64,000 bases of DNA. Source: Balanoglossus misakiensis (Eukaryota; Animalia; Hemichordata). How positions within the stretch are numbered: position 1 is the stretch's first letter; each line of letters begins with the position of its first letter. The notes under the pieces are model-generated. The model was not told the origin of the DNA. It saw only the letters and a list, made by a program, of their open reading frames with translations, and ran no database searches. Below are positions 1 to 64,000 of the stretch, one piece after another. Location: NCBI GenBank assembly GCA_040954595.2, contig CM082588.2, positions 8,478,844-8,542,843 of the forward strand, given 5' to 3'. The translations under genes and the position numbers were made by a program.

Positions 1-236
1 TTTGATTCCAAGGACACCAAGAACTTCTGGCCGTTCCTCCAACAATGTAGACAGCTGTAGAGGGCGCTGTATTTTTACCAACAGTATGATTGGGGTCTGT
101 GTGTCTCCCACATCAACATCTATCTCAGCTTCCAAAGTGCCGGAACCACCAAGTAGTTTTGATAAACCGATTCTGTTTTGGCGTGTGGCATAGACATGTC
201 GAACAACCTCCAAGGCAACCATTGCACCATTGTCAT
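1..236 (-). CDS. G1 exon: second domain X (partial)
   Basis: Acceptor cctgcag|ATGACAATGG; reads [33 protein letters not shown]..., homologous to 1482-1796. Confidence 0.8.
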
Positions 237-3200
237 CTGCAGGTACAAAGATTGATAATAGGCAAAATAAATTGTATGTATTCTCATTAAAATGAGCACA
301 TGTTTTACTCTATATTACGGGAGTATACTTTTTATGGAAACATTTCAAACAAATGAATTATCAGCTATAAGCATAAGAAACCTTTGAGTGATTTTGGTGT
401 TTCGGTTTATTGAAGCGACATTCCCTTGGGAAAATCAGTTCAAAGTGACGCAAACTAATAATTTAGTTTTAAAATAAAAATGCCGGAACATGTAAGTGTA
501 ATGATTTTGCAAGGAATGTCAATTGCAGGAAAGATAAAACAAAGTGAAACGGAAGGTTTTCAGACCGAACTCTGAAATTCGCTTTTGTTCCTGGACACAA
601 GATTGTAATAGAAAATAAATACGGCCTATAATCGAACTTGTTGGGAGCATATTTTTTTATTATTTGGAGGAGATGATATAACAGATGGATGGATATGTTG
701 CAGATAACTGCATTACCTTCGATATTTTTGTCCACAGGTGGCGTAGTTGCAGTTTTTTTCCCCTTGAGTTCGTCCATAGCCTGAAGTAACTGCCGATTTT
801 TGCCCTTTAGTTTGATGTTTTCATCCATGGTCGTTTGATTTTCCTCTTTCAGTTTGATATTTATCATAGTTAGTTTAGAACTTTGGTTTTCACTGCTCTT
901 CAGCATTTCCTTCAGACGCTGACTTGTCTGCCCACTTTCTTCACTTTCCCTCTTAAGGATAGTATATTCCGTCTTCCTGGATTGTAGTATGTCCCGAATC
1001 TCGTTGTTTTCGTTAAAGAGCGAAGTGATGACAGAGAGATAGTTGTCTGTCGAGATTGGTTCCAAGACACGAGCAGCTCCTTCTTTTGAAAAAGATTCCG
1101 CCAGAATCTTGTCCGATTCTTTGGTGCCAGTGTTCAAGATGTTGACTCCATCTTGATTGACAAGTCTCTTCAGTTCTGATGAAAATGTGATTTAACATAG
1201 TTAGCAAAATGTTATAATTAATATGATGTAACCCCATTTGCAATTGGGTCGGAGGCCGTGGAATGCAAATAAATGGGCACTATCTATTTTACTTTACGCT
1301 CGATGTGCAAATCAATGGCAGAATAGTACAGACCTATCTTTAAAATCATACTTCAACATGCAGCCAACTAAATTAAAACATTCCCTTCAGAACAAATTTC
1401 AGCAGCAAGCTATATATGTTGATTAGTTGAATAGAGTATTGTTTGACCAACTTCCCTGCCTAAATGTTTGTGAACACTAACCTTCTCTATCATATCTGAA
1501 TGTCTCTCCCTCTGGTAAGGTGATTGAAGACAACTGTTGGGTATCCAAAATCAAACACCGTCTGATTCCAAGAACACCAAGAAATTCTGGCCGTTCATCC
1601 AACAAAGTAGACAACTGTAGAGGGCGCTGTATTTTTACCAACAGTACGGTTGGTGTCTGTGTGTCTCCCACATCAACATCTATCTCAGCTTCCAAAGTGC
1701 CGGAACCACCAAGTAGTTTTGATAAACCGATTCTGTTTTGGCGTGTGGCATAGACAGACCTGTCAGTCTCCACGGCAACAACTGCGCTCTTGTCATCTAC
1801 ATTCACAAACAACCCAGAGAAAGGCTCAATAAATGATATGTATTCTCATAAAAGAAAACTTTTCAACAGTATTTTTTCTTTTAGTTGAATTCTGAAGTGC
1901 CTATGAAAAAAATCTTCAAACTCATAGCCTGTTAGCTAGAAATAAAAGCAGTCATAAAAATATAGCTGCAAGCAGCGATGACGGGCCCAAGCTTAAGCCG
2001 AAGGTCAAAGGTCATAAGTGGTCACCCAAAATTTGGGCAAGAAATTTTGACCCCATACTGGTCCGTGTCCCACAAGAACAAAATCTCTAGCCCTATTGGT
2101 TCGCCTACAATTATGTATGTGCATAATTAATGAGGTAAAGTGTAAGGCTCCATCAGGAGTTCCATCCCTCCAAATGCCGAGGCTGTAGCTGCTGTGCATG
2201 CCGAGATATGGTAAAGTAGGTCAAAGGTCACCTGAGGTCACCCAAAATTTGGGCAAGAAATTTTGACCCCATACTGGTTCATGTTCAGCAAAAATCAAAC
2301 CTCTAGTCCTATTGGTTGGCCTGGAATTAGGTATGCACATAATTAATGAGATAAGCAGGTGTCACAGGTGACCCTCAATTTTGGCTTTTAAATTTTAGTC
2401 CCAACCCTCCAAACGCCAAGTCTGTACCTGCTCTGGATGCCGAGATATAGGAAAGTAGGTCAAAGGTCACCTGAGGTCACCCAAAATTTGGGCAATTTTT
2501 TTTTACCCTATACTGGTCCATGTCCCACAAGCACAAAACCTCTAGCCCTATTAGTTAGCCCAGAATTAGGTATGCACATAATTAATGAGTTAAGCAGGTG
2601 TTACAGGTGAGCCCAAAATTTTGCCTTTTATTTTGGTCCCATTTTGCTCACGGGCCAATAGAGAGTCACAGTACAGGACCATTGCACAGATGTGGACATA
2701 GCATCATAGCTTAACTATAGAAAGTATAGGCCTATGGCTGGGTCCAAAAAATATGAAATATAATATTTAAAAATCTTCTTCTCAAAATTGACTTGGCCCA
2801 GAGCCTTGAAATTTAGCATGTAGGACACTGACCATATGGTCCGCAAAATGATTGCACAGAATTTTGATATCGTCATTCATATGCAAATTAGGCCCATTTG
2901 AAAATTTTGCCCATATATGGTCATCAGGTCACGTGACTAATTAAACATTCACAAGAGTACAACTCATGCTCTCATTGGCCTGCACCATTGTGCCAAGTTT
3001 GAGATTTGTAGGTTCAGCCGTTTTCAAGATGTACTTGACGAAAAAAACTACACAAGAAAAAGAAGTAGAAGAAAAACCCCAGTAAAACCAATAGGGCCCA
3101 AGCCTGCTGGGCTTGGGCCCTAAAAACTCAACTTGAAATATAATTCTTGCCAAATGCTTCCATCCATAAATAGTAATTACCTTGTTTAGTCAACATCTCT

Positions 3201-6163
3201 CCAAGTTCTGTACACTTTTCTCCACACAAACCACAGACCTCAGAAGATTTCACTTCCGGTACATAGCCTATAATAATTAAAGTTACGAAATCGTCATGAC
3301 ATATATCGTTGAACGCATTTGCAATTTTGACAATGATCCATAAGAACGTGAGTGTACAGATAGAAAGTTTGACAAAGACACATCACAGACACGAGTCTGG
3401 AAATGGAAATAACCAAAGGTTTCAGGTAAAATCCTTCAATTCAAACGAATACACAATGTTCGGCAACAATAACTACATTGTTAAACTATTAGACTTGCCT
3501 TCTTTGATGTACTTCAATTCAGCCAGACATTTTTGATATCTCCATGTCTCTATGGTTGTCTTCAGGTTAACGTCAGACACATTCAGTTTGTGGAGCAATT
3601 CGGGTGTGATCATGTCTGCCTTAAACAGATCTCCCAGTATCCCTTGCCTGTAGTCACGCCATAGTCTCTCCACTGACTTTGATGTCTGGCATACCAATAC
3701 AACATGCAGACTGCCCCGCTTGATTTCTTCAATTTGTATGTTTCCAACACTGTTGAGATGCTCTTTGACTTTTGGTAAATCGTTTTCAGAGCTGCTGTTG
3801 TTGATTATCTCATTTTCGATGAGTTCAACTTGGTCTGGAGTCAAGGTTGGACCGGACACCTCCAGGCTAACTTCGATTTTCCCTAAAATAACATCACTAT
3901 ATTAGATTCAGTGTTTGGGTCTCTTTTCCAAAGTTACTGTTTCATATTTACTTTTTCGAAATGCAAGTACACAATATGCAAAATACCGATTTTCGATTAG
4001 ACCAAACAGAGCTACTGACCGCCAATAAGCGATGTTTTTAAATCGTGACAAGTTGCATCTATTCCTTATCATATTGTGATTCTTGAATGATTTTAACTTT
4101 AATAACCACTATCTGAATTCATCTTCTGAAACAAGAATCTCCATCCTCATGATAGTCCGGTATGCGAAGGTCTTCAGTTATAGAGGAGAACCATTTGATT
4201 TCTGGAAAGGGGGTGGACTGTGTCAGCAGGTTTTTTCCAGTCACTGTAGGCCTACAGCAGTTTTTTCGATTGTCTGTTTCCCCTTTACTTAGGCCTAAAG
4301 TCACTGCAGAAGCAATCACATTTTCTCGTCATCATCATGCCAACAATTCTTCCTCCAAAAAAAACCATCCACCCCTAGAAATCAAATGGTTCTTCCCTGA
4401 TTTCATTAGTTGAAATGGCCGTCAATTATGCAATAGGATATAGCCTACCCAGCTTAGATTTGAGAGTGTCTTCATGCGTTTGTCCAGCACCAGGATTTTG
4501 TTGGCCACCTTCACCAGTTTTATTCAAATCACCACTTTCTGGTCTATTGTTACTTGGGAGATCTTCAACCTGATTTTCTTTTTCGCTTCTACCGGAATTG
4601 GAGACTCTTTGTCCTTGGTCACGAAATGTTTCCTCTTCCCCTAGGGACGGGTGTGAAAAACTCAATTTACTATCACATTCACACTAATTGCACAAATGTT
4701 TCACATTTAAATTGATTCTGGTAAAACATTCAATTGCTTTTGTGTATTAAAATGCATTTTATGCACCGGTAAATCACTGAGAGGCAAACATGTGGCTGTA
4801 TAATATGTTAATATATTGTCATATTGTCATAACTGTGTGTTGTCCAAAGCAACGTATACAGTGCGTGCAACATTCTCTTTATCTATCGCTATTTACCTTT
4901 GGAAGGCTCCTCTGCAGGGTCATCGCATTCTGTAGGACAAAATACACATTCCAACAACTTGGTGTGATGGTCAGCAATAACACCATTCTCAGCGGATATT
5001 TGAAGTGCCGTCTTCAGTTCTTGTGCCGCATTCTTTGCACGGCCATATTCACTTAGGATATCCATGATAGCACATACCCACTTTTCTTTTCCGCTGTCAA
5101 GACTTTCGCTCGGTCCTACGTCACAAGTTTGTACACCAATGGAGGGGAAGTGTTCCTTTAGGAATGTTGCCAGACCTGATTGCTCTGGATGTAGTGTAGG
5201 CACACCAGCAGTGCAGGATAGAAGACCGAATACACCAAATGGGTCTCCTTTAGTTGTGCAATTTATCACGATGTCACACTGCTTCAAATCGTTCTCTAAC
5301 TGGCTTATCGATGCGTTGTTTGGATACATGTGGATATTCAATCGATCGGACATTGTCATCCTCTCAAGCCTCTGTTGACATTCCTCACACGGTTCAGAGG
5401 ATACATATCCTCTTAACTTCCACTTGATTTGCGTAGAGAAATACTTGTATATGTCAGCAACTTTCCCCATGCCACGCGCTACTGCTTCAAATTCTTCCAG
5501 GTCACGCAGCCCTGTTATGGTATGTACAGATAGGACATTGATGGTTTTACGTAAACCGGTTTTATTCACGGAAAGATTGCCGACGTCTTTCTTCATGCAG
5601 GGAATGTATGCAACGTGCTCCACTTGTGAGTTTAACAAAGGTTGAATCTTCACTTCAAACTCCTCATATACTGATGGTCCAACGGAGAGACTAACTGAGC
5701 ACTTTTTTGCATATTCCAGCATTTCATCATCTTTGGCAGCCAAGTCTGAAGGATCTAGGTTCATGTTTTCCGGTGTGTCAGAATAGACAGGAACAAAACT
5801 CGCAGTTGGAAAAACCTCTGCTTGAATACTCTTTGCTGTACCTGCAGTTCCATCCTTACAAGCAGTACCGTATATGGTCGTAATTGGGTGATATTTCATT
5901 AACTGTTGAAAATAGTGTTCGTGTAAAATTAACCAATCACTTGTCGGCTTCCCCTCTTTGATTGGGAGAATCAACTCCACTCTATGACGCCTTGCTTCTT
6001 CAACTTCTTTGTCAGAAGCCTGTAACGCCATGAAGTAAACCTGGTTGTTTTCAACAGCAAGATCGATGGCCAATTGTCTCTCAGTAAGACATGTTGCAAT
6101 ATTGCGATTTCTCGGCCACCATTCCTCTCCGACAACCAACAGACGGTTCACCATCTGTGCCAT
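1..6163 (-). CDS. G1: multi-exon GT4-like / TRADD-N-like / CxxC / domain X / coiled-coil / domain X protein; 3' end runs off the window
   Basis: Exons reconstructed by hand from splice sites and phase continuity: 6163-4897 (ATG, GT-like), 4640-4449 (linker), 3882-3499 (TRADD-N-like, GC donor), 3267-3181 (CxxC), 1796-1482 (X), 1175-717 (coiled coil), 236-<1 (second X). All junctions are phase 1 and in frame. Confidence 0.85.
717..1175 (-). CDS. G1 exon: coiled-coil region (153 codons)
   Basis: Acceptor ttttcatcag| and donor G|gtaatg; E/K/Q/L-rich heptad-like sequence within ORF 469..1137. Confidence 0.8.
1482..1796 (-). CDS. G1 exon: unrecognised 105-aa domain X
   Basis: 315-nt phase 1-1 exon; six highly similar copies in the window. 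Confidence 0.8.
1959..3123. mobile_element. Non-autonomous Helentron/DINE-like element in a G1 intron
   Basis: Absent from the paralogous introns (about 15095 and 34160). Subterminal gggcccaagc at 1983, terminal hairpin agggcccaagc-ctgctgg-gcttgggccct at 3093-3121, internal ~240-bp repeats, A/T-rich insertion site and no evident TSD. The family assignment is inference. Confidence 0.7.
3499..3882 (-). CDS. G1 exon: TRADD-N-like domain
   Basis: IEEIKRGSLHVVLVCQTSKSVERLWRDYRQGILGDLF...LKTTIETWRYQKCLAEL resembles the GS-hydrophobic strand / LxxLWxDYxxGxL / LKTTIxxxxYxxC pattern of invertebrate TRADD-N-like modules. Confidence 0.65.
4180..4400. mobile_element. MITE with ~20-bp TIRs (paralogous copy at about 35243-35452)
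   Basis: ggagaaccatttgatttct ... agaaatcaaatggttcttcc inverted termini. Confidence 0.6.
4897..6163 (-). CDS. G1 exon: GT-B fold, GT4/Glycos_transf_1-like domain
   Basis: N-terminal LLVVGEEW...ERQLAIDLA strand-helix; C-terminal [47 protein letters not shown] matches the GT4 D-x-x-V-x-P-S-x-x-E-G-F-G-x-x-x-x-E-A-x-x-x-G-x-P donor-binding segment in degenerate form. Confidence 0.75.
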
Positions 6164-6949
6164 TTCTAATTGAGAATAAAATATGTTCGTGTTTATACAA
6201 TATTTCCACGCCTCGTCGAAAGAGGAATGCTATGGAAGGTACAATCATTATTGCTGCAGACTCGTTGGCCTGCCACTTTGTGGATTGTCTGTCTCACAAA
6301 GCTCCGAGTGAGGGGTAATATTTCGGATTCGCCGAAACAGTGGATGTTGTAATGGACACACGTGTTGATACACGAAACATTTAAAACCCAGCTTTTCTTA
6401 AATAAGGTAAATGAATAGGAAAGGTCGCAGGTCACTATTTTGAGGTCTTGATATTTTATAATATGGCACTTTATAAGTCGCCTGTTCGTTTGTCTTAAAT
6501 TCTACTATTAACAATTTTGTCAACCCATTTTGTAAGAATATGTGTTGCATGTGTACTGCCGTTTAAGTCGTTGTTGCCAGCAAAATAAAACTGGCATTTT
6601 CCACGTGATATGAATATGAGATAAAATATTCCCTGCTGAAAGAGTGTTAAAGTGAACACTTCGCGTTTTCATCACGACTAATACTAAAAGAAAACTGCAT
6701 TGATACATCGCGGTATTGTACGTTGTAAACTAGTCACTGGTATTTTCATGAGTACATATGCAAATGACAATAACATGGAATACTTTCTACTTGTAAACAT
6801 TGAACGTCATGAATGCTAGAGCGGTGCATTATGACCAGTGAAACGCGGTGATTATATCATTACTTGGTTTGTTATATGCTTGATCCTACCAACTCTCTTC
6901 AGTATAGAATAACATATTTAGTTGTCGACCTTAAAACAACGAAAATTAC

Positions 6950-7145
6950 TCGTTATCGCCAGTTTTCTAGAATTGCAGATGCAATCTCTCGCTGGCGACA
7001 CTGAATAACTGACCCAAGATGACTTCATTTGCATACTAATGACTACTTAACTTGGCCAAAAAACAGACCGTCGGCGGGTTGCTTATGACTGTCGCGTCAA
7101 TCTACATAAAATCAAGACGAAACGATCGAAACTTTCAATTTTCGA
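6950..7145 (-). promoter_or_regulatory. Putative promoter and non-coding first exon of G1 with IRF-E/ISRE-like sites and an octamer
   Basis: Minus strand: CGAAAATTGAAAGT (7131-7144), with GAAAC-n4-GAAAC on the plus strand; ATGCAAAT (7027-7034); Inr-like TCAGTT near 7010; donor CGA|GTAATT at 6950. Conserved upstream of G2 (two copies) and G3. Confidence 0.45.
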
Positions 7146-10100
7146 GACAATAATAATAACAGACTTCCATGCCATCTGCATACTTTTTGTGTGGACGGTA
7201 CAGAAGTGACTCGCTGTGCCGGTCCATATATTTTCCCCATAGAAAACAGTAGCATTGAGGAGTGCAAGAAAAGTGCTGACTCAGCATTGTCCACAAGGTT
7301 TTAGACCATCTTATTTCAAAAATGTTGCATAGGAACTCCCAATTTCTCTCTATTTTTGTTTTAAAAATTCATTGATATAAAATATAATTTAAAAACAAGA
7401 ACATTACGATATTACAAAATAAGTAAAACCTTAAAAATGAAACATTTCTGTTCCTCAGATTTTGGTAGATTTTTAATATGTTATTAAGGAGATTCAATAT
7501 TACAGAAAACCGTTGATAAACCTTTTGTTGCATTTTTAGGGTAAGGTCCTTTTATTTCATAAGTGCAGCCAACTATTAGGCCGAACACAGTATATATCAA
7601 ATCCATACTCTGGTTCATTCTAGGTCACCACCCCCTAAGCGACAATGCGTCATCGACCTCCTGTGCAAACAACCAGAAAGAGGTCAGCGATATACACAAA
7701 GGGTTTCTCACTCAATTGTGGCATTCCAAAAGTGAAAGAATGTGAAGTGAAAAAGAAGTCCAACACTCGACTGTCAAATAGTAAAGAATGCGAACATTTA
7801 TGGTAGACTCAGGTCAAAGGTCATTAGTATTACACTGGTAGCATCGCTCGAAATTCTGTCGATAAATTCACAGTGTGTACAACAAATTGTTGGAAAATAT
7901 TTTGATTCAAAAGGTCAACTGAGTTCAGACCAACCTCCCACAAACAGAACAAAACTGTGCAGATCATGTTACTCATGAGGAAGCACAAAATTATATCACT
8001 TCTTTCAAGTCTTTAACGACCTTAAGATTCTAATTCCACATTTCAAACTCCAGAGTACGTGACCTAGTATACCATTACATGTTAACGTTTACCCAACCAT
8101 TTGAAATGTATTTCTCATTTCTTGAAGTCAGTCGATACACATGGCAGCTACATTTTCTGTACTGAAATCATATTGCACTCTCCCAACTTTAAGATTGTGA
8201 ACGGCCTGGCCTTAAAAGTTTAGTTTCTCTTTTGCAGACTCATGGTCCAGGTTAGCTGTTCCGCCGGGGGGAGGTGATATGTTAGTTTCCCCAATCCCCC
8301 TCCGGCGGAACAGCTGCGTTTCCACAGCTAGGTCCAGGTCAAAGAAAGTGTACACTACCTGTCGGTTTAATGCTTACCTGTTGATTTGCACAGAATCGTG
8401 ATTCGGTCTAATAGGACGCCCTCCCTTTGTGATTAAATGTGTCCAAGAGTGTCAGTCACATCAAGTGAACGCGAGAAATGTGATTCACGGGTGAACAGCT
8501 ACCGTGTTGTTGACTCGTACAGATTGCGGAAAAGAACAGTTACAGCCACAGCATACTTTTAGCGACGCCATTGGTGCCAAGCCCAGTTTGACCAAAACGA
8601 GGCTGGTTTCCAGGTCATTCGTGACAGGGCACGTGGAGGGGGGGGGGTGTCTATGTTTGAAGCCTTTTTTACAACAAGCGACTCGGACATGGAGAGGGGG
8701 GGGGTGAGCAAGGTAGAGCTGGTTGACGTCGACCCTGCGTTTGCCTGATCGTCTCCTTTTTGTGAATCTCCAAATAAGGAGAGATGATATAAAATCTATA
8801 TGCAACTCTGCATAAATTATGATCACTGTTTACGTCTTTTCGTGGGACATTTCATGTGCAGTAGGCCTATAGGGGCCTAGATCGATTCAATATATGGACT
8901 AATTGAATGAATTTAATACATAACGCTAACTGCGTGAAATAGTGGTCGTGACATTTTACTCTCAACCAACGATATTTATTTTACACAAAATCATAAACGA
9001 TGTTTCTTTTACTAAAACAGGCTGTATTGATAACACTAATACTAAGGATTTCATCATATGGCAAGGAACTTCAACAAGAAGCTGCTTTTGACATATGCAA
9101 GAAAAATAACAAAATTGGGCAAACGTTATAGACCACAGCTAAAACTTTGATCATAAAACCACCTTGCGCATGCTATTATGTGTTTACCTCAACATTGATT
9201 CTGTCGCCCAGTTTTGTTTACAAAATCTCAATCAATTTGACATCAGAGCAGAACGTTTTCTATTCTGTGCCATTAAATTTTACAAATATCATCCCATAAG
9301 CGCATAATCTTATGACTGTACAAGAAATGGCGTGATATGAAAATTACATTACATTGTATTTGTTTTCAAATTACATCACTGTATGAAAGAAAAGTCAACA
9401 ATTTCGCCATAGATCACCCAGAAAGTTTAGCACTATATAGAAGAAGTTCACATTTATTTTTTATTGTCCTAACTGGACATCTTGAGTAACATGAACGTTT
9501 CTATGCAAATAATTGCAATACAATAAACTTGACAAAAGAAATAAGACAACACACACTGCACCAAACCTCAAAATGAACCAATGACAATCAAGATATTTAC
9601 TCTGAAAACCAATCATATCAAACTGTCGTCAAAACAGGCAATCAACAAATTGGTACTGTGACACTATAGTTTACACCACAAGAAAACTGCTGATGGTAGC
9701 TATGATGTGTCACACAGAAAACTCAATACGTCACACATCACATTCTTTAGTTACCTGAAATGTTCAAATACTAGTAGTATGGTACAATGGGTATGACTGA
9801 TCAAATACTTTACACTTGCGTGTCATTATCTTTTCAAACTTGAAAATCCCAATTTACCGCCAGCCATCGAAATACACTCACTGAATTGTAAACCACCGAT
9901 CGTTCGTTGGTCTACAGCATGTGGATAGAAACATGTTCAATATGGCAAAGAACAGTAAGGGCTTACAAGAAGACTATGTGAATCTGCAGAGGGCGCTATT
10001 TTCTCCTGAACCCAAACTTAACAAGACTAGACACAGCTTTCCTTACAAATGAGTCATGACACATTTTGTCATCTCTTGGTTCTTACGTTTTTCTAAAAAT

Positions 10101-10953
10101 GAAAAATTTCTGTGACAAAATGAGTTTTTCAAAGTAAAGTATGTACAGTTTTTTACAATGTTCAAACAAATGCTTCATTCTAACAAATACAAAAAAAAAA
10201 AAACTTTACTGATACAAGAGAAAACTATCTGCATATTGGCGAAATAAATCCAAAAGTAACGAACAGTGCAAACACAAAAAACTAATTCAAATTCATCTCC
10301 TGTAGAGCACACACATGGTTATATGACACACAATTTATATATCCACACACACAATATTTACTGTGTTATAGGGAAAGCCAAATAACAAACTGTAAATAAT
10401 ATATATAACGCTTAGAAACATTGACAGCTAGAATTGCCGGTTTTCAAGACAACTCCAAAACGTTGCTAACAGTCAGAATGAACATTTCAGGAAACATTTC
10501 TAAAATAAGACTTTTCACTGCAGTGTATGTAATTGGTTGAAATGTGATGGAAGCAACCTCAAGATCGTTACAAATAATTCTTAAAACAAACGGTAACGAT
10601 TCATCCCTCCATTATTGATTCAAAATGATGTATGCTCACAAATTTGACAGACCAAGCCACTATCCCTAGCTATACTCAAAGCCACACATGAACGTGTACA
10701 TTATTGTGAACTTTCAACCTTTGAAGGGTGGGTTTCGGTTGATTGGAACCTACAAAATTCATGACACACATATTATTACTATGGACAAACAATATTAGAC
10801 AAAATTACTGACAACATTCATTTTGCAGGAGGCCTGTGGTTGGTTAACATGCTTGAGGCTCCCAGGAAATCGTTGTTTTGGGGGATCTCTAAATGAGTTA
10901 TTTCGATATATTTTCTAATTAGTAATTTTCTTTACTGCTGATTACAAGTTAAA

Positions 10954-11365
10954 TTATTTTTTTTTCTGTTCAGATAACCTTGCTTTGTCCTCCGGTGCAT
11001 ACTTACCCCAGCAATACTCCAGACCACAGGCTTCTGTTATGTTTAGGTATTTCAGTGCATTGGCAGAGTCGCCTTGTGCTTGGTAAACGTGGGCAAGATT
11101 ATAACATGCCCATAGTATGTGATATGGGTCACGGAGGGTGCTGATCAGATGAGTATATATTTCACCAATCTGATTAAAATCAGATGTAGGGAACGGCGAC
11201 TTGTTTTTTTTATGCTGTCGCCTGTGAGGCGACAGCATAAAAAAACCAAGTCGCCGTTCCCTACATCTGATTTTAATCAGATTGATATTTCACATGCATC
11301 ACTGTAATTATTCAATAATGCGAGGACATGAGCCTTGAAAAGAGACGTGGTGGGATACAATTCGT
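10954..11365 (-). pseudogene. Orphaned duplicate of the last TPRs of the IFIT-like exon, interrupted by a foldback MITE
   Basis: LYPTTSLFKAHVLALLNNYSDACEI | insertion | YTHLISTLRDPYHILWACYNLAHVY...ARLSEQKKK* lies just after the G2 stop and matches the G3/G5 C-terminus. Confidence 0.75.
11166..11284. mobile_element. 119-bp palindromic (foldback) MITE with 9-bp TSD
   Basis: About 58-bp arms (caatctgattaaaatcagatgtaggg... / ...ccctacatctgattttaatcagattg) around a 3-nt loop; direct repeat atatttcac at 11157-11165 and 11285-11293. Confidence 0.85.
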
Positions 11366-11373
11366 AATTTTCT

Positions 11374-12597
11374 TTATTGCTGATTGCAAAATTGGACCCG
11401 TTTCTTTTGTTGAGGGGGCTTTGTTTTCGCTTCCCGTGCCATTTTAGCGCAGGCATAATCCAGACCACACTCTTCTGCTTTGTTCATGTATTTCAGTGCA
11501 TTGGCAGAGTCGCCTTTTGCTTGGTAAACTTCGGCAAGACGATAACATGCCCATGATATGTAATATGGGTCACGGAGGGTGCTGATCAGATGGGTACATA
11601 TTTCACATGCATCACTGTACTGTTTCAAGTATGTGAGGGCAACGGCCTTCTGGAGAGAAGCAGCGGGATACAAACCACCTGCATATGCAACTGCTTTGTC
11701 GAGACACTCTATGGCTTTTAACAGGCACTGATGATTGCTTTCTATCGGATTGTGTCGGTATTTGGCCATGTATGTGACTCCTAGGTTCCACGCGAATAAT
11801 GGATTGTCTGGATCTTGTGCTGCAGCATTGTGAATAACTTGCAGTGCTTTTTCGAAGTCTGGAACATTGCTGTCGCAATAATAACGACGTGCATAAATCA
11901 CCTCGAAATTGGATAAAGGGGTTAATTCGAGTGCTTTCTGGGTGAGTTGACCTGCTTCTTCATAGCGACCTTCTTTGAGTGACAGGTCACTTAAAAGTGC
12001 CAAAGCATAGCTGTGATGGGCATTTTTCTTAAGAACTCTCTCAAGCAAATTTCTTTCTCGTGCCATTATTTCTAAGGCTTCCTTACATTTTGAGCTTCCA
12101 TAGACACGAGAAAGTTTGTGTGAAAGAATGAATGCTTGCCAAAGCAGCCAATCTGTTTGTTCTGGAAGTTCTACTAAAGCACGATCAAAGCTATCAACTC
12201 CCTCATCACACATTTTCTTGACAAAATAAGTTAGAGAGGTTCCCTTGTGAGCATATACATACGCTTTCTGTTTCCCTGACAATTTATCAAGTGACAAAGT
12301 TGCTATCAACTTAAGCGTTTCATCAACTCTCTCCATCTCACCCGACATGAAATGAACCCATGCTTTATCTGCAAGAAGAACCAACTTATCACCAAGTGGA
12401 CCATCGTCGTCACCATCACAGCTGTCAAGTTCTTTCTGGTTGTCGGTGAGGGCGTCATCAAACCACTTCAAAGCGGCGCTTGGATCTCTCTTGTCTTCTG
12501 ATCTCAGTTTGGACACGTACAGGTAACCTTTGATAGCTTTATGGGGAACTGGAGAGAACTCCTGGTTGTGATGTTTAAGGTTGCTGTCCAAATCACA
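11374..12597 (-). CDS. G2 terminal exon: IFIT-like tetratricopeptide repeats
   Basis: LADKAWVHFMSGE resembles IFIT WGNYAWVYYHMG; multiple TPR motifs such as EGRYEEAGQLTQKALELTP; the preceding exon 13214-13335 encodes the IFIT N-terminal signature LLQRFPCHFTWKL. Confidence 0.8.
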   Translation of the reverse strand, partial: CDLDSNLKHHNQEFSPVPHKAIKGYLYVSKLRSEDKRDPSAALKWFDDALTDNQKELDSCDGDDDGPLGDKLVLLADKAWVHFMSGEMERVDETLKLIATLSLDKLSGKQKAYVYAHKGTSLTYFVKKMCDEGVDSFDRALVELPEQTDWLLWQAFILSHKLSRVYGSSKCKEALEIMARERNLLERVLKKNAHHSYALALLSDLSLKEGRYEEAGQLTQKALELTPLSNFEVIYARRYYCDSNVPDFEKALQVIHNAAAQDPDNPLFAWNLGVTYMAKYRHNPIESNHQCLLKAIECLDKAVAYAGGLYPAASLQKAVALTYLKQYSDACEICTHLISTLRDPYYISWACYRLAEVYQAKGDSANALKYMNKAEECGLDYACAKMAREAKTKPPQQKKRVQFCNQQ

Positions 12598-15500
12598 CTG
12601 TAAGAACTACAGTACATGGAAAGGCATGTTACAGTGTCATGTGAAAACACAGGTGCTTGTACAGATGCTATGTTGGTATTTTATTGATTGTAATTAAGGT
12701 CGCTAAAAACGATAAGATCTCCCTGATTTCACGTCGTAGGAACGCTCGCACTATGTTCGGGCCTATGACCTATATATATATACTGAAACATAAACAGATA
12801 AAGAAATATCTTAATGTGTCAGTGGGGTATAGGCTCGAACTTGTCGTAAGACGCGAAATCGTGAGATCGTCTAAGCTACTGATTTATCGTTTATAGCCAC
12901 CTTCCAATTAATAAAATACCTGTGTGTGAAAACATCAGACGCATGATTGGAATGAAATAAGAAGATGTGATTGATGAAGAAAACTCTAATGATTGACACA
13001 TTTTTAAATATAACACTTTAAATGATGCAAAAAGTGGATATTAAGCATGTTGCTTTTTATATTTCAATTTGCGTCATTATTAACATCTGAGAGGTATACA
13101 CATTTCCTTGGTTTTCGTGACATTTCAACAAGTCAGATACAGCTGTTATGAAACGCTTTAAAATTACATTAACCTGTACTTCAAATGCAAATAATGCAAA
13201 TAAATGTCCTCACCTCAAAACTACGGTCACAAAATTCTTCGAGTTTCCAGGTAAAGTGGCAGGGAAACCTCTGCAGTAATTCTTCATAGGACTTTGCTGT
13301 ATGCTTCAATCCCGTTATGTGTGTAACCGAAAATTCTATTGAATAGTAAAAACAAAGTTCGAGTGATAAACTGATTTCATGATTTTAATTTCAAATTGAG
13401 ATTGGTCTATTTAAAAAAAAGCCTTTTAATTATGGTATTCCAAAATTATGGGAGAGAGTTGAGTTGTATCAACCAGTGAATGCAAGGTATTAGTCAGCGC
13501 AACAACGTTAATTGTCTACCAAAAGAAACTAAAACAACCAAAATACCCGGTGTCAATATTGAGCGTTTTCGTTCCTTCAGTTTATTGAAGCAACCTTCCC
13601 TTGGGAAAATCAGTTGAAAGTGACGCAAACTAATAATTTAGTTTTAAAATAAATATGCCGGACCATGTTAAGTATAATCATTTTGCATGGAAGGTCAATT
13701 ACAGGAAAAGGGGAAAAAACAAAGTGAAACGGAAGGTTTTCAGACCGAACTCTGAAATTTGCTTTTGTTAACGTTCCTGGACACATGACTGTAATTGAAA
13801 TTAAATTCGGCCTATAATCGAACTTGTTGGGAGCACATTTTGGAGAAGATGATATAACGGATGGATGGATATGTTGCAGATAACTGCATTACCTTCGATG
13901 TTTTTGTCTACAGGTGGCGCAGTTGCAGTTTTCGTTTCCTGAAGTTCGTCGATAGTCTGACGTAACTGTCGGTTGTTGTCTTTCAGCTTGGTATTTGTCG
14001 TGAGTAGTTTGGAACTTTGAGTTTCACTGCTTTCCAGCATTTCCTTCAGAAGCTCACGTGACTGCTCACTTTCTTCACTTTTCCCCTGAAGGATCGTATA
14101 TTCCATCTTCTTGGATTGTAGTAGTTCTCGAATCTCCTTGATTTCATCAAAGAGCAAAGTGATGACAGAGAGATAGTTGTCTGTCGAGATTGGTTCCAAA
14201 ATACCAGCAGCTCTTTCCTTTGAAAAAGATTCCGCCAGAATCTTGTCCGATTCTTTGGTGCCAGTTTTCAAAATGTTGACGCCATTTTGATTGACCAATC
14301 TCTTCATTTCTGATGAAAATGTGATTAAACATAGTTAGCAAAATGTTATATAAGATTGATATGATGTAACCCCCTTTGCAATTGGGTCGGAGGCCGTGGA
14401 ATGCAAATAAATAGGCACTATCTATTTTACTTCACGCTTGATGTGCAAATTAATGACAGAATAGTACAAACCTATCTTTAAAATCATACTTCAACAAGCA
14501 GCCAACTAAACCAAAATATTCCCTTAATAGAACAAATTTCAGCAGCAAGCTTATTTGTTTTGATTGATTGAATATAGTATTGTTTGACCAAATTCCCTGC
14601 CTAAATGTTTGTGAACACTAACCTTCTCTATCGTATCTGAATGTCTCTCCCTCTTGTAAGGTGATCGAAGACAACTGTTGGCTATCCAAAATCAAACACC
14701 GTCTGATTCCAAGGACACCAAGAACTTCTGGCCGTTCATCCAACAACGAAGACAGCTGTAGAGGGCGCTGTATTTTTATCAACAGTACGATTGGTGTCTG
14801 TGTGTCTCCCACATCAACATCTATCTCAGCTTCCAAAGTGCCGGAACCACCAAGTAGTTTTGATAAACCGATTCTGTTTTGGCGTGTGGCATAGACAGAC
14901 CTGTCAGTCTCCACGGCAACAACTGCGCTCTTGTCATCTACATTCACAAACGACGCAGAGAAAGGCTCAATAAATGATATGTATTCTCATTAAGAGAATT
15001 TTTCAACACAATTTTTTTCTTCTGGTTGAATTCTTAAGTGCTAATGAAAACATCTTTAAACTCATAGCCTGTCAGCTAGAAACAAAAGCAGTCATAGAAA
15101 CACTCAACTTCAAAAATAATTCTTGCCAAACGCTACCATCCATAGATAGTAATTACCTTGTTTAGTCAACATCTCTCCAAGTTCTGTACACTTTTCTCCA
15201 CACAAACCACAGACCTCAGAAGATTTCACTTCCGGTACATAGCCTATCAAGATTAAAGTTACAAATTCGTCATGACATATATCGTTGAACGCATTTGCAA
15301 TTTTGACAATGATCCATAAACACGTGAGTGTACAAATAGAAAGTTTGACACATCACAGACACGAGTCAGGAACTGAAAATAACCAAAGGTTTCAGGTAAA
15401 ATCCTTCACTTCAAACGAATACACAATGTTCGGCAACAATAACTAAATTGTTAAACTATTAGACTTGCCTTCCTTGAAGTACTTCAATTCTGCCAGACAT

Positions 15501-18191
15501 AGTTGATATCTCCATGTCTCTATGGTTGTCTTCAGGTTAACGTCAGACACATTAAGTTTGTGGAGCAATTCGGGTGTGATCATGTCTGCCTTAAACAGAT
15601 CTCCCAGGATCCCTTGCCTGTAGTCACGCCATAGTCTCTCCACTGACTTTGATGTCTGGCATGCCAATACAACATTTACACTACCCCGCTTGATTTCTTC
15701 AATTTGTATGTTTCCAACACTGTTGAGATGCTCTTTGACTTTTGGTAGATCGTTTTCAGAGCTGCTGTTGTTGATTATCTCATTTTCGATTAGTTCAACT
15801 TGGTCTGGAGTCAAGGTTGGACCGGACACCTTAAGCTTGACTACGATTTCTCCTGAAATAACATACAATGAGTACATTGTATTAGAATTGACATGTGTTG
15901 TACAGGTTTCGAAGCAAGACTTATCACACAATTTCACTAGGCTAAATCCACATCCGCAATGGATGTTTTAATTGCCCAGATTATAATTAAGCGAGTCCCT
16001 ATTCACTTAATCTAAACACAACACACAGACACCAGACAGATAATACAAACAAAGAAACAAACAAACAAACAAACAAACAAATAAATAAATAAATAAATAC
16101 ATAAACACAAACAAACAAACAAACAAACAAACAAACAAGCAAACAAACAAACAAAAACACAAAACAAACGCATAAACGAACGTTTCCATTGCTCTACATG
16201 AGGAGAGACATCCTCAAGTACAAATATGTTCTTAATTCAAACCTCATTTTGTTTCATTACACAACTGTATTCTACATCATATATTGGCAAATGCATCATC
16301 CAATTACATGATGAACGATACAATTACTAGTATATAGGGACGAGTGAATGTGAGCAACTATAGTTCCGTGCGTTAGCTGCTGTGCTTGTGCCACGTGCAG
16401 GCCACGTGAACCATTTTATTTGGTTTTCAGTTTGAATATTGTATGAATATTGTTTTATAAGGACAGACAAGTAATTTTCACTAGGCGTAAAAATGTATCC
16501 AATCAGCACCCTTACCCAGATTCGAGTTGACAGTGTGTTGAACTTCATGCGTCTGTCCACTGTCAGGATTTTGCTGGCCACCTTCACCATTATTCAGATC
16601 ACCATTTTTGGACTCGTTGTTGCTAGGGACATCTTGAACCTGCTTTTCTGCTTGGCTGCCATCAGAATTCTTGGGTTGTTGGTCTTTAAGTGTTTCCTCC
16701 TTACCTAGTGCATAATAAAAATACTACAACTTACAAAATTTGATTTTAGCTGTAATTTAATTAATAAAACAGAATATCAATTCACTCAACAGCTGTTTTA
16801 ATTCTTAAGCTGACCATCATTTATTACACTGTTTTGATTTTCTTTAACGAAGACATTTTGCGTAGCCGTTAACTGGCAACACGTGATTCTGTTATCTGTT
16901 ACCCTTCTATCTATTTGCATTTACCTTTGGGGGGCTCTTCTACAGGGTCGTCACAATCTCCTGGACAAGCAACACAACCCATGAGTGTCGTTTGGTTGTC
17001 AGATATAACACCATTCTCTGCCGATTTATGGAGTGCAGACTGCAATTCCTGTGATGTTTTCTTGGCGCGACCATATTCACTCAGAATCTCCATGATAGCA
17101 CGTGCCCACTTTTCACTTCCGCTGTCAACATTTTCGTTTGGTCCCACGTCACAGTATGGTACACCGAGTAAGTGGAAGTGTTCTTTTGTGAAGTTTGCAA
17201 GACCTGATTGCTTTGGCTGTACAGTGGGCACCCCAGCAGCGCAGGATAGAAGACCAATCACACCAAATGGGTCGCCTTTAGTCGTGAAGTTTACCAGGAT
17301 GTCACACTGCCTCAAGTCTTTCTTTAACTGGTCTATCGATGTGTCGTTTGGATATAAATTGATCACTAACCAATCTGATTTCGCCATCGTCTCCAGCTGC
17401 TGCTGAATCTTCTTACATGATGTAGACACTAAAAGTCCTTTGAACTTCCACTTTATTTTTCTAGCCAAAAAGCTGTTAATGTAAGCAACCTTCTCCATGC
17501 CACGAGCTGCTGCTTCAAATTCCTCCAGATCTTGTAGGTTTGAAATCGTATGCACAGATAAGACTTCGATAGTCTTACTTAAGTCTCTTTTGTTGAGCGA
17601 AATCTTGCCGACATCTTTCTTCATCCAAGGGATGTACAGAACATTCTCCACTTGTGAGTCTAACAAACCTTGAATCTTCATCTTCAACTCCTCATGTACT
17701 GTTGGTCCAACAGATATAATGACAGAGGACGTCTCTGCATATTCCAGCATTTCATCATCTTTGGCAGCCAAGTCTGAAGGATTGAGGTTCATGTTTTCCG
17801 GTATGTCAGAATAAACAGGAACAAAACTCGCAGTTGGAAAAACCTCTGCTTGAATACTCTTTGCTGTACTGGCAGTTCCATCCTTACAAGCAGTACCGTA
17901 TATGGTCGTAATTGGGTGATATTTCTTTAACTGTTGAAAATAGTGTTCGTGTAAAATTAACCAATCACTTGTCGGCTTCCCCTCTTTGATTGGTAGTATC
18001 AGCTCCACTCCATGACGCCTTGCTTCTTCAACTTCTTTGTCAGAAGCCTGTAACGCCATGAAGTAAACCTGGTTGTTTCCATCACCAAGATCGATGGCCA
18101 ATTGTCTCTCAGTAAGACATGTTGCAATATTGCGACTTCTCGGCCACCACTCCTCTCCGACAACCAACACACGATTCTTCACCTTTGCCAT
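11374..18191 (-). CDS. G2: GT4-like / TRADD-N-like / CxxC / X / coiled coil / IFIT-like TPR protein (about 1334 aa)
   Basis: Exons 18191-16925, 16704-16516, 15852-15469 (GC donor), 15243-15157, 14937-14623, 14309-13893, 13335-13214, 12597-11374 (stop). The sum is 4005 nt and the frame is continuous. Confidence 0.85.
13893..14309 (-). CDS. G2 exon: coiled coil (139 codons)
   Basis: Paralog of 717-1175 with the same splice sites. Confidence 0.8.
14623..14937 (-). CDS. G2 exon: domain X
   Basis: 315-nt phase 1-1 paralogous exon. Confidence 0.8.
15469..15852 (-). CDS. G2 exon: TRADD-N-like domain
   Basis: Near-identical to 3499-3882. Confidence 0.65.
16045..16170. repeat. (AAAC)n/(AAAT)n microsatellite
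   Basis: Directly visible tetranucleotide runs. Confidence 0.9.
16925..18191 (-). CDS. G2 exon: GT4-like domain
   Basis: Acceptor ag|aaATG; [18 protein letters not shown] motif; paralog of 4897-6163. Confidence 0.75.
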
Positions 18192-18227
18192 TTCTAATTG
18201 AGAATAAAATATGTTCGTGTTTACATA

Positions 18228-18795
18228 GCTATCGGGGATTACCATACATGCAACGCCTGTATTTGGCACTTTCTATTGTTCTCGCCCCGAAGATATTTTA
18301 CGGTATTACACTGAGTGCAATATATCTTCACTCCGCGTCTCGAACTATTTTTGAGAACGCGCGGCACGACAGTTCGCTGCGCGTGGGAGCGACGTACGGC
18401 GTATAGGACGCTAGTGGAGAGGGGTGTTGTAAAATTCGGTTATTAGAAGTTGAAATAACGTTTTCAAAGCTGGCGGTTTTGCCTTGTTGATTGTATCATT
18501 TTTACTTCTTCGAAATTCTCAATGCGTAATAAATGTTAACATGATATTTTGAAAGAGAACGTAGACAATTTTATTTAGAATGCGGATGTGCCCATCGTAA
18601 TGAAAGCTGCCAACCCCCTTAAAATGATACTACGGCCCACACGTCATACGTCACAACATGGCTACTGCCGTGATCCCAGCGCCTGGTTCAAATTTGAAAT
18701 TGTTTTTCTCGGCGCATTTTCGCAAATCGTACTGTTTTATAGGTAGGCATGTATGATAAAGGGGTTATTACAGGAATTCGTGTAATAACCCCTAA
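18228..18795. mobile_element. Non-autonomous hairpin-ended (Helentron-like) insertion
   Basis: Absent at the G1 paralogous site (about 6197). Begins tagctatcgggg and ends with hairpin ggggttattac...gtaataacccc-taa, the same terminal layout as 1959-3123. Confidence 0.55.
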
Positions 18796-18911
18796 ATATT
18801 TCCACGGCTCATCGAAAAAGGAATGCTATGGAAGGTACAATCATTATTGCTGCAGACTCGTTTGCCTGCCATTCGGTGGACTGTTCCGTCTCACAAAGCA
18901 TCGAGTGAGTT

Positions 18912-19520
18912 GTAATATAAGGTTATTCACAAAATACCGGGATTTATGTCCAAGTACATCGTACAGCGGAGGTATGGTCCGAGACGCGCGTATCAAAGCG
19001 TACGATGTACGAGGACATAAATCCTGGTATTTTGTGAATAACCTTATTATTATACACCTTTTCCGGACGTCCTTGATGAACGATAAAGAATAAATAGGCG
19101 GCTATCGGACTTTCTAGTTTCGATCGCCGCCATGATGTAATTTGCATATCGAACGCGCCTTGACCTCGCGCACCAGGTGATGCTAGTGTCGAACTGCCTG
19201 TCTCGCGCGCGACGTTCTACGCTGCTTGCGCTGAGCTCGTTCTGGAACTTGAAGTGGATTTTGACTTATTTCGCATCTTGGGTCACCAATAATTTTGTTT
19301 AATAACGGCTGTGTACTTTTTATATAAATTTTTGTCAGAGTAGGGTTAATATCATCATTGTTTACATTGATCACCAGACCTGTGAGGTCAAAGTCACAAT
19401 GCGTCCAATAACCCTGGTGTTATTGGACTCCGCGTCCTCATTTGAATAATTATTGTCCGGTGATACCGCGAATTATTGTATTACGGAACTGCATAGGTTA
19501 CAGCAGTAGGTGTATAATAA
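18912..19520. mobile_element. Non-autonomous DNA element with a long internal inverted repeat (possibly Crypton-like)
   Basis: Absent in G1 and G3 (about 6316 and 37372). About 48-bp arms at 18916-19047, and ttattatacacc ... ggtgtataataa inverted ends. Family uncertain. Confidence 0.55.
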
Positions 19521-19802
19521 TATCATGTATTCGCTGCAACAGTGGATGTTGTAATGGACATACGTGTTGATACACGAAACATTTAAAACCCAGCTTTTCT
19601 TAAATATGGTAAATGAATAGGAAAGGTCGCATGACACTATTTTGAGGTCTTGATATTATTATAACATGGCACTTTATAAGTCGCCTGTTCGTTTGTCTTA
19701 AATTCTACTGCTTAACATTTTGTCAAACCATTTGGTAAGAATGTGTATTGCATGTGTACTGCCGTTTAAGTCGTTGTTGCCAGCAAAATAAAACTGGCAT
19801 TT

Positions 19803-21016
19803 TGTTGGCAGTTGATGATGTGAGCAAGTGGACGGGTGACTATAGCTGCAGCATGAATAACTTTGCGTGGGTCTAATGACTTGACAGCTGTTAAAACATT
19901 TTACTCTGTGACTGGGTGAAAGAGAAAAGAGTGTGGATAGTTGCCATCTAAGAATTGAGCGAATTCGCCTGCAGGGGTGATATCTGAAGCTAGCTTCAAA
20001 CCAATATTGGTGAAAAAGTCATTAAATTCCTGAGCAATATCATGGCTATCAGTCAGAATGACTTTGTCCTGGGACTTAGAAAGAATTTTACTGGGGGAAG
20101 AACTTTTGGCTGTTTTATTCAAGATCTCGTTGATTACTTGCCATGTTTTATTCAATTTGGTATTTCCCTGGGTCATACGTAATTTATTCGAATTTGGCCG
20201 ATCTAAGAAGTCTGGTAAGCATATTTCTATACCTTCTATAAGTAGTTTTATGAAGAACACTGTGGGGGTTGTTTTTCATTTTGGTAAAGAGCTTGTGTTT
20301 TGTGCGCACTGATTTTACTAGGCCTGCGCTCATCCATGGTTTACGTATATTATTTGTGTGGCGGGGAGTGGTGGTGTTAATGTGATTGGACGAAATGGTG
20401 TGGAAAATCTTATGAAAAGTTGCGTAAGCGCTGTTTTGGATCTCTACAGTTATAGACAGTATGCCAAGGAGCAGCATTCAAGTCTGCCAATAAAGCGTCT
20501 TGATTGTAGGCCTTGAAGTCAAAAATCTTCACAGGATTCACTGGTTTCATTATACGCTTAAGTTGGTGAGTGAGGCAAAAGATGGGGTAGTGGTCTGAAA
20601 TATCTGACTGAATGGTGCCACAGTTAGTGAAGTACTCAGTGATGTTTGTTATGCAGTGATCAATTACTGTGCTAGAAGTATCAGTAATACGGGTTGGAGT
20701 GTTAATGAGTTGTCTGAAGCTGTATTAATATAAAATAGTATTGTACTGCGTAACAGGTGTGTTGTCGGCCGAAATGTCAATATTCAAATCACCAAGTATT
20801 ATGCAACGTTTCCCTGAAAGAGACAGCTGGTGAAGGCATGACTCAAGGCTGTGAAAACATTCAAGCTGGTTTGTGTTTGGCTTCCTGTAAATGACACCTA
20901 TGGTAATTGCTTTGTTATCAATGATGGTGTCCACAAAAATTGATTCACAGTGCATAAAATTGAGAGTATTTATGCGGGTAAAAGATAGCGAGTCGAGGAC
21001 GTAAAGAGCAACCCCT
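19803..21016 (-). mobile_element. Degenerate LINE (CR1/L2-like) internal fragment: AP endonuclease and pre-RT region
   Basis: Broken ORFs contain IGVIYRKP, CIILGDLNID, KPWMSAGLVKSVRTKHKL and IAQEFNDFFTNIG, typical of CR1/L2-clade ORF2; frameshifts and stops are present. Confidence 0.85.
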
Positions 21017-21224
21017 AAAATAGTCCCTGCTGAAAGTTTGTTGAAATGAAGACTTTTCTTTACTTTGAATTCGCGTTTCTATCACGACCAATACTAAAAA
21101 CTGCATTGATACATCGCGGTATTGTTCGTCCTAAACTAGTCACCGGTATTTTCATGAGTACATATGCAAATGAAAACAACATGGAACTACTTTCTACTTG
21201 TAAACATTGGACGCCATGATTGCT

Positions 21225-24200
21225 AGAGTGAAACGCGGTGATTTTATCATTTTTTGGTTTGTTATTTGTTTGATCCTATCAACTCTCTACAGAAGAATAA
21301 CATATATAGTTCTCACTCGACCTTAAAACAACGAATTACTCGTTATCGCCAGTCTTCTAGAATTGCAGATGCAATCTCGCGCTGGCGACTCTGAATAACT
21401 GACCCAAGATGACCTCATTTGCATACTAATGACTACGTTACTTGGCTAAAAAACAGACCATCGGCAGGTTGCTTATCACTGTCGCGTCAATCTACATAAA
21501 ATCTAGATGAAACGATCGAAATTTTCAATTTACGTCAATTTTCGAGACAATAATAATAACAGACTTCCATGCCATCTGCATACTTTTTGTGTGGACGGTA
21601 CAGAAGTGACTCGCTCTACAAGTCCATATATTTTCACCATATAAAACAGTAGCATTGAGGAGTGCAAGAAAAGTGCTGACTCAGCATTGTCCACAAGGTT
21701 TTAGACCATCTTATTTAAAAAATGTTGCATAGGAACTCCCAATTTCTCTCTATTTTTGTTTTAAAAATTAATTGTTATAAAATATATTTCAAAAAACAAG
21801 AAAATTACAATATTCTAAAATATGGAAAATTAAGCATGCGGTAAAACCTTAAAAAATAAACATTTCTGTTCTTCAGATTTTGGAAGACTTTTAATATGTT
21901 ATTAAGGAGATTCAATATGTTGCATTTTAGGGTAAGGTCCTTCCATAAGTGCAGCCAACTATTAGGCCGAACGCAGTATTGTTGAGTTGATTCTAATCTA
22001 ATGGTTCATTCTAGGTCACCACCCCCTAAGCGACAATGCGTCATCGACCTCCTGTGCAAACAACCAGAAAGAGGTCAGCGATATACACAAAGGGTTTCTC
22101 ACTCAATTGAATTGTGGCAGTCCAAAAGTGAAAGAATGTGAAGTGAAAAAAATGTCCACTCGACTGTCAAATAGTAAAGAATGCGAACATTTATGGAATA
22201 TTCAGGTCCAAGGTCATAAGTATTACATTAGAGGCATTGCTCGAAATTCCGTCGATAAATTCACAGTGTGTACAACCGATCAACCGAGTTCACACCAACC
22301 TCCCACAAACATATACAGAGAAACTGTGCATATCATGTTAATCACGAGGAAGTACACAATTATACCACTTTCTTCAAGTCTTAAACGACCTGAAACTTCC
22401 AATTCCACATTTCAAACTAAAGTAAAAAAAAATGAAGTAAGTTTACGTGACCCAGTATACAATTACTTGCGAACGTTTTACCCAACATTGTAATGTATTT
22501 TACCCAACAGTTTGAAATGTGTTTTTTCATTTCTTGAAGTCAGTCGATACACATTGCAGCTACATTTTCTGTACTGAAATCATATTGCACTCTCCCAACT
22601 TTAAGATTGTGAACGGCCTGGCCTTAAAAGTTTAGTTTCTCTTTTGCCGTCTCATGGTCCAGGTTAGCTGTTCCGCCCGGGGGGATGTACGATAAACTCA
22701 TTTCCTCCCCCCGGCGGAACAGCTGCGTTTCCACAGCTAGGTCAATGGCCAAAGAAAGTGTACATTACGTACATTAGAGCGGTGCATTATGACCAGTGAA
22801 ACGCGGTGATTATATCATTATTTGGTTTGTTATAAGCTCGATCCTACCAACTTTCTTCAGTAGAATAACATATTTAGTTGTCGACCTTAAAACAACGAAA
22901 ATTACTCGTTATCGCCAGCTTTCTTGAATTGCAGATGCAATCTCTCGCTGGCGACACTGAATAACTGCCCCAAGATGACCTCATTTGCATACTAATGACT
23001 ACGTAACTTGGCCAAAAAACAGACCGTCGGCGGGTTGCTTATGACTGTCGCGTCAATCTACATAAAATCAAGATGAAACGATCGAAACTTTCAATTTTCG
23101 TCAATTTTCGAGACAATAATAATAACCGACTTCCATGCCATCTGCACACTTTTTGTGTGGACGGTACAGAAGTGACTCGCTGTGCCAGTCTATATATTTT
23201 CACCATAGAAAACAGTAGCATTGAGGAGTGCCAGAAAAGTGCTGACTCAGCATAGTCCACAAGGTTTTAGACCATCTTATTTAAAAAATGTTGCATAGGA
23301 ACACCCAATTTCTCTCTATTTTTGTTTTAAAAATTCATTGATATAAAATATATTTTAAAAACAAGAACATTACGATATTACAAAATAAGTAAAACCTTAA
23401 AAATGAAACATTTCTGTTCCTCAGATTTTGGTAGATTTTTAATATGTTATTAAGGAGATTCAATATTACAGAAAACCGTTGATAAACCTTTTGTTGCATT
23501 TTTAGGGTAAGGTCCTTTTATTTCATAAGTGCAGCCAACTATTAGGTCGAACACAGTATATATCAAATCCATACTCTGGTTCATTTGAGGTCACCACCCC
23601 CTAAGCGACAATGCGTCATCGACCTCCTGTGCAAACAACCAGAAAGAGGTCAGCGATATACACAAAAGGTTTTTCACTCAATTGTGGCATTCCAAAAGTG
23701 AAAGAATGTGAAGTGAAAAAGAAGTCCAACACTCGACTGTCAAATAGTAAAGAATGAGAACATTTATGGAAGACTCAGGTCCAAGGTCATAAGTATTACA
23801 TTAGTAGTATTGCTCGAAATTCTGTCAATAAATTCACAGTGTGTACAACAAAAAATTGACGTCAAATATTTTGATTCAAAAGGTCAACCGAGTTCAGACC
23901 AACCTCCCACAAACATACAGAGAAACTTGTGCAGATCATGTTACTCATGAGGAAGCACAAAATTATATCACTTTCTACAAGTCTTAAAAGACCTTAAACT
24001 TCCAATTCCACATTTCAAACTAGAGTAAAAAACCTGAAAGAGCACAAGTAAGTTTACGTGACCCAGTATACCATTACTTGTGAACGTTTTACCCAACATT
24101 GAAATGTAGTTTACCCAACCGTTTGAAATTTGTTTCTCACTTCTTGAAGTCAGTCGATACACATTGCAGCTACATTTTCTGTACTGAAATCATATTGCAC

Positions 24201-24360
24201 TCTCCCAACTTTAAGATTGTGAACGGCTTGGCCTTATAAGTTTAGTTTCTCTTTTGCAGACTCATGGTCCAGGTTAGCTGTTCCGCCCGGGGGTGTGTGC
24301 GCGCCCGGCGGAACAGCTGCGTTTCCACAGCTAGGTCCAGGTCAAAGAAAGTGTACACTA
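21225..24360. repeat. About 1.55-kb tandem duplication of the G2 upstream regulatory region
   Basis: 21225-22765 and 22776-24360 both match G1 upstream 6820-8350; the junction is near 22770. Confidence 0.8.
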
Positions 24361-26586
24361 CCTGTCGGTTACTTACCTGTCGATTTGCACAGAATCGTGA
24401 TTCGTTTTAATACATCTGTAGGACGTCCACCCTTTGTGATTAAATGTGTCAAAGAGTGTCAGTCACATCAAGTGAACGCGAGAAATGTGATTCACAGGTG
24501 AACATGTACCGTGTTGTTGACTCGTACAGATTGCGGAAAAGAATAGTTACAGCCACAGTAGCGACGCCATTCGTGCCAAGCCCAGTTTGACCAAAACGAG
24601 GCTGGTTGCCAGGTCATTCGTGACAGGGCACATCAGGGGTGACATTAGGCGTTTGAAGCATAGACAGTGTGGGGGGGGGGTGTCTATGTTTGAAGCCTTT
24701 TTTACAACAAGCGACTCGGACATGGAGAGGGGGCAAGGTAGAGCTGGTGGACGTCGACCCTGCGTTTTCCTTATTGTCTCCTATTTGTGAATCTCCAAAT
24801 AAGGAGAGATGATAGAAAATCTATATGCAACTCTGCATGAATTATGATCACTGTTTACGTCTTTTCGTGGGACATTTCATGTGCAGTAGGCCTATAGGGG
24901 CCTAGATCGATTCAATACATGAACTAATTGAATAAATTTAAAACATAACGCTACTAACTGCGCAAAATAGTGGTCGTAACATTTTAATCGCGACCAACGA
25001 TATTTATTTTACTAAAAATCATAAATGATGTTTGTTATACTAAAACAGGCTGTATTGATAAACCTGATACTAAGGATTTCAACATATGGCTTGGGCACTT
25101 TCAACAAGAAGCTGTATTTAATATATGCAAGAAAAAAAATGGGCAAACGTTATAGACCACAGCTAGATGAAATAAAATCTTTGATCATAAAACCACCTTG
25201 CTATTATGTGTTTACCTAAACATTGATTCTGTCGCCCAGTTTTGTTTACAAAATCCCAATCAATTTGACTTCAGGGCAGAACGTTTTCTATTCTGTGCCA
25301 TTAAATTTTACAAATATCATCACATAAGCGCATAATCTTATGACTGTACAAGAAATGGAGTGGTATGAAAATTACATTACATTGTATTTGTTTTCAAATT
25401 TCACCACTGTATGAAAGAAAAGTCAACACATCCCCTGAATATTTACCACTACATATTTTTGTTGTTCTAAATGGACATCTTGAATAACATGGATGTTGAT
25501 ATGCAAATAATTGCTATACAATAAACGTGACAAAAGAAATAAGACAACACACACTGCATCAAGCCCTGAATGAACCAATGACAATCAAGATATTTACTCA
25601 GAAAATCAATCATATAAAACTGTCGACAAAACAGGCAATCAACAAATTGGTACTGTGACACTTTAGTTTACACCACAAGAAAACAGCTGATACATTTTGT
25701 CATGTCTTGGTTCTTGCGTTTTTCTAAAAATGAAAAATTCCTGTGACAAAATGAATTTTTCAGAGTAAAGTATGTACAATGTTTACACAAATGCTTCATT
25801 CTTACAAATACAAAAAAAACAACAGTTGCACGTTCTACAACTGAACCGATACATGAGAAAACTATCTGCATATATTGGCGAAATAAATCCAAAAGTAACG
25901 AATAGTACAAACACAATGACTAATTCAAATTCATCTCCTGTAGAGCAGACACGTGGTTATATGACACACAATCTATATATCCACACACACAATATTTACT
26001 GTGTTATAGGGAAAGCCAAATAACAAATTGTAAATAATATAACGTTTGGAAACATTGAAAGCTAGAATTGCCGGTTTCCAAGACAACTCCATAACGTTGC
26101 TAACAGTCAAAATGAACATTTCAGGAAACATTTCTAAAATAAGACTTTTCACTGCAGAGTATGTAGTTGGTTGAAATGTGATGGAAGCAACCACAAGATC
26201 GTTACAAATAATTCTTAAAACACACGGTAACGATACATCCCTCGATTGTTGATTCAAAATGATGTATGCTCACAAATTTGACTGACCAAGCCACTTTCCC
26301 CAGCTATACTCAAAGCCATACATGAACGTGTACATTATCAGAACTTACAACCTTTGAAGGGTGCTTTTTGGTCGATTGGAACATTCAAAAATCGTGACAA
26401 ACATATTATTACTATGGACAAAAAATATTAGGCAAAATTACTGAAATAACATTAATTTTGCAGGAGACCTGTGGTTGGTTAACATGCTTGAGGCTCCCAA
26501 GAAATCGTTGTTTTTTGATATCCCCAAATGATTTATTTCGTCACATTCTAATTAGTAATTTTCTTTACTGCTGATTAAAAGTTAAA

Positions 26587-27792
26587 TTATTTCTTTTTCT
26601 GTTCAGATAACCTTGCTTTGTACTCCTGTGCATGCTTGCCCCAGGAATACTCCTGACCACAGGCTTCTGTTATGTTTAGGTATTTCAGTGCATTGGCAGA
26701 GTCGCCTTGTGCTTGGTAAATTTTGGCAAGACCACAACATGCCCATAGTATGTTATATGGGTCAGAGAGGGTGCTGATCAGATGGGTACATATTTCACAT
26801 GCATCACTGTACTGTTTCAAGTATGTGAGGGCACTGGCCTTCAAGACAGAAGCAGCGGGATACAAACCACCTGCATATGCAACTGCTTTGTCGTAACACT
26901 CTATGGCTTCTAGCAGGCACTGACGATTGCTTTCTATCGGATTGTGTCGGTATTTGGCCACGTATATGACTCCTAGTTCACATGCGAATAATGAAGTGTC
27001 TGGATCTTGTGCCGCAGCATTGTGAATAACTCGCTGTGCTTTTTCGAAGTCTCCAACATTGCTGTGGCAGTAATAAAGACGTGCAGAATCCACCGTGAAA
27101 TTGGATAAAGGGCTTAATTCGAGTGCTTTCTGAATGAGTTGACCTGCTTCTTCATAGCGACCTTGAGCGACTGACAGCTTACTTAAAAGTGCCAAAGCAT
27201 AGCTGTGAAGGGCATTTTTCTTAAGAACTCTCTCAAGCAAATTTCTTTCTTGTGCCATTATTTGTAAGGCTTCCTTACATTTTGAATTTCCATAGACACG
27301 AGAATGTTTTCGTGAAAGAGAGAATGCTTGCCAAAGCAGCCAATCTGTTTGTTCTGGAAGTTCTACTAAAGCACGATCAAAGCTATCAATTCCCCCATCA
27401 AACGTTTTTTTGTCAAAATAAGTCAGAGAGACACCATTGTGAGCATATACATACGCTTTCTGTTTCCCTGACAATTTATCAAGTGACAAAGTTGCTATCA
27501 ACTTCAGTGTTTCATCAACTCTGTCCATCTCACCCGACATGAAATGAACCCATGCTTTATCTGCAAGAAGAACCAACTTATCACCAAGTGGACCATCGTC
27601 GTCATCACCATCACAGCTGTCAAGTTCTTTCTGATTATCGGTGAGGGCGTCATCAAACCACTTTAAAGCGGCGCTTGGATCTCTCTTGTCTTCTGATCTC
27701 AGTTTGGACACGTACAGGTAACCTTTCATAGCTTTAAGGGGAACTGGAGAGAACTCCTGGTTGTGATGTTTAAGGTTGTTGTCCAATTTACA
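26587..27792 (-). CDS. G3 terminal exon: IFIT-like TPRs
   Basis: Intact 402-codon exon; the upstream exon encodes ILQRFPCHFNWKL. Confidence 0.8.
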   Translation of the reverse strand, partial: CKLDNNLKHHNQEFSPVPLKAMKGYLYVSKLRSEDKRDPSAALKWFDDALTDNQKELDSCDGDDDDGPLGDKLVLLADKAWVHFMSGEMDRVDETLKLIATLSLDKLSGKQKAYVYAHNGVSLTYFDKKTFDGGIDSFDRALVELPEQTDWLLWQAFSLSRKHSRVYGNSKCKEALQIMAQERNLLERVLKKNALHSYALALLSKLSVAQGRYEEAGQLIQKALELSPLSNFTVDSARLYYCHSNVGDFEKAQRVIHNAAAQDPDTSLFACELGVIYVAKYRHNPIESNRQCLLEAIECYDKAVAYAGGLYPAASVLKASALTYLKQYSDACEICTHLISTLSDPYNILWACCGLAKIYQAQGDSANALKYLNITEACGQEYSWGKHAQEYKARLSEQKKK

Positions 27793-29769
27793 CTGTAAGA
27801 ACTACAGTACATAGAAAGGCATATGTTACAGTGTCATGTGAAAACACAGGAGCTTGTACAGATGCTTTGTTGATATTTTATTGATTGTAACTAAGGTAGC
27901 TAAAACGATAAGATCTCCCGATTTCACGTCATTGGAGCGCTCACGCTATGTTCGGGCCTATACCCCACTGACACATAAACACATAAAGAAATCTCCTTAT
28001 GTGTCAGTGGGTTATAGGCTCGAACTTGTCATATGACGCGAAATCGGGAGATTGTCTAAGCTACTGAGTTATCATTTATAGCCACCTTCCAATTAATAAA
28101 ATACCTGTATGTGAAAACATCAGACGCATGATTGGAATGAAATAAGAAGATGTGATTGATGAAGAAAACTCTAATGATTGACAAATTTTTAAATATTACA
28201 CTTTAAATGATGCAAAAAGTGGATATTCAGCATGTTGCTTTTTAGGGTTTCGAGACCAGAGGGGTCTCGAAACCCTCTTGAAATCGTGTTGTTTTTACGG
28301 GCCCAAGCCAAGCCAGGCTTGGGCCCGTATTGGTTTCGTTGGGGTTTTTCTTTCTTTCTTTATTCTTGGTTCATTTCTTTCGCGCTCTAGATCTCAGAAA
28401 CCGCTGCAGGTACAGTTCTCAAACTTGCTACAGTGGTCAAGGTCAATGAGTAGATGTGCAGTGACTTGTGAATACTTAATTAGTCACGTGACATGGCGGC
28501 CATATTGGATTTTCTGAAAAAATGCAAATCTCAGATCTCAGAAACTACAAGTCAGATCAACTTCAGATTTGTTGTGCTGGTAGTATACCCTCTGCCCATC
28601 ATTTTTGTAATTGGATATTTTGCTGTCAATGTTGCAGTTTTTTTGCTACAGTTGTTTTTCTGAAATCTGGTCAAAATTTCAAAAATCTTCTTCTCCAGAA
28701 CCGGCGATAACCGAGTCACGCCGTTTGGGGTATGTGGTCACCTAACTGATGTCTATCAAGTTTGCGAAGATCATTGTGATTGGTCGAAGATTATGGCGGC
28801 CATATTGGATTTTCGAAAAACCGTAGTAAAACTTCAAAAATCTTCTTCTCCAGAACGGGCGATGACTGAGTCACAAGATTTGGTGTGTGTGGTCATTAAA
28901 CAGATGTCTATCAAGTTTGCGAAGGGGAATGTGATTGGTCGAAGATTATGGCGGCCATATTGGATTTTGTGAAAAACGATTAAAAAGTAAAAATTCCTTT
29001 TCTAGCCTAAACATTGATAGCACAGAAATTATTTTTATGGATATGAATCATCATATGACTACAATGTGCTATAAATATTTTGGTAATTTTGGCAATGACC
29101 TTTGACCTACTTTTGACGCATCATTTTTCTGCATATCTTATTCCAGGCTAACCAATCGGGCTATAAGTTTGGTTTTTGATTTATGTGGATTAGTGTGTGA
29201 TCAAAATATTTTGCTACTTTTCACGACCCCTTTGACCCCTGCTGACCTCATTAATTATGTGCATAGCTAATTACAGGCGAACCAATAGACCTAGAGGTTT
29301 TGTTTTTGTTGGACAGGACCAGTATGGGGTCAAATGTTTTTACCCAGATGTTGGGTGACCTCTGGTGACCTTTGACATACTTTCGCAAATCTCAGCATCC
29401 ACAGCAGATACAGCCTTGGCGTTTGGAGGTATGGGGCCATAATGAAAAGCCAAAGTTTTGGGTCACCTGTGACACCTGCTTAACTCATTATTTATGTGCA
29501 TACCTAATTCCGGGCTAACCAAAAGGGCTAGAGGTCTGGTTTTTGTTGGACATGGACCACTATGGGTCAAAATTTTCTGCCCAAATTGTGGGTGACCTCT
29601 GGGTGACCTTTGACCTACTTAACACTATATCAGCACTAAACATAGATATAATATTGATATTTCATGGGATAAAACATAACATTATGTTTCTACTCATTAA
29701 TTATGTGCAGATCTAATAATCAGATCAGATAATTGAGCTTGGGCCCGGACAATGCTGCTTGCAGCTTTA

Positions 29770-29800
<31 letters not shown>

Positions 29801-32800
29801 CTTCTTCCCACTTTTAAAAACAGCCGCTATTCGAAGACCGTTGCACCCAATGACTTGAAATTTGGCTCATAGGTAAAACTCAAAGCAAGTAATTTTTTGA
29901 TCATGTCACTATGGCAACAGGTCACATGACCTGGCAGCCATCTTGGATTTAAACTTTTAAATTGGTCTAATTTGCATAAAAAATGAAGAATCCAAATTCT
30001 GTTCAGAAACTTTGTGGACCATATGGCCAGGGTCCTATATGCCAAATTTCAATGTCTAAGTCCTTGCCGATTTTGAGGAGATGATTTTTAAAGCATTATT
30101 TTTCATATTTTCCATGACCATTGGACCCAGCCATTGGCCTATACTTTCCATGGTTAAGCAATGGCCCCCTAGGATTTTAGATTTATGCCCAATATCTCAA
30201 CATCTGCTGGGCTGATCAGCTTCAAATTTTGTGTGCAGCTAGCCTACCTTCCGACAATCAGTTCCAACTGGAAAAAATAATATGGAAAATTGACCGATTT
30301 TTTTATATTAATTTTTTTATGAAATCTATACCTATACTTATTCCACTATACTTAAGCTATGGCCACATAGTTTTGTAGAATTCTGGTCGGTGCAATAGTC
30401 TGCAGCATTGGACCAAAATAAGAAGCCAAATTTAAGGCTCACCTGTGACACCTGCTCAACTCATTAATTATGTGCATACCTAATTCCAGTCAAACCAACA
30501 GGGCTACAGGTCTGATTTTTGTCGGACATGGACCAGTATGGGGTCAAATTTTTTCCCCGGAATTTTGGGTGACCTTGGGTGACCTTTGACCTACTTTCGC
30601 ATATCTCAGCATCCAGAGCAGGTACAGCTCAGGTGTTTGGGTGGTTGGGACCAAAATAAGAAGCCAAATTTAAGGCTCACCTGTGACACCTGCTCAACTC
30701 ATTAATTATGTGCATACCTAATTCCAGGCAAACCAATAGGGCTACAGGTCTGGTTTTTGTCGGACATGGACCAGTATGGGGTCAAATTTTTCCCAAGAAT
30801 TTTGGGTGACCTTGGGTGACCTTTGACCTACTTTCGCATATCTCAGCATCCAGAGCAGGTACAGCTCAGGTGTTTGGGTGGATGGGACCAAAATAAGAAG
30901 CCAAATTTAAGGCTCACCTGTGACACCTGCTCAACTCATTAACTATGTGCATACCTAATTCCAGGCAAACCAATAGGGCTACAGGTCTGGTTTTTGTCGG
31001 ACATGGACCAGTATGGGGTCAAATTTTTTCCCAGAATTTTGGGTGACCTTGGGTGACCTTTGACCTACTTTCGCATATCTCAGCATCCAGAGCAGGTACA
31101 GCTCAGGTGTTTGGGTGGATGGGACCAAAATAAGAAGCCAAATTTAAGGCTCACCTGTGACACCTGCTCAACTCATTAACTATGTGCATACCTAATTCCA
31201 GGCAAACCAATAGGGCTACAGGTCTGGTTTTTGTCGGACATGGACCAGTTTGGGGTCAAATTTTTTCCCCAAATTTTGGGTGACCTTGGGTGACCTTTGA
31301 CCTACTTTTGCATACCTCAGCATCCAGAGCAGGTACAGCTTAGGTGTTTGGGTGGATGGGACCAAAATAAGAAGCCAAATTTAAGGCTCACCTGTGACAC
31401 CTGCTTAACTCATTAACTATGTGCATACCTAATTCCAGGCAAACCAATAGGGCTACAGGTCTGGTTTTTGTCGGACATGGACCAGTATGGGGACAATTTT
31501 TTTCCCCAAACTTTGGATGTCCTTGGGTGACCTTTGACCTACTTTCACATATCTCGGCATCCAGAGCAGGTACAGCTTAGGTGTTTGGGTGGACGGGACC
31601 AAAATAAGAAGCCAAATTTTAGAGTCACTTGTGACACCTGCTTAACTCATTAATTATGTGCATACCTAATTCCAGGCAAACCAGTAGGGCTACAGGTCTG
31701 GTTTTTGTTTGACATGGACCAGTATAGCGTAAACATTTTCTGCTCATATTAAGCGTGACCTCACGTGACCTATGACCTACTTTTCCACATCTCAGCATCC
31801 ACAGCACATACACCCTTGGCATTTGGAGTGATAGAACAACTAATGCAGTAATTAAATATGCACAAATCTATCTCCAGGCGAACCAATAGGGCTAGTAGTG
31901 TCTCGAAACCCGCTTATTGCTGTTCACAGCTATATTTATATTTCAATTTGTGTCATTATTAACATCTGAGAGAAATACACATTTCCTAGGTTTTCGTGAC
32001 ATTTCAACAAGTCAGATACAGCTGTTATGAAACGCTTTAAAATTTCACAAACCTGTACTTCAAATGCCAACAAATGTCCTCACCTCAAAACTGTTGTCAC
32101 AAAATTCTTCGAGTTTCCAGTTAAAGTGGCAGGGAAATCTTTGCAGTATTTCTTCATAGGAATTTGCTGTATGCTTCAATTCCGTTATGTGTGTAACTGA
32201 AAATTCTATTCAATATAGTAAAAACAAAGTTTGAGTGATAAACTGATTTCATGATTTTAATTTTAAATTGAAATTGGTCTATTGAAATGAGCTTTTTTTA
32301 TTGTGGTATCAACATTTTGGGAGAGAGTTGAGTTTGTATCAACCCGTGAATGCAATATATAAGTCAGCGCAACAACGTAAATTGTCTACCAAAAGAAAAT
32401 AAACAACCAAAATATCCGGCATCAATATTGAGCGTTTTCGTTCCTTCGGTTTATCGAAGTGACATTATTTTGGTAAAATCAAGTGAAATTGACGTACACT
32501 AAGAATTTAGTTTTAAAATAAATATGCCGGACCATGTTAAGTATAATCATTTTGCATGGAAGGTCAATTACAGGAAAAGGGGAAAAAACAAAGTGAAAAG
32601 GAAAGGTTTTTAGACCGAACTCTAAAATTCGCCTTTGTTCCTGGACACATGACTGTAATTGAAAATAAATTCGGCCTATAATTGAATTTGTTGGGAGCAC
32701 ATTTTATTTATTTGGAGCAGATGATACAACGGATGGATAGATATGTTACAGATAACTGCATTACCTTCGATGTTCTTGTCTACAGGTGGCGCAGTTACAG

Positions 32801-35800
32801 TTTTCGTTTGCTGAAGTTCATCGATAGTCTGACGTAACTGTCGGATGCTGTCCTTTAGTTTGATGTTTTCATCCACGGTCGTACGTAACTCTTGATTTTC
32901 CTCTTTCACTTTGATATTTATCATGGTTAGCTTAGAACTTTGGTTTTCACTGCTCTTCAGCATTTCCTTCAGACGCTGACATGTCTGCTCACTTTCTTCA
33001 CTTTTCCCTTTAAGGATAGTATATTCCGTCTTCCTGGATTGTAGTAGTTCTCGAATCTCCTTGTTTTCGTTAAAAAGCGAGGTGATGACAGAGAGATAGT
33101 TGTCTGTCGAGATTGGTTCCAAGACACGAGCAGCTCCTTCTTTTGAAAAAGATTCCGCCAGAATCTTGTCCGATTCTTTGGTGCCAGTGTTCAAGATGTT
33201 GACGCCATTTTGATTGACCAATCTCTTCATTTCTGATGAGAATGTGATTCAACATTGTTATCAAAATGTTATTTATTCTCGACATGCAAATCAATGGGAG
33301 AATAGTGCAAACCTGTCTCTAAGATCATAATTCCACACGCAAGCAGATTACCCCAAACAATCCATCTAGAACAATTATCAGCAGTAAGCTTACTTAATTT
33401 AAAACTATTATGTTGGCAATTTGTGGGCCTATTTCAGTGAGTAAAATGTCGTAGATCATTTTTTGAACGAAAGGTGAACATTCTAAATGTAGCTATCAAC
33501 TACATGTATGTAGTGAACACGACTTTATTAGAGCTCTGCAAATGCATAGGTAATCAAGGAGTCCATGAGTCTTCATCGTCAACATGTGTGTTCATTTGTC
33601 CAATACAATATTGTTTGGCCAAATTCCCTGCACTACGAGTTTTATGTTGACTTTAAAGGAATGTTTGTGAACACTGACCTTCTCTATCAAATCTGGATGT
33701 CTCTCCTTCTGGTAAGGTGATCGAAGACAACTGTTGACTATCCAAAATCAAACACCGTCTGATTCCAAGGACACCAAGAACTTCTGGCCGTTCATCCAAC
33801 AACGAAGACAGCTGTAGAGGGCGCTGTATTTTTATCAACAGTACGATTGGTGTCTGTGTGTCTCCCACATCAACATCTATCTCAGCTTCCAAAGTGCCGG
33901 AACCACCAAGTAGTTTTGATAAACCGATTCTGTTTTGGCGTGTGGCATAGACAGACCTGTCAGTCTCCACGGCAACAACTGCGCTCTTGTCATCTACATT
34001 CACAAACGACCCAGAGAAAGGCTCAATAAATGATATGCATTCTGAGTTCATAAAAGAGTATTTTTCAACAGTATTTTTTCTTCTGGTTGAATTCTTAAGT
34101 GCTAATGAAAAAATCTTTTAACTCATAGACCGTACGTCAGTTAGAAACAAAAGCAGTCATAGAAACACTCAACTTGAAAAATAAGTCTTGCCAAATGCTG
34201 TCATCTATAAATAGCAATTACCTTGTTTAGTCAAAATCTTTCCAGGTTCTGTACACTTTTCTCCACACAAACCACAGACCTCAGAAGATTTCACTTCCGG
34301 TACATAGCCTATAATGATTAAAGTTACGAATTCGTCATGACATATATCGTTGATATCAATTTGCAATTTTAACATTTATCCATACCGTGGGCGTACAAGT
34401 GAAATAGTTTGACAAGGTGTCAGTTAGTGCAATTGCATTCACGTGAAATTCACATGAAATCACTTTGAAATGGGTATGAATACAAGAACTTGAAAGTACA
34501 CGTATTCTGTAAAAAACACAACACAGACACGAGTCTGGAATTGAAAATAACAAAATGTTTCAGGTAAACTCCTTTAATTCAAACAAATACACAACGTTTG
34601 GCAACATTAACTAAATTCTTAAACTATTAGACTTGCCTTCCTTGATGTACTTCAATTCTGCCAGACATCGTTGATATCTCCATGTCTCTATGGTTGTCTT
34701 CAGATTAACGTCAGATACATTGAGTTTGTGGAGCAATTCGGGTGTGATCATGTCTGCCTTAAACAGATCTCCCAGGATCCCTTGCCTGTAGTCACGCCAT
34801 AGTCTCTCCACTGACTTTGATGTCTGGCAAGTCAATACAACATGCAGACTGCCCCGCTTGATTTCTTCAATTTGTATGTTTCCAACACTGTTGAGATGGT
34901 CTTTGACTTTTGGTAAGTCGTTTTCAGAGTTGCTGTTGTTGACTATCTCATTTTCGATGTGTTCAACCTGGTCTGGAGTCAAGGTTGGGCCGGATACCTC
35001 CAGGCTAATCTCGATTTTACCTAAAATAACATCACTATATTAGATTGAATGTTTCGGTCTCTTTTCCAAAGTTACTAATTCAGAGTTACTTTTTCGAAAT
35101 GAAGGTACACAATATGCACAACGTCTGTTTATACAGCTTTAAAACTTCAATTATATCAACTTTAATAACCCCTATCTATTTCATCTTCTGAAACAATAAT
35201 CTCCATCCCCATGATAGTCAGGAATGCGAAGGTCTTCAGTTATAGAGGGGAACTATTTGATTTCTTGGAAGGGAGTGGAGTATGTCACCAGGTTTTTCAG
35301 TCACTGTAGGCCTACAGCAGTTTTTTTGATTGTCTGTCTAACTTTTACTTCAAGGCAAGCCAGAAGCAAGTACATTTCCTCATCATCATCTACCAACAAT
35401 TCTTCCTCCAAAAAAACCTATCGTACCCTAGAAATCAAATGGTTCTCCCCTTATTTGATTAGTTGAAATGGCAGTCAATTATGCAACAGGATCTAGCCTA
35501 CCCAGCTTAGATTTGAAAGTGTTTTCATGCGTTTGTCCAGCACCAGGATTTTGTTGGCCACCTTCACCAGTTTTATTCAAATCACCACTTTCTGGTCTAT
35601 TGTTACTGGGGAGATCTTCAACCTGATTTTCTTTTTCGCTTCTACCGGAATTGGAGACTCGTTGTCCTTGGTCACGAACTGTTTCCTCTTCCCCTAGGGA
35701 CAGGTGTGAAAAACTCAATTTACTATCACATTCACACTAATTGCACAAATGCTTCACATTTAAATTGATTCTGGTAAAACATTCAATTGCTTTTGTGTAT

Positions 35801-37216
35801 TAAAATGCATTTTATGCACCGGTAAATCACTGAGCGGCAAACATGTGGCTGTATAATATGTTAATATATTGTCATATTGTCATACCTGTGTGTTGTCCAA
35901 AGCAACATATACAGTGCGTGCAACATTCTCTCTATCTATCGCTATTTACCTTTGGAAGGCTCTTCTGCAGGGTCATCGCATTCTGTAGGGCAAAATACAC
36001 ATTCCAACAGCTTGGTGTGATGGTCAGCAATAACACCACTCTCAGCGGATATTTGTAGTGCCGTCTTCAGTTCTTGTGCCGCATTCTTTGCACGGCCATA
36101 TTCACTTAGGATATCCATGATAGCGCATACCCACTTTTCTTTTCCGCTGTCAAGACTTTCGCTCGGTCCCACGTCACAAGTTTGTACACCAATGGAGGGG
36201 AAGTGTTCCTTTAGGAATGTTGCCAGACCTGATTGCTCTGGATGTATTGTAGGCACACCAGCAGTGCAGGATAGAAGACCGAATACGCCAAATGGGTCGC
36301 CTTTAGTTGTGCAATTTATCACGATGTCACACTGCTTCAAATCGTTCTTTAACTGGCTTATCGATGCGTTGTTGGGATACATGTGGATATTTAATCGATC
36401 GGACATTGTCATCCTCTCTAGCCTCTGTTGACATTCCTCACACGGTTCAGAGGATACATATCCTCTTAACTTCCACTTGATTTGCGTAGAGAAATACTTG
36501 TATATGTCAGCAACTTTCCCGATGCCACGCGCTACTGCTTCAAATTCTTCCAGGTCACGCAGCCCTGTTACGGTATGTACAGATAGGACATTGATGGTTT
36601 TACGTAAACCGGTTTTATTCACGGAAAGATCGCCGACGTCTTCCTTCATGCAGGGAATGTATGCAACGTGCTCCACTTGTGAGTTTAGCAAAGGTTCAAT
36701 CTTCACTTCAAACTCCTCATATACTGATGGTCCAACGGAGAGACTAACAGAGCACTTTTTTGCATATTCCAGCATTTCATCATCTTTGGCAGCCAAGTCT
36801 GAAGGATCTAGATTCATGTTTTCGGGTGTGTCAGAATAAACAGGAACAAAACTCGCAGTTGGAAAAACCTCTGCTTGAATACTCTTTGCTGTACCTGCAG
36901 TTCCATCCTTACAAGCAGTACCGTATATGGTCGTAATTGGGTGATATTTCTTTAACTGTTGAAAATAGTGTTCGTGTAAAATTAACCAATCACTTGTCGG
37001 CTTCCCCTCTTTGGTTGGGAGAATCAGCTCTACTCTATGACACCTTGCTTCTTCAACTTCTTTGTCAGAAGCCTGTAACGCCATGAAGTAAACCTGGTTG
37101 TTTCCATCAGCAAGATCGATGGCCAATTGTCTCTCAGTAAGACACGTTGCAATATTGCGACTTCTCGGCCACCACTCCTCTCCGACAACCAACATACGGT
37201 TCATCATCTGTGCCAT
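26587..37216 (-). CDS. G3: GT4-like / TRADD-N-like / CxxC / X / coiled coil / IFIT-like TPR protein (about 1346 aa)
   Basis: Exons 37216-35950, 35693-35502, 35020-34637 (GC donor), 34308-34222, 33993-33679, 33232-32765, 32205-32084, 27792-26587 (stop). The sum is 4041 nt and the frame is continuous. Confidence 0.85.
28242..31936. mobile_element. Helentron/DINE-like element containing a nested second element (about 28295-29770)
   Basis: The empty site in G2 is gttgctttttatatttcaa (about 13050). Outer element: hairpin agggtttcgagacc...ggtctcgaaaccct and subterminal gtctcgaaaccc near 31900. Inner element: hairpin gggcccaagcc...ggcttgggccc and subterminal gcttgggccc near 29737, related to 1959-3123. 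Both sit in T runs without a TSD. Confidence 0.75.
30410..31800. repeat. Tandem array of about six ~237-bp units inside the element
   Basis: ggaccaaaataagaagccaaattt recurs at about 30411, 30648, 30886, 31122, 31359 and 31596. Confidence 0.9.
32765..33232 (-). CDS. G3 exon: coiled coil (156 codons)
   Basis: Paralogous exon with conserved splice sites. Confidence 0.8.
33679..33993 (-). CDS. G3 exon: domain X
   Basis: 315-nt paralogous exon. Confidence 0.8.
34637..35020 (-). CDS. G3 exon: TRADD-N-like domain
   Basis: Near-identical to 3499-3882. Confidence 0.65.
35950..37216 (-). CDS. G3 exon: GT4-like domain
   Basis: Near-identical to the G1 GT exon; same 1267-nt length. Confidence 0.75.
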
Positions 37217-38539
37217 TTCTAATTGAGAATAAAATATGTTTGTGTTTATAGAGTTGTCGGGGAATATTTCCATCGAAAGAGGAATGCTATGGAAGGTACA
37301 ATCATTATTGCTGCAGACTCGTTGGCCTGCCACTCGGTGGACTGTCTGTCTCACAAAGCTCCGAGTGAGTGGTAATATTTCGGATTCGCCGCAACAGTGG
37401 ATGTTGTAATGGAAATACGTGGCACTTTATAAGTCGTGTGTTCGTTTGTCTTAAATTCTACTGTTAATAACTTTGTTAAACAATTTGCGTACGGACTGAC
37501 GTTGTTCCCCGCAAAAAAAACTGGCATTTTATCCACGTGATATGAATATGAGATAAAATAGTCCCTGTTGAAAGAGTGTTAAAATGAAAACGTTGCTCTC
37601 TTTTAAATTTGCTTTGCCATCCCGATCAATACTAGTAAAAACTGCATTCATACATCACAGTACGGTACGCTGTAAACTAGTAAAATAAATGTTTTTTTTT
37701 TTCCATGAGTACATATATGCAAATAATAACATGGAACTACTTTCTACTTGTAAACATTGAACGCCATGACTGCTGGAGCTATGCATTATGTCCGGTGAAA
37801 CACGGTGATTATATAATTTTTTGTAATTAATCTTACCAATAATCTTTTTAGAAGAATAACATATTTAGCTGTCGACTTTAAAACAACGAAAATTACTCGT
37901 TATCGCCAGTTTTCTATAATTGCGGATGCAATCTCGCGCTGGCGACAATGAAGAACTGACCCCAGATGACCTCATTTGCATACTAATGACTACGTAACTT
38001 GGTTAAAAAACAGACCATCGGCGGCTTGCTTATCACTCTCGCGTCATTCTACTCAAAATCAAGATTAAACGCTCGAAACTTTCAATTTTTGTCGCTTTTC
38101 GAGATAACAATAATAACGATTTCCATGCCGTATACACACTTTTTGTGTGGACGGTACAGTGACTCGCTGTGCTAGTTAAAAAACTGCCACAGAATGACAG
38201 CTACACTCGTAAAAAATAACTATGACAACAGTGATGGTAAGGCCAGTATTCTGACGTTGTTTTACAATGGCATTCACATGTTAGTGTTTGTGTTTTGTGA
38301 CTAATTCATCTACGCATTCAGCCTTGGCTGTCACAGATATTAACCGTAGGTCATGCAGTCCAAAGAACGGCCACTTGATTAGTGCATAGTAGGCTGTGGC
38401 CACCAACTGTGTATATAGCAACACATGTATGCATCAATAGAATCGAACTGCCAGTAGACAGAGTCATATCGTTAAGTATATATAAAGCCATTTCAGGTTA
38501 TCAGCCATGTATGTATCAGGCTGTTCCATCTTATGCTGC

Positions 38540-38990
38540 TGTTGTTGCTACTGCTAATGTGAAAACCAAACCAATGGTTGCAATTGGGACAATGTATCCA
38601 GTTTAGACAACCACTCTCCTCGATCTCCAGTAACGACGGTAGTTTCACGACATTAACCGGTATAGAATCGAAACGTTCAAAACCCTTAATTGGTACTGAC
38701 GCGAGCTTTGACGATTGCTAGTTTGAAGGTTGTCAATACACGCCCTCCCGCTCACATATTAGTAACTAGATGACTTCCTACGACATCTAATGAAGTACTG
38801 TTGTTCACGACTACATAAAAAGAAAACAGGTATTGATACGAAATGCGAAAAACTGAAAACAAAATATGAGACTTATTCCTCCTTCCTTATTGAAACACCC
38901 CGCGATCAGTATGCCAAGTTATTGGATGCGACTGTTTGGCCTGCAGGTGCTCTCGTGAGAAAAATACCAACAACCAAAATCTAAATGACA
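38540..38990 (+). mobile_element. LINE ORF1 C-terminal remnant (CR1/L2-like)
   Basis: CEKLKTKYETYSSFLIE...LLDATVWPAGALVRK resembles the C-terminus of CR1/L2-type ORF1 proteins. Confidence 0.6.
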
Positions 38991-39799
38991 CTTCGCATTG
39001 CTTCTTTACCGCGTTCACCTTAAATATATCACAAATCACCCTTTTTTATTATTTATTAAGTGACCGACAACTTAAGGAATTAAACCTTATACCCCACCCA
39101 CATCCATTTACGACTTATGGCTAATCAACAACAGCAAGATTAATGCGAGATTTACAGAAAACAAATAACATTAATTTGATGAAGCGGAATGTGGAAACTT
39201 TACAGAAACATATTCACCTTCCCACATGACCGAAAATATGTCAATAAATAATTAGACCTTGAGAATGAAAATCTCGGTCACTATAAAATATTTCTTAAAT
39301 ACCATATACCTGGCAAATGATTCACTTTAACATTCATTAAAGCCTGACTAATTTGTCAACAGACATTAAGCCTGTATATTACTAAAATACCAATTCGACT
39401 GCCATCTTTCTACTTCTTGTATGACCGAAAACTTCAAGAATAAATACTTACACTCTACAAAATATGGTTATTTTCTGGTATGCGTCTGTTAAAAGCAAGT
39501 CATCTCATAACAATAAATCATTGTTCGTTCGTGTATAAATCGAGATCTCACGTGACAGATATACGCCCTTCAACCAGGTTTTAACTTACGCTCTGTACGT
39601 TTGCAAATGAAATGTTTACTGTTGTTTCAGAACCTGCCCCCGTCCCTACGCATGGTAATTCCGAGTTGTGCAGACAACTGATTCTAAGAGCAGCTCATTA
39701 TCGATTTAACTCAAGTGACCAGTTCTGTCGTGTAATTCCGTGATTCCTCACCTGTTGAAGAGCCTTGCCCGTTGCCGTCTCTCTGTGTTCAACGATGGT

Positions 39800-40085
39800 C
39801 TTCGAAGACTTAAACCAGACAGGCTATATACACGAGTGTTTAAAGGCTTGGGTTACGAGTAATCAGGTCTCCGCAGCCTTTTCAACTCTTGTGGAACATA
39901 AAACGCCACACCGCCATTTTGGTCGTCGGACAACAGACAAAAAATGGCCGGTGTGGTCGTTGGTTATTACCACATCGAGGCTCTGGCGGACTTTGAACGT
40001 TGGTGTAAATCCTTGTATCAAGGCACATCAACAACTCAGCAAATATATTCCAATTGGACAAACCAAGGTGGCAAAGTGTCATTTG
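39800..40085. repeat. Dispersed ~280-bp repeat, second copy at about 47845-48120
   Basis: Shared caggtctccgcagccttttcaactcttgtg...ttggtgtaaatccttgtat in the same orientation. Confidence 0.7.
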
Positions 40086-41889
40086 TTGTATGTCAGTTCA
40101 TATTGACATAGTGACATTTGGAAATTGTAGAAGATTGAGGAATCAGGAATGTATACCACTTCCCTATCGAATTCTCTAGGTTTTCATTTCCTTACACTGT
40201 TTAATGAGTTCCCAACCCTCTAATATCTGTCAATTTCGTCACAATTAAACCAGTTGGGGATCGTAGTTTTTCTTCTTCGTATGTTTCATATACGTTGTAT
40301 GCATGTAATACTGATCATACGACATAATGAGTACCTTCGTGTTAGTTGTTTGATTCGCATGTTGAACACAGCTGTCATAATGTTTTACTCTTTCCGCAAA
40401 AATTGCAGTACTAACAAACAACCAAACAAACAAATAAACAATCAATCAATCAAAATTAAAATCGTGGTAGTCGTCGTGATCCAGCGCTGAAGTGTACGAT
40501 ATTCGACATAATTCAAATCAACAAACATTCCGCAAATGTTCTGTTCTCAATTAAATATCACTTCTTGATACAAGTGGGAAGTTTTAAAATTGGATAAAGA
40601 ATATCAAGAATGTTTAGGTAGGGCATCCATTACTTAACGAATGACATTTTCTGACATCACAAGAAAAAAGACAACAAAATCATCTGTGTGTTTAGTAAAA
40701 ACACACGAGCGAAAATGTCAATTACTGTATTTTTGTCATCTTGAACCACTTTTAAGTGGTGGCTTTGCTCAATAGCCCCAGGTGAAAAGGCAAAAGATTG
40801 TCCGTTCTAGGTCCTAGTTTGAGTGGACTCTGTCAGTAGAAGTCCAACCTTGGGAAGCAGAAGGAACTTTGTACTGGGAGTTAAATGAGTTGGCCAACAA
40901 TTGAGTGCAAACCTGTTTGTTTCTTTGAGATACAATGGTGAACTCGATTTAAAGCGCCAACAGCTGCCAATTTTTGAATTAATTTCATTGTTTTTTCACA
41001 CTTAGAAACGTCCATATAAATGACCTAAATTTTATTATCAACTTCTGATTGTAGATTACATTGAAATATGAGCAAATTGAATAGGAATAGGTGCTGCACC
41101 CGTTTATTCAGCCGCCAATTGCAAAAGTAAATAGACATCGCGGCATGCGTGCATGGGTATTAAAAAAAACCACCGAGTCAAAATTGCGTCATTTATCGGC
41201 TAAGTATCGGAGTTTTTTCAGGGATTAAATTAGTTTCTATTACTGAAACGTACGGAAGTTGATCAAAAACCAGACACTTGTCCCTTAGGTGAAAATATGT
41301 GAAAATGTTTAGCATAGCATGTAATCTGTTTCGAATATATGCGGAATTAAAGTTGTCAGCGCCAGGGCTAAAACAAATAGCGTTGCGGCAAGATAGATTT
41401 GTCAAGTTCATCTTTTTACATCATTTTGAGCGCTGAATGAAGTGCCTAAACACATATACTCCATGTGACTCAGGTGTCTTGACACTGTCTTCTATAGGAT
41501 TTGCATGATGGCGATTTATTTTATTAAATTGTACATAACTTTAGTTTATTCATTGCCCGGTGTCACCAAAAACTAATTAGTTATTGCAATTCCAAAATAG
41601 AATCTGTGTACCAAAGCTGGTCGAAATCTGATCAGTCGTTCTCTTGACATACGGTGCTAACAGGCAGACACAGACATATTGCAAACACATACACAGAGAA
41701 CGCACGATAACATCATCACTCACGTGAGGTAAACAAGGTGCGTGCTGTGTTAGAAGGAAATCTGGTCAACTAGAAAAGTAGGTTTTGCACTTAATTAGCA
41801 TTAAGGGCTGTGGTAGCAGGAATGAAGTAAAACCATACCGAAAAATCCAATGGGGACAACCATTTGGAAAAAGGTAGCAACGGGTATAA

Positions 41890-42930
41890 AATTGAGCTGT
41901 AGAACTGCAGATGTCAGCGCCAAAACGCTTCAGTATTAATCCTAAAGTCAAATAAACCTTGGATAACTACAGGTATCAAAAGGTCAATTAAACGAAAGCA
42001 TAAATTCTCTAGGGTCTTAAAAAGTTATTATAACCCTGTGGTCCTAGCAAAATATAAAATTCATCGTACCGTAATATTCTTACAAATGTCCTGAAGATAG
42101 CTAAACATAATTATTATTCTGAACAGTTTGAAAACCACTGTGGAAATATTAATAAAACTTGGGAAGTTGTCAATGACATTTTAGGCAAGGGGAAAAAGAA
42201 AATGGCTTTGCCCAATAATTTGGAAATTTATTCCCAAGATTCTGGTGCCACCATTAATGTGACAGACCAGCATTCCATAATTGATGAGTTCAATAAATAT
42301 TTCATATCAGTTGGGGAAAAGTTAGCACAAGATATCAGCTATACTGGAAACCATAACAAGTACTTATCTAACACTCTACCAAATTCTCTTTTTCTTCGTG
42401 GTGTAACTAATGAGGTTTTAGATATTTTAAAAGTTTTAGAAGTTTTACATATTTTAAATAGTTTGGATAAAAATAAAGCTGTTGGGATTGATCAAATTAG
42501 CCCAAAACTTATTCTCTATGCTATAGATTACATCTCAAGACCACTGACATACTTAATTAATTTAACACTTTCCACTGGAGTCTTCCCAGATGAGCTGAAA
42601 ATTGCAAAGGTAACTCCAGTCTATAAAAAAGGAGAAATGTCTGACCCAAGAAATTATAGACCAGTCTCTGTGTTGCCACAGTTTAGTAAAGATTTTGAAA
42701 AAAATAATTAACAGACAATTAGGATGTTATTAAAATAATTTTGATTTATTGTACCGTTATTAGTATGGGTTTCGAGAGAAGTATAGCACAAAACTTGCTA
42801 TTGTTGATCTAGTCCAAAAAATATCCGAAGAAATCGACTCTGGGAACACTGTTATTGGGATTTCCCTAGATTTAAAAATAGCCTTTGATAAAGTAAACCA
42901 TGAAATTTTAATCAGTAAATTAACATACAT
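41890..42930 (+). mobile_element. Degenerate LINE reverse transcriptase fragment (CR1/L2-like)
   Basis: KAVGIDQIS, TGVFPDELKIAKVTPVYKKG, NYRPVSVLP and LDLKIAFDKVNH motifs, with stops and frameshifts. Confidence 0.9.
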
Positions 42931-44038
42931 ATATTCTGCAATTGTATTATTTATGGGGGACTGGACTCGACTAGTGTTACACTATTTTCTAATCCCCTCC
43001 CATCTTATACCTATTGTATTCTTCATTCCTTTGTTAATTTGTATCAGAATAAGGGAAATTAACTTATTATTATTACATTGTATTATTATTACAGGCTTGT
43101 GTGGCATCGAGGGCGTAGTATACGACTAGAAATTAGGTGTACTCGCTACAACAGGGCCAACAACAACAGTGGTCTGAGAACAAGTGTGATGAATTTGAAC
43201 ACAAATTTCAACTACTTTCAGAACTCATAATGATTCCAATCAAGTCTGTGAATTTAACTGAACAATCCAAAATACTAAAATTGATACTATTTGCCTTCTA
43301 TAGCAAGTCTGTTTTTCCTTTCCCTAATTTCCTACAAGGAAATAACTTCTAAAATGGCCACTAAAAGTGACCTCAGATGACCCCTGCACAGTCACGGAGA
43401 TCAAATAAGTAGAATCACTGTTTGAATTATTATTTTGCAGCAAATCTGTTCAACAAGTCATGGTTCAAATGATTCTTTGTGCACTTATCGTTCATGTATG
43501 TCTAGAATTACAGCAGATTGCAGAAAGAAAAAAAAAACACTTCTTTCATTTGAGAAAAAAATGGTCGGAATCCTACCTGTCGTGAGTATCTCCACCTGTT
43601 GCAGTCTGTAAAACATTTACTGGATGTGATGCCCTCTACGGTAGCTTCTTGCGTTTATGTGGGTCAGGGTTATTTGGTCCCTGGGACTTGATGTGGGTCC
43701 AATCGAAGCACTCCACTCCTCATTTTAAAGAACTAATAAAATGACTTTTGGGTGAATTACCTGCTGGGACAAGTGGCACTGGGGGAGGCATGTGCTTAAA
43801 TATTCATTTCTATATTTTCTTCAATGTATTCTATAGTCAGTTTTCATTTCCCCTCAGCAGTAAAAGATAGAGTAAAAGCACAACTTTAAAACTGAACTGC
43901 AGTTGAAAGTTTTTTTTTATTAATTTGAATATAACTAAATGAATTAAACATCATACAACTTGAAAATGAGATTTGTACAATACCATCGACTTAGTAGCAT
44001 TATAAAACAATTTTATAGTGGCATCTCATTATTCATAA

Positions 44039-44213
44039 CAATAAAACCTGTGTAAACCTAACACCAAAGGGACTGAAGAAATTGTTCAGTTTGCAGAGGT
44101 GTCCAGTTTATAGAGTTCTTTTAACATGTGGTTATGGCAAACAGATAGAAAAATGTGTTTTGTATGGACAGGTTTCCAGACTAGACACAATTCGGTTTAG
44201 ACAGGTTTTACTG
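44039..44213. mobile_element. Tc1/mariner-like MITE
   Basis: caataaaacctgtgtaaacc ... ggtttagacaggttttactg followed by TA; imperfect TIRs. Confidence 0.55.
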
Positions 44214-45059
44214 TATTTAGGCTAAAGTTAGTAAATTCTTATGTTTTGTATCCATAGGTTTTCAGAGGTTTCAGAGAAAAACACACACACAGTTTTTCTT
44301 TCAGAAATTTCCCACATCAAGGGTATTGAGTTAAAAAAATAAGCCATGATTTTTCTACTGGTACTTCAGCAATATACTTGTTTTTGTGATTTTCTGGCCA
44401 TCACCAAGTTCACGAAAATTTAACATATGCAAAAATATACAGTTAAATATCCTATCTTTATCAATTATGTACACATGAATATAAAAATATATAGATCTTT
44501 GTTCGTATGTGCTTCTACATGTTGGTGTAGAAAACCTATATACATGAAAATGTTCAGTAACAATGAAAAGCGCATCTGTTGCTAGAAAGATACATATAGC
44601 ATTATTCATATTTTACACATTAAAGGGAAACGTTACCTTGCTATAAAGGGGTTCTTATAAAATCTGTGTAAAAAACTGGAGTGATATGTGTCAGTTTTAT
44701 TCACTTTCACTTATAGGTAGCAGTGTGGCATTGTTCGAGATATGCAGAGGTGACTCGTAGACCACACTGCAACCGATAAGTGAAAGTGAGTAAAACTGAC
44801 ACAGATCACTCCAGTATTTACACATATTTTTAACAAACCCTTTACTAGCATGGTAACGTTTCCCTCAATTTGGCTCAAGATTGTTTTTGTCAAGAATTCC
44901 TCCTCTGGGGAATGAAAGCATAAGGTAGCTGCCAGCCATAGATTAAGTGCCATGGGAGTCTTGGCATTTAATTAATTTGTACCTTTCATGAGAATTCCGA
45001 TATTTCCCTTATCACCGCAACAGTCTGGAGATATGCGGCGAATGCATATGGTTCTTAAT

Positions 45060-45391
45060 CTATCTCTGAAAATGGCCTTTTTTCCCACGGCGTTTTTCTG
45101 ATTGCAGTTCGTTTTCACACTCCTTCACCAATGAGACTAATGCGGGTAGTTCCATTTCTTGAAACAAATCCTTCAGAAGTGTTAAATCGTCATTGCTGAT
45201 ATGACCCTTCTCTTTTAAACGGTAAAATATTTCTGACGGAGATTCCAAATCCTGCAATTCTCGTTTTGGTATGAATTCTTCTCGTAACAGGCCTCTGAGA
45301 TCACGCTCATCACTTTTGTTTAAACGCTTCTCAAGTTTCATGAAAAGGATCTTCAGTGGATTTAATTTTGTTGTTTTAAAACACTCTGAAT
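45060..45391 (-). CDS. G4 terminal exon: death effector domain (DED)
   Basis: [77 protein letters not shown] follows the six-helix DED pattern of FADD/caspase-8. Confidence 0.8.
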
Positions 45392-48300
45392 CTGTAATGA
45401 TAATGTTAGTGTTAATGTTATATCATACAAAGGTAAACATAACAAGCAAATTACAGATTTTTCTCAAATCTGATCTAATAGACCATTTTGATATTCTGAC
45501 ATATATAGCTTGTATGATCTTTTTCCAGAGGAGATTAAACCACATAAAAGTAGGTTTTAAATTTCATGATTTAAATTACAGTTAGTTTCATCCACATTTC
45601 AGTGACCATTAATCGTTTATCCTCATTGATCTGCAAAACTGTGAAACTGTCAAACCACAATTTGGAGTTGACACATGTACATATTATAGTAGCATAACAT
45701 CATGATTCTTACCTCCATTTGAAGAACTGCTACCAAATTCCTTCTCCTACATGAGAAAAAGAGACACCAAAGTCATAAATAACAGTAAAAGGGAAAATAA
45801 TGCAAAATGTTTCAATTTTCTAAAAATATTGTGCTTGAAAACTTTGGGGTTCTCATTACAGTGATTCTCCATGTCTGCCAAAACTGGCAAATTACCCAGC
45901 CAAGTTGTTGACTAATGAGACTTTCAGTAGTTACCTAAACACATTCAATTCCAGATAAAATGCAAGACACTGGATCTCCATGGGCAGGCAATGTACAGAT
46001 GGGCACTGATAAAGCTAGGCAATCATGGGTAAATAAATTGTGACAGGGGGGAAGGGTGGGCACCAAGTGATTACAATGTATAAACATCACCTGGGCAATT
46101 GGCCACTGTACTAAGCCAACGACGGGGACACTGCACATACTCATGATCCACATAAGATACATTGAAATGTGATAAATTGAACCCAAAACCTAAATTGAAA
46201 ATTCTAGCACCAGTAATGACTTGTAAGAATCAGATTGCATGCTTTCTCTGCACTCACATCATATAGCACGGACATCTCTTTGTGGTACAACAATGTCATT
46301 TCAATTATTCACAAGCTTATACGTTTAGGTGGGTTCTTACATTTGGCATTGCGAATAAGACCTCAGCAATTAGTTGGTCATCATTTTTGTGAAACAGCAT
46401 ACGCCCATCCAGACCGCTATCTCTTTGCCTGGCTTTAACGACAACAGGCCAGTAGTTATCACAAAATGGGTAGTATGTTCTCTGGTTCATCTCCGTCACC
46501 AGATCAAAATTCCCTACTGCGGGGACAGTATTTTTGACAACATCTCCGTATTTCAGCTCAATATCAGAACTGTGTGTTGTTCTTTTATCAGTGTATTGTT
46601 TATATTTCTCTTCAGTTTGTAATAAATCTGCAATGGATTTTTGTCCTTTGGCCTCCACCAAGTCACATCTTAAGACTGTTGCTGTATCCTTGTGCTGAAG
46701 AAGAAGAATCTTTACAATCTGATTTCCAGACTTCTTGAAGTCTGTGATGGTTGATAGCATGTAACAAATTCGTGGCATGACTTCTTTGATGTATCTTCCC
46801 AACGAATATCTGAAAACAATTCCAGACACTTTCAAGGAATGAAAATGGTGAAATGCAATTAGATGTTAATCATAGATTACGGAAGGGGTGTGTTATATCA
46901 CCATTACCTGTGGATACAATAACATCCAATCAAAGGAATATTTCTTCAGAGCAATATCAACATAACTGCAGTCATTACATTGCATTTGCAAGTCTATGAT
47001 GGTGTATTCTTACAGAAGAAGACTTCAACCTACCCACTCAGTATCTGAGTGTGAAATTCCACCACATCGCGTTGTACAGTATAAGAACAATCCTTGGTAA
47101 CATCCTTCCAGTCACAATTACCATCTTCATCTTTAAGTATGCACAGTTCTGTATCATCAGATGCTACACGTGGGATGTCTGGTGGCAGTGGGATGGTTAG
47201 TTTTATAGGCTTCTTGAACTTCATTCTTTCCCTCTGGCCTCGATTGATATACACTATGGATGCGAAGGATACATCGAGAGATTCTCCACCAGTTGGGAAG
47301 ACACTATCAACTGTGTTATAGCGACAGTCATGGACCTTCAATACAAACAATAAGCCTCATTGAATGTTGTCACTATAGCAGTACATACATGGATACCTGG
47401 CTGAATTATCTCCTGTCTAAGAGTTTAACTGCTTATGGCTGCAATTTGGCACAATCAATCAATCAATCAATCAATCAACTGATGCAGCTCCTTCTTAATC
47501 TATTGTCATGTTAATCTCTATGTGGGGTAATACCAGGTATGGGTAAATGTTGGTGGTTGTGGGGATGATGATGATATTTACCTCTAATATCATAGCCTTT
47601 TCATCTTCTACGGCATCTTCTGGAACTACGATGCTTATCCGTTCGTCTTTTTTTGAGGTAAATTTTCCACCTTCTTTGCTGATATCAAATGTGTCTTTAT
47701 AAGGTCTTGAAATTTCGATGTAAAATGAAAAATGGCAGACTTCTACCTTGATATGATTGTCTTCCTGAATATGAATCAACATTTAATGGTAACACTTTTA
47801 CTTTTTGTGTGTGGTCAGAATCTTCGTGAACAACTTATTAGCACTCCGAAGATTTAAACCAGAGAAGCTACACAAACGTGTAAAAGGCTTGGGTCAGCAG
47901 GTCTCCGCAGCCTTTTCAACTCTTGTGTAACATAAAAAGTCACACCGTCATTTTGGTCGTTGGACAACGGACAAAACATGGCCGGTGTGGTTGGTTATCT
48001 CCACATCGAGGCTCACGTGGAATTTGAATGTTGGTGTAAATCCTTGTATTAAGGCACATCAACAACAAAGCAAATATACTCCAATTGAACAAAACCTAGG
48101 TGGAAAAGTGTTATTTGTTAGAAACAGAAACATTTTCTCAGAGACGGTGTTTTGTTTTGCCAAATGGAAGGTCAGTAGGCTGCAATGACTGACAATTTAC
48201 ATGTCCATGGATACATACATGCACATACTTATACAAATATATATTTACTGAAATGCAATAATGCTCGAGTTATAAGTAGTAAAACTTCACTGTGTAGATC

Positions 48301-51300
48301 TGTGCTGTAGCATACTTACTTTGACAGTTTTCAACTCTTCCCATGTTTCACCATTTTTGCTTGTCAGGATGATCTGTTCTCTCTCAAAAGGCTGAACATT
48401 TAAACACTTCCTCACAAGGTAGACTGGTTTCTTTAGTGTAATGTGATCTGCCTTAATATCAAGGACATCTGACTGATACCATTCAAAGTCTGCAAGAGGG
48501 ACCTTGGTGACGTTGTGGTTACATGTGACCAACAATGTTGTGTCTTGTTCCACACATGCTGGTGGGACCTCGAGTGAAAATCCACATGGTAATTTGTAGG
48601 AACGTCTTTCCTTTAATGGAAAAGGAAAAAATTTCATTACAAAACCAGAAATGGGGCTGGAAATCACCCCCCCCCTCCCCATTGAAGGCTAAAATGTAAC
48701 TAAATTCTGTCATAAAACTCGAATGCATTTGCAAGCAAAAGCGAAGTTCCAGAGACCAGACCTATTTTATATAATATTTCAAGGCCTTCAAAAATGAACA
48801 GTTTGAATAGAAAAAGCAATGCATATATGCTAACCTGTCGGGTGCATGCACTGTTGCAAGCTGGAAATAGTACATATCATAGTTTCACAATTTGTAGATG
48901 TCCATTGAAAATTGTTTTAACCCATCTAGAATACTGTTTAAATACAATTTATCAACATAATCAGTACATGTGGTCTGCATTGCAAACAACCAATTCAGAA
49001 CAAATACAAATTCATAAAAATACACCGATTTTAAGTCAACCATCATGCCTACCTCATTAGCAGCAATAAGCAGAATCGATCTTTGGTCTTGAATATCCTC
49101 TGAAATGCAGATATGTTAGGGTAGTAGTTGTATTTACTAAGATATGATAACTGTTCATGTTTTAACATAAATCCAGCTTGAAATTGTGCATATGAGCCAT
49201 TTCAAGTTTGTGAGACTTGCATGGTTTTTAGGTCCCATCGGTATAGGCATATATACCATATGGGACCTTATAGGATCGGTTGCGTCTGTCTGTCTGTCTG
49301 TCTGTCTGTATGTATGTATGTATGTATGTATGTATGTATGTATGTATGTATGTATGTATGTATGTATGTATGTATGTATGTATGTATGTATGTATGTATG
49401 TATGCATGCATGCATGCATGCATGCATGCATGGATGTATGGATGTATGAATGGATGGATGTATGTCTGTATGTCCGTCCACATCAAAAACTTGAAAACCG
49501 CTGCGTGTATCATCTTGGTATTTGGTGTGCAGATGCAGGCTGGGCTGTATATGGGAGTTTGTTCAAATGAAGTTGTCATTGCCAAAAGTATGCAAATTAG
49601 CTGGAAAAATGTGAATTTGGACAAAACTCAGTAACTCAAGAACTACTGGTCAGATTGCTTTGCAAAGTGGTGTGTATTTACTTGATTGAGTTGTTTTAAT
49701 TAGGCAGGAACCCCCTCCTATGATATATATAAACAGCAAATTCCTGCATGATTACATAACTGGCTAAGTTTTTAAGAGGCCAGCTGTTCTATTTAGTGTA
49801 TGTACAGTACATATGCCATTGGCAGCTTATGGGTCAGTCAGTGATTGCCCATTGATCTCTCGCTATATGTGTGTGTGTCTGTCTGTATATGGCCATGTAC
49901 TCCGGTGTAGACTTTTTCTTGTGTAATCCCTCAAAGGGACCACCGTGTCCTTGAAGCGATTTTTCCCCTTGATATGCACTGGCCTACATATTTCTGCTCT
50001 CATACTACCCTAATTGACTTATTTGTGAATTGATCTGTTAAGGATGCAGAATAAAACATCCACTTTTTGACATAAACATTTCTGTGGTAATTACTGAGTT
50101 CAGAATCCCTTCAAAGTAGATATTTTAGAATGATTTCTTTGTTGAAAATATGAATATGCAGGTTCACCTCACATGAATAGCACAATTATTTTGCAATGAA
50201 CGTAAATTACTGGCAAGAAAAACAAAGTGAAACGGAATATTTTTGATTGACTCCGTACTTAATTTTTGCTCATAGACCCCACCATATACTGTAACAGAAA
50301 AGCACTTTAGTAAGTTCCCAGCCTTCGATGGCCATGTATATTTTCAGAATTGCAGTACAATGTGTCCAATGTGTACAATATAGGCAACACCAATCCGAGT
50401 AAAATCAGATGAGAAGATAGGCGCTGGTGATCGTTTTGGCTGTTCTGAAATTAGAAAAGGTTAAAGGGACAAAGTCTCTCTCTCGCTTCCCCTTTTCCAT
50501 TAATTATGTTTGATACAAGACACTGTGTATGTTATTCTACATGTGGATATATATAGAGAATCAACATTCAATGACACACAACTTCCATCCCGTTTGTACG
50601 ATATGTGAGTAAAAATCTCGCTAAAATGAATAAATGGTAAACACCAATTATTTATTTTGGTGAGTTTATCACTCTCGTGTCTGCAAGTGGGATGGAAATT
50701 GTGTGTGGTCGAATGTTGATTCGCGATATATCCACATGAAGAGTAGCAAACAGTGTCTTGTATCAAACATAATTAATGGAAAAAAGGCAGCGAGAGAGAG
50801 ACTTTGTACCTTTAAGAAGGCGCCTAACTCTAGATCTACATACCTTTGATATTTTTAACTACGGGTAGCGCATTTTCATCTTTTAGTTCGATATTTGTCA
50901 TTCTTAGTTTAGAACTTCGGTTTTCACTGCTTTCCAACATTTCCTTCAGACGCTGACATGTCTGCTCGGTTTCTTCACTTTCCCTCTTAAGGATAGTATA
51001 TTCCATCGTCTTGGATTGTAGTAGTTCTCTAATCTCCTTGATTTCGTTAAAGAGCGAAGTGATGACGGAGAGATAGTTGTCTGTCGAGATTGGTTCCAAA
51101 ACACCAGCAGCTATTTCTTTTGAAAAAGATTCCGCCAGAATCTTGTCCGATTCTTTGGTGCCAGTGTTCAAGATGTTGACGCCATTTTGATTGACAAGTC
51201 TCTTCAGTTCTGATGAAAATAGTTACATGTGATTGAACATTGTTATCAAAATGTTATTCATGCTCGATATGCAAATCAATGGGAGAATATCTGTCTCTAA

Positions 51301-54300
51301 TCTGTCTCTAAGATCATAATTCCACATTCAAGCGGTTTACCCAAAACAATCTCAATTTTCAGCAGTAAGCTTATTTAATTTAAAACTATAATGTTGGCAG
51401 TTTGTGGGCCTATGTCAGAAAGCAAAATATCAATTTTTGAACGAAAGGTAAATATTCTAAATGTAGCCTATACCAACTACACGTATGTAGTGAACATGGC
51501 TTTATTAGAGCTCTGTAAATGCATTGGTAATCAAGGAATCCAGGAGACTACATCGTTAACATGAGCGTATTCATTTGTCGAATAAAGTATTGTTTGGCCA
51601 AATTCCCTGCACTACGAGTTTTCTGTCAAAAAGAATGTTTGTGAACACTAACCTTCTCTATCATATCTGAATGTCTCTCCCTCTGGTAAGGTAATCGAAG
51701 ACAACTGTTGACTATCCAAAATCAAACACCGTCTGATTCCAAGGACACCAAGAACTTCTGGCCGTTCATCCAACAACGAAGACAGCTGTAGAGGGCGCTG
51801 TATTGTTATCAACAGTACGATTGGTGTCTGTGTGTCTCCCACATCAACATCTATCTCAGCTTCCAAAGTGCCGGAACCACCAAGTAGTTTTGATAAACCG
51901 ATTCTGTTTTGGCGTGTGGCATAGACATGTCGATCAACCTCCAAGGCAACCATTGCACCATTGTCATCTGCAGGTACAAAGATTGATAATAGGCAAAACG
52001 AATTGTATGTATTCTCATTAAAATGAGCACATGTTTTACTCAATAGTGCAGGAGTATACTTTTTTTATGGATAAATTTCAAACAAATGAATTATCAGCTA
52101 TAAACATAAGAAACCTTTGGGTGATTTTGGTGTTTCGGTTTATTGAAGCGACATTCCCTTGGGAAAATCAGTTCAAAGTGACGCAAACTAATAATTTAGT
52201 TTTAAAATAAATATGCCGGGCAATGTTAAGTTTAATGATTCTGCAAGAAATGTCAATTGCAGGAAAGAAAAATCGCGTCAAGGACACGGCGGTCCCATTG
52301 AGGGATTACACAAGAAAAAGTCTACACCGGAGTACATGGCCATATACAGACAGACAGACAGACAGACAGACACACACATATAGCGAGAGATCAATGGGCA
52401 AACACTGACTGTCCCATAAGCTGCCAATGGCATATGTACTGTACATACACTTAATAGAACAGCTGGCCTCTTTAAAACTTAGCCAGTTATGTAATCATGC
52501 AGGAAAAATCTGTGTATATAAATCACAGGAGGGGGGTTCCTGTCTAATTAAAACAACTCAATAAAGTAAATTGACACCACTTTGCAAAGCAATCTGACCA
52601 GTAGTTCTTGAGGTTTTGACCAAATTCACATTTTTCCAGCTAATTTGCATATTTTTGGCAATGACAACTTCATTTGAACAAACTCCCATGTACAGCCCAG
52701 CCTGAATCTGCACACCAAATACCAAGGTGATACGCGCAACGGTTTTTAAGTTTTTGATGTGGACGGACATCCATCCATACATCCATCCATCCATCCATCC
52801 ATCCATCCATACATACATACATACATACATACATACATACAGACGCAACCAATCCCATAAGGTCCCATGGTATATATGCCTATACCAATGGGACCTAAAA
52901 ACAAAGTGAAAAGCAAAGTTTTTAGATCGAACTCTAAAATTCGCTTATGCTTCTGGACACAAGAATCGGCCTATAATCGAAGTTGTTAGGAGTACATTTG
53001 TCTCATTTGGAGCAGATGATATAACGGATGCATGGATATGTTGCAGATAACTGCATTACCTTCGATGTTTTTGTCCACATGTGGCGCAATTGTAGTTTTC
53101 GTTTCCTGAAGTTCATCGATAGTCTGACGTAACTGCCGATTTTTGTCCATGGTCGTTTGATTTTCCTCTTTCAGTTTGACATTTATCATGGTTAGTTTCG
53201 AACTTTGGTTTTCACTGCTCTTCAGCATTTCCTTCAGACGCTGACTTGTCTGCTCACTTTCTTCACCAAGAACACGAATTCTTACTTCACTTTCTCTCTT
53301 CAGGAGCGTATATTCCCTCTCCTTTGATTGTAGTATGTCTTGAATCTCCTTGTTTTCGTTAAAGAGCGAAGTGATGACAGAGAGATAGTTGTCTATCGAG
53401 ATCGGTTCCAAGACACGAGCAGCTCCTTCTTTTGAAAAAGATTCCGCCAGAATCTTGTCCGATTCTTTGGTGCCAGTGTTTATGATGTTGACGCCACTTT
53501 GATTGACAAGTCTCTTCAGTTCTGATGAAAATGTGATTTAACATAGTTAGCAAAATGTTATATATACTCGATACGATGTAACCCCCTTTGCAATTGGGTC
53601 GGAGGTCGTGAAATGCAAATAAATGGGCACTATCTATTTTACTTTACGCTTGATGTGCAAATCAATGGCAGAATAGTACAGACCTATCTTTAAAATCAAA
53701 CTTCAACAAGCAGACATTTAGACCAAACCATTCCTTTACTATAATAATTTTAGAACAATTACAGCAGCAAGCTTATTTGTTCTGATTAGTTGAATAGAGT
53801 ATTGTTTGACCAAATTCCCTGCCTAAATGTTTTTTGAACACTGACCTTCTCTATCATATCTGAATGTCTCTCCCTCTTGTAAGGTGATCGAAGACAACTG
53901 TTGGCTATCCAAAATCAAACACCGTCTTATTCCAAGGACACCAAGAACTTCTGGCCGTTCATCCAACAACAAAGACAGCTGTAGAGGGCGCTGTATTTTT
54001 ATCAACAGTACGATTGGTGTATGTGTGTCTCCCACATCAACATCTATCTCAGCTTCCAAAGTGCCGGAACCACCAAGTATTTTTGATAAACCGATTCTGT
54101 TTTGGCGTCTGGCATAGACACGTCGATCAACCTCCAAGGCAACCATTGCACCATTGTCATCTGCAGGTATAACATTGTATAAAGATCTATAATAGGCAAA
54201 ATAAATTGTATGTATTCTCATTAAAATGAGCACATGTTTTACTGCATAGTGCCGGAGTATACTTTTTATGCAAACATTTCAAACAAATGGATTATCAGCT

Positions 54301-57300
54301 AGAAACATAAGAACCAATAGAGGCGTTCAAAATATCACGATGTGTCATGTCATATTCTGTAAGCACTTGCCTGGTTCAATCAGAATATCTTCAAGTTCTG
54401 AACACTTCTCTCCACATATATCACAGATGTCAGTCGATTTTACTTCCGGGTCAAAAACTACAAAGAAATACGTCAACGTCATCAGATGTTTCATTTATTA
54501 CATTTCCTATTTACAAGCCGAACAAGTTTTTTGTGATGCTGAGAAAGTCATTATAGGGCATTTTATATGTGTTTAAAAGAAACATTTTAATGTTCCAGCC
54601 TCACTGAAATTCACAATCTTAGGTTTGGCCCATGTTTAATAAATAAGAGATTACAGCTCAAAATATTAACATTTTTACATATCGTATACAGCTATTTTCC
54701 CAATCACATACATAATCTTCTTGGATTTAGTTTTGAAAGCATACTACAATTTAACTCGTATAATTTCTGGACATAAAAATATTAGAATAGATCGGATAAT
54801 CCGAAAAAAACACCAAAACCATTTGTGTTTGGTCTGGTCTAATTATTGTTGTCACTGCATATGAATATTGCAAATATACTTGTGCCGATATAACATTAAC
54901 ATGTGACTGTATGAGCAAAGGTTGAGTGACAATTATGTTCGCCAGTTAATTTCATGCTTATACATTTTATAAATAGACCAATTACTTCCTTTAAAGCGAA
55001 CACATAAAAATTATGACTGGGTACAGCTATATTTTAGAAAAAATAGATGGTACTCATCTGATAGACACAATCAGAATGATAATCGTGTTTGCCTCCCTCC
55101 ATAGGGCCTGCTATTCATTTCTTATAATAGGCCCCTAACAGACGCTTTTCAACTACATTTACATATACATGTAACATCATATCAGGTCCAGTAACCGTTT
55201 TCATTTTAAGTTGAGTACAAATGATTGCTCTGAAATCAGCTTACCTTCGTTCATGTACTTCAATTCTGCCCGACACCGTCTATATCGCCACACCTCTATG
55301 GTTGTCTTAAGGGGAACATCTGATACGTTTAATCTATGAAGCGTAGATTCTGTGACGATATCAGCCTTGAATAATTCCCCCAATCTCCCTTGTCTGTAGT
55401 CACTCCATAATTTCTCCAACGCCTCTGATGTCTGACATGCCGACACAACACACCCTTGCTTGATTTCATGAATTGTAATTCCACCAACACTGTTCAGATA
55501 CTCTTTCACCTTTGGTAAATCGTCTTCAGATTTGATGCTGTAAATTTCTCTTTCCATGCGTTCAGCCTGATCTGCAGTCAAGTTGGCACCGGAGACGTCA
55601 ATGTGAATCTCGATATCCCCTGAAATATAGTTTATATTTGAAATAATGCAAATACCTTAATTGTTGTCATTGAATTGACTATAGTGTGATTTGTTATGTT
55701 GTTGTCTCAACTTTAATTCCATTTACTATTACGATAGAATCATGGGTGTGTTTAGGTAATGAATATTTTACCTCGAGTTGATCTGAAGGTATGTGTATAA
55801 GTATGTCCTCCACCAGAAGCTTGTCCGTCGTTGTGGTCATCGTTACCATCGCCACTTTCAAACCCGTTGCCCGGTGGAAGATTTTCACCCGGCCCTCCTG
55901 CGCTGTTGCCATTGGTGATCGAACTTCCTTGTTCCTGGCCTTCGATTGTTTTTGGATGGCCGACATCTAGAAAGAGGTAAGAAGAATTGCAAGTATCTAA
56001 ATGACATATGCTGAAGGTGAGTTTACATCTACGTGTGTAACACTTTGTAGCAAAACCTATCAGTGTTATTGAACATTCATTCAGATACCGATTTAAGTTT
56101 TTTATGCAACGTTTCACGTGTAATATACTATCATTTACCTTTTGAGGATTCTTCCCCAGGGTTTTCGCACTCTGCAGGACTAAGTGTAGAAGAATCCAGC
56201 AATTTCTTTTGTTGAACTGCAATGAAACCATTCTCTGCGGATTTATGAAGTGCTTTACTCAATTCTTGGGATGCGTGTTGAGCACGACCATATTTACACA
56301 GGACAGGCATGATGGTATCTAACCATTTTTCACTTTCGCTATCGACATTTTGGCATTGTCCAGTGTCACATGACGGGACAGAGATGGCGGGGAAGTGTTC
56401 ATCTATGAACGATGCAAGGCCTGATTGCTTTGGTTGTATTGTGGGCACACCGGCAGCACAAGACATAAGACCAATCACACCAAATGGATCACCTTTTGTT
56501 GTGAATATTACCACGAGGTCACACTGCATCAGATCTTTCTCTAAGTGGTCCATCGATGCCTTGTTTGGATATAGCTGAATATTCAACATGTGTGACGCGG
56601 CCATCTTCTCCAGTTTCAGCTGAAACTTTTCGCATAGTGTTGATGTTACAAGTCCTCTGAACTTCCACTTTGTGTTGTAATCGGAGTTGTGAAAATAGCG
56701 AGCAACTTTCCCCATGCTACATGCTGCTGCTTCGAATTCCTCCAGATCTTGCAGGCTTGATATTGTGTGTACAGACAGGACTTCTATTGTGTTCCCCAAC
56801 TCTGAATTACTAGCTGGACGCTGACCAACACCCATCTTTGCCAAGGGAATGTACAGCTCATGCGCCACTTCTGAATTCAGAGAAACTTGAATCTTCCTCT
56901 TGTAGTCATGGCATACTGATGGACCAACTGACAAAATGGCGGAAGCCGCATTGATATATTCCATAATTTCACCATCAAGGATTTCCAAATCGGAAGGCTC
57001 CAAGCTCATGTTGTCTATCATATCCGACAAAACTGGGACAAATCTCGGAATCCCAAGATCTTTTTGAATACACCTTGCAACATCGGCAGTTCCGTTCTTG
57101 CAAGCAGTGCCATATATTGTTGTAATCGGGAGACATTTCTTCAACTCGGGGAATCGGTCAAGGTGACAAATTAACCAGTCCCTTTGCGGTTTCTGATTTC
57201 TCTTTACAGTTGGAAGAATCAACTCCACTCCATGTTTGCTCGCGTCCTCCACCTCTTCGTCAGTTGCTTCCAAAACCATGAAGGAGACTTTATTTTCTCT

Positions 57301-57408
57301 GACAGCAAGGTCTATCGCTAGTTGTCTTTCAGTGATACATGTTGCTATGTTACGCCTTCTGGGCCACCATTCTTCTCCAACAACCAATACTCGATTACTG
57401 TGAGACAT
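45060..57408 (-). CDS. G4: GT4-like / TRADD-N-like / CxxC / (X-coiled coil)x2 / ZU5-ZU5-UPA / death effector domain protein (about 1680 aa)
   Basis: Exons 57408-56139, 55966-55772, 55619-55245, 54457-54371 (GC donor), 54160-53846, 53521-53060, 51967-51653, 51209-50844, 49099-49053, 48610-48320, 47764-47582, 47335-47034, 46809-46341, 45746-45713, 45391-45060 (stop). The sum is 5043 nt and the phases match at every junction. Confidence 0.8.
46341..48610 (-). CDS. G4 exons: PIDD1/DTHD1-like ZU5-ZU5-UPA module
   Basis: [16 protein letters not shown]; [15 protein letters not shown]...EGGKFTS...[10 protein letters not shown] (compare PIDD1 VPHFSWFLVVSRP...EG...VKVIFPPGA); [13 protein letters not shown]; WKDVT; followed by a beta-rich UPA-like exon. 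Confidence 0.75.
49225..49965. mobile_element. Hairpin-ended non-autonomous element with (TCTG)n(TATG)n microsatellite
   Basis: Starts tttttaggtcccat...atgggacct (hairpin); microsatellite at 49285-49470; inverted copy at 52267-52901. Confidence 0.7.
50465..50811. mobile_element. MITE with TTAA TSD and AG...CT termini (Kolobok-like)
   Basis: ttaa|agggacaaagtctctctctcgc ... gcgagagagagactttgtacct|ttaa, with long imperfect TIRs. Confidence 0.8.
50844..51209 (-). CDS. G4 exon: second coiled coil (122 codons)
   Basis: Paralogous acceptor; donor G|gtatgt. Confidence 0.75.
51653..51967 (-). CDS. G4 exon: second domain X
   Basis: 315-nt paralogous exon. Confidence 0.8.
52267..52901. mobile_element. 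Inverted copy of the 49225-49965 element
   Basis: Reverse-complement similarity over about 630 bp; absent from the equivalent G1 intron (about 535). Confidence 0.75.
53060..53521 (-). CDS. G4 exon: first coiled coil (154 codons)
   Basis: Paralogous exon. Confidence 0.8.
53846..54160 (-). CDS. G4 exon: first domain X
   Basis: 315-nt paralogous exon. Confidence 0.8.
55245..55619 (-). CDS. G4 exon: TRADD-N-like domain (divergent)
   Basis: [35 protein letters not shown]...[17 protein letters not shown]. Confidence 0.65.
56139..57408 (-). CDS. G4 exon: GT4-like domain (divergent paralog)
   Basis: Acceptor ag|gATG; [28 protein letters not shown] and [18 protein letters not shown]. Confidence 0.75.
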
Positions 57409-60400
57409 CCTACAAGATGAATATACTATACGAATAAGATGCAAGATATGATTTTTCATTTTAGTGAACATAACACTGTTTTACACATTTTCTTGAACAA
57501 TATGTGTTCATCCTACATGTAGTATGGTTGAAATGTTTGTGTGCGTGGGCCTACATAGGTTGACTGTCACTGACACATATTTACGTATACCAGAACACAG
57601 TGAAAACACCCCCTATTCTAATGGCAAAAGGACTATAGCATTCTGTTTGTTTGGTTTGAAGATTGAACATCATTTCACTTCATTTGGTCACCCTTTCTTA
57701 GCAGGTCATTGACTGGGTTACTGGTTCCAGATTTATATGCAATGATTAAGATGGGGCAATCCATTAAGTCTTTTGTTTTACTTCCTTCACCACATATTTC
57801 ATGATTTATATATTTCAAATCACACATTTTCTTATTTTTAAATTAAATTGGTTTTGTTACTTCACATGTTGAATTTATTAGTCCGAACACAGAATTGCTG
57901 ATTCAAATTCTCATTGGTTCATTTGAGGCCACCACCCCCTAAGCGACAATGCGTCATCGACCTCCTGTGCAAACAACCAGAAAGAGGTCAGCGATATACA
58001 CAAAGGGTTTCTCACTCAATTGTGGCATTCCAAAAGTGAAAGAATGTGAAGTGAAAAAGAAGTTAAACACTCAACTGTCAAATAGTAAAGAATGTGAACA
58101 TTTATGGAAGACTCAGGTCAAAGGTCATTAGTATTACACTGGTAGCATCGCTGGATATTCTGTCAATAAATTCACAGTGTGTACAACAAAATTGACGTCA
58201 AATATTTTGATTCAAAAGGTCAACTGAGTTCAGACCAACCTCCCACAAACAGAACAAAACTGTGCATATCATGTTATTGTTAATGACGAGGAAGTACAAA
58301 ATTATATCACTTCCTTCAAGTCTTTAACGACCTTCAAACTTCTAATTCCAAATTTCAAACTAGAGTAAACAAAATGACAGAGCACTAAGTGACCCAGTAT
58401 ACCATTACCTGTGAACGTTTTACCCAACCATTTGAAATGTATTTTCTTGAAGTCAGTTGATACACATGGCAGCTACGGGGGGGGGGGGGAGGTGATATGT
58501 TAGTTTCCCCACCCCACCCCCCACCCCCGGCGGAACAGCTGCGTTTCCACAGCTAGGGGTCCAGGTCAAAGGTCGTGTACACTACAGCTACCTGTTGGGG
58601 TTACTTACCTGTCGATTTGCACAGAATCGTGATTAGGTCTAATAGGACGTCCTCCCTTTGTGATTAAATGTGCCCAAGAGTGTCAGTCACATCAAGTGAA
58701 CGCGAGAAATGCGATTCACGGGTGAACAGCTACCGTGTTGTTGACTCGTACAGATTGCGGAAAAGGACAGTTATAGCCACAACATACTTTTAGCGACGCC
58801 ATTGGTGCCTAGCCCAGTTTGGCCAAAACGAGGCTGGTTTCCAGGTCACTCGTGACAGGGCATGTGGGGGGGGGTGTCTATGTTTGAAGCCTTTTTTTTA
58901 CAACAAGCGACTCGGACATGGAGGGGTGGGGGTGGGGGCAAGGTAGAGCTAGTGGACGTCGACCCTGCGTTTCCCTGATTGTCTCCTATTCATTGTGAAT
59001 CTCCAAATAAGGAGAGATGATATAAAATCTATATGCAACTCTGCATGAATTATGATCACTGTTTGACGTCTTTTCGTGGGACATTTCATGTGCAGTAGGC
59101 CTATAGGGGCCTAGATCGATTCAATACATGAACTAATTGAATAGATTTAAAACATAACGCTAACTGCGCAAGTTAGTAGTTGTAACATTTTAATCTCGAC
59201 CAACGATATTTATTTTACTAAAATTCATAAACAATGTTTTTTTTACTAAAACAGGCTGTATTGATGAACTTAGGCCTAATACTAAGGATTTCATCACATG
59301 GCTTAGGCCCTATGCAAGAAAATAACAAAAATTGGCAAACGTTATAGAGACACAGCTGGATGAAATAAAAGCTTTGATCATAAAACCAACTTGTTATTAT
59401 ATGTTTACCTCAACATTGATTCTGTTGCACAGTTTTGTTTACAAAATCTCAATCAATTTGACATCAGAGCAGAACGTTTTCTATTCTGTGCCATTGAATT
59501 TTACAAATATCATCCCATAAACGTATAATCATATGACTGTACAAGAAATGGCGTGATATGAAAATTACATTACATTGTATTTGTTTTCAAAGTACATCAC
59601 TGTATGAAAGAAAAGTCAACAATTTCGCCATAGATCACCCTGAATGTTTTACCACTATATAGAAGAAGTTCACATTTAGTGTTTATTGTCCTAACTGGAC
59701 ATCTTGAATAACATGAAAGTTTCTATGCAAATAATTGCAATACGATAAACGTGACAAAAGAAATAAGACAACACACACTGCACCAAACCTCAAAATGAAC
59801 CAATCAACAAATAAGTACTGCAACACTATAGTTTACACCACAAGAAAACTGCTGATGGTAGCTATGATGTGTCACACGGAAAACTCAATATGTCACACAT
59901 CACATTCATTAGTTATCTGAAATGTTCAAATACTGGTAGTATGGTACAATGGGTATGACTGATCAAATACTTTACACTTGCGTGTCATTATCTTTTCAAA
60001 CTTGAAAATCCCAATTTACCGCCAGCCATCGAAACACACTCACTGAATTGTAAACCACCGATCGTTCGTTGGTCTACAGCATGTGGATAGAAAAATGTAC
60101 AACATGGCAAAGAACAGTAAGGGCTTACAAGAAGAATATGTGAATCTGCAGAGGGCGCTATTTTCTCCTGTACCCAAACTCAACAAGAGTGGACACAGCT
60201 TTCCTTACAAATGAGCTGTGATACATTTTGTCATCTCTTGGTTCTTACATTTTGCTAAAAATGAAAAATTTCTGTGACAAAATGAGTTTTTCAAAGTAAA
60301 GTATGAACGTCTTTTGCAACGTTTAAACAAATGCTTCATTCTAACAAATAAAAAACGACAACAACAGTTGAACACATTCTACAACTGAACTGATACAAGA

Positions 60401-61133
60401 GAAAACTATCTGCATATTGGAGAAATAAATCCAAAAGTATCGAACAGTGCAAACACACAGAACTAATTCAAATTCATCTCCTGTAGAGCACACACGTGGT
60501 TATATGACACACAATTTATATATCCACACACACAATATTTACTGTTTTATAGGGAAAGCCAAATAACAAATTGTAAATAATGTATATATAATGCTTGGAA
60601 ACATTGAAAGATGGAATAGCCCTTTTTCAAGACAACTCCAAAACGTTGCTAACATTCAGAATGAACATTTCAGGAAACATTTCTAAAATTAGACTTTTCA
60701 CTGCAGTGTATGTAGTTGGTTGAAATGTGATGGAAGCAACCACAAGATCGTTACAAGTAATTCTTAAAACGCACGATAACGACACATCCCTCCATTGTTG
60801 ATTCAAAATGACGTATGCTCACAAATTTGACTAACGAAGCCACTTTCCCCAGCTATACTCAAAGCCACACATGAACGTGTACATTATTGTGAACTTTCAA
60901 CTTTTGAAGGGTGGGTTTCGGTTGATTGGAACCTACAAAATTCATGACACACATATTATTACTATGGACAAACAATATGAGACAAAATTACTGACAACAT
61001 TCATTTTGCAGGAGGCCTGTGGTTGGTTAACATGCTTGAGGCTCCTAGGAAATCGTTCTTTTTTGGTATCCCTAGATTATTTATTTCGTCACTTTCTAAT
61101 TAGTAATTTCATTACTGATGATTACAAGTTAAA

Positions 61134-64000
61134 TTAGTTTTTTTCCTGTTCAGATAACCTTGCTTTGTACTCCTGTGCATACTTGCCCAAGGAATACTCC
61201 TGACCACAGGCTTCTGTTATGTTTGGGTATTTCAGTGCATTGGAAGAGTCATCTTGTGCTTGGTAAACGTGGGCAAGATTATAACATGCCCATAGTATGT
61301 AATATGGGTCAGAGAGGGTGCTGATCAGATGGGTATATATTTCACATGCATCACTGTACTGTTTCAAGTGTGCGAGGGCATGGGCCTTCCACAGAGAAGC
61401 GTCGGGATACAAACCACCTGCATATGCAACTGCTTTGTCGAGACACTCTATGGCTTCTAGCAGGCACTGATGATTGCTTTCTATCGGATTGTGTTGGTAT
61501 TTGGCCGCGTATGTGGCTCCTAGGTTAAACGCGAAATATGGATTGTCTGGATCTTGTGTTGCAGCACTGTGAATAACTCGCAGTGCTTTTTCGAATTCTC
61601 CAACATTGCTGTAGCAGTAATAACAACGTGCAGAATCCACCGCGAAAGGGGATAAAGGGGTTAATTCGATTGCTTTCTGGGTGAGTTGACCTGCTTCTTC
61701 ATAGCGACCTTCAGTGAGTGACAGGTCACTTAAAAGTGCCAAAGCATAGCTGTGATGGGCATTTTCCTTAAGAACTCTCTCAAGCAAATTTCTTTCTTGT
61801 GCCATTATTTGTAAGGCTTCCTTACATTTTGAAATTCCATAGACACGATCACGTTTTTGTAAAAAGACGAGTGCTTGCCAAAACAGCCAATCTGTTTGTT
61901 CTGGAAGTTCTACTAAAGCACGATCAAAGCTATCAAATCCCTCATCACACGTTTTTTTTCAAAATAAGTCAGAAAGATACCCTTGTGAGCATATACATAC
62001 GCTTTCTGTTTCCCTGACAATTTATCAAGTGACAAAGTTGCTATCAACTTTAGCGTTTCATCAACTCTCTCCATCTCACCCGACATGAAATGAACCCATG
62101 CTTTATCTGCAAGAAGAACCAACTTATCACCAAGTGGACCATCGTCGTCACCATCACAGCTGTCAAGTTCTTTCTGGTTGTCGGTGAGGGCGTCATCAAA
62201 CCACTTCAAAGCGGCACTTGGATCTCTCTCGTCTTCTGATCTCAGTTTGGACATGTACAGGTAACCTTTCATAGCTTTATGGGGAACTGGAGAGAACTCC
62301 TGGTTGTGATATTTAAGTCTGTTGTCCAAATAACACTGTAAGACCTACAGTACATGGAAAGGCATACTATATTGTCACGTGCAAACCTCAGGTCTCAGGC
62401 TCATTAACTCACATAATGTAAGAGCTTCAACTGACACAAACATTCAACAAATAAATTTTACACTTTAAATGATGCGAGAATTAGGTATTCAGGATGTTTC
62501 TTATTACGTTTCAATTAACTTTAGGGGATAAATTACTATCATCAATGGAATAAGTTGTTAAACATTTTCTTAATTTTATGATATTCAAACCAATCACAGA
62601 CAGATGTAATGAAACGCTAAACAGAAAAACATAAATAAATGTCCTCACCTCAAAACTCTCGTCACAAAATTCTTCGAGTTTCCAGGTAAAATGGCAGGGA
62701 AACCTCTGCAGTAATTCTTCATAGGACTTTGCTGTATGCTTCAATCCCGTTATGTGTGTAACTGAAAATTCTATTGAACAGTAAAAACAATTTGGGTTAT
62801 AAACTGATTTCACAATTTTAATTTTAAATTGAGATTGGTCTATTGGTCTTTTTGGTATTCCAACATTTTGGGAGAGAGTTGAGTTGTATCAACCAGTGAA
62901 TGAAATATTAATAAGCGCAACAACGTAAATATCTATCAAAAGAAACTAAAACAACTAAAATAACGTCAATAATGAGTGATTTTATTCATTCAGTTTATTG
63001 AAGCAATATTCCCTTGGGAAAATCAGTTGAAAACTAATAATTGAGTTTTAAAATAAATATTCCGGACCATGTTAAAGGTATACGGCCACCTATGGTTATC
63101 ATGCATGGCAAATTGTGATCTAACCAATCACAGATTTTCAGTGGGTGGCACATGCGAAAAAAGAGCGCCGCCTTATGTTCTTTAGAACGATCAAATACCC
63201 CATTTCAGCCATATATGGGCAATTGTGTAAATTGGACGTGACTGTATACCTTTAAGTATAATCATTTTGCAAAGATTGTCAATTGCAGGAAAGAAAGGGA
63301 AGATTTTGAGACTGAACTCTTAAATTTGCTTTTGCTCCTAGACCCAAGAAATCTGTGATAGACAATAAATTTGGCCTTTCAGGGTCATGCATACTTTCAT
63401 AATCGAAGTTGTTAGGAGCATATTCTTTTTTTTTCAGTAGGAGCAGATGATATAACTGATGCATGGATATGTTGCACATAACTGCATTACCTTCGATGTT
63501 TTTGTCTACAGGTGGCGCAGTTGCAGTTTTCGTTTCCTGAAGTTCGTCGATAGTCTGAAGTAACTGCCGATTTTTGTCCATGGTCGTTTGATTTTCCTCT
63601 TTCAGTTTGATATTTATCATGGTTAGTTTCGAACTTTGGTTTTCACTGCTCTTCAGCATTTCCTTCAGACGCTGACTTGTCTGCTCACTTTCTTCACCAA
63701 GAACACGAATTCTTCCTTCACTTTCTCTCTTAAGGAGCGTATATTCCCTCTCCTTGGATTGTAGTATGTCTTGAATCTTCTTGTTTTCGTTAAAGAGCGA
63801 AGTGATGACAGAGAGATAGTTGTCTGTTGAGATTGGTTCCAAAACACGAGCAGCTCCTTCTTTTGAAAAAGATTCCGCCAGAATCTTGTCCGATTCTTTG
63901 GTGCCAGTGTTTAAGATGTTGACGCCACTTTGATTGACAAGTCTCTTCAGTTCTGATGAAAATGTGATTTAACATAGTTAGCAAAATGTTATATAAGATT
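61134..64000 (-). pseudogene. G5 (5' part outside window): coiled coil / IFIT-like TPR gene with a 1-nt frameshift
   Basis: Exons 63952-63491, 62770-62649 (LLQRFPCHFTWKL) and 62335-61134. The last exon is 1202 nt because an A-run at 61952-61959 is one base short. This could be a real lesion or a homopolymer sequencing error. Confidence 0.7.
63076..63251. mobile_element. MITE with TTAA TSD (Kolobok-like)
   Basis: ttaa|aggtatacggccac ... gtgactgtatacct|ttaa; the empty site accatgttaagtataat is present in G2 (about 13662) and G3. Confidence 0.85.

What the first reader, a model, noticed from the sequence alone, without database searches (positions are those of the whole stretch)
1..64000. Tandem array of modular immune-like proteins: GT4 / TRADD-N / coiled-coil chassis with a swappable C-terminus (IFIT-like TPR or ZU5-ZU5-UPA-DED)
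Seen in sequence: the scattered ORF fragments splice into five co-oriented paralogs sharing one N-terminal chassis. G2, G3 and G5 end in IFIT-like TPRs, while G4 ends in a PIDD-like ZU5-ZU5-UPA module plus a DED. Established: IFITs are antiviral RNA-binding TPR proteins, PIDD1 and DED proteins nucleate caspase platforms, TRADD-N is a TRAF-binding adaptor fold, and GT-B domains are known fused to NLR-type proteins in corals. Inference: this is a paired sensor/executor system in which diversified TPR sensors and a death-fold executor co-oligomerise through the shared TRADD-N / X / coiled-coil stalk, similar in logic to paired NLR loci. I know of no description of this architecture, but I could not search.
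Basis: partly seen in the sequence, partly recalled or inferred. Interest (0 to 1): 0.92.

Follow-up and report, generated by a model that had tools for sequence, protein, structure and literature searches.

The report
IFIT sensors on a dead glycosyltransferase
A tandem array of five related genes, likely from an acorn worm, is predicted to join a glycosyltransferase domain that lacks its usual catalytic residues to either a fast-changing IFIT-like domain or a cell-death signalling module; these are likely intracellular pathogen sensors, which would place IFIT-type domains well outside jawed vertebrates.

Summary
The array is real. Three complete minus-strand models splice without stops (G2 1334, G3 1346, G4 1680 aa); G1 and G5 are cut by the window, and G5 has a frameshift. 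The chassis is known: Kaur et al. 2021 (PMC8195603) describe GT4+TRADD-N proteins with variable ends, including TPRs and ZU5-ZU5-UPA-Death. Glandiceps and Ptychodera models share the GT4-TRADD-N-X-coil-IFIT order.

Not found in that paper or my searches: (1) The TPR cap is an IFIT homologue by HMM, Foldseek and ESM Atlas, although IFITs were reported as jawed-vertebrate only. (2) Its differences cluster on the TPR groove (24 of 48 against 55 of 266 other sites), with pN/pS up to 2.8, while the chassis is conserved. (3) The GT4 lacks all four canonical donor-binding residues, as does its hemichordate clade (at most one kept), so it is likely a pseudoenzyme. (4) G4's first ZU5 keeps the His-Phe-Ser self-cleavage motif.

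Sensor-executor pairing is untested; I give it about 25%. The joins between chassis and cap have no RNA support here. Verdict: new variant of a known kind, interest 0.62.

The parts
4897..6165 (-). G1 GT4-conflict exon with ATG; degenerate EX7E at 5219-5245
4449..4640 (-). G1 low-complexity linker exon
3499..3882 (-). G1 TRADD-N-like exon (GC donor)
3181..3267 (-). G1 small Cys exon (CxxCxxxC)
1482..1796 (-). G1 X exon, predicted ferredoxin-like fold
717..1175 (-). G1 helical / predicted coiled-coil exon
1..236 (-). G1 second X exon, runs off the window
8330..8830 (-). Conserved upstream block with a donor-like site at 8378; candidate promoter or non-coding first exon of G1
   Evidence: function inferred
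16925..18193 (-). G2 GT4 exon
16516..16704 (-). G2 linker exon
15469..15852 (-). G2 TRADD-N-like exon
15157..15243 (-). G2 Cys exon
14623..14937 (-). G2 X exon
13893..14309 (-). G2 coiled-coil exon
13214..13335 (-). G2 IFIT N-terminal exon (CHFTW motif)
11374..12597 (-). G2 IFIT-like TPR terminal exon
24333..24855 (-). Conserved upstream block of G2
35950..37218 (-). G3 GT4 exon
35502..35693 (-). G3 linker exon
34637..35020 (-). G3 TRADD-N-like exon
34222..34308 (-). G3 Cys exon
33679..33993 (-). G3 X exon
32765..33232 (-). G3 coiled-coil exon
32084..32205 (-). G3 IFIT N-terminal exon
26587..27792 (-). G3 IFIT-like TPR terminal exon
56139..57409 (-). G4 GT4 exon (older, divergent copy)
55772..55966 (-). 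G4 linker exon
55245..55619 (-). G4 TRADD-N-like exon
54371..54457 (-). G4 Cys exon
53846..54160 (-). G4 first X exon
53060..53521 (-). G4 first coiled-coil exon
51653..51967 (-). G4 second X exon
50844..51209 (-). G4 second coiled-coil exon
49053..49099 (-). G4 47-nt bridging exon (phase 1-0); predicted only
48320..48610 (-). G4 first ZU5 exon
47582..47764 (-). G4 exon with end of ZU5a (His-Phe-Ser at 47726-47734) and start of ZU5b
47034..47335 (-). G4 second ZU5 exon (His-Phe-Ser lost)
46341..46809 (-). G4 UPA exon
45713..45746 (-). G4 34-nt bridging exon (phase 0-1)
45060..45391 (-). G4 DED terminal exon
58558..59063 (-). Conserved upstream block of G4
38177..50183 (.). Segment with no homology to the other repeat units apart from dispersed repeats; carries the ZU5-UPA-DED exons in place of the IFIT exons and G3's upstream block
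63491..63952 (-). G5 coiled-coil exon (5' part of gene outside the window)
62649..62770 (-). G5 IFIT N-terminal exon
61134..62335 (-). G5 IFIT-like TPR exon with a frameshift in a poly-A run near 61951-61959

Best explanation
This is a tandem family of GT4-TRADD-N genes, likely hemichordate, whose products are likely intracellular pathogen sensors: the IFIT-like groove likely binds a foreign ligand and differs sharply between copies, while the GT4 domain lacks its canonical catalytic residues and likely serves as a non-enzymatic brake or decoy. Inferred sequence of events: ligand binding at the C-terminal cap reconfigures the TRADD-N switch (the model of Kaur et al.), the X-coil stalk oligomerises, and the protein either sequesters the ligand as IFITs do or recruits downstream adaptors. 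G4 is a recombination product in which an intron-containing ZU5-ZU5-UPA-DED segment replaced the IFIT cap. It is predicted to cut itself once, after the first ZU5, leaving a ZU5-UPA-DED fragment like PIDD1-C that could signal when the N-terminal part is disturbed. Shown: exon structure, domain homologies, loss of GT4 residues, groove-centred variation, mosaic history. Inferred: ligand, immune role, self-cleavage, oligomerisation.
For: Same GT4-TRADD-N-X-coil-IFIT order in Glandiceps XP_077977119.1 and two Ptychodera models. IFIT homology from three methods: the profile matches IFIT5 residues 8-361 collinearly (E 2.9e-10); Foldseek ranks 1-14 are all IFIT chains (best E 5.6e-10, TM 0.43-0.57); ESM Atlas top hits are IFIT clusters at 0.96. 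Chassis dN/dS is mostly 0.2-0.5, against pN/pS 1.56, 1.62 and 2.80 in IFIT columns 121-385 (p 0.058, 0.069, 0.002 at kappa 1; 0.013, 0.013, 0.0002 at kappa 2). Variable sites fall at TPR groove positions in 24 of 48 cases against 55 of 266 elsewhere (p 4e-5; positions from PMC1261162). GT4: 0 of 4 canonical residues in G1-G4, inside a clade of 25 that keep at most one, while 86 of 147 fetched domains keep three or four. His-Phe-Ser is intact in ZU5a and lost in ZU5b; PIDD1 cuts at this motif (PMC9162469). Spliced contigs of run X3 match ZU5-module introns. Mosaic signal p 7e-14.
Against: No ligand, expression or induction data. The positions matching IFIT5 K150 and R186 are Tyr and His/Arg/Gln, and the modules are net slightly acidic, so 5'-triphosphate RNA binding is not supported. 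The selection test uses three recombining paralogues, one frameshifted. The column-120 split was chosen after seeing the data, and whole-exon p values at kappa 1 are 0.34, 0.13 and 0.04. TPR registers were set by eye. The folded IFIT model is the Glandiceps module (42% identical to G3's exon), not the window's own. TRADD-N scores below the Pfam cut-off. The coil-to-IFIT and coil-to-ZU5 joins were not tested with RNA. No fetched relative carries the ZU5-DED cap on this chassis. G3 may lack a promoter. An Asp remains at the first EX7E position, and the weight of each Glu varies among GT4 enzymes (PMC8760489).
Confidence: 0.55

Rival explanations
1. Paired sensor and executor: IFIT-capped copies sense, and they activate DED-capped G4 by co-assembling through the near-identical X-coil stalk.
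For: X and coil exons are 85-94% identical between G4's first cassette and G1, G3 or G5 although their GT4 exons are only 56-59% identical, so mixed assembly is sterically plausible. With a dead GT4 and no death fold, G2 and G3 have no visible output of their own. IFIT1-IFIT3 and IFIT2-IFIT3 complexes appear among the PDB hits.
Against: The introns around X are as homogenised as the exons (90%), so recent recombination explains the identity without selection for pairing. The genes are all co-oriented. No relative with the ZU5-DED cap on this chassis was among the fetched proteins. Kaur et al. propose an intramolecular switch.
Confidence: 0.25
2. The GT4 domain is still an active effector with altered chemistry or another donor; the cap senses and the enzyme modifies invader or host molecules (the role Kaur et al. 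give GT4).
For: GT4 is under purifying selection (dN/dS 0.21-0.35); an acidic residue is kept at the first motif position; GT4 is proposed as an effector in PMC8195603.
Against: The Arg, the Lys and the second Glu are all gone, and the positions drift freely across the clade, whereas most other fetched relatives, including hemichordate ones, keep them.
Confidence: 0.1
3. G4 is a recent neutral chimera or a mis-joined model: the ZU5-UPA-DED exons belong to a separate inserted gene and only the IFIT-capped genes are functional.
For: The coil-to-ZU5 join rests on a 47-nt predicted exon; the ZU5 module has many divergent copies in the runs laid; the captured segment also removed G3's upstream block; no homologue has this order.
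Against: Fourteen junctions give one open frame of 1680 aa; G4 has its own upstream block and no IFIT exon follows its coil; TRADD-N+ZU5+ZU5+UPA+Death fusions exist in corals.
Confidence: 0.1

Closest known systems
GT4 + TRADD-N (DEDD2 clade) proteins of cnidarians, cephalochordates and hemichordates (Kaur et al. 2021, PMC8195603)
   Same: N-terminal GT4, central TRADD-N, variable C-terminus, lineage-specific expansion. Their tables list GT4+TRADD-N+TPRs in Branchiostoma, GT4+TRADD-N+Bcl-2 in Saccoglossus (XP_006811676, which falls in my degenerate clade) and HEPN+TRADD-N+ZU5+ZU5+UPA+Death in corals.
   Different: Their TPRs are called TTC28-like, and IFIT is not named in the main text or in the 13 supplements searched (file 4 is cut). 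Loss of GT4 catalytic residues is not mentioned in the passages read. The X-coil cassette is not in the rows seen.
Vertebrate IFIT1/2/3/5
   Same: Collinear homology from the N-terminal CHFTW motif, same superhelical fold, tandem clustering, coding sequence mostly in one large exon.
   Different: Fused behind about 880 aa of chassis; K150 and R186 positions not conserved; about 15-19% identity; reported absent from acorn worm and lancelet in PMC3688568.
PIDD1 (LRR-ZU5-ZU5-UPA-Death); NLRP1 and CARD8
   Same: ZU5-ZU5-UPA followed by a death-fold domain; His-Phe-Ser after the first ZU5.
   Different: DED instead of Death domain; second cleavage motif lost, so only a PIDD1-C-like fragment is predicted; pseudo-GT4-TRADD-N-X-coil in place of LRRs.
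Paired plant NLRs with integrated decoys (recalled, not checked here)
   Same: Clustered paralogues with a sensor-like and an executor-like member; a dead enzyme domain that could be a decoy.
   Different: No NTPase domain; co-oriented tandem array; pairing not shown.

Membership tests
GT4-TRADD-N conflict proteins (Kaur 2021) | GT4-conflict domain (PF20706) above cut-off | tested here: met
   120, 107 and 111 bits against 26 for G1, G2, G4; G3 is 96% identical to G1
GT4-TRADD-N conflict proteins (Kaur 2021) | TRADD-N domain after GT4, between globular domains | tested here: met
   Pfam below cut-off, but the exon matches XP_006811676, annotated GT4+TRADDN-DEDD2+Bcl-2 in the paper's table, at E 3e-16
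GT4-TRADD-N conflict proteins (Kaur 2021) | Variable flanking domains among paralogues | tested here: met
   IFIT cap in G2, G3, G5; ZU5-UPA-DED in G4; Bcl-2, ankyrin and NHL in relatives
Active GT4 glycosyltransferase | EX7E motif | tested here: not met
   D-x7-L or D-x7-M in all four; motif register checked against BshA structures; role from PMC8760489
Active GT4 glycosyltransferase | Arg and Lys that bind the donor diphosphate | tested here: not met
   Thr and Glu at the columns where most relatives have Arg and Lys; the role of these two columns is partly recalled
Active GT4 glycosyltransferase | Sugar-transfer activity | not testable with these tools
   needs an assay
IFIT | Collinear homology with the N-terminal CHFTW motif and IFIT-type TPR superhelix | tested here: met
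   fold and Atlas tests used the Glandiceps module
IFIT | 5'-triphosphate-binding K150 and R186 | tested here: not met
   Tyr and His/Arg/Gln by alignment to mouse IFIT2; mapping to IFIT5 numbers inferred from the 36-residue spacing; importance from PMC13197388
IFIT | Stand-alone protein of about 470 aa | tested here: not met
   predicted C-terminal module of 1334-1346 aa proteins; same fusion in relatives
IFIT | Induction by virus or interferon through ISRE sites | tested here: inconclusive
   13 IRF-like matches against 2.2 expected, but they reduce to about four sites copied with the repeat unit; induction itself untestable
IFIT | One clade with vertebrate IFITs in a tree | not tested
   no vertebrate IFIT sequence was held for tree building
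PIDD1-like self-cleaving ZU5 proteins | ZU5-ZU5-UPA plus death fold | tested here: met
   UPA rests on weak homology
PIDD1-like self-cleaving ZU5 proteins | His-Phe-Ser after each of the two ZU5 domains | tested here: not met
   present after ZU5a only
TRADD-N superfamily (for domain X) | Structural or profile match of X to TRADD-N | tested here: inconclusive
   model pLDDT 80 with ferredoxin-like topology; best Z 7.0 to generic ferredoxin-like, ACT and RRM folds; hhalign to the array's own TRADD-N probability 0.1% on thin profiles
Paired sensor-executor receptors | Physical and functional coupling of the two partners | not tested

The most novel reading that the evidence does not exclude
Hemichordates run a diversifying receptor repertoire in which IFIT-derived grooves under arms-race selection are the specificity modules, a catalytically dead GT4 is an integrated decoy or brake, and a self-cleaving ZU5-UPA-DED paralogue is the shared executor reached through the homogenised X-coil stalk. 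IFIT-type domains would then date from at least the deuterostome ancestor and be wired to death signalling, before interferon.
Probability: 0.2. Interest if true: 0.9.

Novelty: new variant of a known kind. Interest (0 to 1): 0.62.

Why it matters
IFITs were reported to arise with jawed vertebrates and interferon (PMC3688568). An IFIT-homologous module in this genome and in two named acorn-worm genera, diversifying on its ligand groove, pushes the fold's immune use back and gives a handle on its pre-interferon ligand. A whole clade of GT4 domains without catalytic residues changes the reading of GT4 as an effector enzyme in these proteins and makes a decoy or brake model testable. The phase 1-1 exons and the mosaic X-coil cassette show a concrete DNA-level route for swapping caps.

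Tried and rejected
No whole genome is held, so family size and other loci could not be surveyed. A word-based search for longer GT4 relatives found none of 4083 candidates; the exhaustive search did. A single-sequence PDB search with G3's TPR exon gave only generic TPRs, no IFIT; IFITs appeared only with profiles, and designed TPRs still outrank them there. A word-based search with the Glandiceps IFIT module gave one true relative among 27 hits and no vertebrate IFIT. The idea that X is a second TRADD-N was not supported: no Pfam, PDB-sequence or Atlas hit, and TRADD-N was not among the listed fold matches. No RNA holder was listed for G3. The G5 frameshift was not resolved: no contig showed an inserted base there, which proves nothing. 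Runs X4 and X5 matched only short repeat pieces. Contig depths were not used as copy numbers. The IRF-site excess was rejected as non-independent. G4's DED exon was checked for a donor that would fuse it to G3; it ends in a stop. Complex prediction for the stalk was not available. Three look-ups of earlier scan findings returned nothing. Paper searches with no hit.

Full report
Observation. The window is animal DNA of about 38% G+C made of a repeated unit on the minus strand. I placed exons by splice sites conserved between copies. The unit is GT4, linker, TRADD-N, a small Cys exon, X and a predicted coiled coil, all phase 1-1 after the ATG; G1 and G4 repeat X (G4 the whole X-coil cassette). 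G2 and G3 continue into a 122-nt exon and a 1.2-kb TPR exon and give 1334 and 1346 aa without stops. G4 continues into seven exons ending in a DED and gives 1680 aa. G1 and G5 are cut by the window, and G5's TPR exon is frameshifted in a poly-A run. Between G1 or G2 and G4 the GT4, TRADD-N and Cys exons stay 69-75% identical while their introns fall to 45-59%, with dN/dS near 0.3 for GT4 and TRADD-N, so these exons are real and under selection.

Relatives. The exhaustive search gave 300 proteins at E up to 0.001, of which 150 were returned. The best are from Glandiceps, Ptychodera and Saccoglossus, so the source is likely a hemichordate. Glandiceps XP_077977119.1 has GT4, TRADD-N, two X-coil cassettes and the IFIT-like cap in the same order; Ptychodera XP_070569242.1 and a second Ptychodera model on a contig of the same length have one cassette. 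The first Ptychodera model runs on into another GT4 start, which suggests a tandem array there too. These are database gene models; I did not see their evidence.

The cap is an IFIT homologue. A single-sequence search found only generic TPRs. A profile with the relatives matched IFIT5 residues 8-361 and IFIT1 9-326 as single collinear stretches; IFIT2 and IFIT5 were the best natural hits, though designed TPRs scored higher. The N-terminal CHFTW motif aligns with IFIT1, 2 and 3. A model of the Glandiceps module (pLDDT 73) returned IFIT chains at ranks 1-14 in Foldseek, ahead of OGT. The ESM Atlas gave IFIT clusters at 0.96. Against a canonical IFIT role, the positions matching K150 and R186 are Tyr and His/Arg/Gln (mapping inferred), and the modules are not basic overall. 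PMC3688568 (abstract and passages read) found no IFIT in acorn worm or lancelet. Searches for invertebrate IFITs gave no paper reporting one among the listings; I read passages of only two of those papers, and the library lacks most subscription papers. I recall database names calling some invertebrate proteins IFIT-like, but did not check this.

The cap is diversifying. In columns 121-385 of the G2/G3/G5 alignment pN/pS is 1.56, 1.62 and 2.80 (p 0.058, 0.069, 0.002 without transition bias; all below 0.014 at kappa 2), while columns 1-120 give 0.30-0.68. The split was chosen after seeing the data, and whole-exon tests are weaker (p 0.34, 0.13, 0.04 at kappa 1). Variable sites occupy 24 of 48 groove positions against 55 of 266 others, using positions 2, 5, 6, 9, 12 and 13 from PMC1261162 (passages) and registers set by eye. 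This is the pattern expected of a ligand-binding surface in an arms race; three recombining copies cannot prove it.

The GT4 is likely dead. All four copies have D-x7-L or D-x7-M in place of EX7E, and Thr and Glu where relatives have Arg and Lys. Of 147 fetched domains long enough to score (from 153 proteins), 86 keep three or four of the four residues and 54 keep at most one. The window's copies sit in a clade of 25 that all keep at most one (support 0.978; a 50-sequence subset gave the 24 degenerate ones as one clade at about 97). The 14 of 21 non-window members that I named are all hemichordate. Hemichordates also have intact GT4s. The motif's role is from PMC8760489 (passages), which also notes that the weight of each Glu varies. 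The domain is nonetheless conserved (dN/dS 0.21-0.35), so it has a job, likely non-enzymatic.

G4. Its C-terminal 550 aa align with a Branchiostoma ZU5-ZU5-UPA protein and a Ptychodera protein and end in a DED. His-Phe-Ser follows the first ZU5 at residue 1252 and is lost after the second. PIDD1 cuts at such motifs (PMC9162469, section 6 read), so one cut is predicted. Contigs of run X3, labelled 'DNA?' by guess, skip 46810-47033 exactly, with GT-AG ends on the minus strand. They also join 47764 to 48324 and 45359 to 45711 with a few unlike letters between, and have a loose end at 47337 that by eye resembles the previous exon. The two larger runs of the same sample show none of these joints. 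X3 is therefore likely RNA. These contigs differ from the window by several percent to about 15%, so they come from paralogues or alleles. The joins between chassis and cap were not covered by this test.

How caps are swapped. G4's GT4-to-Cys region is old (dS about 1 against the others) while its X exon and the next intron are about 90% identical to theirs. Informative sites switch topology between the GT4-linker half and the rest (p 7e-14). Homology to the repeat unit stops near 50184 and resumes near 38176, so a 12-kb intron-containing segment stands where the IFIT exons and G3's upstream block would be. Recombination in and after the X-coil cassette, helped by uniform exon phase, is the likely route.

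Domain X folds as a four-stranded ferredoxin-like domain (pLDDT 80) with only generic matches. It occurs in the three closest relatives and weakly in a few more. Its family is open.

What is known. Kaur et al. 2021 (PMC8195603; abstract, sections 11 and 12, passages of 13 and 15, and term searches of the supplements, file 4 being cut and only the first 30 places per term shown) describe the GT4-TRADD-N class in cnidarians, cephalochordates and hemichordates, the constant-plus-variable design, TPR and ZU5-UPA fusions, a TRADD-N switch and ZU5 self-cleavage. IFIT is not named in the text or supplements searched; rows I did not see may hold this exact order under the label TPRs. A search on glycosyltransferase, NLR, coral, TRADD and hemichordate returned only that paper.

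Mechanism and verdict. Most likely each protein is a self-contained intracellular sensor with a variable cap, a dead GT4 brake or decoy and a TRADD-N-X-coil switch and stalk (0.55). Pairing of IFIT-capped sensors with G4 is possible, and the lack of any output domain in G2 and G3 favours it somewhat, but nothing here shows it (0.25). The finding is a new variant of a known kind; interest 0.62.

Noticed in passing
window 10917-11606: The last TPR repeat of G2 is duplicated. The downstream copy resembles the G3/G5 ending and is interrupted by a 119-bp palindromic element (11166-11284) with a 9-bp direct repeat on each side; G2's coding end is the more divergent copy.
   Followed up: partly
window 37219-45059: G3 has no copy of the upstream block found before G1, G2 and G4. 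Its phase-1 acceptor would accept G4's phase-1 donor at 45713 in frame, so read-through from G4 is conceivable; no evidence.
   Followed up: partly
window 3499, 15469, 34637, 54371: GC-AG introns: after TRADD-N in G1-G3, and after the Cys exon in G4.
   Followed up: no
window 55245-55619: G4's TRADD-N has Gly-Cys and a two-residue gap where G1-G3 have Gly-Ser. This may be the conserved Ser of Kaur et al.; that identification is my inference.
   Followed up: no
window 45060-45391: G4's DED has no RxDL motif; the importance of that motif is recalled.
   Followed up: no
window 19700-21080 and 42058-43129: Decayed LINE-like fragments upstream of G2 and between G4 and G3; a weak RVT_1 hit for 1 of 7 frames scanned.
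   Followed up: partly
window 2002-2642 and 29229-31895: Arrays of a 237-239 bp repeat inserted in introns of G1 and G3.
   Followed up: no
window 44624-44865 and 50461-50815: Fold-back elements inside the captured segment or at its edge.
   Followed up: no
window 45729: A contig of run X3 leaves the sequence inside the 34-nt exon and goes on for 171 unlike letters, hinting at DED exons with other upstream partners.
   Followed up: no
window 60900-63000 and 44950-49250: Hundreds of short contigs at 85-99% identity lie on both caps (483 and 286 in run X1), which hints at many more paralogues or alleles.
   Followed up: no
proteins P0004, P0009, P0017, P0038: Other members of the degenerate GT4 clade carry Bcl-2, Fn3, ankyrin or NHL domains.
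   Followed up: partly

Follow-up and report, generated by a model that had tools for sequence, protein, structure and literature searches.

The gene designated G4, in a 64,000-nt stretch of Balanoglossus misakiensis DNA (assembly GCA_040954595.2, contig CM082588.2; this whole stretch is the window, and all coordinates are window positions), is predicted to encode a GT4/TRADD-N scaffold followed by a ZU5-ZU5-UPA-DED module. The preferred reading, put forward tentatively and at a little less than an even chance, is that the module is likely spliced to the scaffold and cut once at HF|S, with the two halves staying together for as long as the scaffold half is neither displaced nor destroyed. G4 combines known parts in a new way and is not a new system.

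The G4 model consists of 14 exons with GT-AG borders at 13 of 13 introns, and is open over 1651 residues in the order GT4, TRADD-N-like, two rounds of ferredoxin-like domain plus coiled-coil, and ZU5-ZU5-UPA-DED. An AG stands directly 5' of the ATG of exon 1, so another 5' exon may exist. The features, in the order of the model, are:

56139..57408, minus strand: exon 1, from the ATG, GT4-conflict glycosyltransferase-like domain
55772..55966, minus strand: linker exon, low-complexity, phase 1-1
55245..55619, minus strand: TRADD-N-like exon, phase 1-1 (TRADD-like_N, PF20694, E 1.9e-4, 21.6 bits, under the cut-off of 23.7)
53846..54160, minus strand: first copy of domain X, for which a ferredoxin-like fold is predicted; it may be a further domain of TRADD-N type
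53060..53521, minus strand: helical/coiled-coil exon, copy 1
51653..51967, minus strand: second copy of domain X, with 93% identity to the first
50844..51209, minus strand: coiled-coil exon, copy 2, with a phase-1 donor at its end
49053..49099, minus strand: exon A, phase-1 entry into the module and start of ZU5-1, in-frame ATG absent
48320..48610, minus strand: exon B, body of ZU5-1
47582..47764, minus strand: exon C, from the end of ZU5-1 into the start of ZU5-2
47726..47734, minus strand: His-Phe-Ser motif, predicted self-cut F1224|S1225 (model numbering)
47034..47335, minus strand: exon D, ZU5-2, with the degenerate second site ILS at its end
46341..46809, minus strand: exon E, UPA domain preceded by the last strand of ZU5-2
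45713..45746, minus strand: exon F, a short linker predicted on the basis of its splice signals and frame
45060..45391, minus strand: exon G, death effector domain and stop; its FL motif reads G-L

No second copy of the ZU5-UPA-DED module was found in the 64-kb window.

The GT4-conflict domain matched PF20706 (E 7e-32). No LRR family was found across the 11 stretches of G4 scanned (all but the short linker, A and F exons), in agreement with the original prediction that the N-terminus is not LRR. The EX7E motif, described in PMC8760489 as the donor-binding motif of active GT4 enzymes, reads D-x7-L in G1-G3 and E-x7-E in an amphioxus relative; the GT4 domain of G4 is likely inactive or altered, since this motif reads D-x7-M. 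For domain X, no Pfam family was found, Atlas matches were below 0.9, and Foldseek returned ACT/ferredoxin-like matches only (E about 2e-3). Four GT4 copies are present in the window and, by their putative joins, IFIT-like tails belong to G2, G3 and G5 and the ZU5 tail to G4; the family shows a constant core with variable C-terminal modules and is expanded.

The final donor of the scaffold is in phase 1, like the donor before the IFIT-like exons in the open models G2 and G3, and exon A enters in the same phase. The first Met of the module is residue 1270, downstream of HFS. We infer that the scaffold exons are likely spliced onto the ZU5-UPA-DED module. Poly(A)-like hexamers at 50656 and 49700, in the intron 3' of the scaffold, together with a stop after two codons when its last donor is read through, make a scaffold-only form possible as well.

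Pfam on single exons was weak for ZU5-ZU5-UPA (ZU5 at E 0.07, exon B only). The module is 43% identical across 471 columns to the Ptychodera flava protein XP_070536463 (P0003), a profile of six homologues matched ankyrin-B (4d8o) at 1.3e-17, and the structure model of a second homologue, XP_070531668 (P0007), matched the same structure at 3e-27; through these homologues, the predicted ZU5-ZU5-UPA tandem in G4 is supported. Two of the 11 acorn-worm homologues likewise end in a DED, and a DED-ended ZU5-UPA module is not unique to G4.

The last exon (45391-45060) matches the Pfam DED family PF01335 (E 7e-11, 42.7 bits, cut-off 35.9), which upholds the earlier call of a DED and not a DD; its five best solved-structure matches are caspase-8 DEDs. 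Neither Death nor CARD was found by Pfam for this exon at E<=1, and a DD or CARD identity is rejected, Pfam giving DED alone of the three. In pairwise alignments, which are weak, the G4 DED has G-L opposite the FL motif F122-L123 of caspase-8 DED2, and P0003, the nearest DED-bearing homologue, keeps F-L. According to PMC3477315, F122G/L123G blocks caspase-8 chains; this mutant alters both FL residues, whereas G4 differs at one.

As had been predicted, ZU5-1 ends with HFS, encoded on the minus strand at 47734-47726 within VEVCHFSFY of exon C (47764-47582). The second site reads FHTQILSG|Y, its Gly codon divided by intron 47033-46810, and its ILS aligns with the xFS site of eight homologues, so that its description as degenerate also stands. 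With the composition of the module, the chance of HFS is about 1e-4 at either of two fixed sites and 0.03 anywhere in the module. Sites and tree were compared among G4 and 11 acorn-worm proteins (12 sequences, probably from one animal class), five of the 16 search matches (P0008, P0009, P0012, P0013 and P0017; FN3, NHL or secreted-type proteins) having been left out before alignment and count.

Of the 11 family members in which both sites can be seen, every one has exactly one Phe-Ser/Cys motif; this pattern is new here and counts as a single switch on the tree rather than as eleven separate ones. Within the G4 clade (support 100/100), the intact motif is at site 1 in 3/3 visible members (HFS, QFS and HFC) and the site-2 Phe is lost in 4/4; outside it, the intact motif is at site 2 in all eight members and at site 1 in none (0/8). 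The site-2 Ser is retained in 12/12 sequences, and His at -2 of site 1 occurs in only two of the three visible clade members, being absent from P0002. The Ser/Cys exchange at site 1 preserves a nucleophile. In the self-cut chemistry described in PMC3210808, Phe is a structural anchor and the nucleophile is Ser, Thr or Cys. In the model of P0007, each site stands where the final strand of its ZU5 begins; this protein is 34% identical to the G4 module, and its model falls below 60 pLDDT in the DED part. Because family members keep one site each, G4 likely cuts once, at F1224|S1225; the single self-cleavage of the original prediction thus gains from the family pattern and stays a prediction from sequence.

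In the preferred reading, splicing would yield a 1651-residue cytoplasmic protein, and Ser1225 would attack the Phe1224 bond, as in PIDD1, to give a 137 kDa scaffold half and a 427-residue, 49 kDa piece comprising the last strand of ZU5-1, ZU5-2, UPA and DED, the counterpart of PIDD1-C. With site 2 uncut, a PIDD1-CC-like UPA-DED piece would not be formed. The cut would be a break point rather than a trigger, because the ZU5-1 sheet, shared by the two halves, would keep them paired. Comparable behaviour is reported for PIDD1-N, which binds PIDD1-C, and for the fragments of NLRP1 and CARD8, which remain associated (PMC9162469, PMC3210808); the UPA-DD of ANK2 packs against the first ZU5 (PMC9162469). 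That the cut itself releases ZU5-UPA-DED, as first proposed, is doubtful, since it falls immediately ahead of the last strand of ZU5-1 in the homologue model and, in PIDD1, NLRP1 and CARD8, the fragments stay bound. The scaffold half would instead be removed in response to a pathogen signal, its GT4 domain probably acting as a bait or binder and not as an enzyme, and the freed piece would bind host DED proteins. Since one of the two FL residues is missing, this piece would more likely join, cap or tune a DED chain than initiate one. The case for the release and caspase-activation step is weak. An NLRP1-style tripwire is possible, though unlikely: destruction of a dead GT/TRADD-N bait would let a pre-cut ZU5-UPA-DED control a caspase-8-like protease, the array would exchange phase-1 exons to alternate between IFIT-like RNA binders and the death module, and the self-cut would have moved from ZU5-2 to ZU5-1, altering what is released.

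DEDs bind DEDs, and the G4 DED is real and nearest to those of caspase-8, with F-L retained in P0003. These points favour an alternative close to the first proposal, in which the single cut frees ZU5-UPA-DED, which acts as a direct nucleator of FADD or of a caspase-8-like protease and leads to cell death. It is held to be unlikely: the PIDDosome is activated by PIDD1-CC and not by PIDD1-C, which does not activate caspase-2 (PMC7883297), and the G4 piece is of the PIDD1-C type; the fragments of related proteins remain bound; and the FL motif of G4 is G-L, F122G/L123G stopping caspase-8 chains (PMC3477315). Rather unlikely, too, is an uncut G4 acting as an ankyrin/UNC5-like scaffold, with HFS as a relic of a two-site ancestor. 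Ankyrin tandems are indeed the nearest solved folds and the His is absent in P0002, but Phe with Ser/Cys is found at site 1 in every visible clade member and in none of the eight others, which keep site 2 instead, and the exchange of Ser for Cys maintains the nucleophile. Neither ankyrin tandems nor UNC5b are known to cleave themselves.

The two remaining alternatives concern the join and the second site. It is improbable that ZU5-UPA-DED is encoded by a gene of its own or serves as an alternative tail, with the GT4 scaffold stopping after coiled-coil exon 2, even though modules in Ptychodera stand alone or are differently headed (P0002, P0003, P0006 and P0007), the 1.74 kb gap holds a 570-base repeat copy besides the poly(A)-like hexamers, and the one match of the GT exon among longer proteins is without ZU5. 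Against it, the phases agree, the donor is homologous to those of the sister genes, Met is absent before HFS, and the sole GTRAG donor in the gap (the type scanned) is preceded by four open codons without Met. Cleavage at both sites, by which ILS would still release a PIDD1-CC-like UPA-DED piece of 279 residues and 32 kDa, is very improbable; it is favoured by the universal site-2 Ser and by the His at -2 being largely dispensable in Nup98, with Ser in its place in CARD8 (PMC3210808), and is opposed by the loss of the Phe anchor throughout the clade and by UNC5b, which carries Leu at the Phe position (PMC3210808).

In word-based protein searches among longer proteins, exon E had no match among 164 candidates and the GT exon one among 3537; the six-homologue profile had three among 5545, two of them members of the profile and the third found previously. 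Among the matches listed in a literature search by title and abstract, none dealt with this ZU5-ZU5-UPA-DED module. DED-ended modules are already known from public acorn-worm proteins, and both TRADD-N+ZU5+ZU5+UPA+Death and GT4+TRADD-N proteins have been described in print. What G4 adds is a new combination together with a motif switch that can be tested; its predicted single self-cut lies at the other site from the one kept by most relatives. The studied death-fold outputs of self-cutting ZU5-UPA modules are DD (PIDD1, UNC5CL) or CARD (NLRP1, CARD8), and a DED output would give the ZU5-UPA switch a direct link to the FADD/caspase-8 layer. Natural one-site PIDD1-like versions occur in the acorn-worm family, with a predicted cut at site 1 alone or site 2 alone, which makes the role of each cut, including that of PIDD1-C, directly testable.

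Both P0003 and P0007 are ZU5-ZU5-UPA-DED proteins whose records are without the GT4 scaffold, unlike G4. The annotation of P0003 begins inside ZU5-1; this protein carries HFC and retains F-L. P0007 is headed by a CARD, and its intact site, SFS, is the one at ZU5-2. In the DEDD2-clade TRADD-N and GT4 proteins that Kaur et al. 2021 (PMC8195603) describe from marine invertebrates, GT4 precedes TRADD-N in hemichordates, amphioxus and corals, as is predicted for G4, and the variable C-termini include TPRs and DEDs; a coral TRADD-N+ZU5+ZU5+UPA+Death protein is also described, with autoproteolysis predicted. Among the 96 ZU5 places listed in supplementary file 4 of that paper, no row has GT4 and TRADD-N followed by ZU5+ZU5+UPA, and none has UPA+DED.

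By sequence profile and by fold, both through its homologues, the G4 module is best matched by the ZU5-ZU5-UPA-DD of ankyrin-B (4d8o), which differs by its ankyrin repeats and DD. NLRP1 and CARD8 (FIIND = ZU5-UPA, SF|S, CARD) share with G4 a self-cut before the last ZU5 strand, predicted in G4, and a death fold behind UPA; their fragments stay bound, as is proposed for G4. They have one ZU5, SF|S directly before UPA and a CARD, whereas G4 has two ZU5, ILS at that place and a DED, its intact site lying one ZU5 upstream of their cut. PIDD1 (LRR-ZU5-ZU5-UPA-DD) cuts at F445|S446 and S588. The tree comprises G4 and 11 acorn-worm proteins, vertebrate PIDD1 not being among the sequences that the searches returned, and the likeness to PIDD1 is described in domains and motifs: G4 has no LRR in the stretches scanned, ILS and not HFS at the second site, and a DED in place of the DD, but shares the tandem ZU5, the UPA, the terminal death fold and the HFS ending the first ZU5, and its predicted C-terminal fragment of 49 kDa compares with 51 kDa for PIDD1-C.

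The window carried intron-containing animal DNA with a tandem gene array on the minus strand, and a fifth gene (G5) came in over the right window edge. The closest proteins came from Ptychodera flava and Glandiceps talaboti, both acorn worms, which points to a probable hemichordate source. Its features are as follows:

6163 (G1), 18191 (G2), 37216 (G3) and 57408 (G4), minus strand: GT4-conflict first exons, starts of four genes
11374-18191 (G2), 26587-37216 (G3) and 61134-63952 (partial G5), minus strand: GT4/TRADD-N/X/coiled-coil scaffold and IFIT-like TPR exons, predicted to be joined in phase 1
53846-54160: domain X, a scaffold domain of 104 residues, with five more copies in the window, one of them truncated at its edge

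The model of G4 comprised 14 exons, 13 GT-AG introns and an open frame of 1651 residues, ordered as GT4, linker, TRADD-N-like, X, coiled coil, X, coiled coil, ZU5-ZU5-UPA and DED. Its predicted head (GT4, linker, TRADD-N-like) agreed with the original prediction of a non-LRR N-terminus. Phase 1 was found in all scaffold introns (7/7). Because the last scaffold donor is the counterpart of the donor leading to the IFIT-like exons in G2 and G3, exon A (the first of the module) is also entered in phase 1, and the first Met of the module lies only 3' of HFS, splicing of the GT4/TRADD-N scaffold to the ZU5-ZU5-UPA-DED module is predicted with high confidence, despite a stop two codons into the read-through of that donor and poly(A)-like hexamers inside the 1.74 kb gap between scaffold and module. 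The TRADD-N exon ended in an apparent GC donor in G3 (34637), G2 (15469) and G1 (3499), and in GT in G4. A microsatellite-bearing inverted repeat pair (49396-49965 and 52267-52844, 89% identical) flanks the duplicated X and coiled-coil exons of G4.

The HFS proposed at the end of ZU5-1 (site 1) was present at 47734-47726 on the minus strand, within VEVCHFSFY; from the module composition, HFS would occur by chance at either of two fixed positions with a probability of ~1e-4. The second site, at the end of ZU5-2, was degenerate as proposed, reading ILS in FHTQILSG|Y, where an intron splits the Gly codon. ZU5 was weak in Pfam on single exons (E 0.07); the PDB matches of exon D (ZU5-2) were ankyrins (5/5). 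A profile of six homologues matched the ankyrin-B ZU5-ZU5-UPA-DD structure at 1.3e-17, ordered over both ZU5s and weak over UPA and the death fold, and the model of the homologue P0007, not of G4 itself, matched the same structure at 3e-27. The last exon (45060-45391), compared with DED, DD and CARD, proved to be the expected DED and not a DD: PF01335 was matched with E 7e-11 and 42.7 bits (cut-off 35.9), Death and CARD were not among the Pfam matches at E<=1, and the best five matches to solved structures were all caspase-8 DEDs.

Exon D, searched against 1.84 billion representatives, retrieved 16 proteins, of which 11 aligned with the module and were kept (10 Ptychodera, 1 Glandiceps); five FN3, NHL or secreted-type matches were dropped. 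Heads of the homologues were LRRs, CARD or none. C-termini were DD (six), DED (two), CARD after the module (one) or cut short (two). Since P0003 (XP_070536463; 35.2 bits, just below the cut-off) and P0007 (XP_070531668; 48.6 bits), both from Ptychodera flava, also end in a DED, the DED-ended module is not unique to G4.

The sites were compared in G4 and the 11 homologues, P0016 being without the site-1 region. Site 1 was HFS in G4, QFS in P0002 and HFC in P0003, and KLS, QLS, RLT, CLS, QLG, SLT, KFQ or KLA in eight other homologues. Site 2 was ILS, FIS, SVS and SIS in G4, P0002, P0003 and P0016, respectively, and xFS in all eight others. Thus, exactly one Phe followed by Ser/Cys was found in 11/11 proteins with both sites. 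G4, P0002, P0003 and P0016 formed one side of a 100/100 branch in a tree built from ZU5-2 plus UPA, which included no PIDD1 or ankyrin and was rooted at its midpoint only for display. The pattern reflects either a single evolutionary switch or a two-site ancestor whose descendants lost different sites; it does not represent eleven events. In PMC3210808, Phe is a structural anchor and Ser/Thr/Cys the nucleophile of the self-cut; the one-site pattern therefore argues that the motif was retained for use. P0007 carries its DED with an intact site at ZU5-2, and DED and site position are therefore unlinked.

A single cut at F1224|S1225 is likely, and would give pieces of 137 kDa and 49 kDa (computed), the latter comparable with the 51 kDa PIDD1-C (PMC9162469). 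In the P0007 model, residues 406-408 lie at strand 407-416 and 554-556 just before strand 557-563, each site being the start of its last ZU5 strand; the small piece of G4 would thus start with a strand belonging to the sheet of the large piece. According to PMC9162469, PIDD1-N binds PIDD1-C, NLRP1 fragments remain associated, and UPA-DD of ANK2 packs on the first ZU5. Given the shared strand and these associations, the cut most plausibly serves as a break point, and a second event would be required.

Release of the piece and caspase engagement, as in the original prediction, stay predicted, with specific objections: besides fragment binding, caspase-2 is activated by PIDD1-CC, not PIDD1-C (PMC7883297), and the G4 DED has G-L opposite F122-L123 of caspase-8 DED2 in a weak alignment. 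P0003 keeps F-L, the motif used by FADD and caspase-8 to recruit the next DED (PMC3477315). Direct nucleation by the G4 DED would be less likely, but is only lowered, because the alignment is weak and one residue differs. The GT4 domain has D-x7-M in the position of EX7E, the donor-binding motif of active GT4 enzymes (PMC8760489), which would suit a role in binding or as bait better than an enzymatic one.

Scaffold models of G2 and G3 were open (1308 and 1317 residues), ending in IFIT-like TPR exons. The first small exon of this type matched only IFIT1 or IFIT2 in the PDB (6/6), with weak E-values of 0.3 to 1.3. The first IFIT-like acceptor of G2 (13335-13326) has changed from AG to GG, but the model remains open if an in-frame AG located nine bases upstream is used. 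Directly downstream of the G2 stop, part of the IFIT-like 3' end is duplicated (10954-11289). In the IFIT-like exon of G5, a frame change in a run of A at about 61955 indicates either a pseudogene or an assembly error. In G1, window positions 3-538 were 94.6% identical to 51734-52272, the duplicated X exon being common to G1 and G4. Since the frame of G1 (1-6163) is also open up to the window edge, this gene may end in another ZU5-DED tail outside the window. The five whole copies of domain X were 86-93% identical; the domain was predicted to adopt a ferredoxin-like fold (pLDDT 67) and could be assigned to no named family. A tandem repeat (unit about 237 bases) occupies 29229-31895 in the long intron of G3, with inverted related copies at 2002-2642 in a G1 intron. 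Broken frames at 19901-21078 and 42058-43129, inspected by eye, are presumably LINE endonuclease/reverse-transcriptase remnants.

Kaur et al. 2021 (PMC8195603) describe hemichordate, amphioxus and coral proteins in which GT4 precedes TRADD-N. Their coral architectures include TRADD-N+ZU5+ZU5+UPA+Death and ZU5+ZU5+GT4; in amphioxus, GT4+TRADD-N is followed by TPRs or accompanied by DEDs. Autoproteolysis is predicted there for those TRADD-N proteins that contain ZU5. Among the 96 ZU5 places listed in supplementary file 4, no row had GT4 + TRADD-N followed by ZU5+ZU5+UPA, nor the strings UPA+DED, ZU5+DED or FIIND+DED; among the rows listed there, GT4+TRADD-N+TPRs was present and the string 'IFIT' absent. 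One dog FIIND sequence is labelled 'ded' in an alignment of PMC3210808. Among the papers listed by title and abstract in a literature search, none dealt with this ZU5-ZU5-UPA-DED module. G4 would work like PIDD1 in part, but it is not a PIDD1, since it is without LRR, has one site and ends in a DED. It can be assigned to the variable GT4/TRADD-N immune proteins of marine invertebrates, as a variant arrangement.
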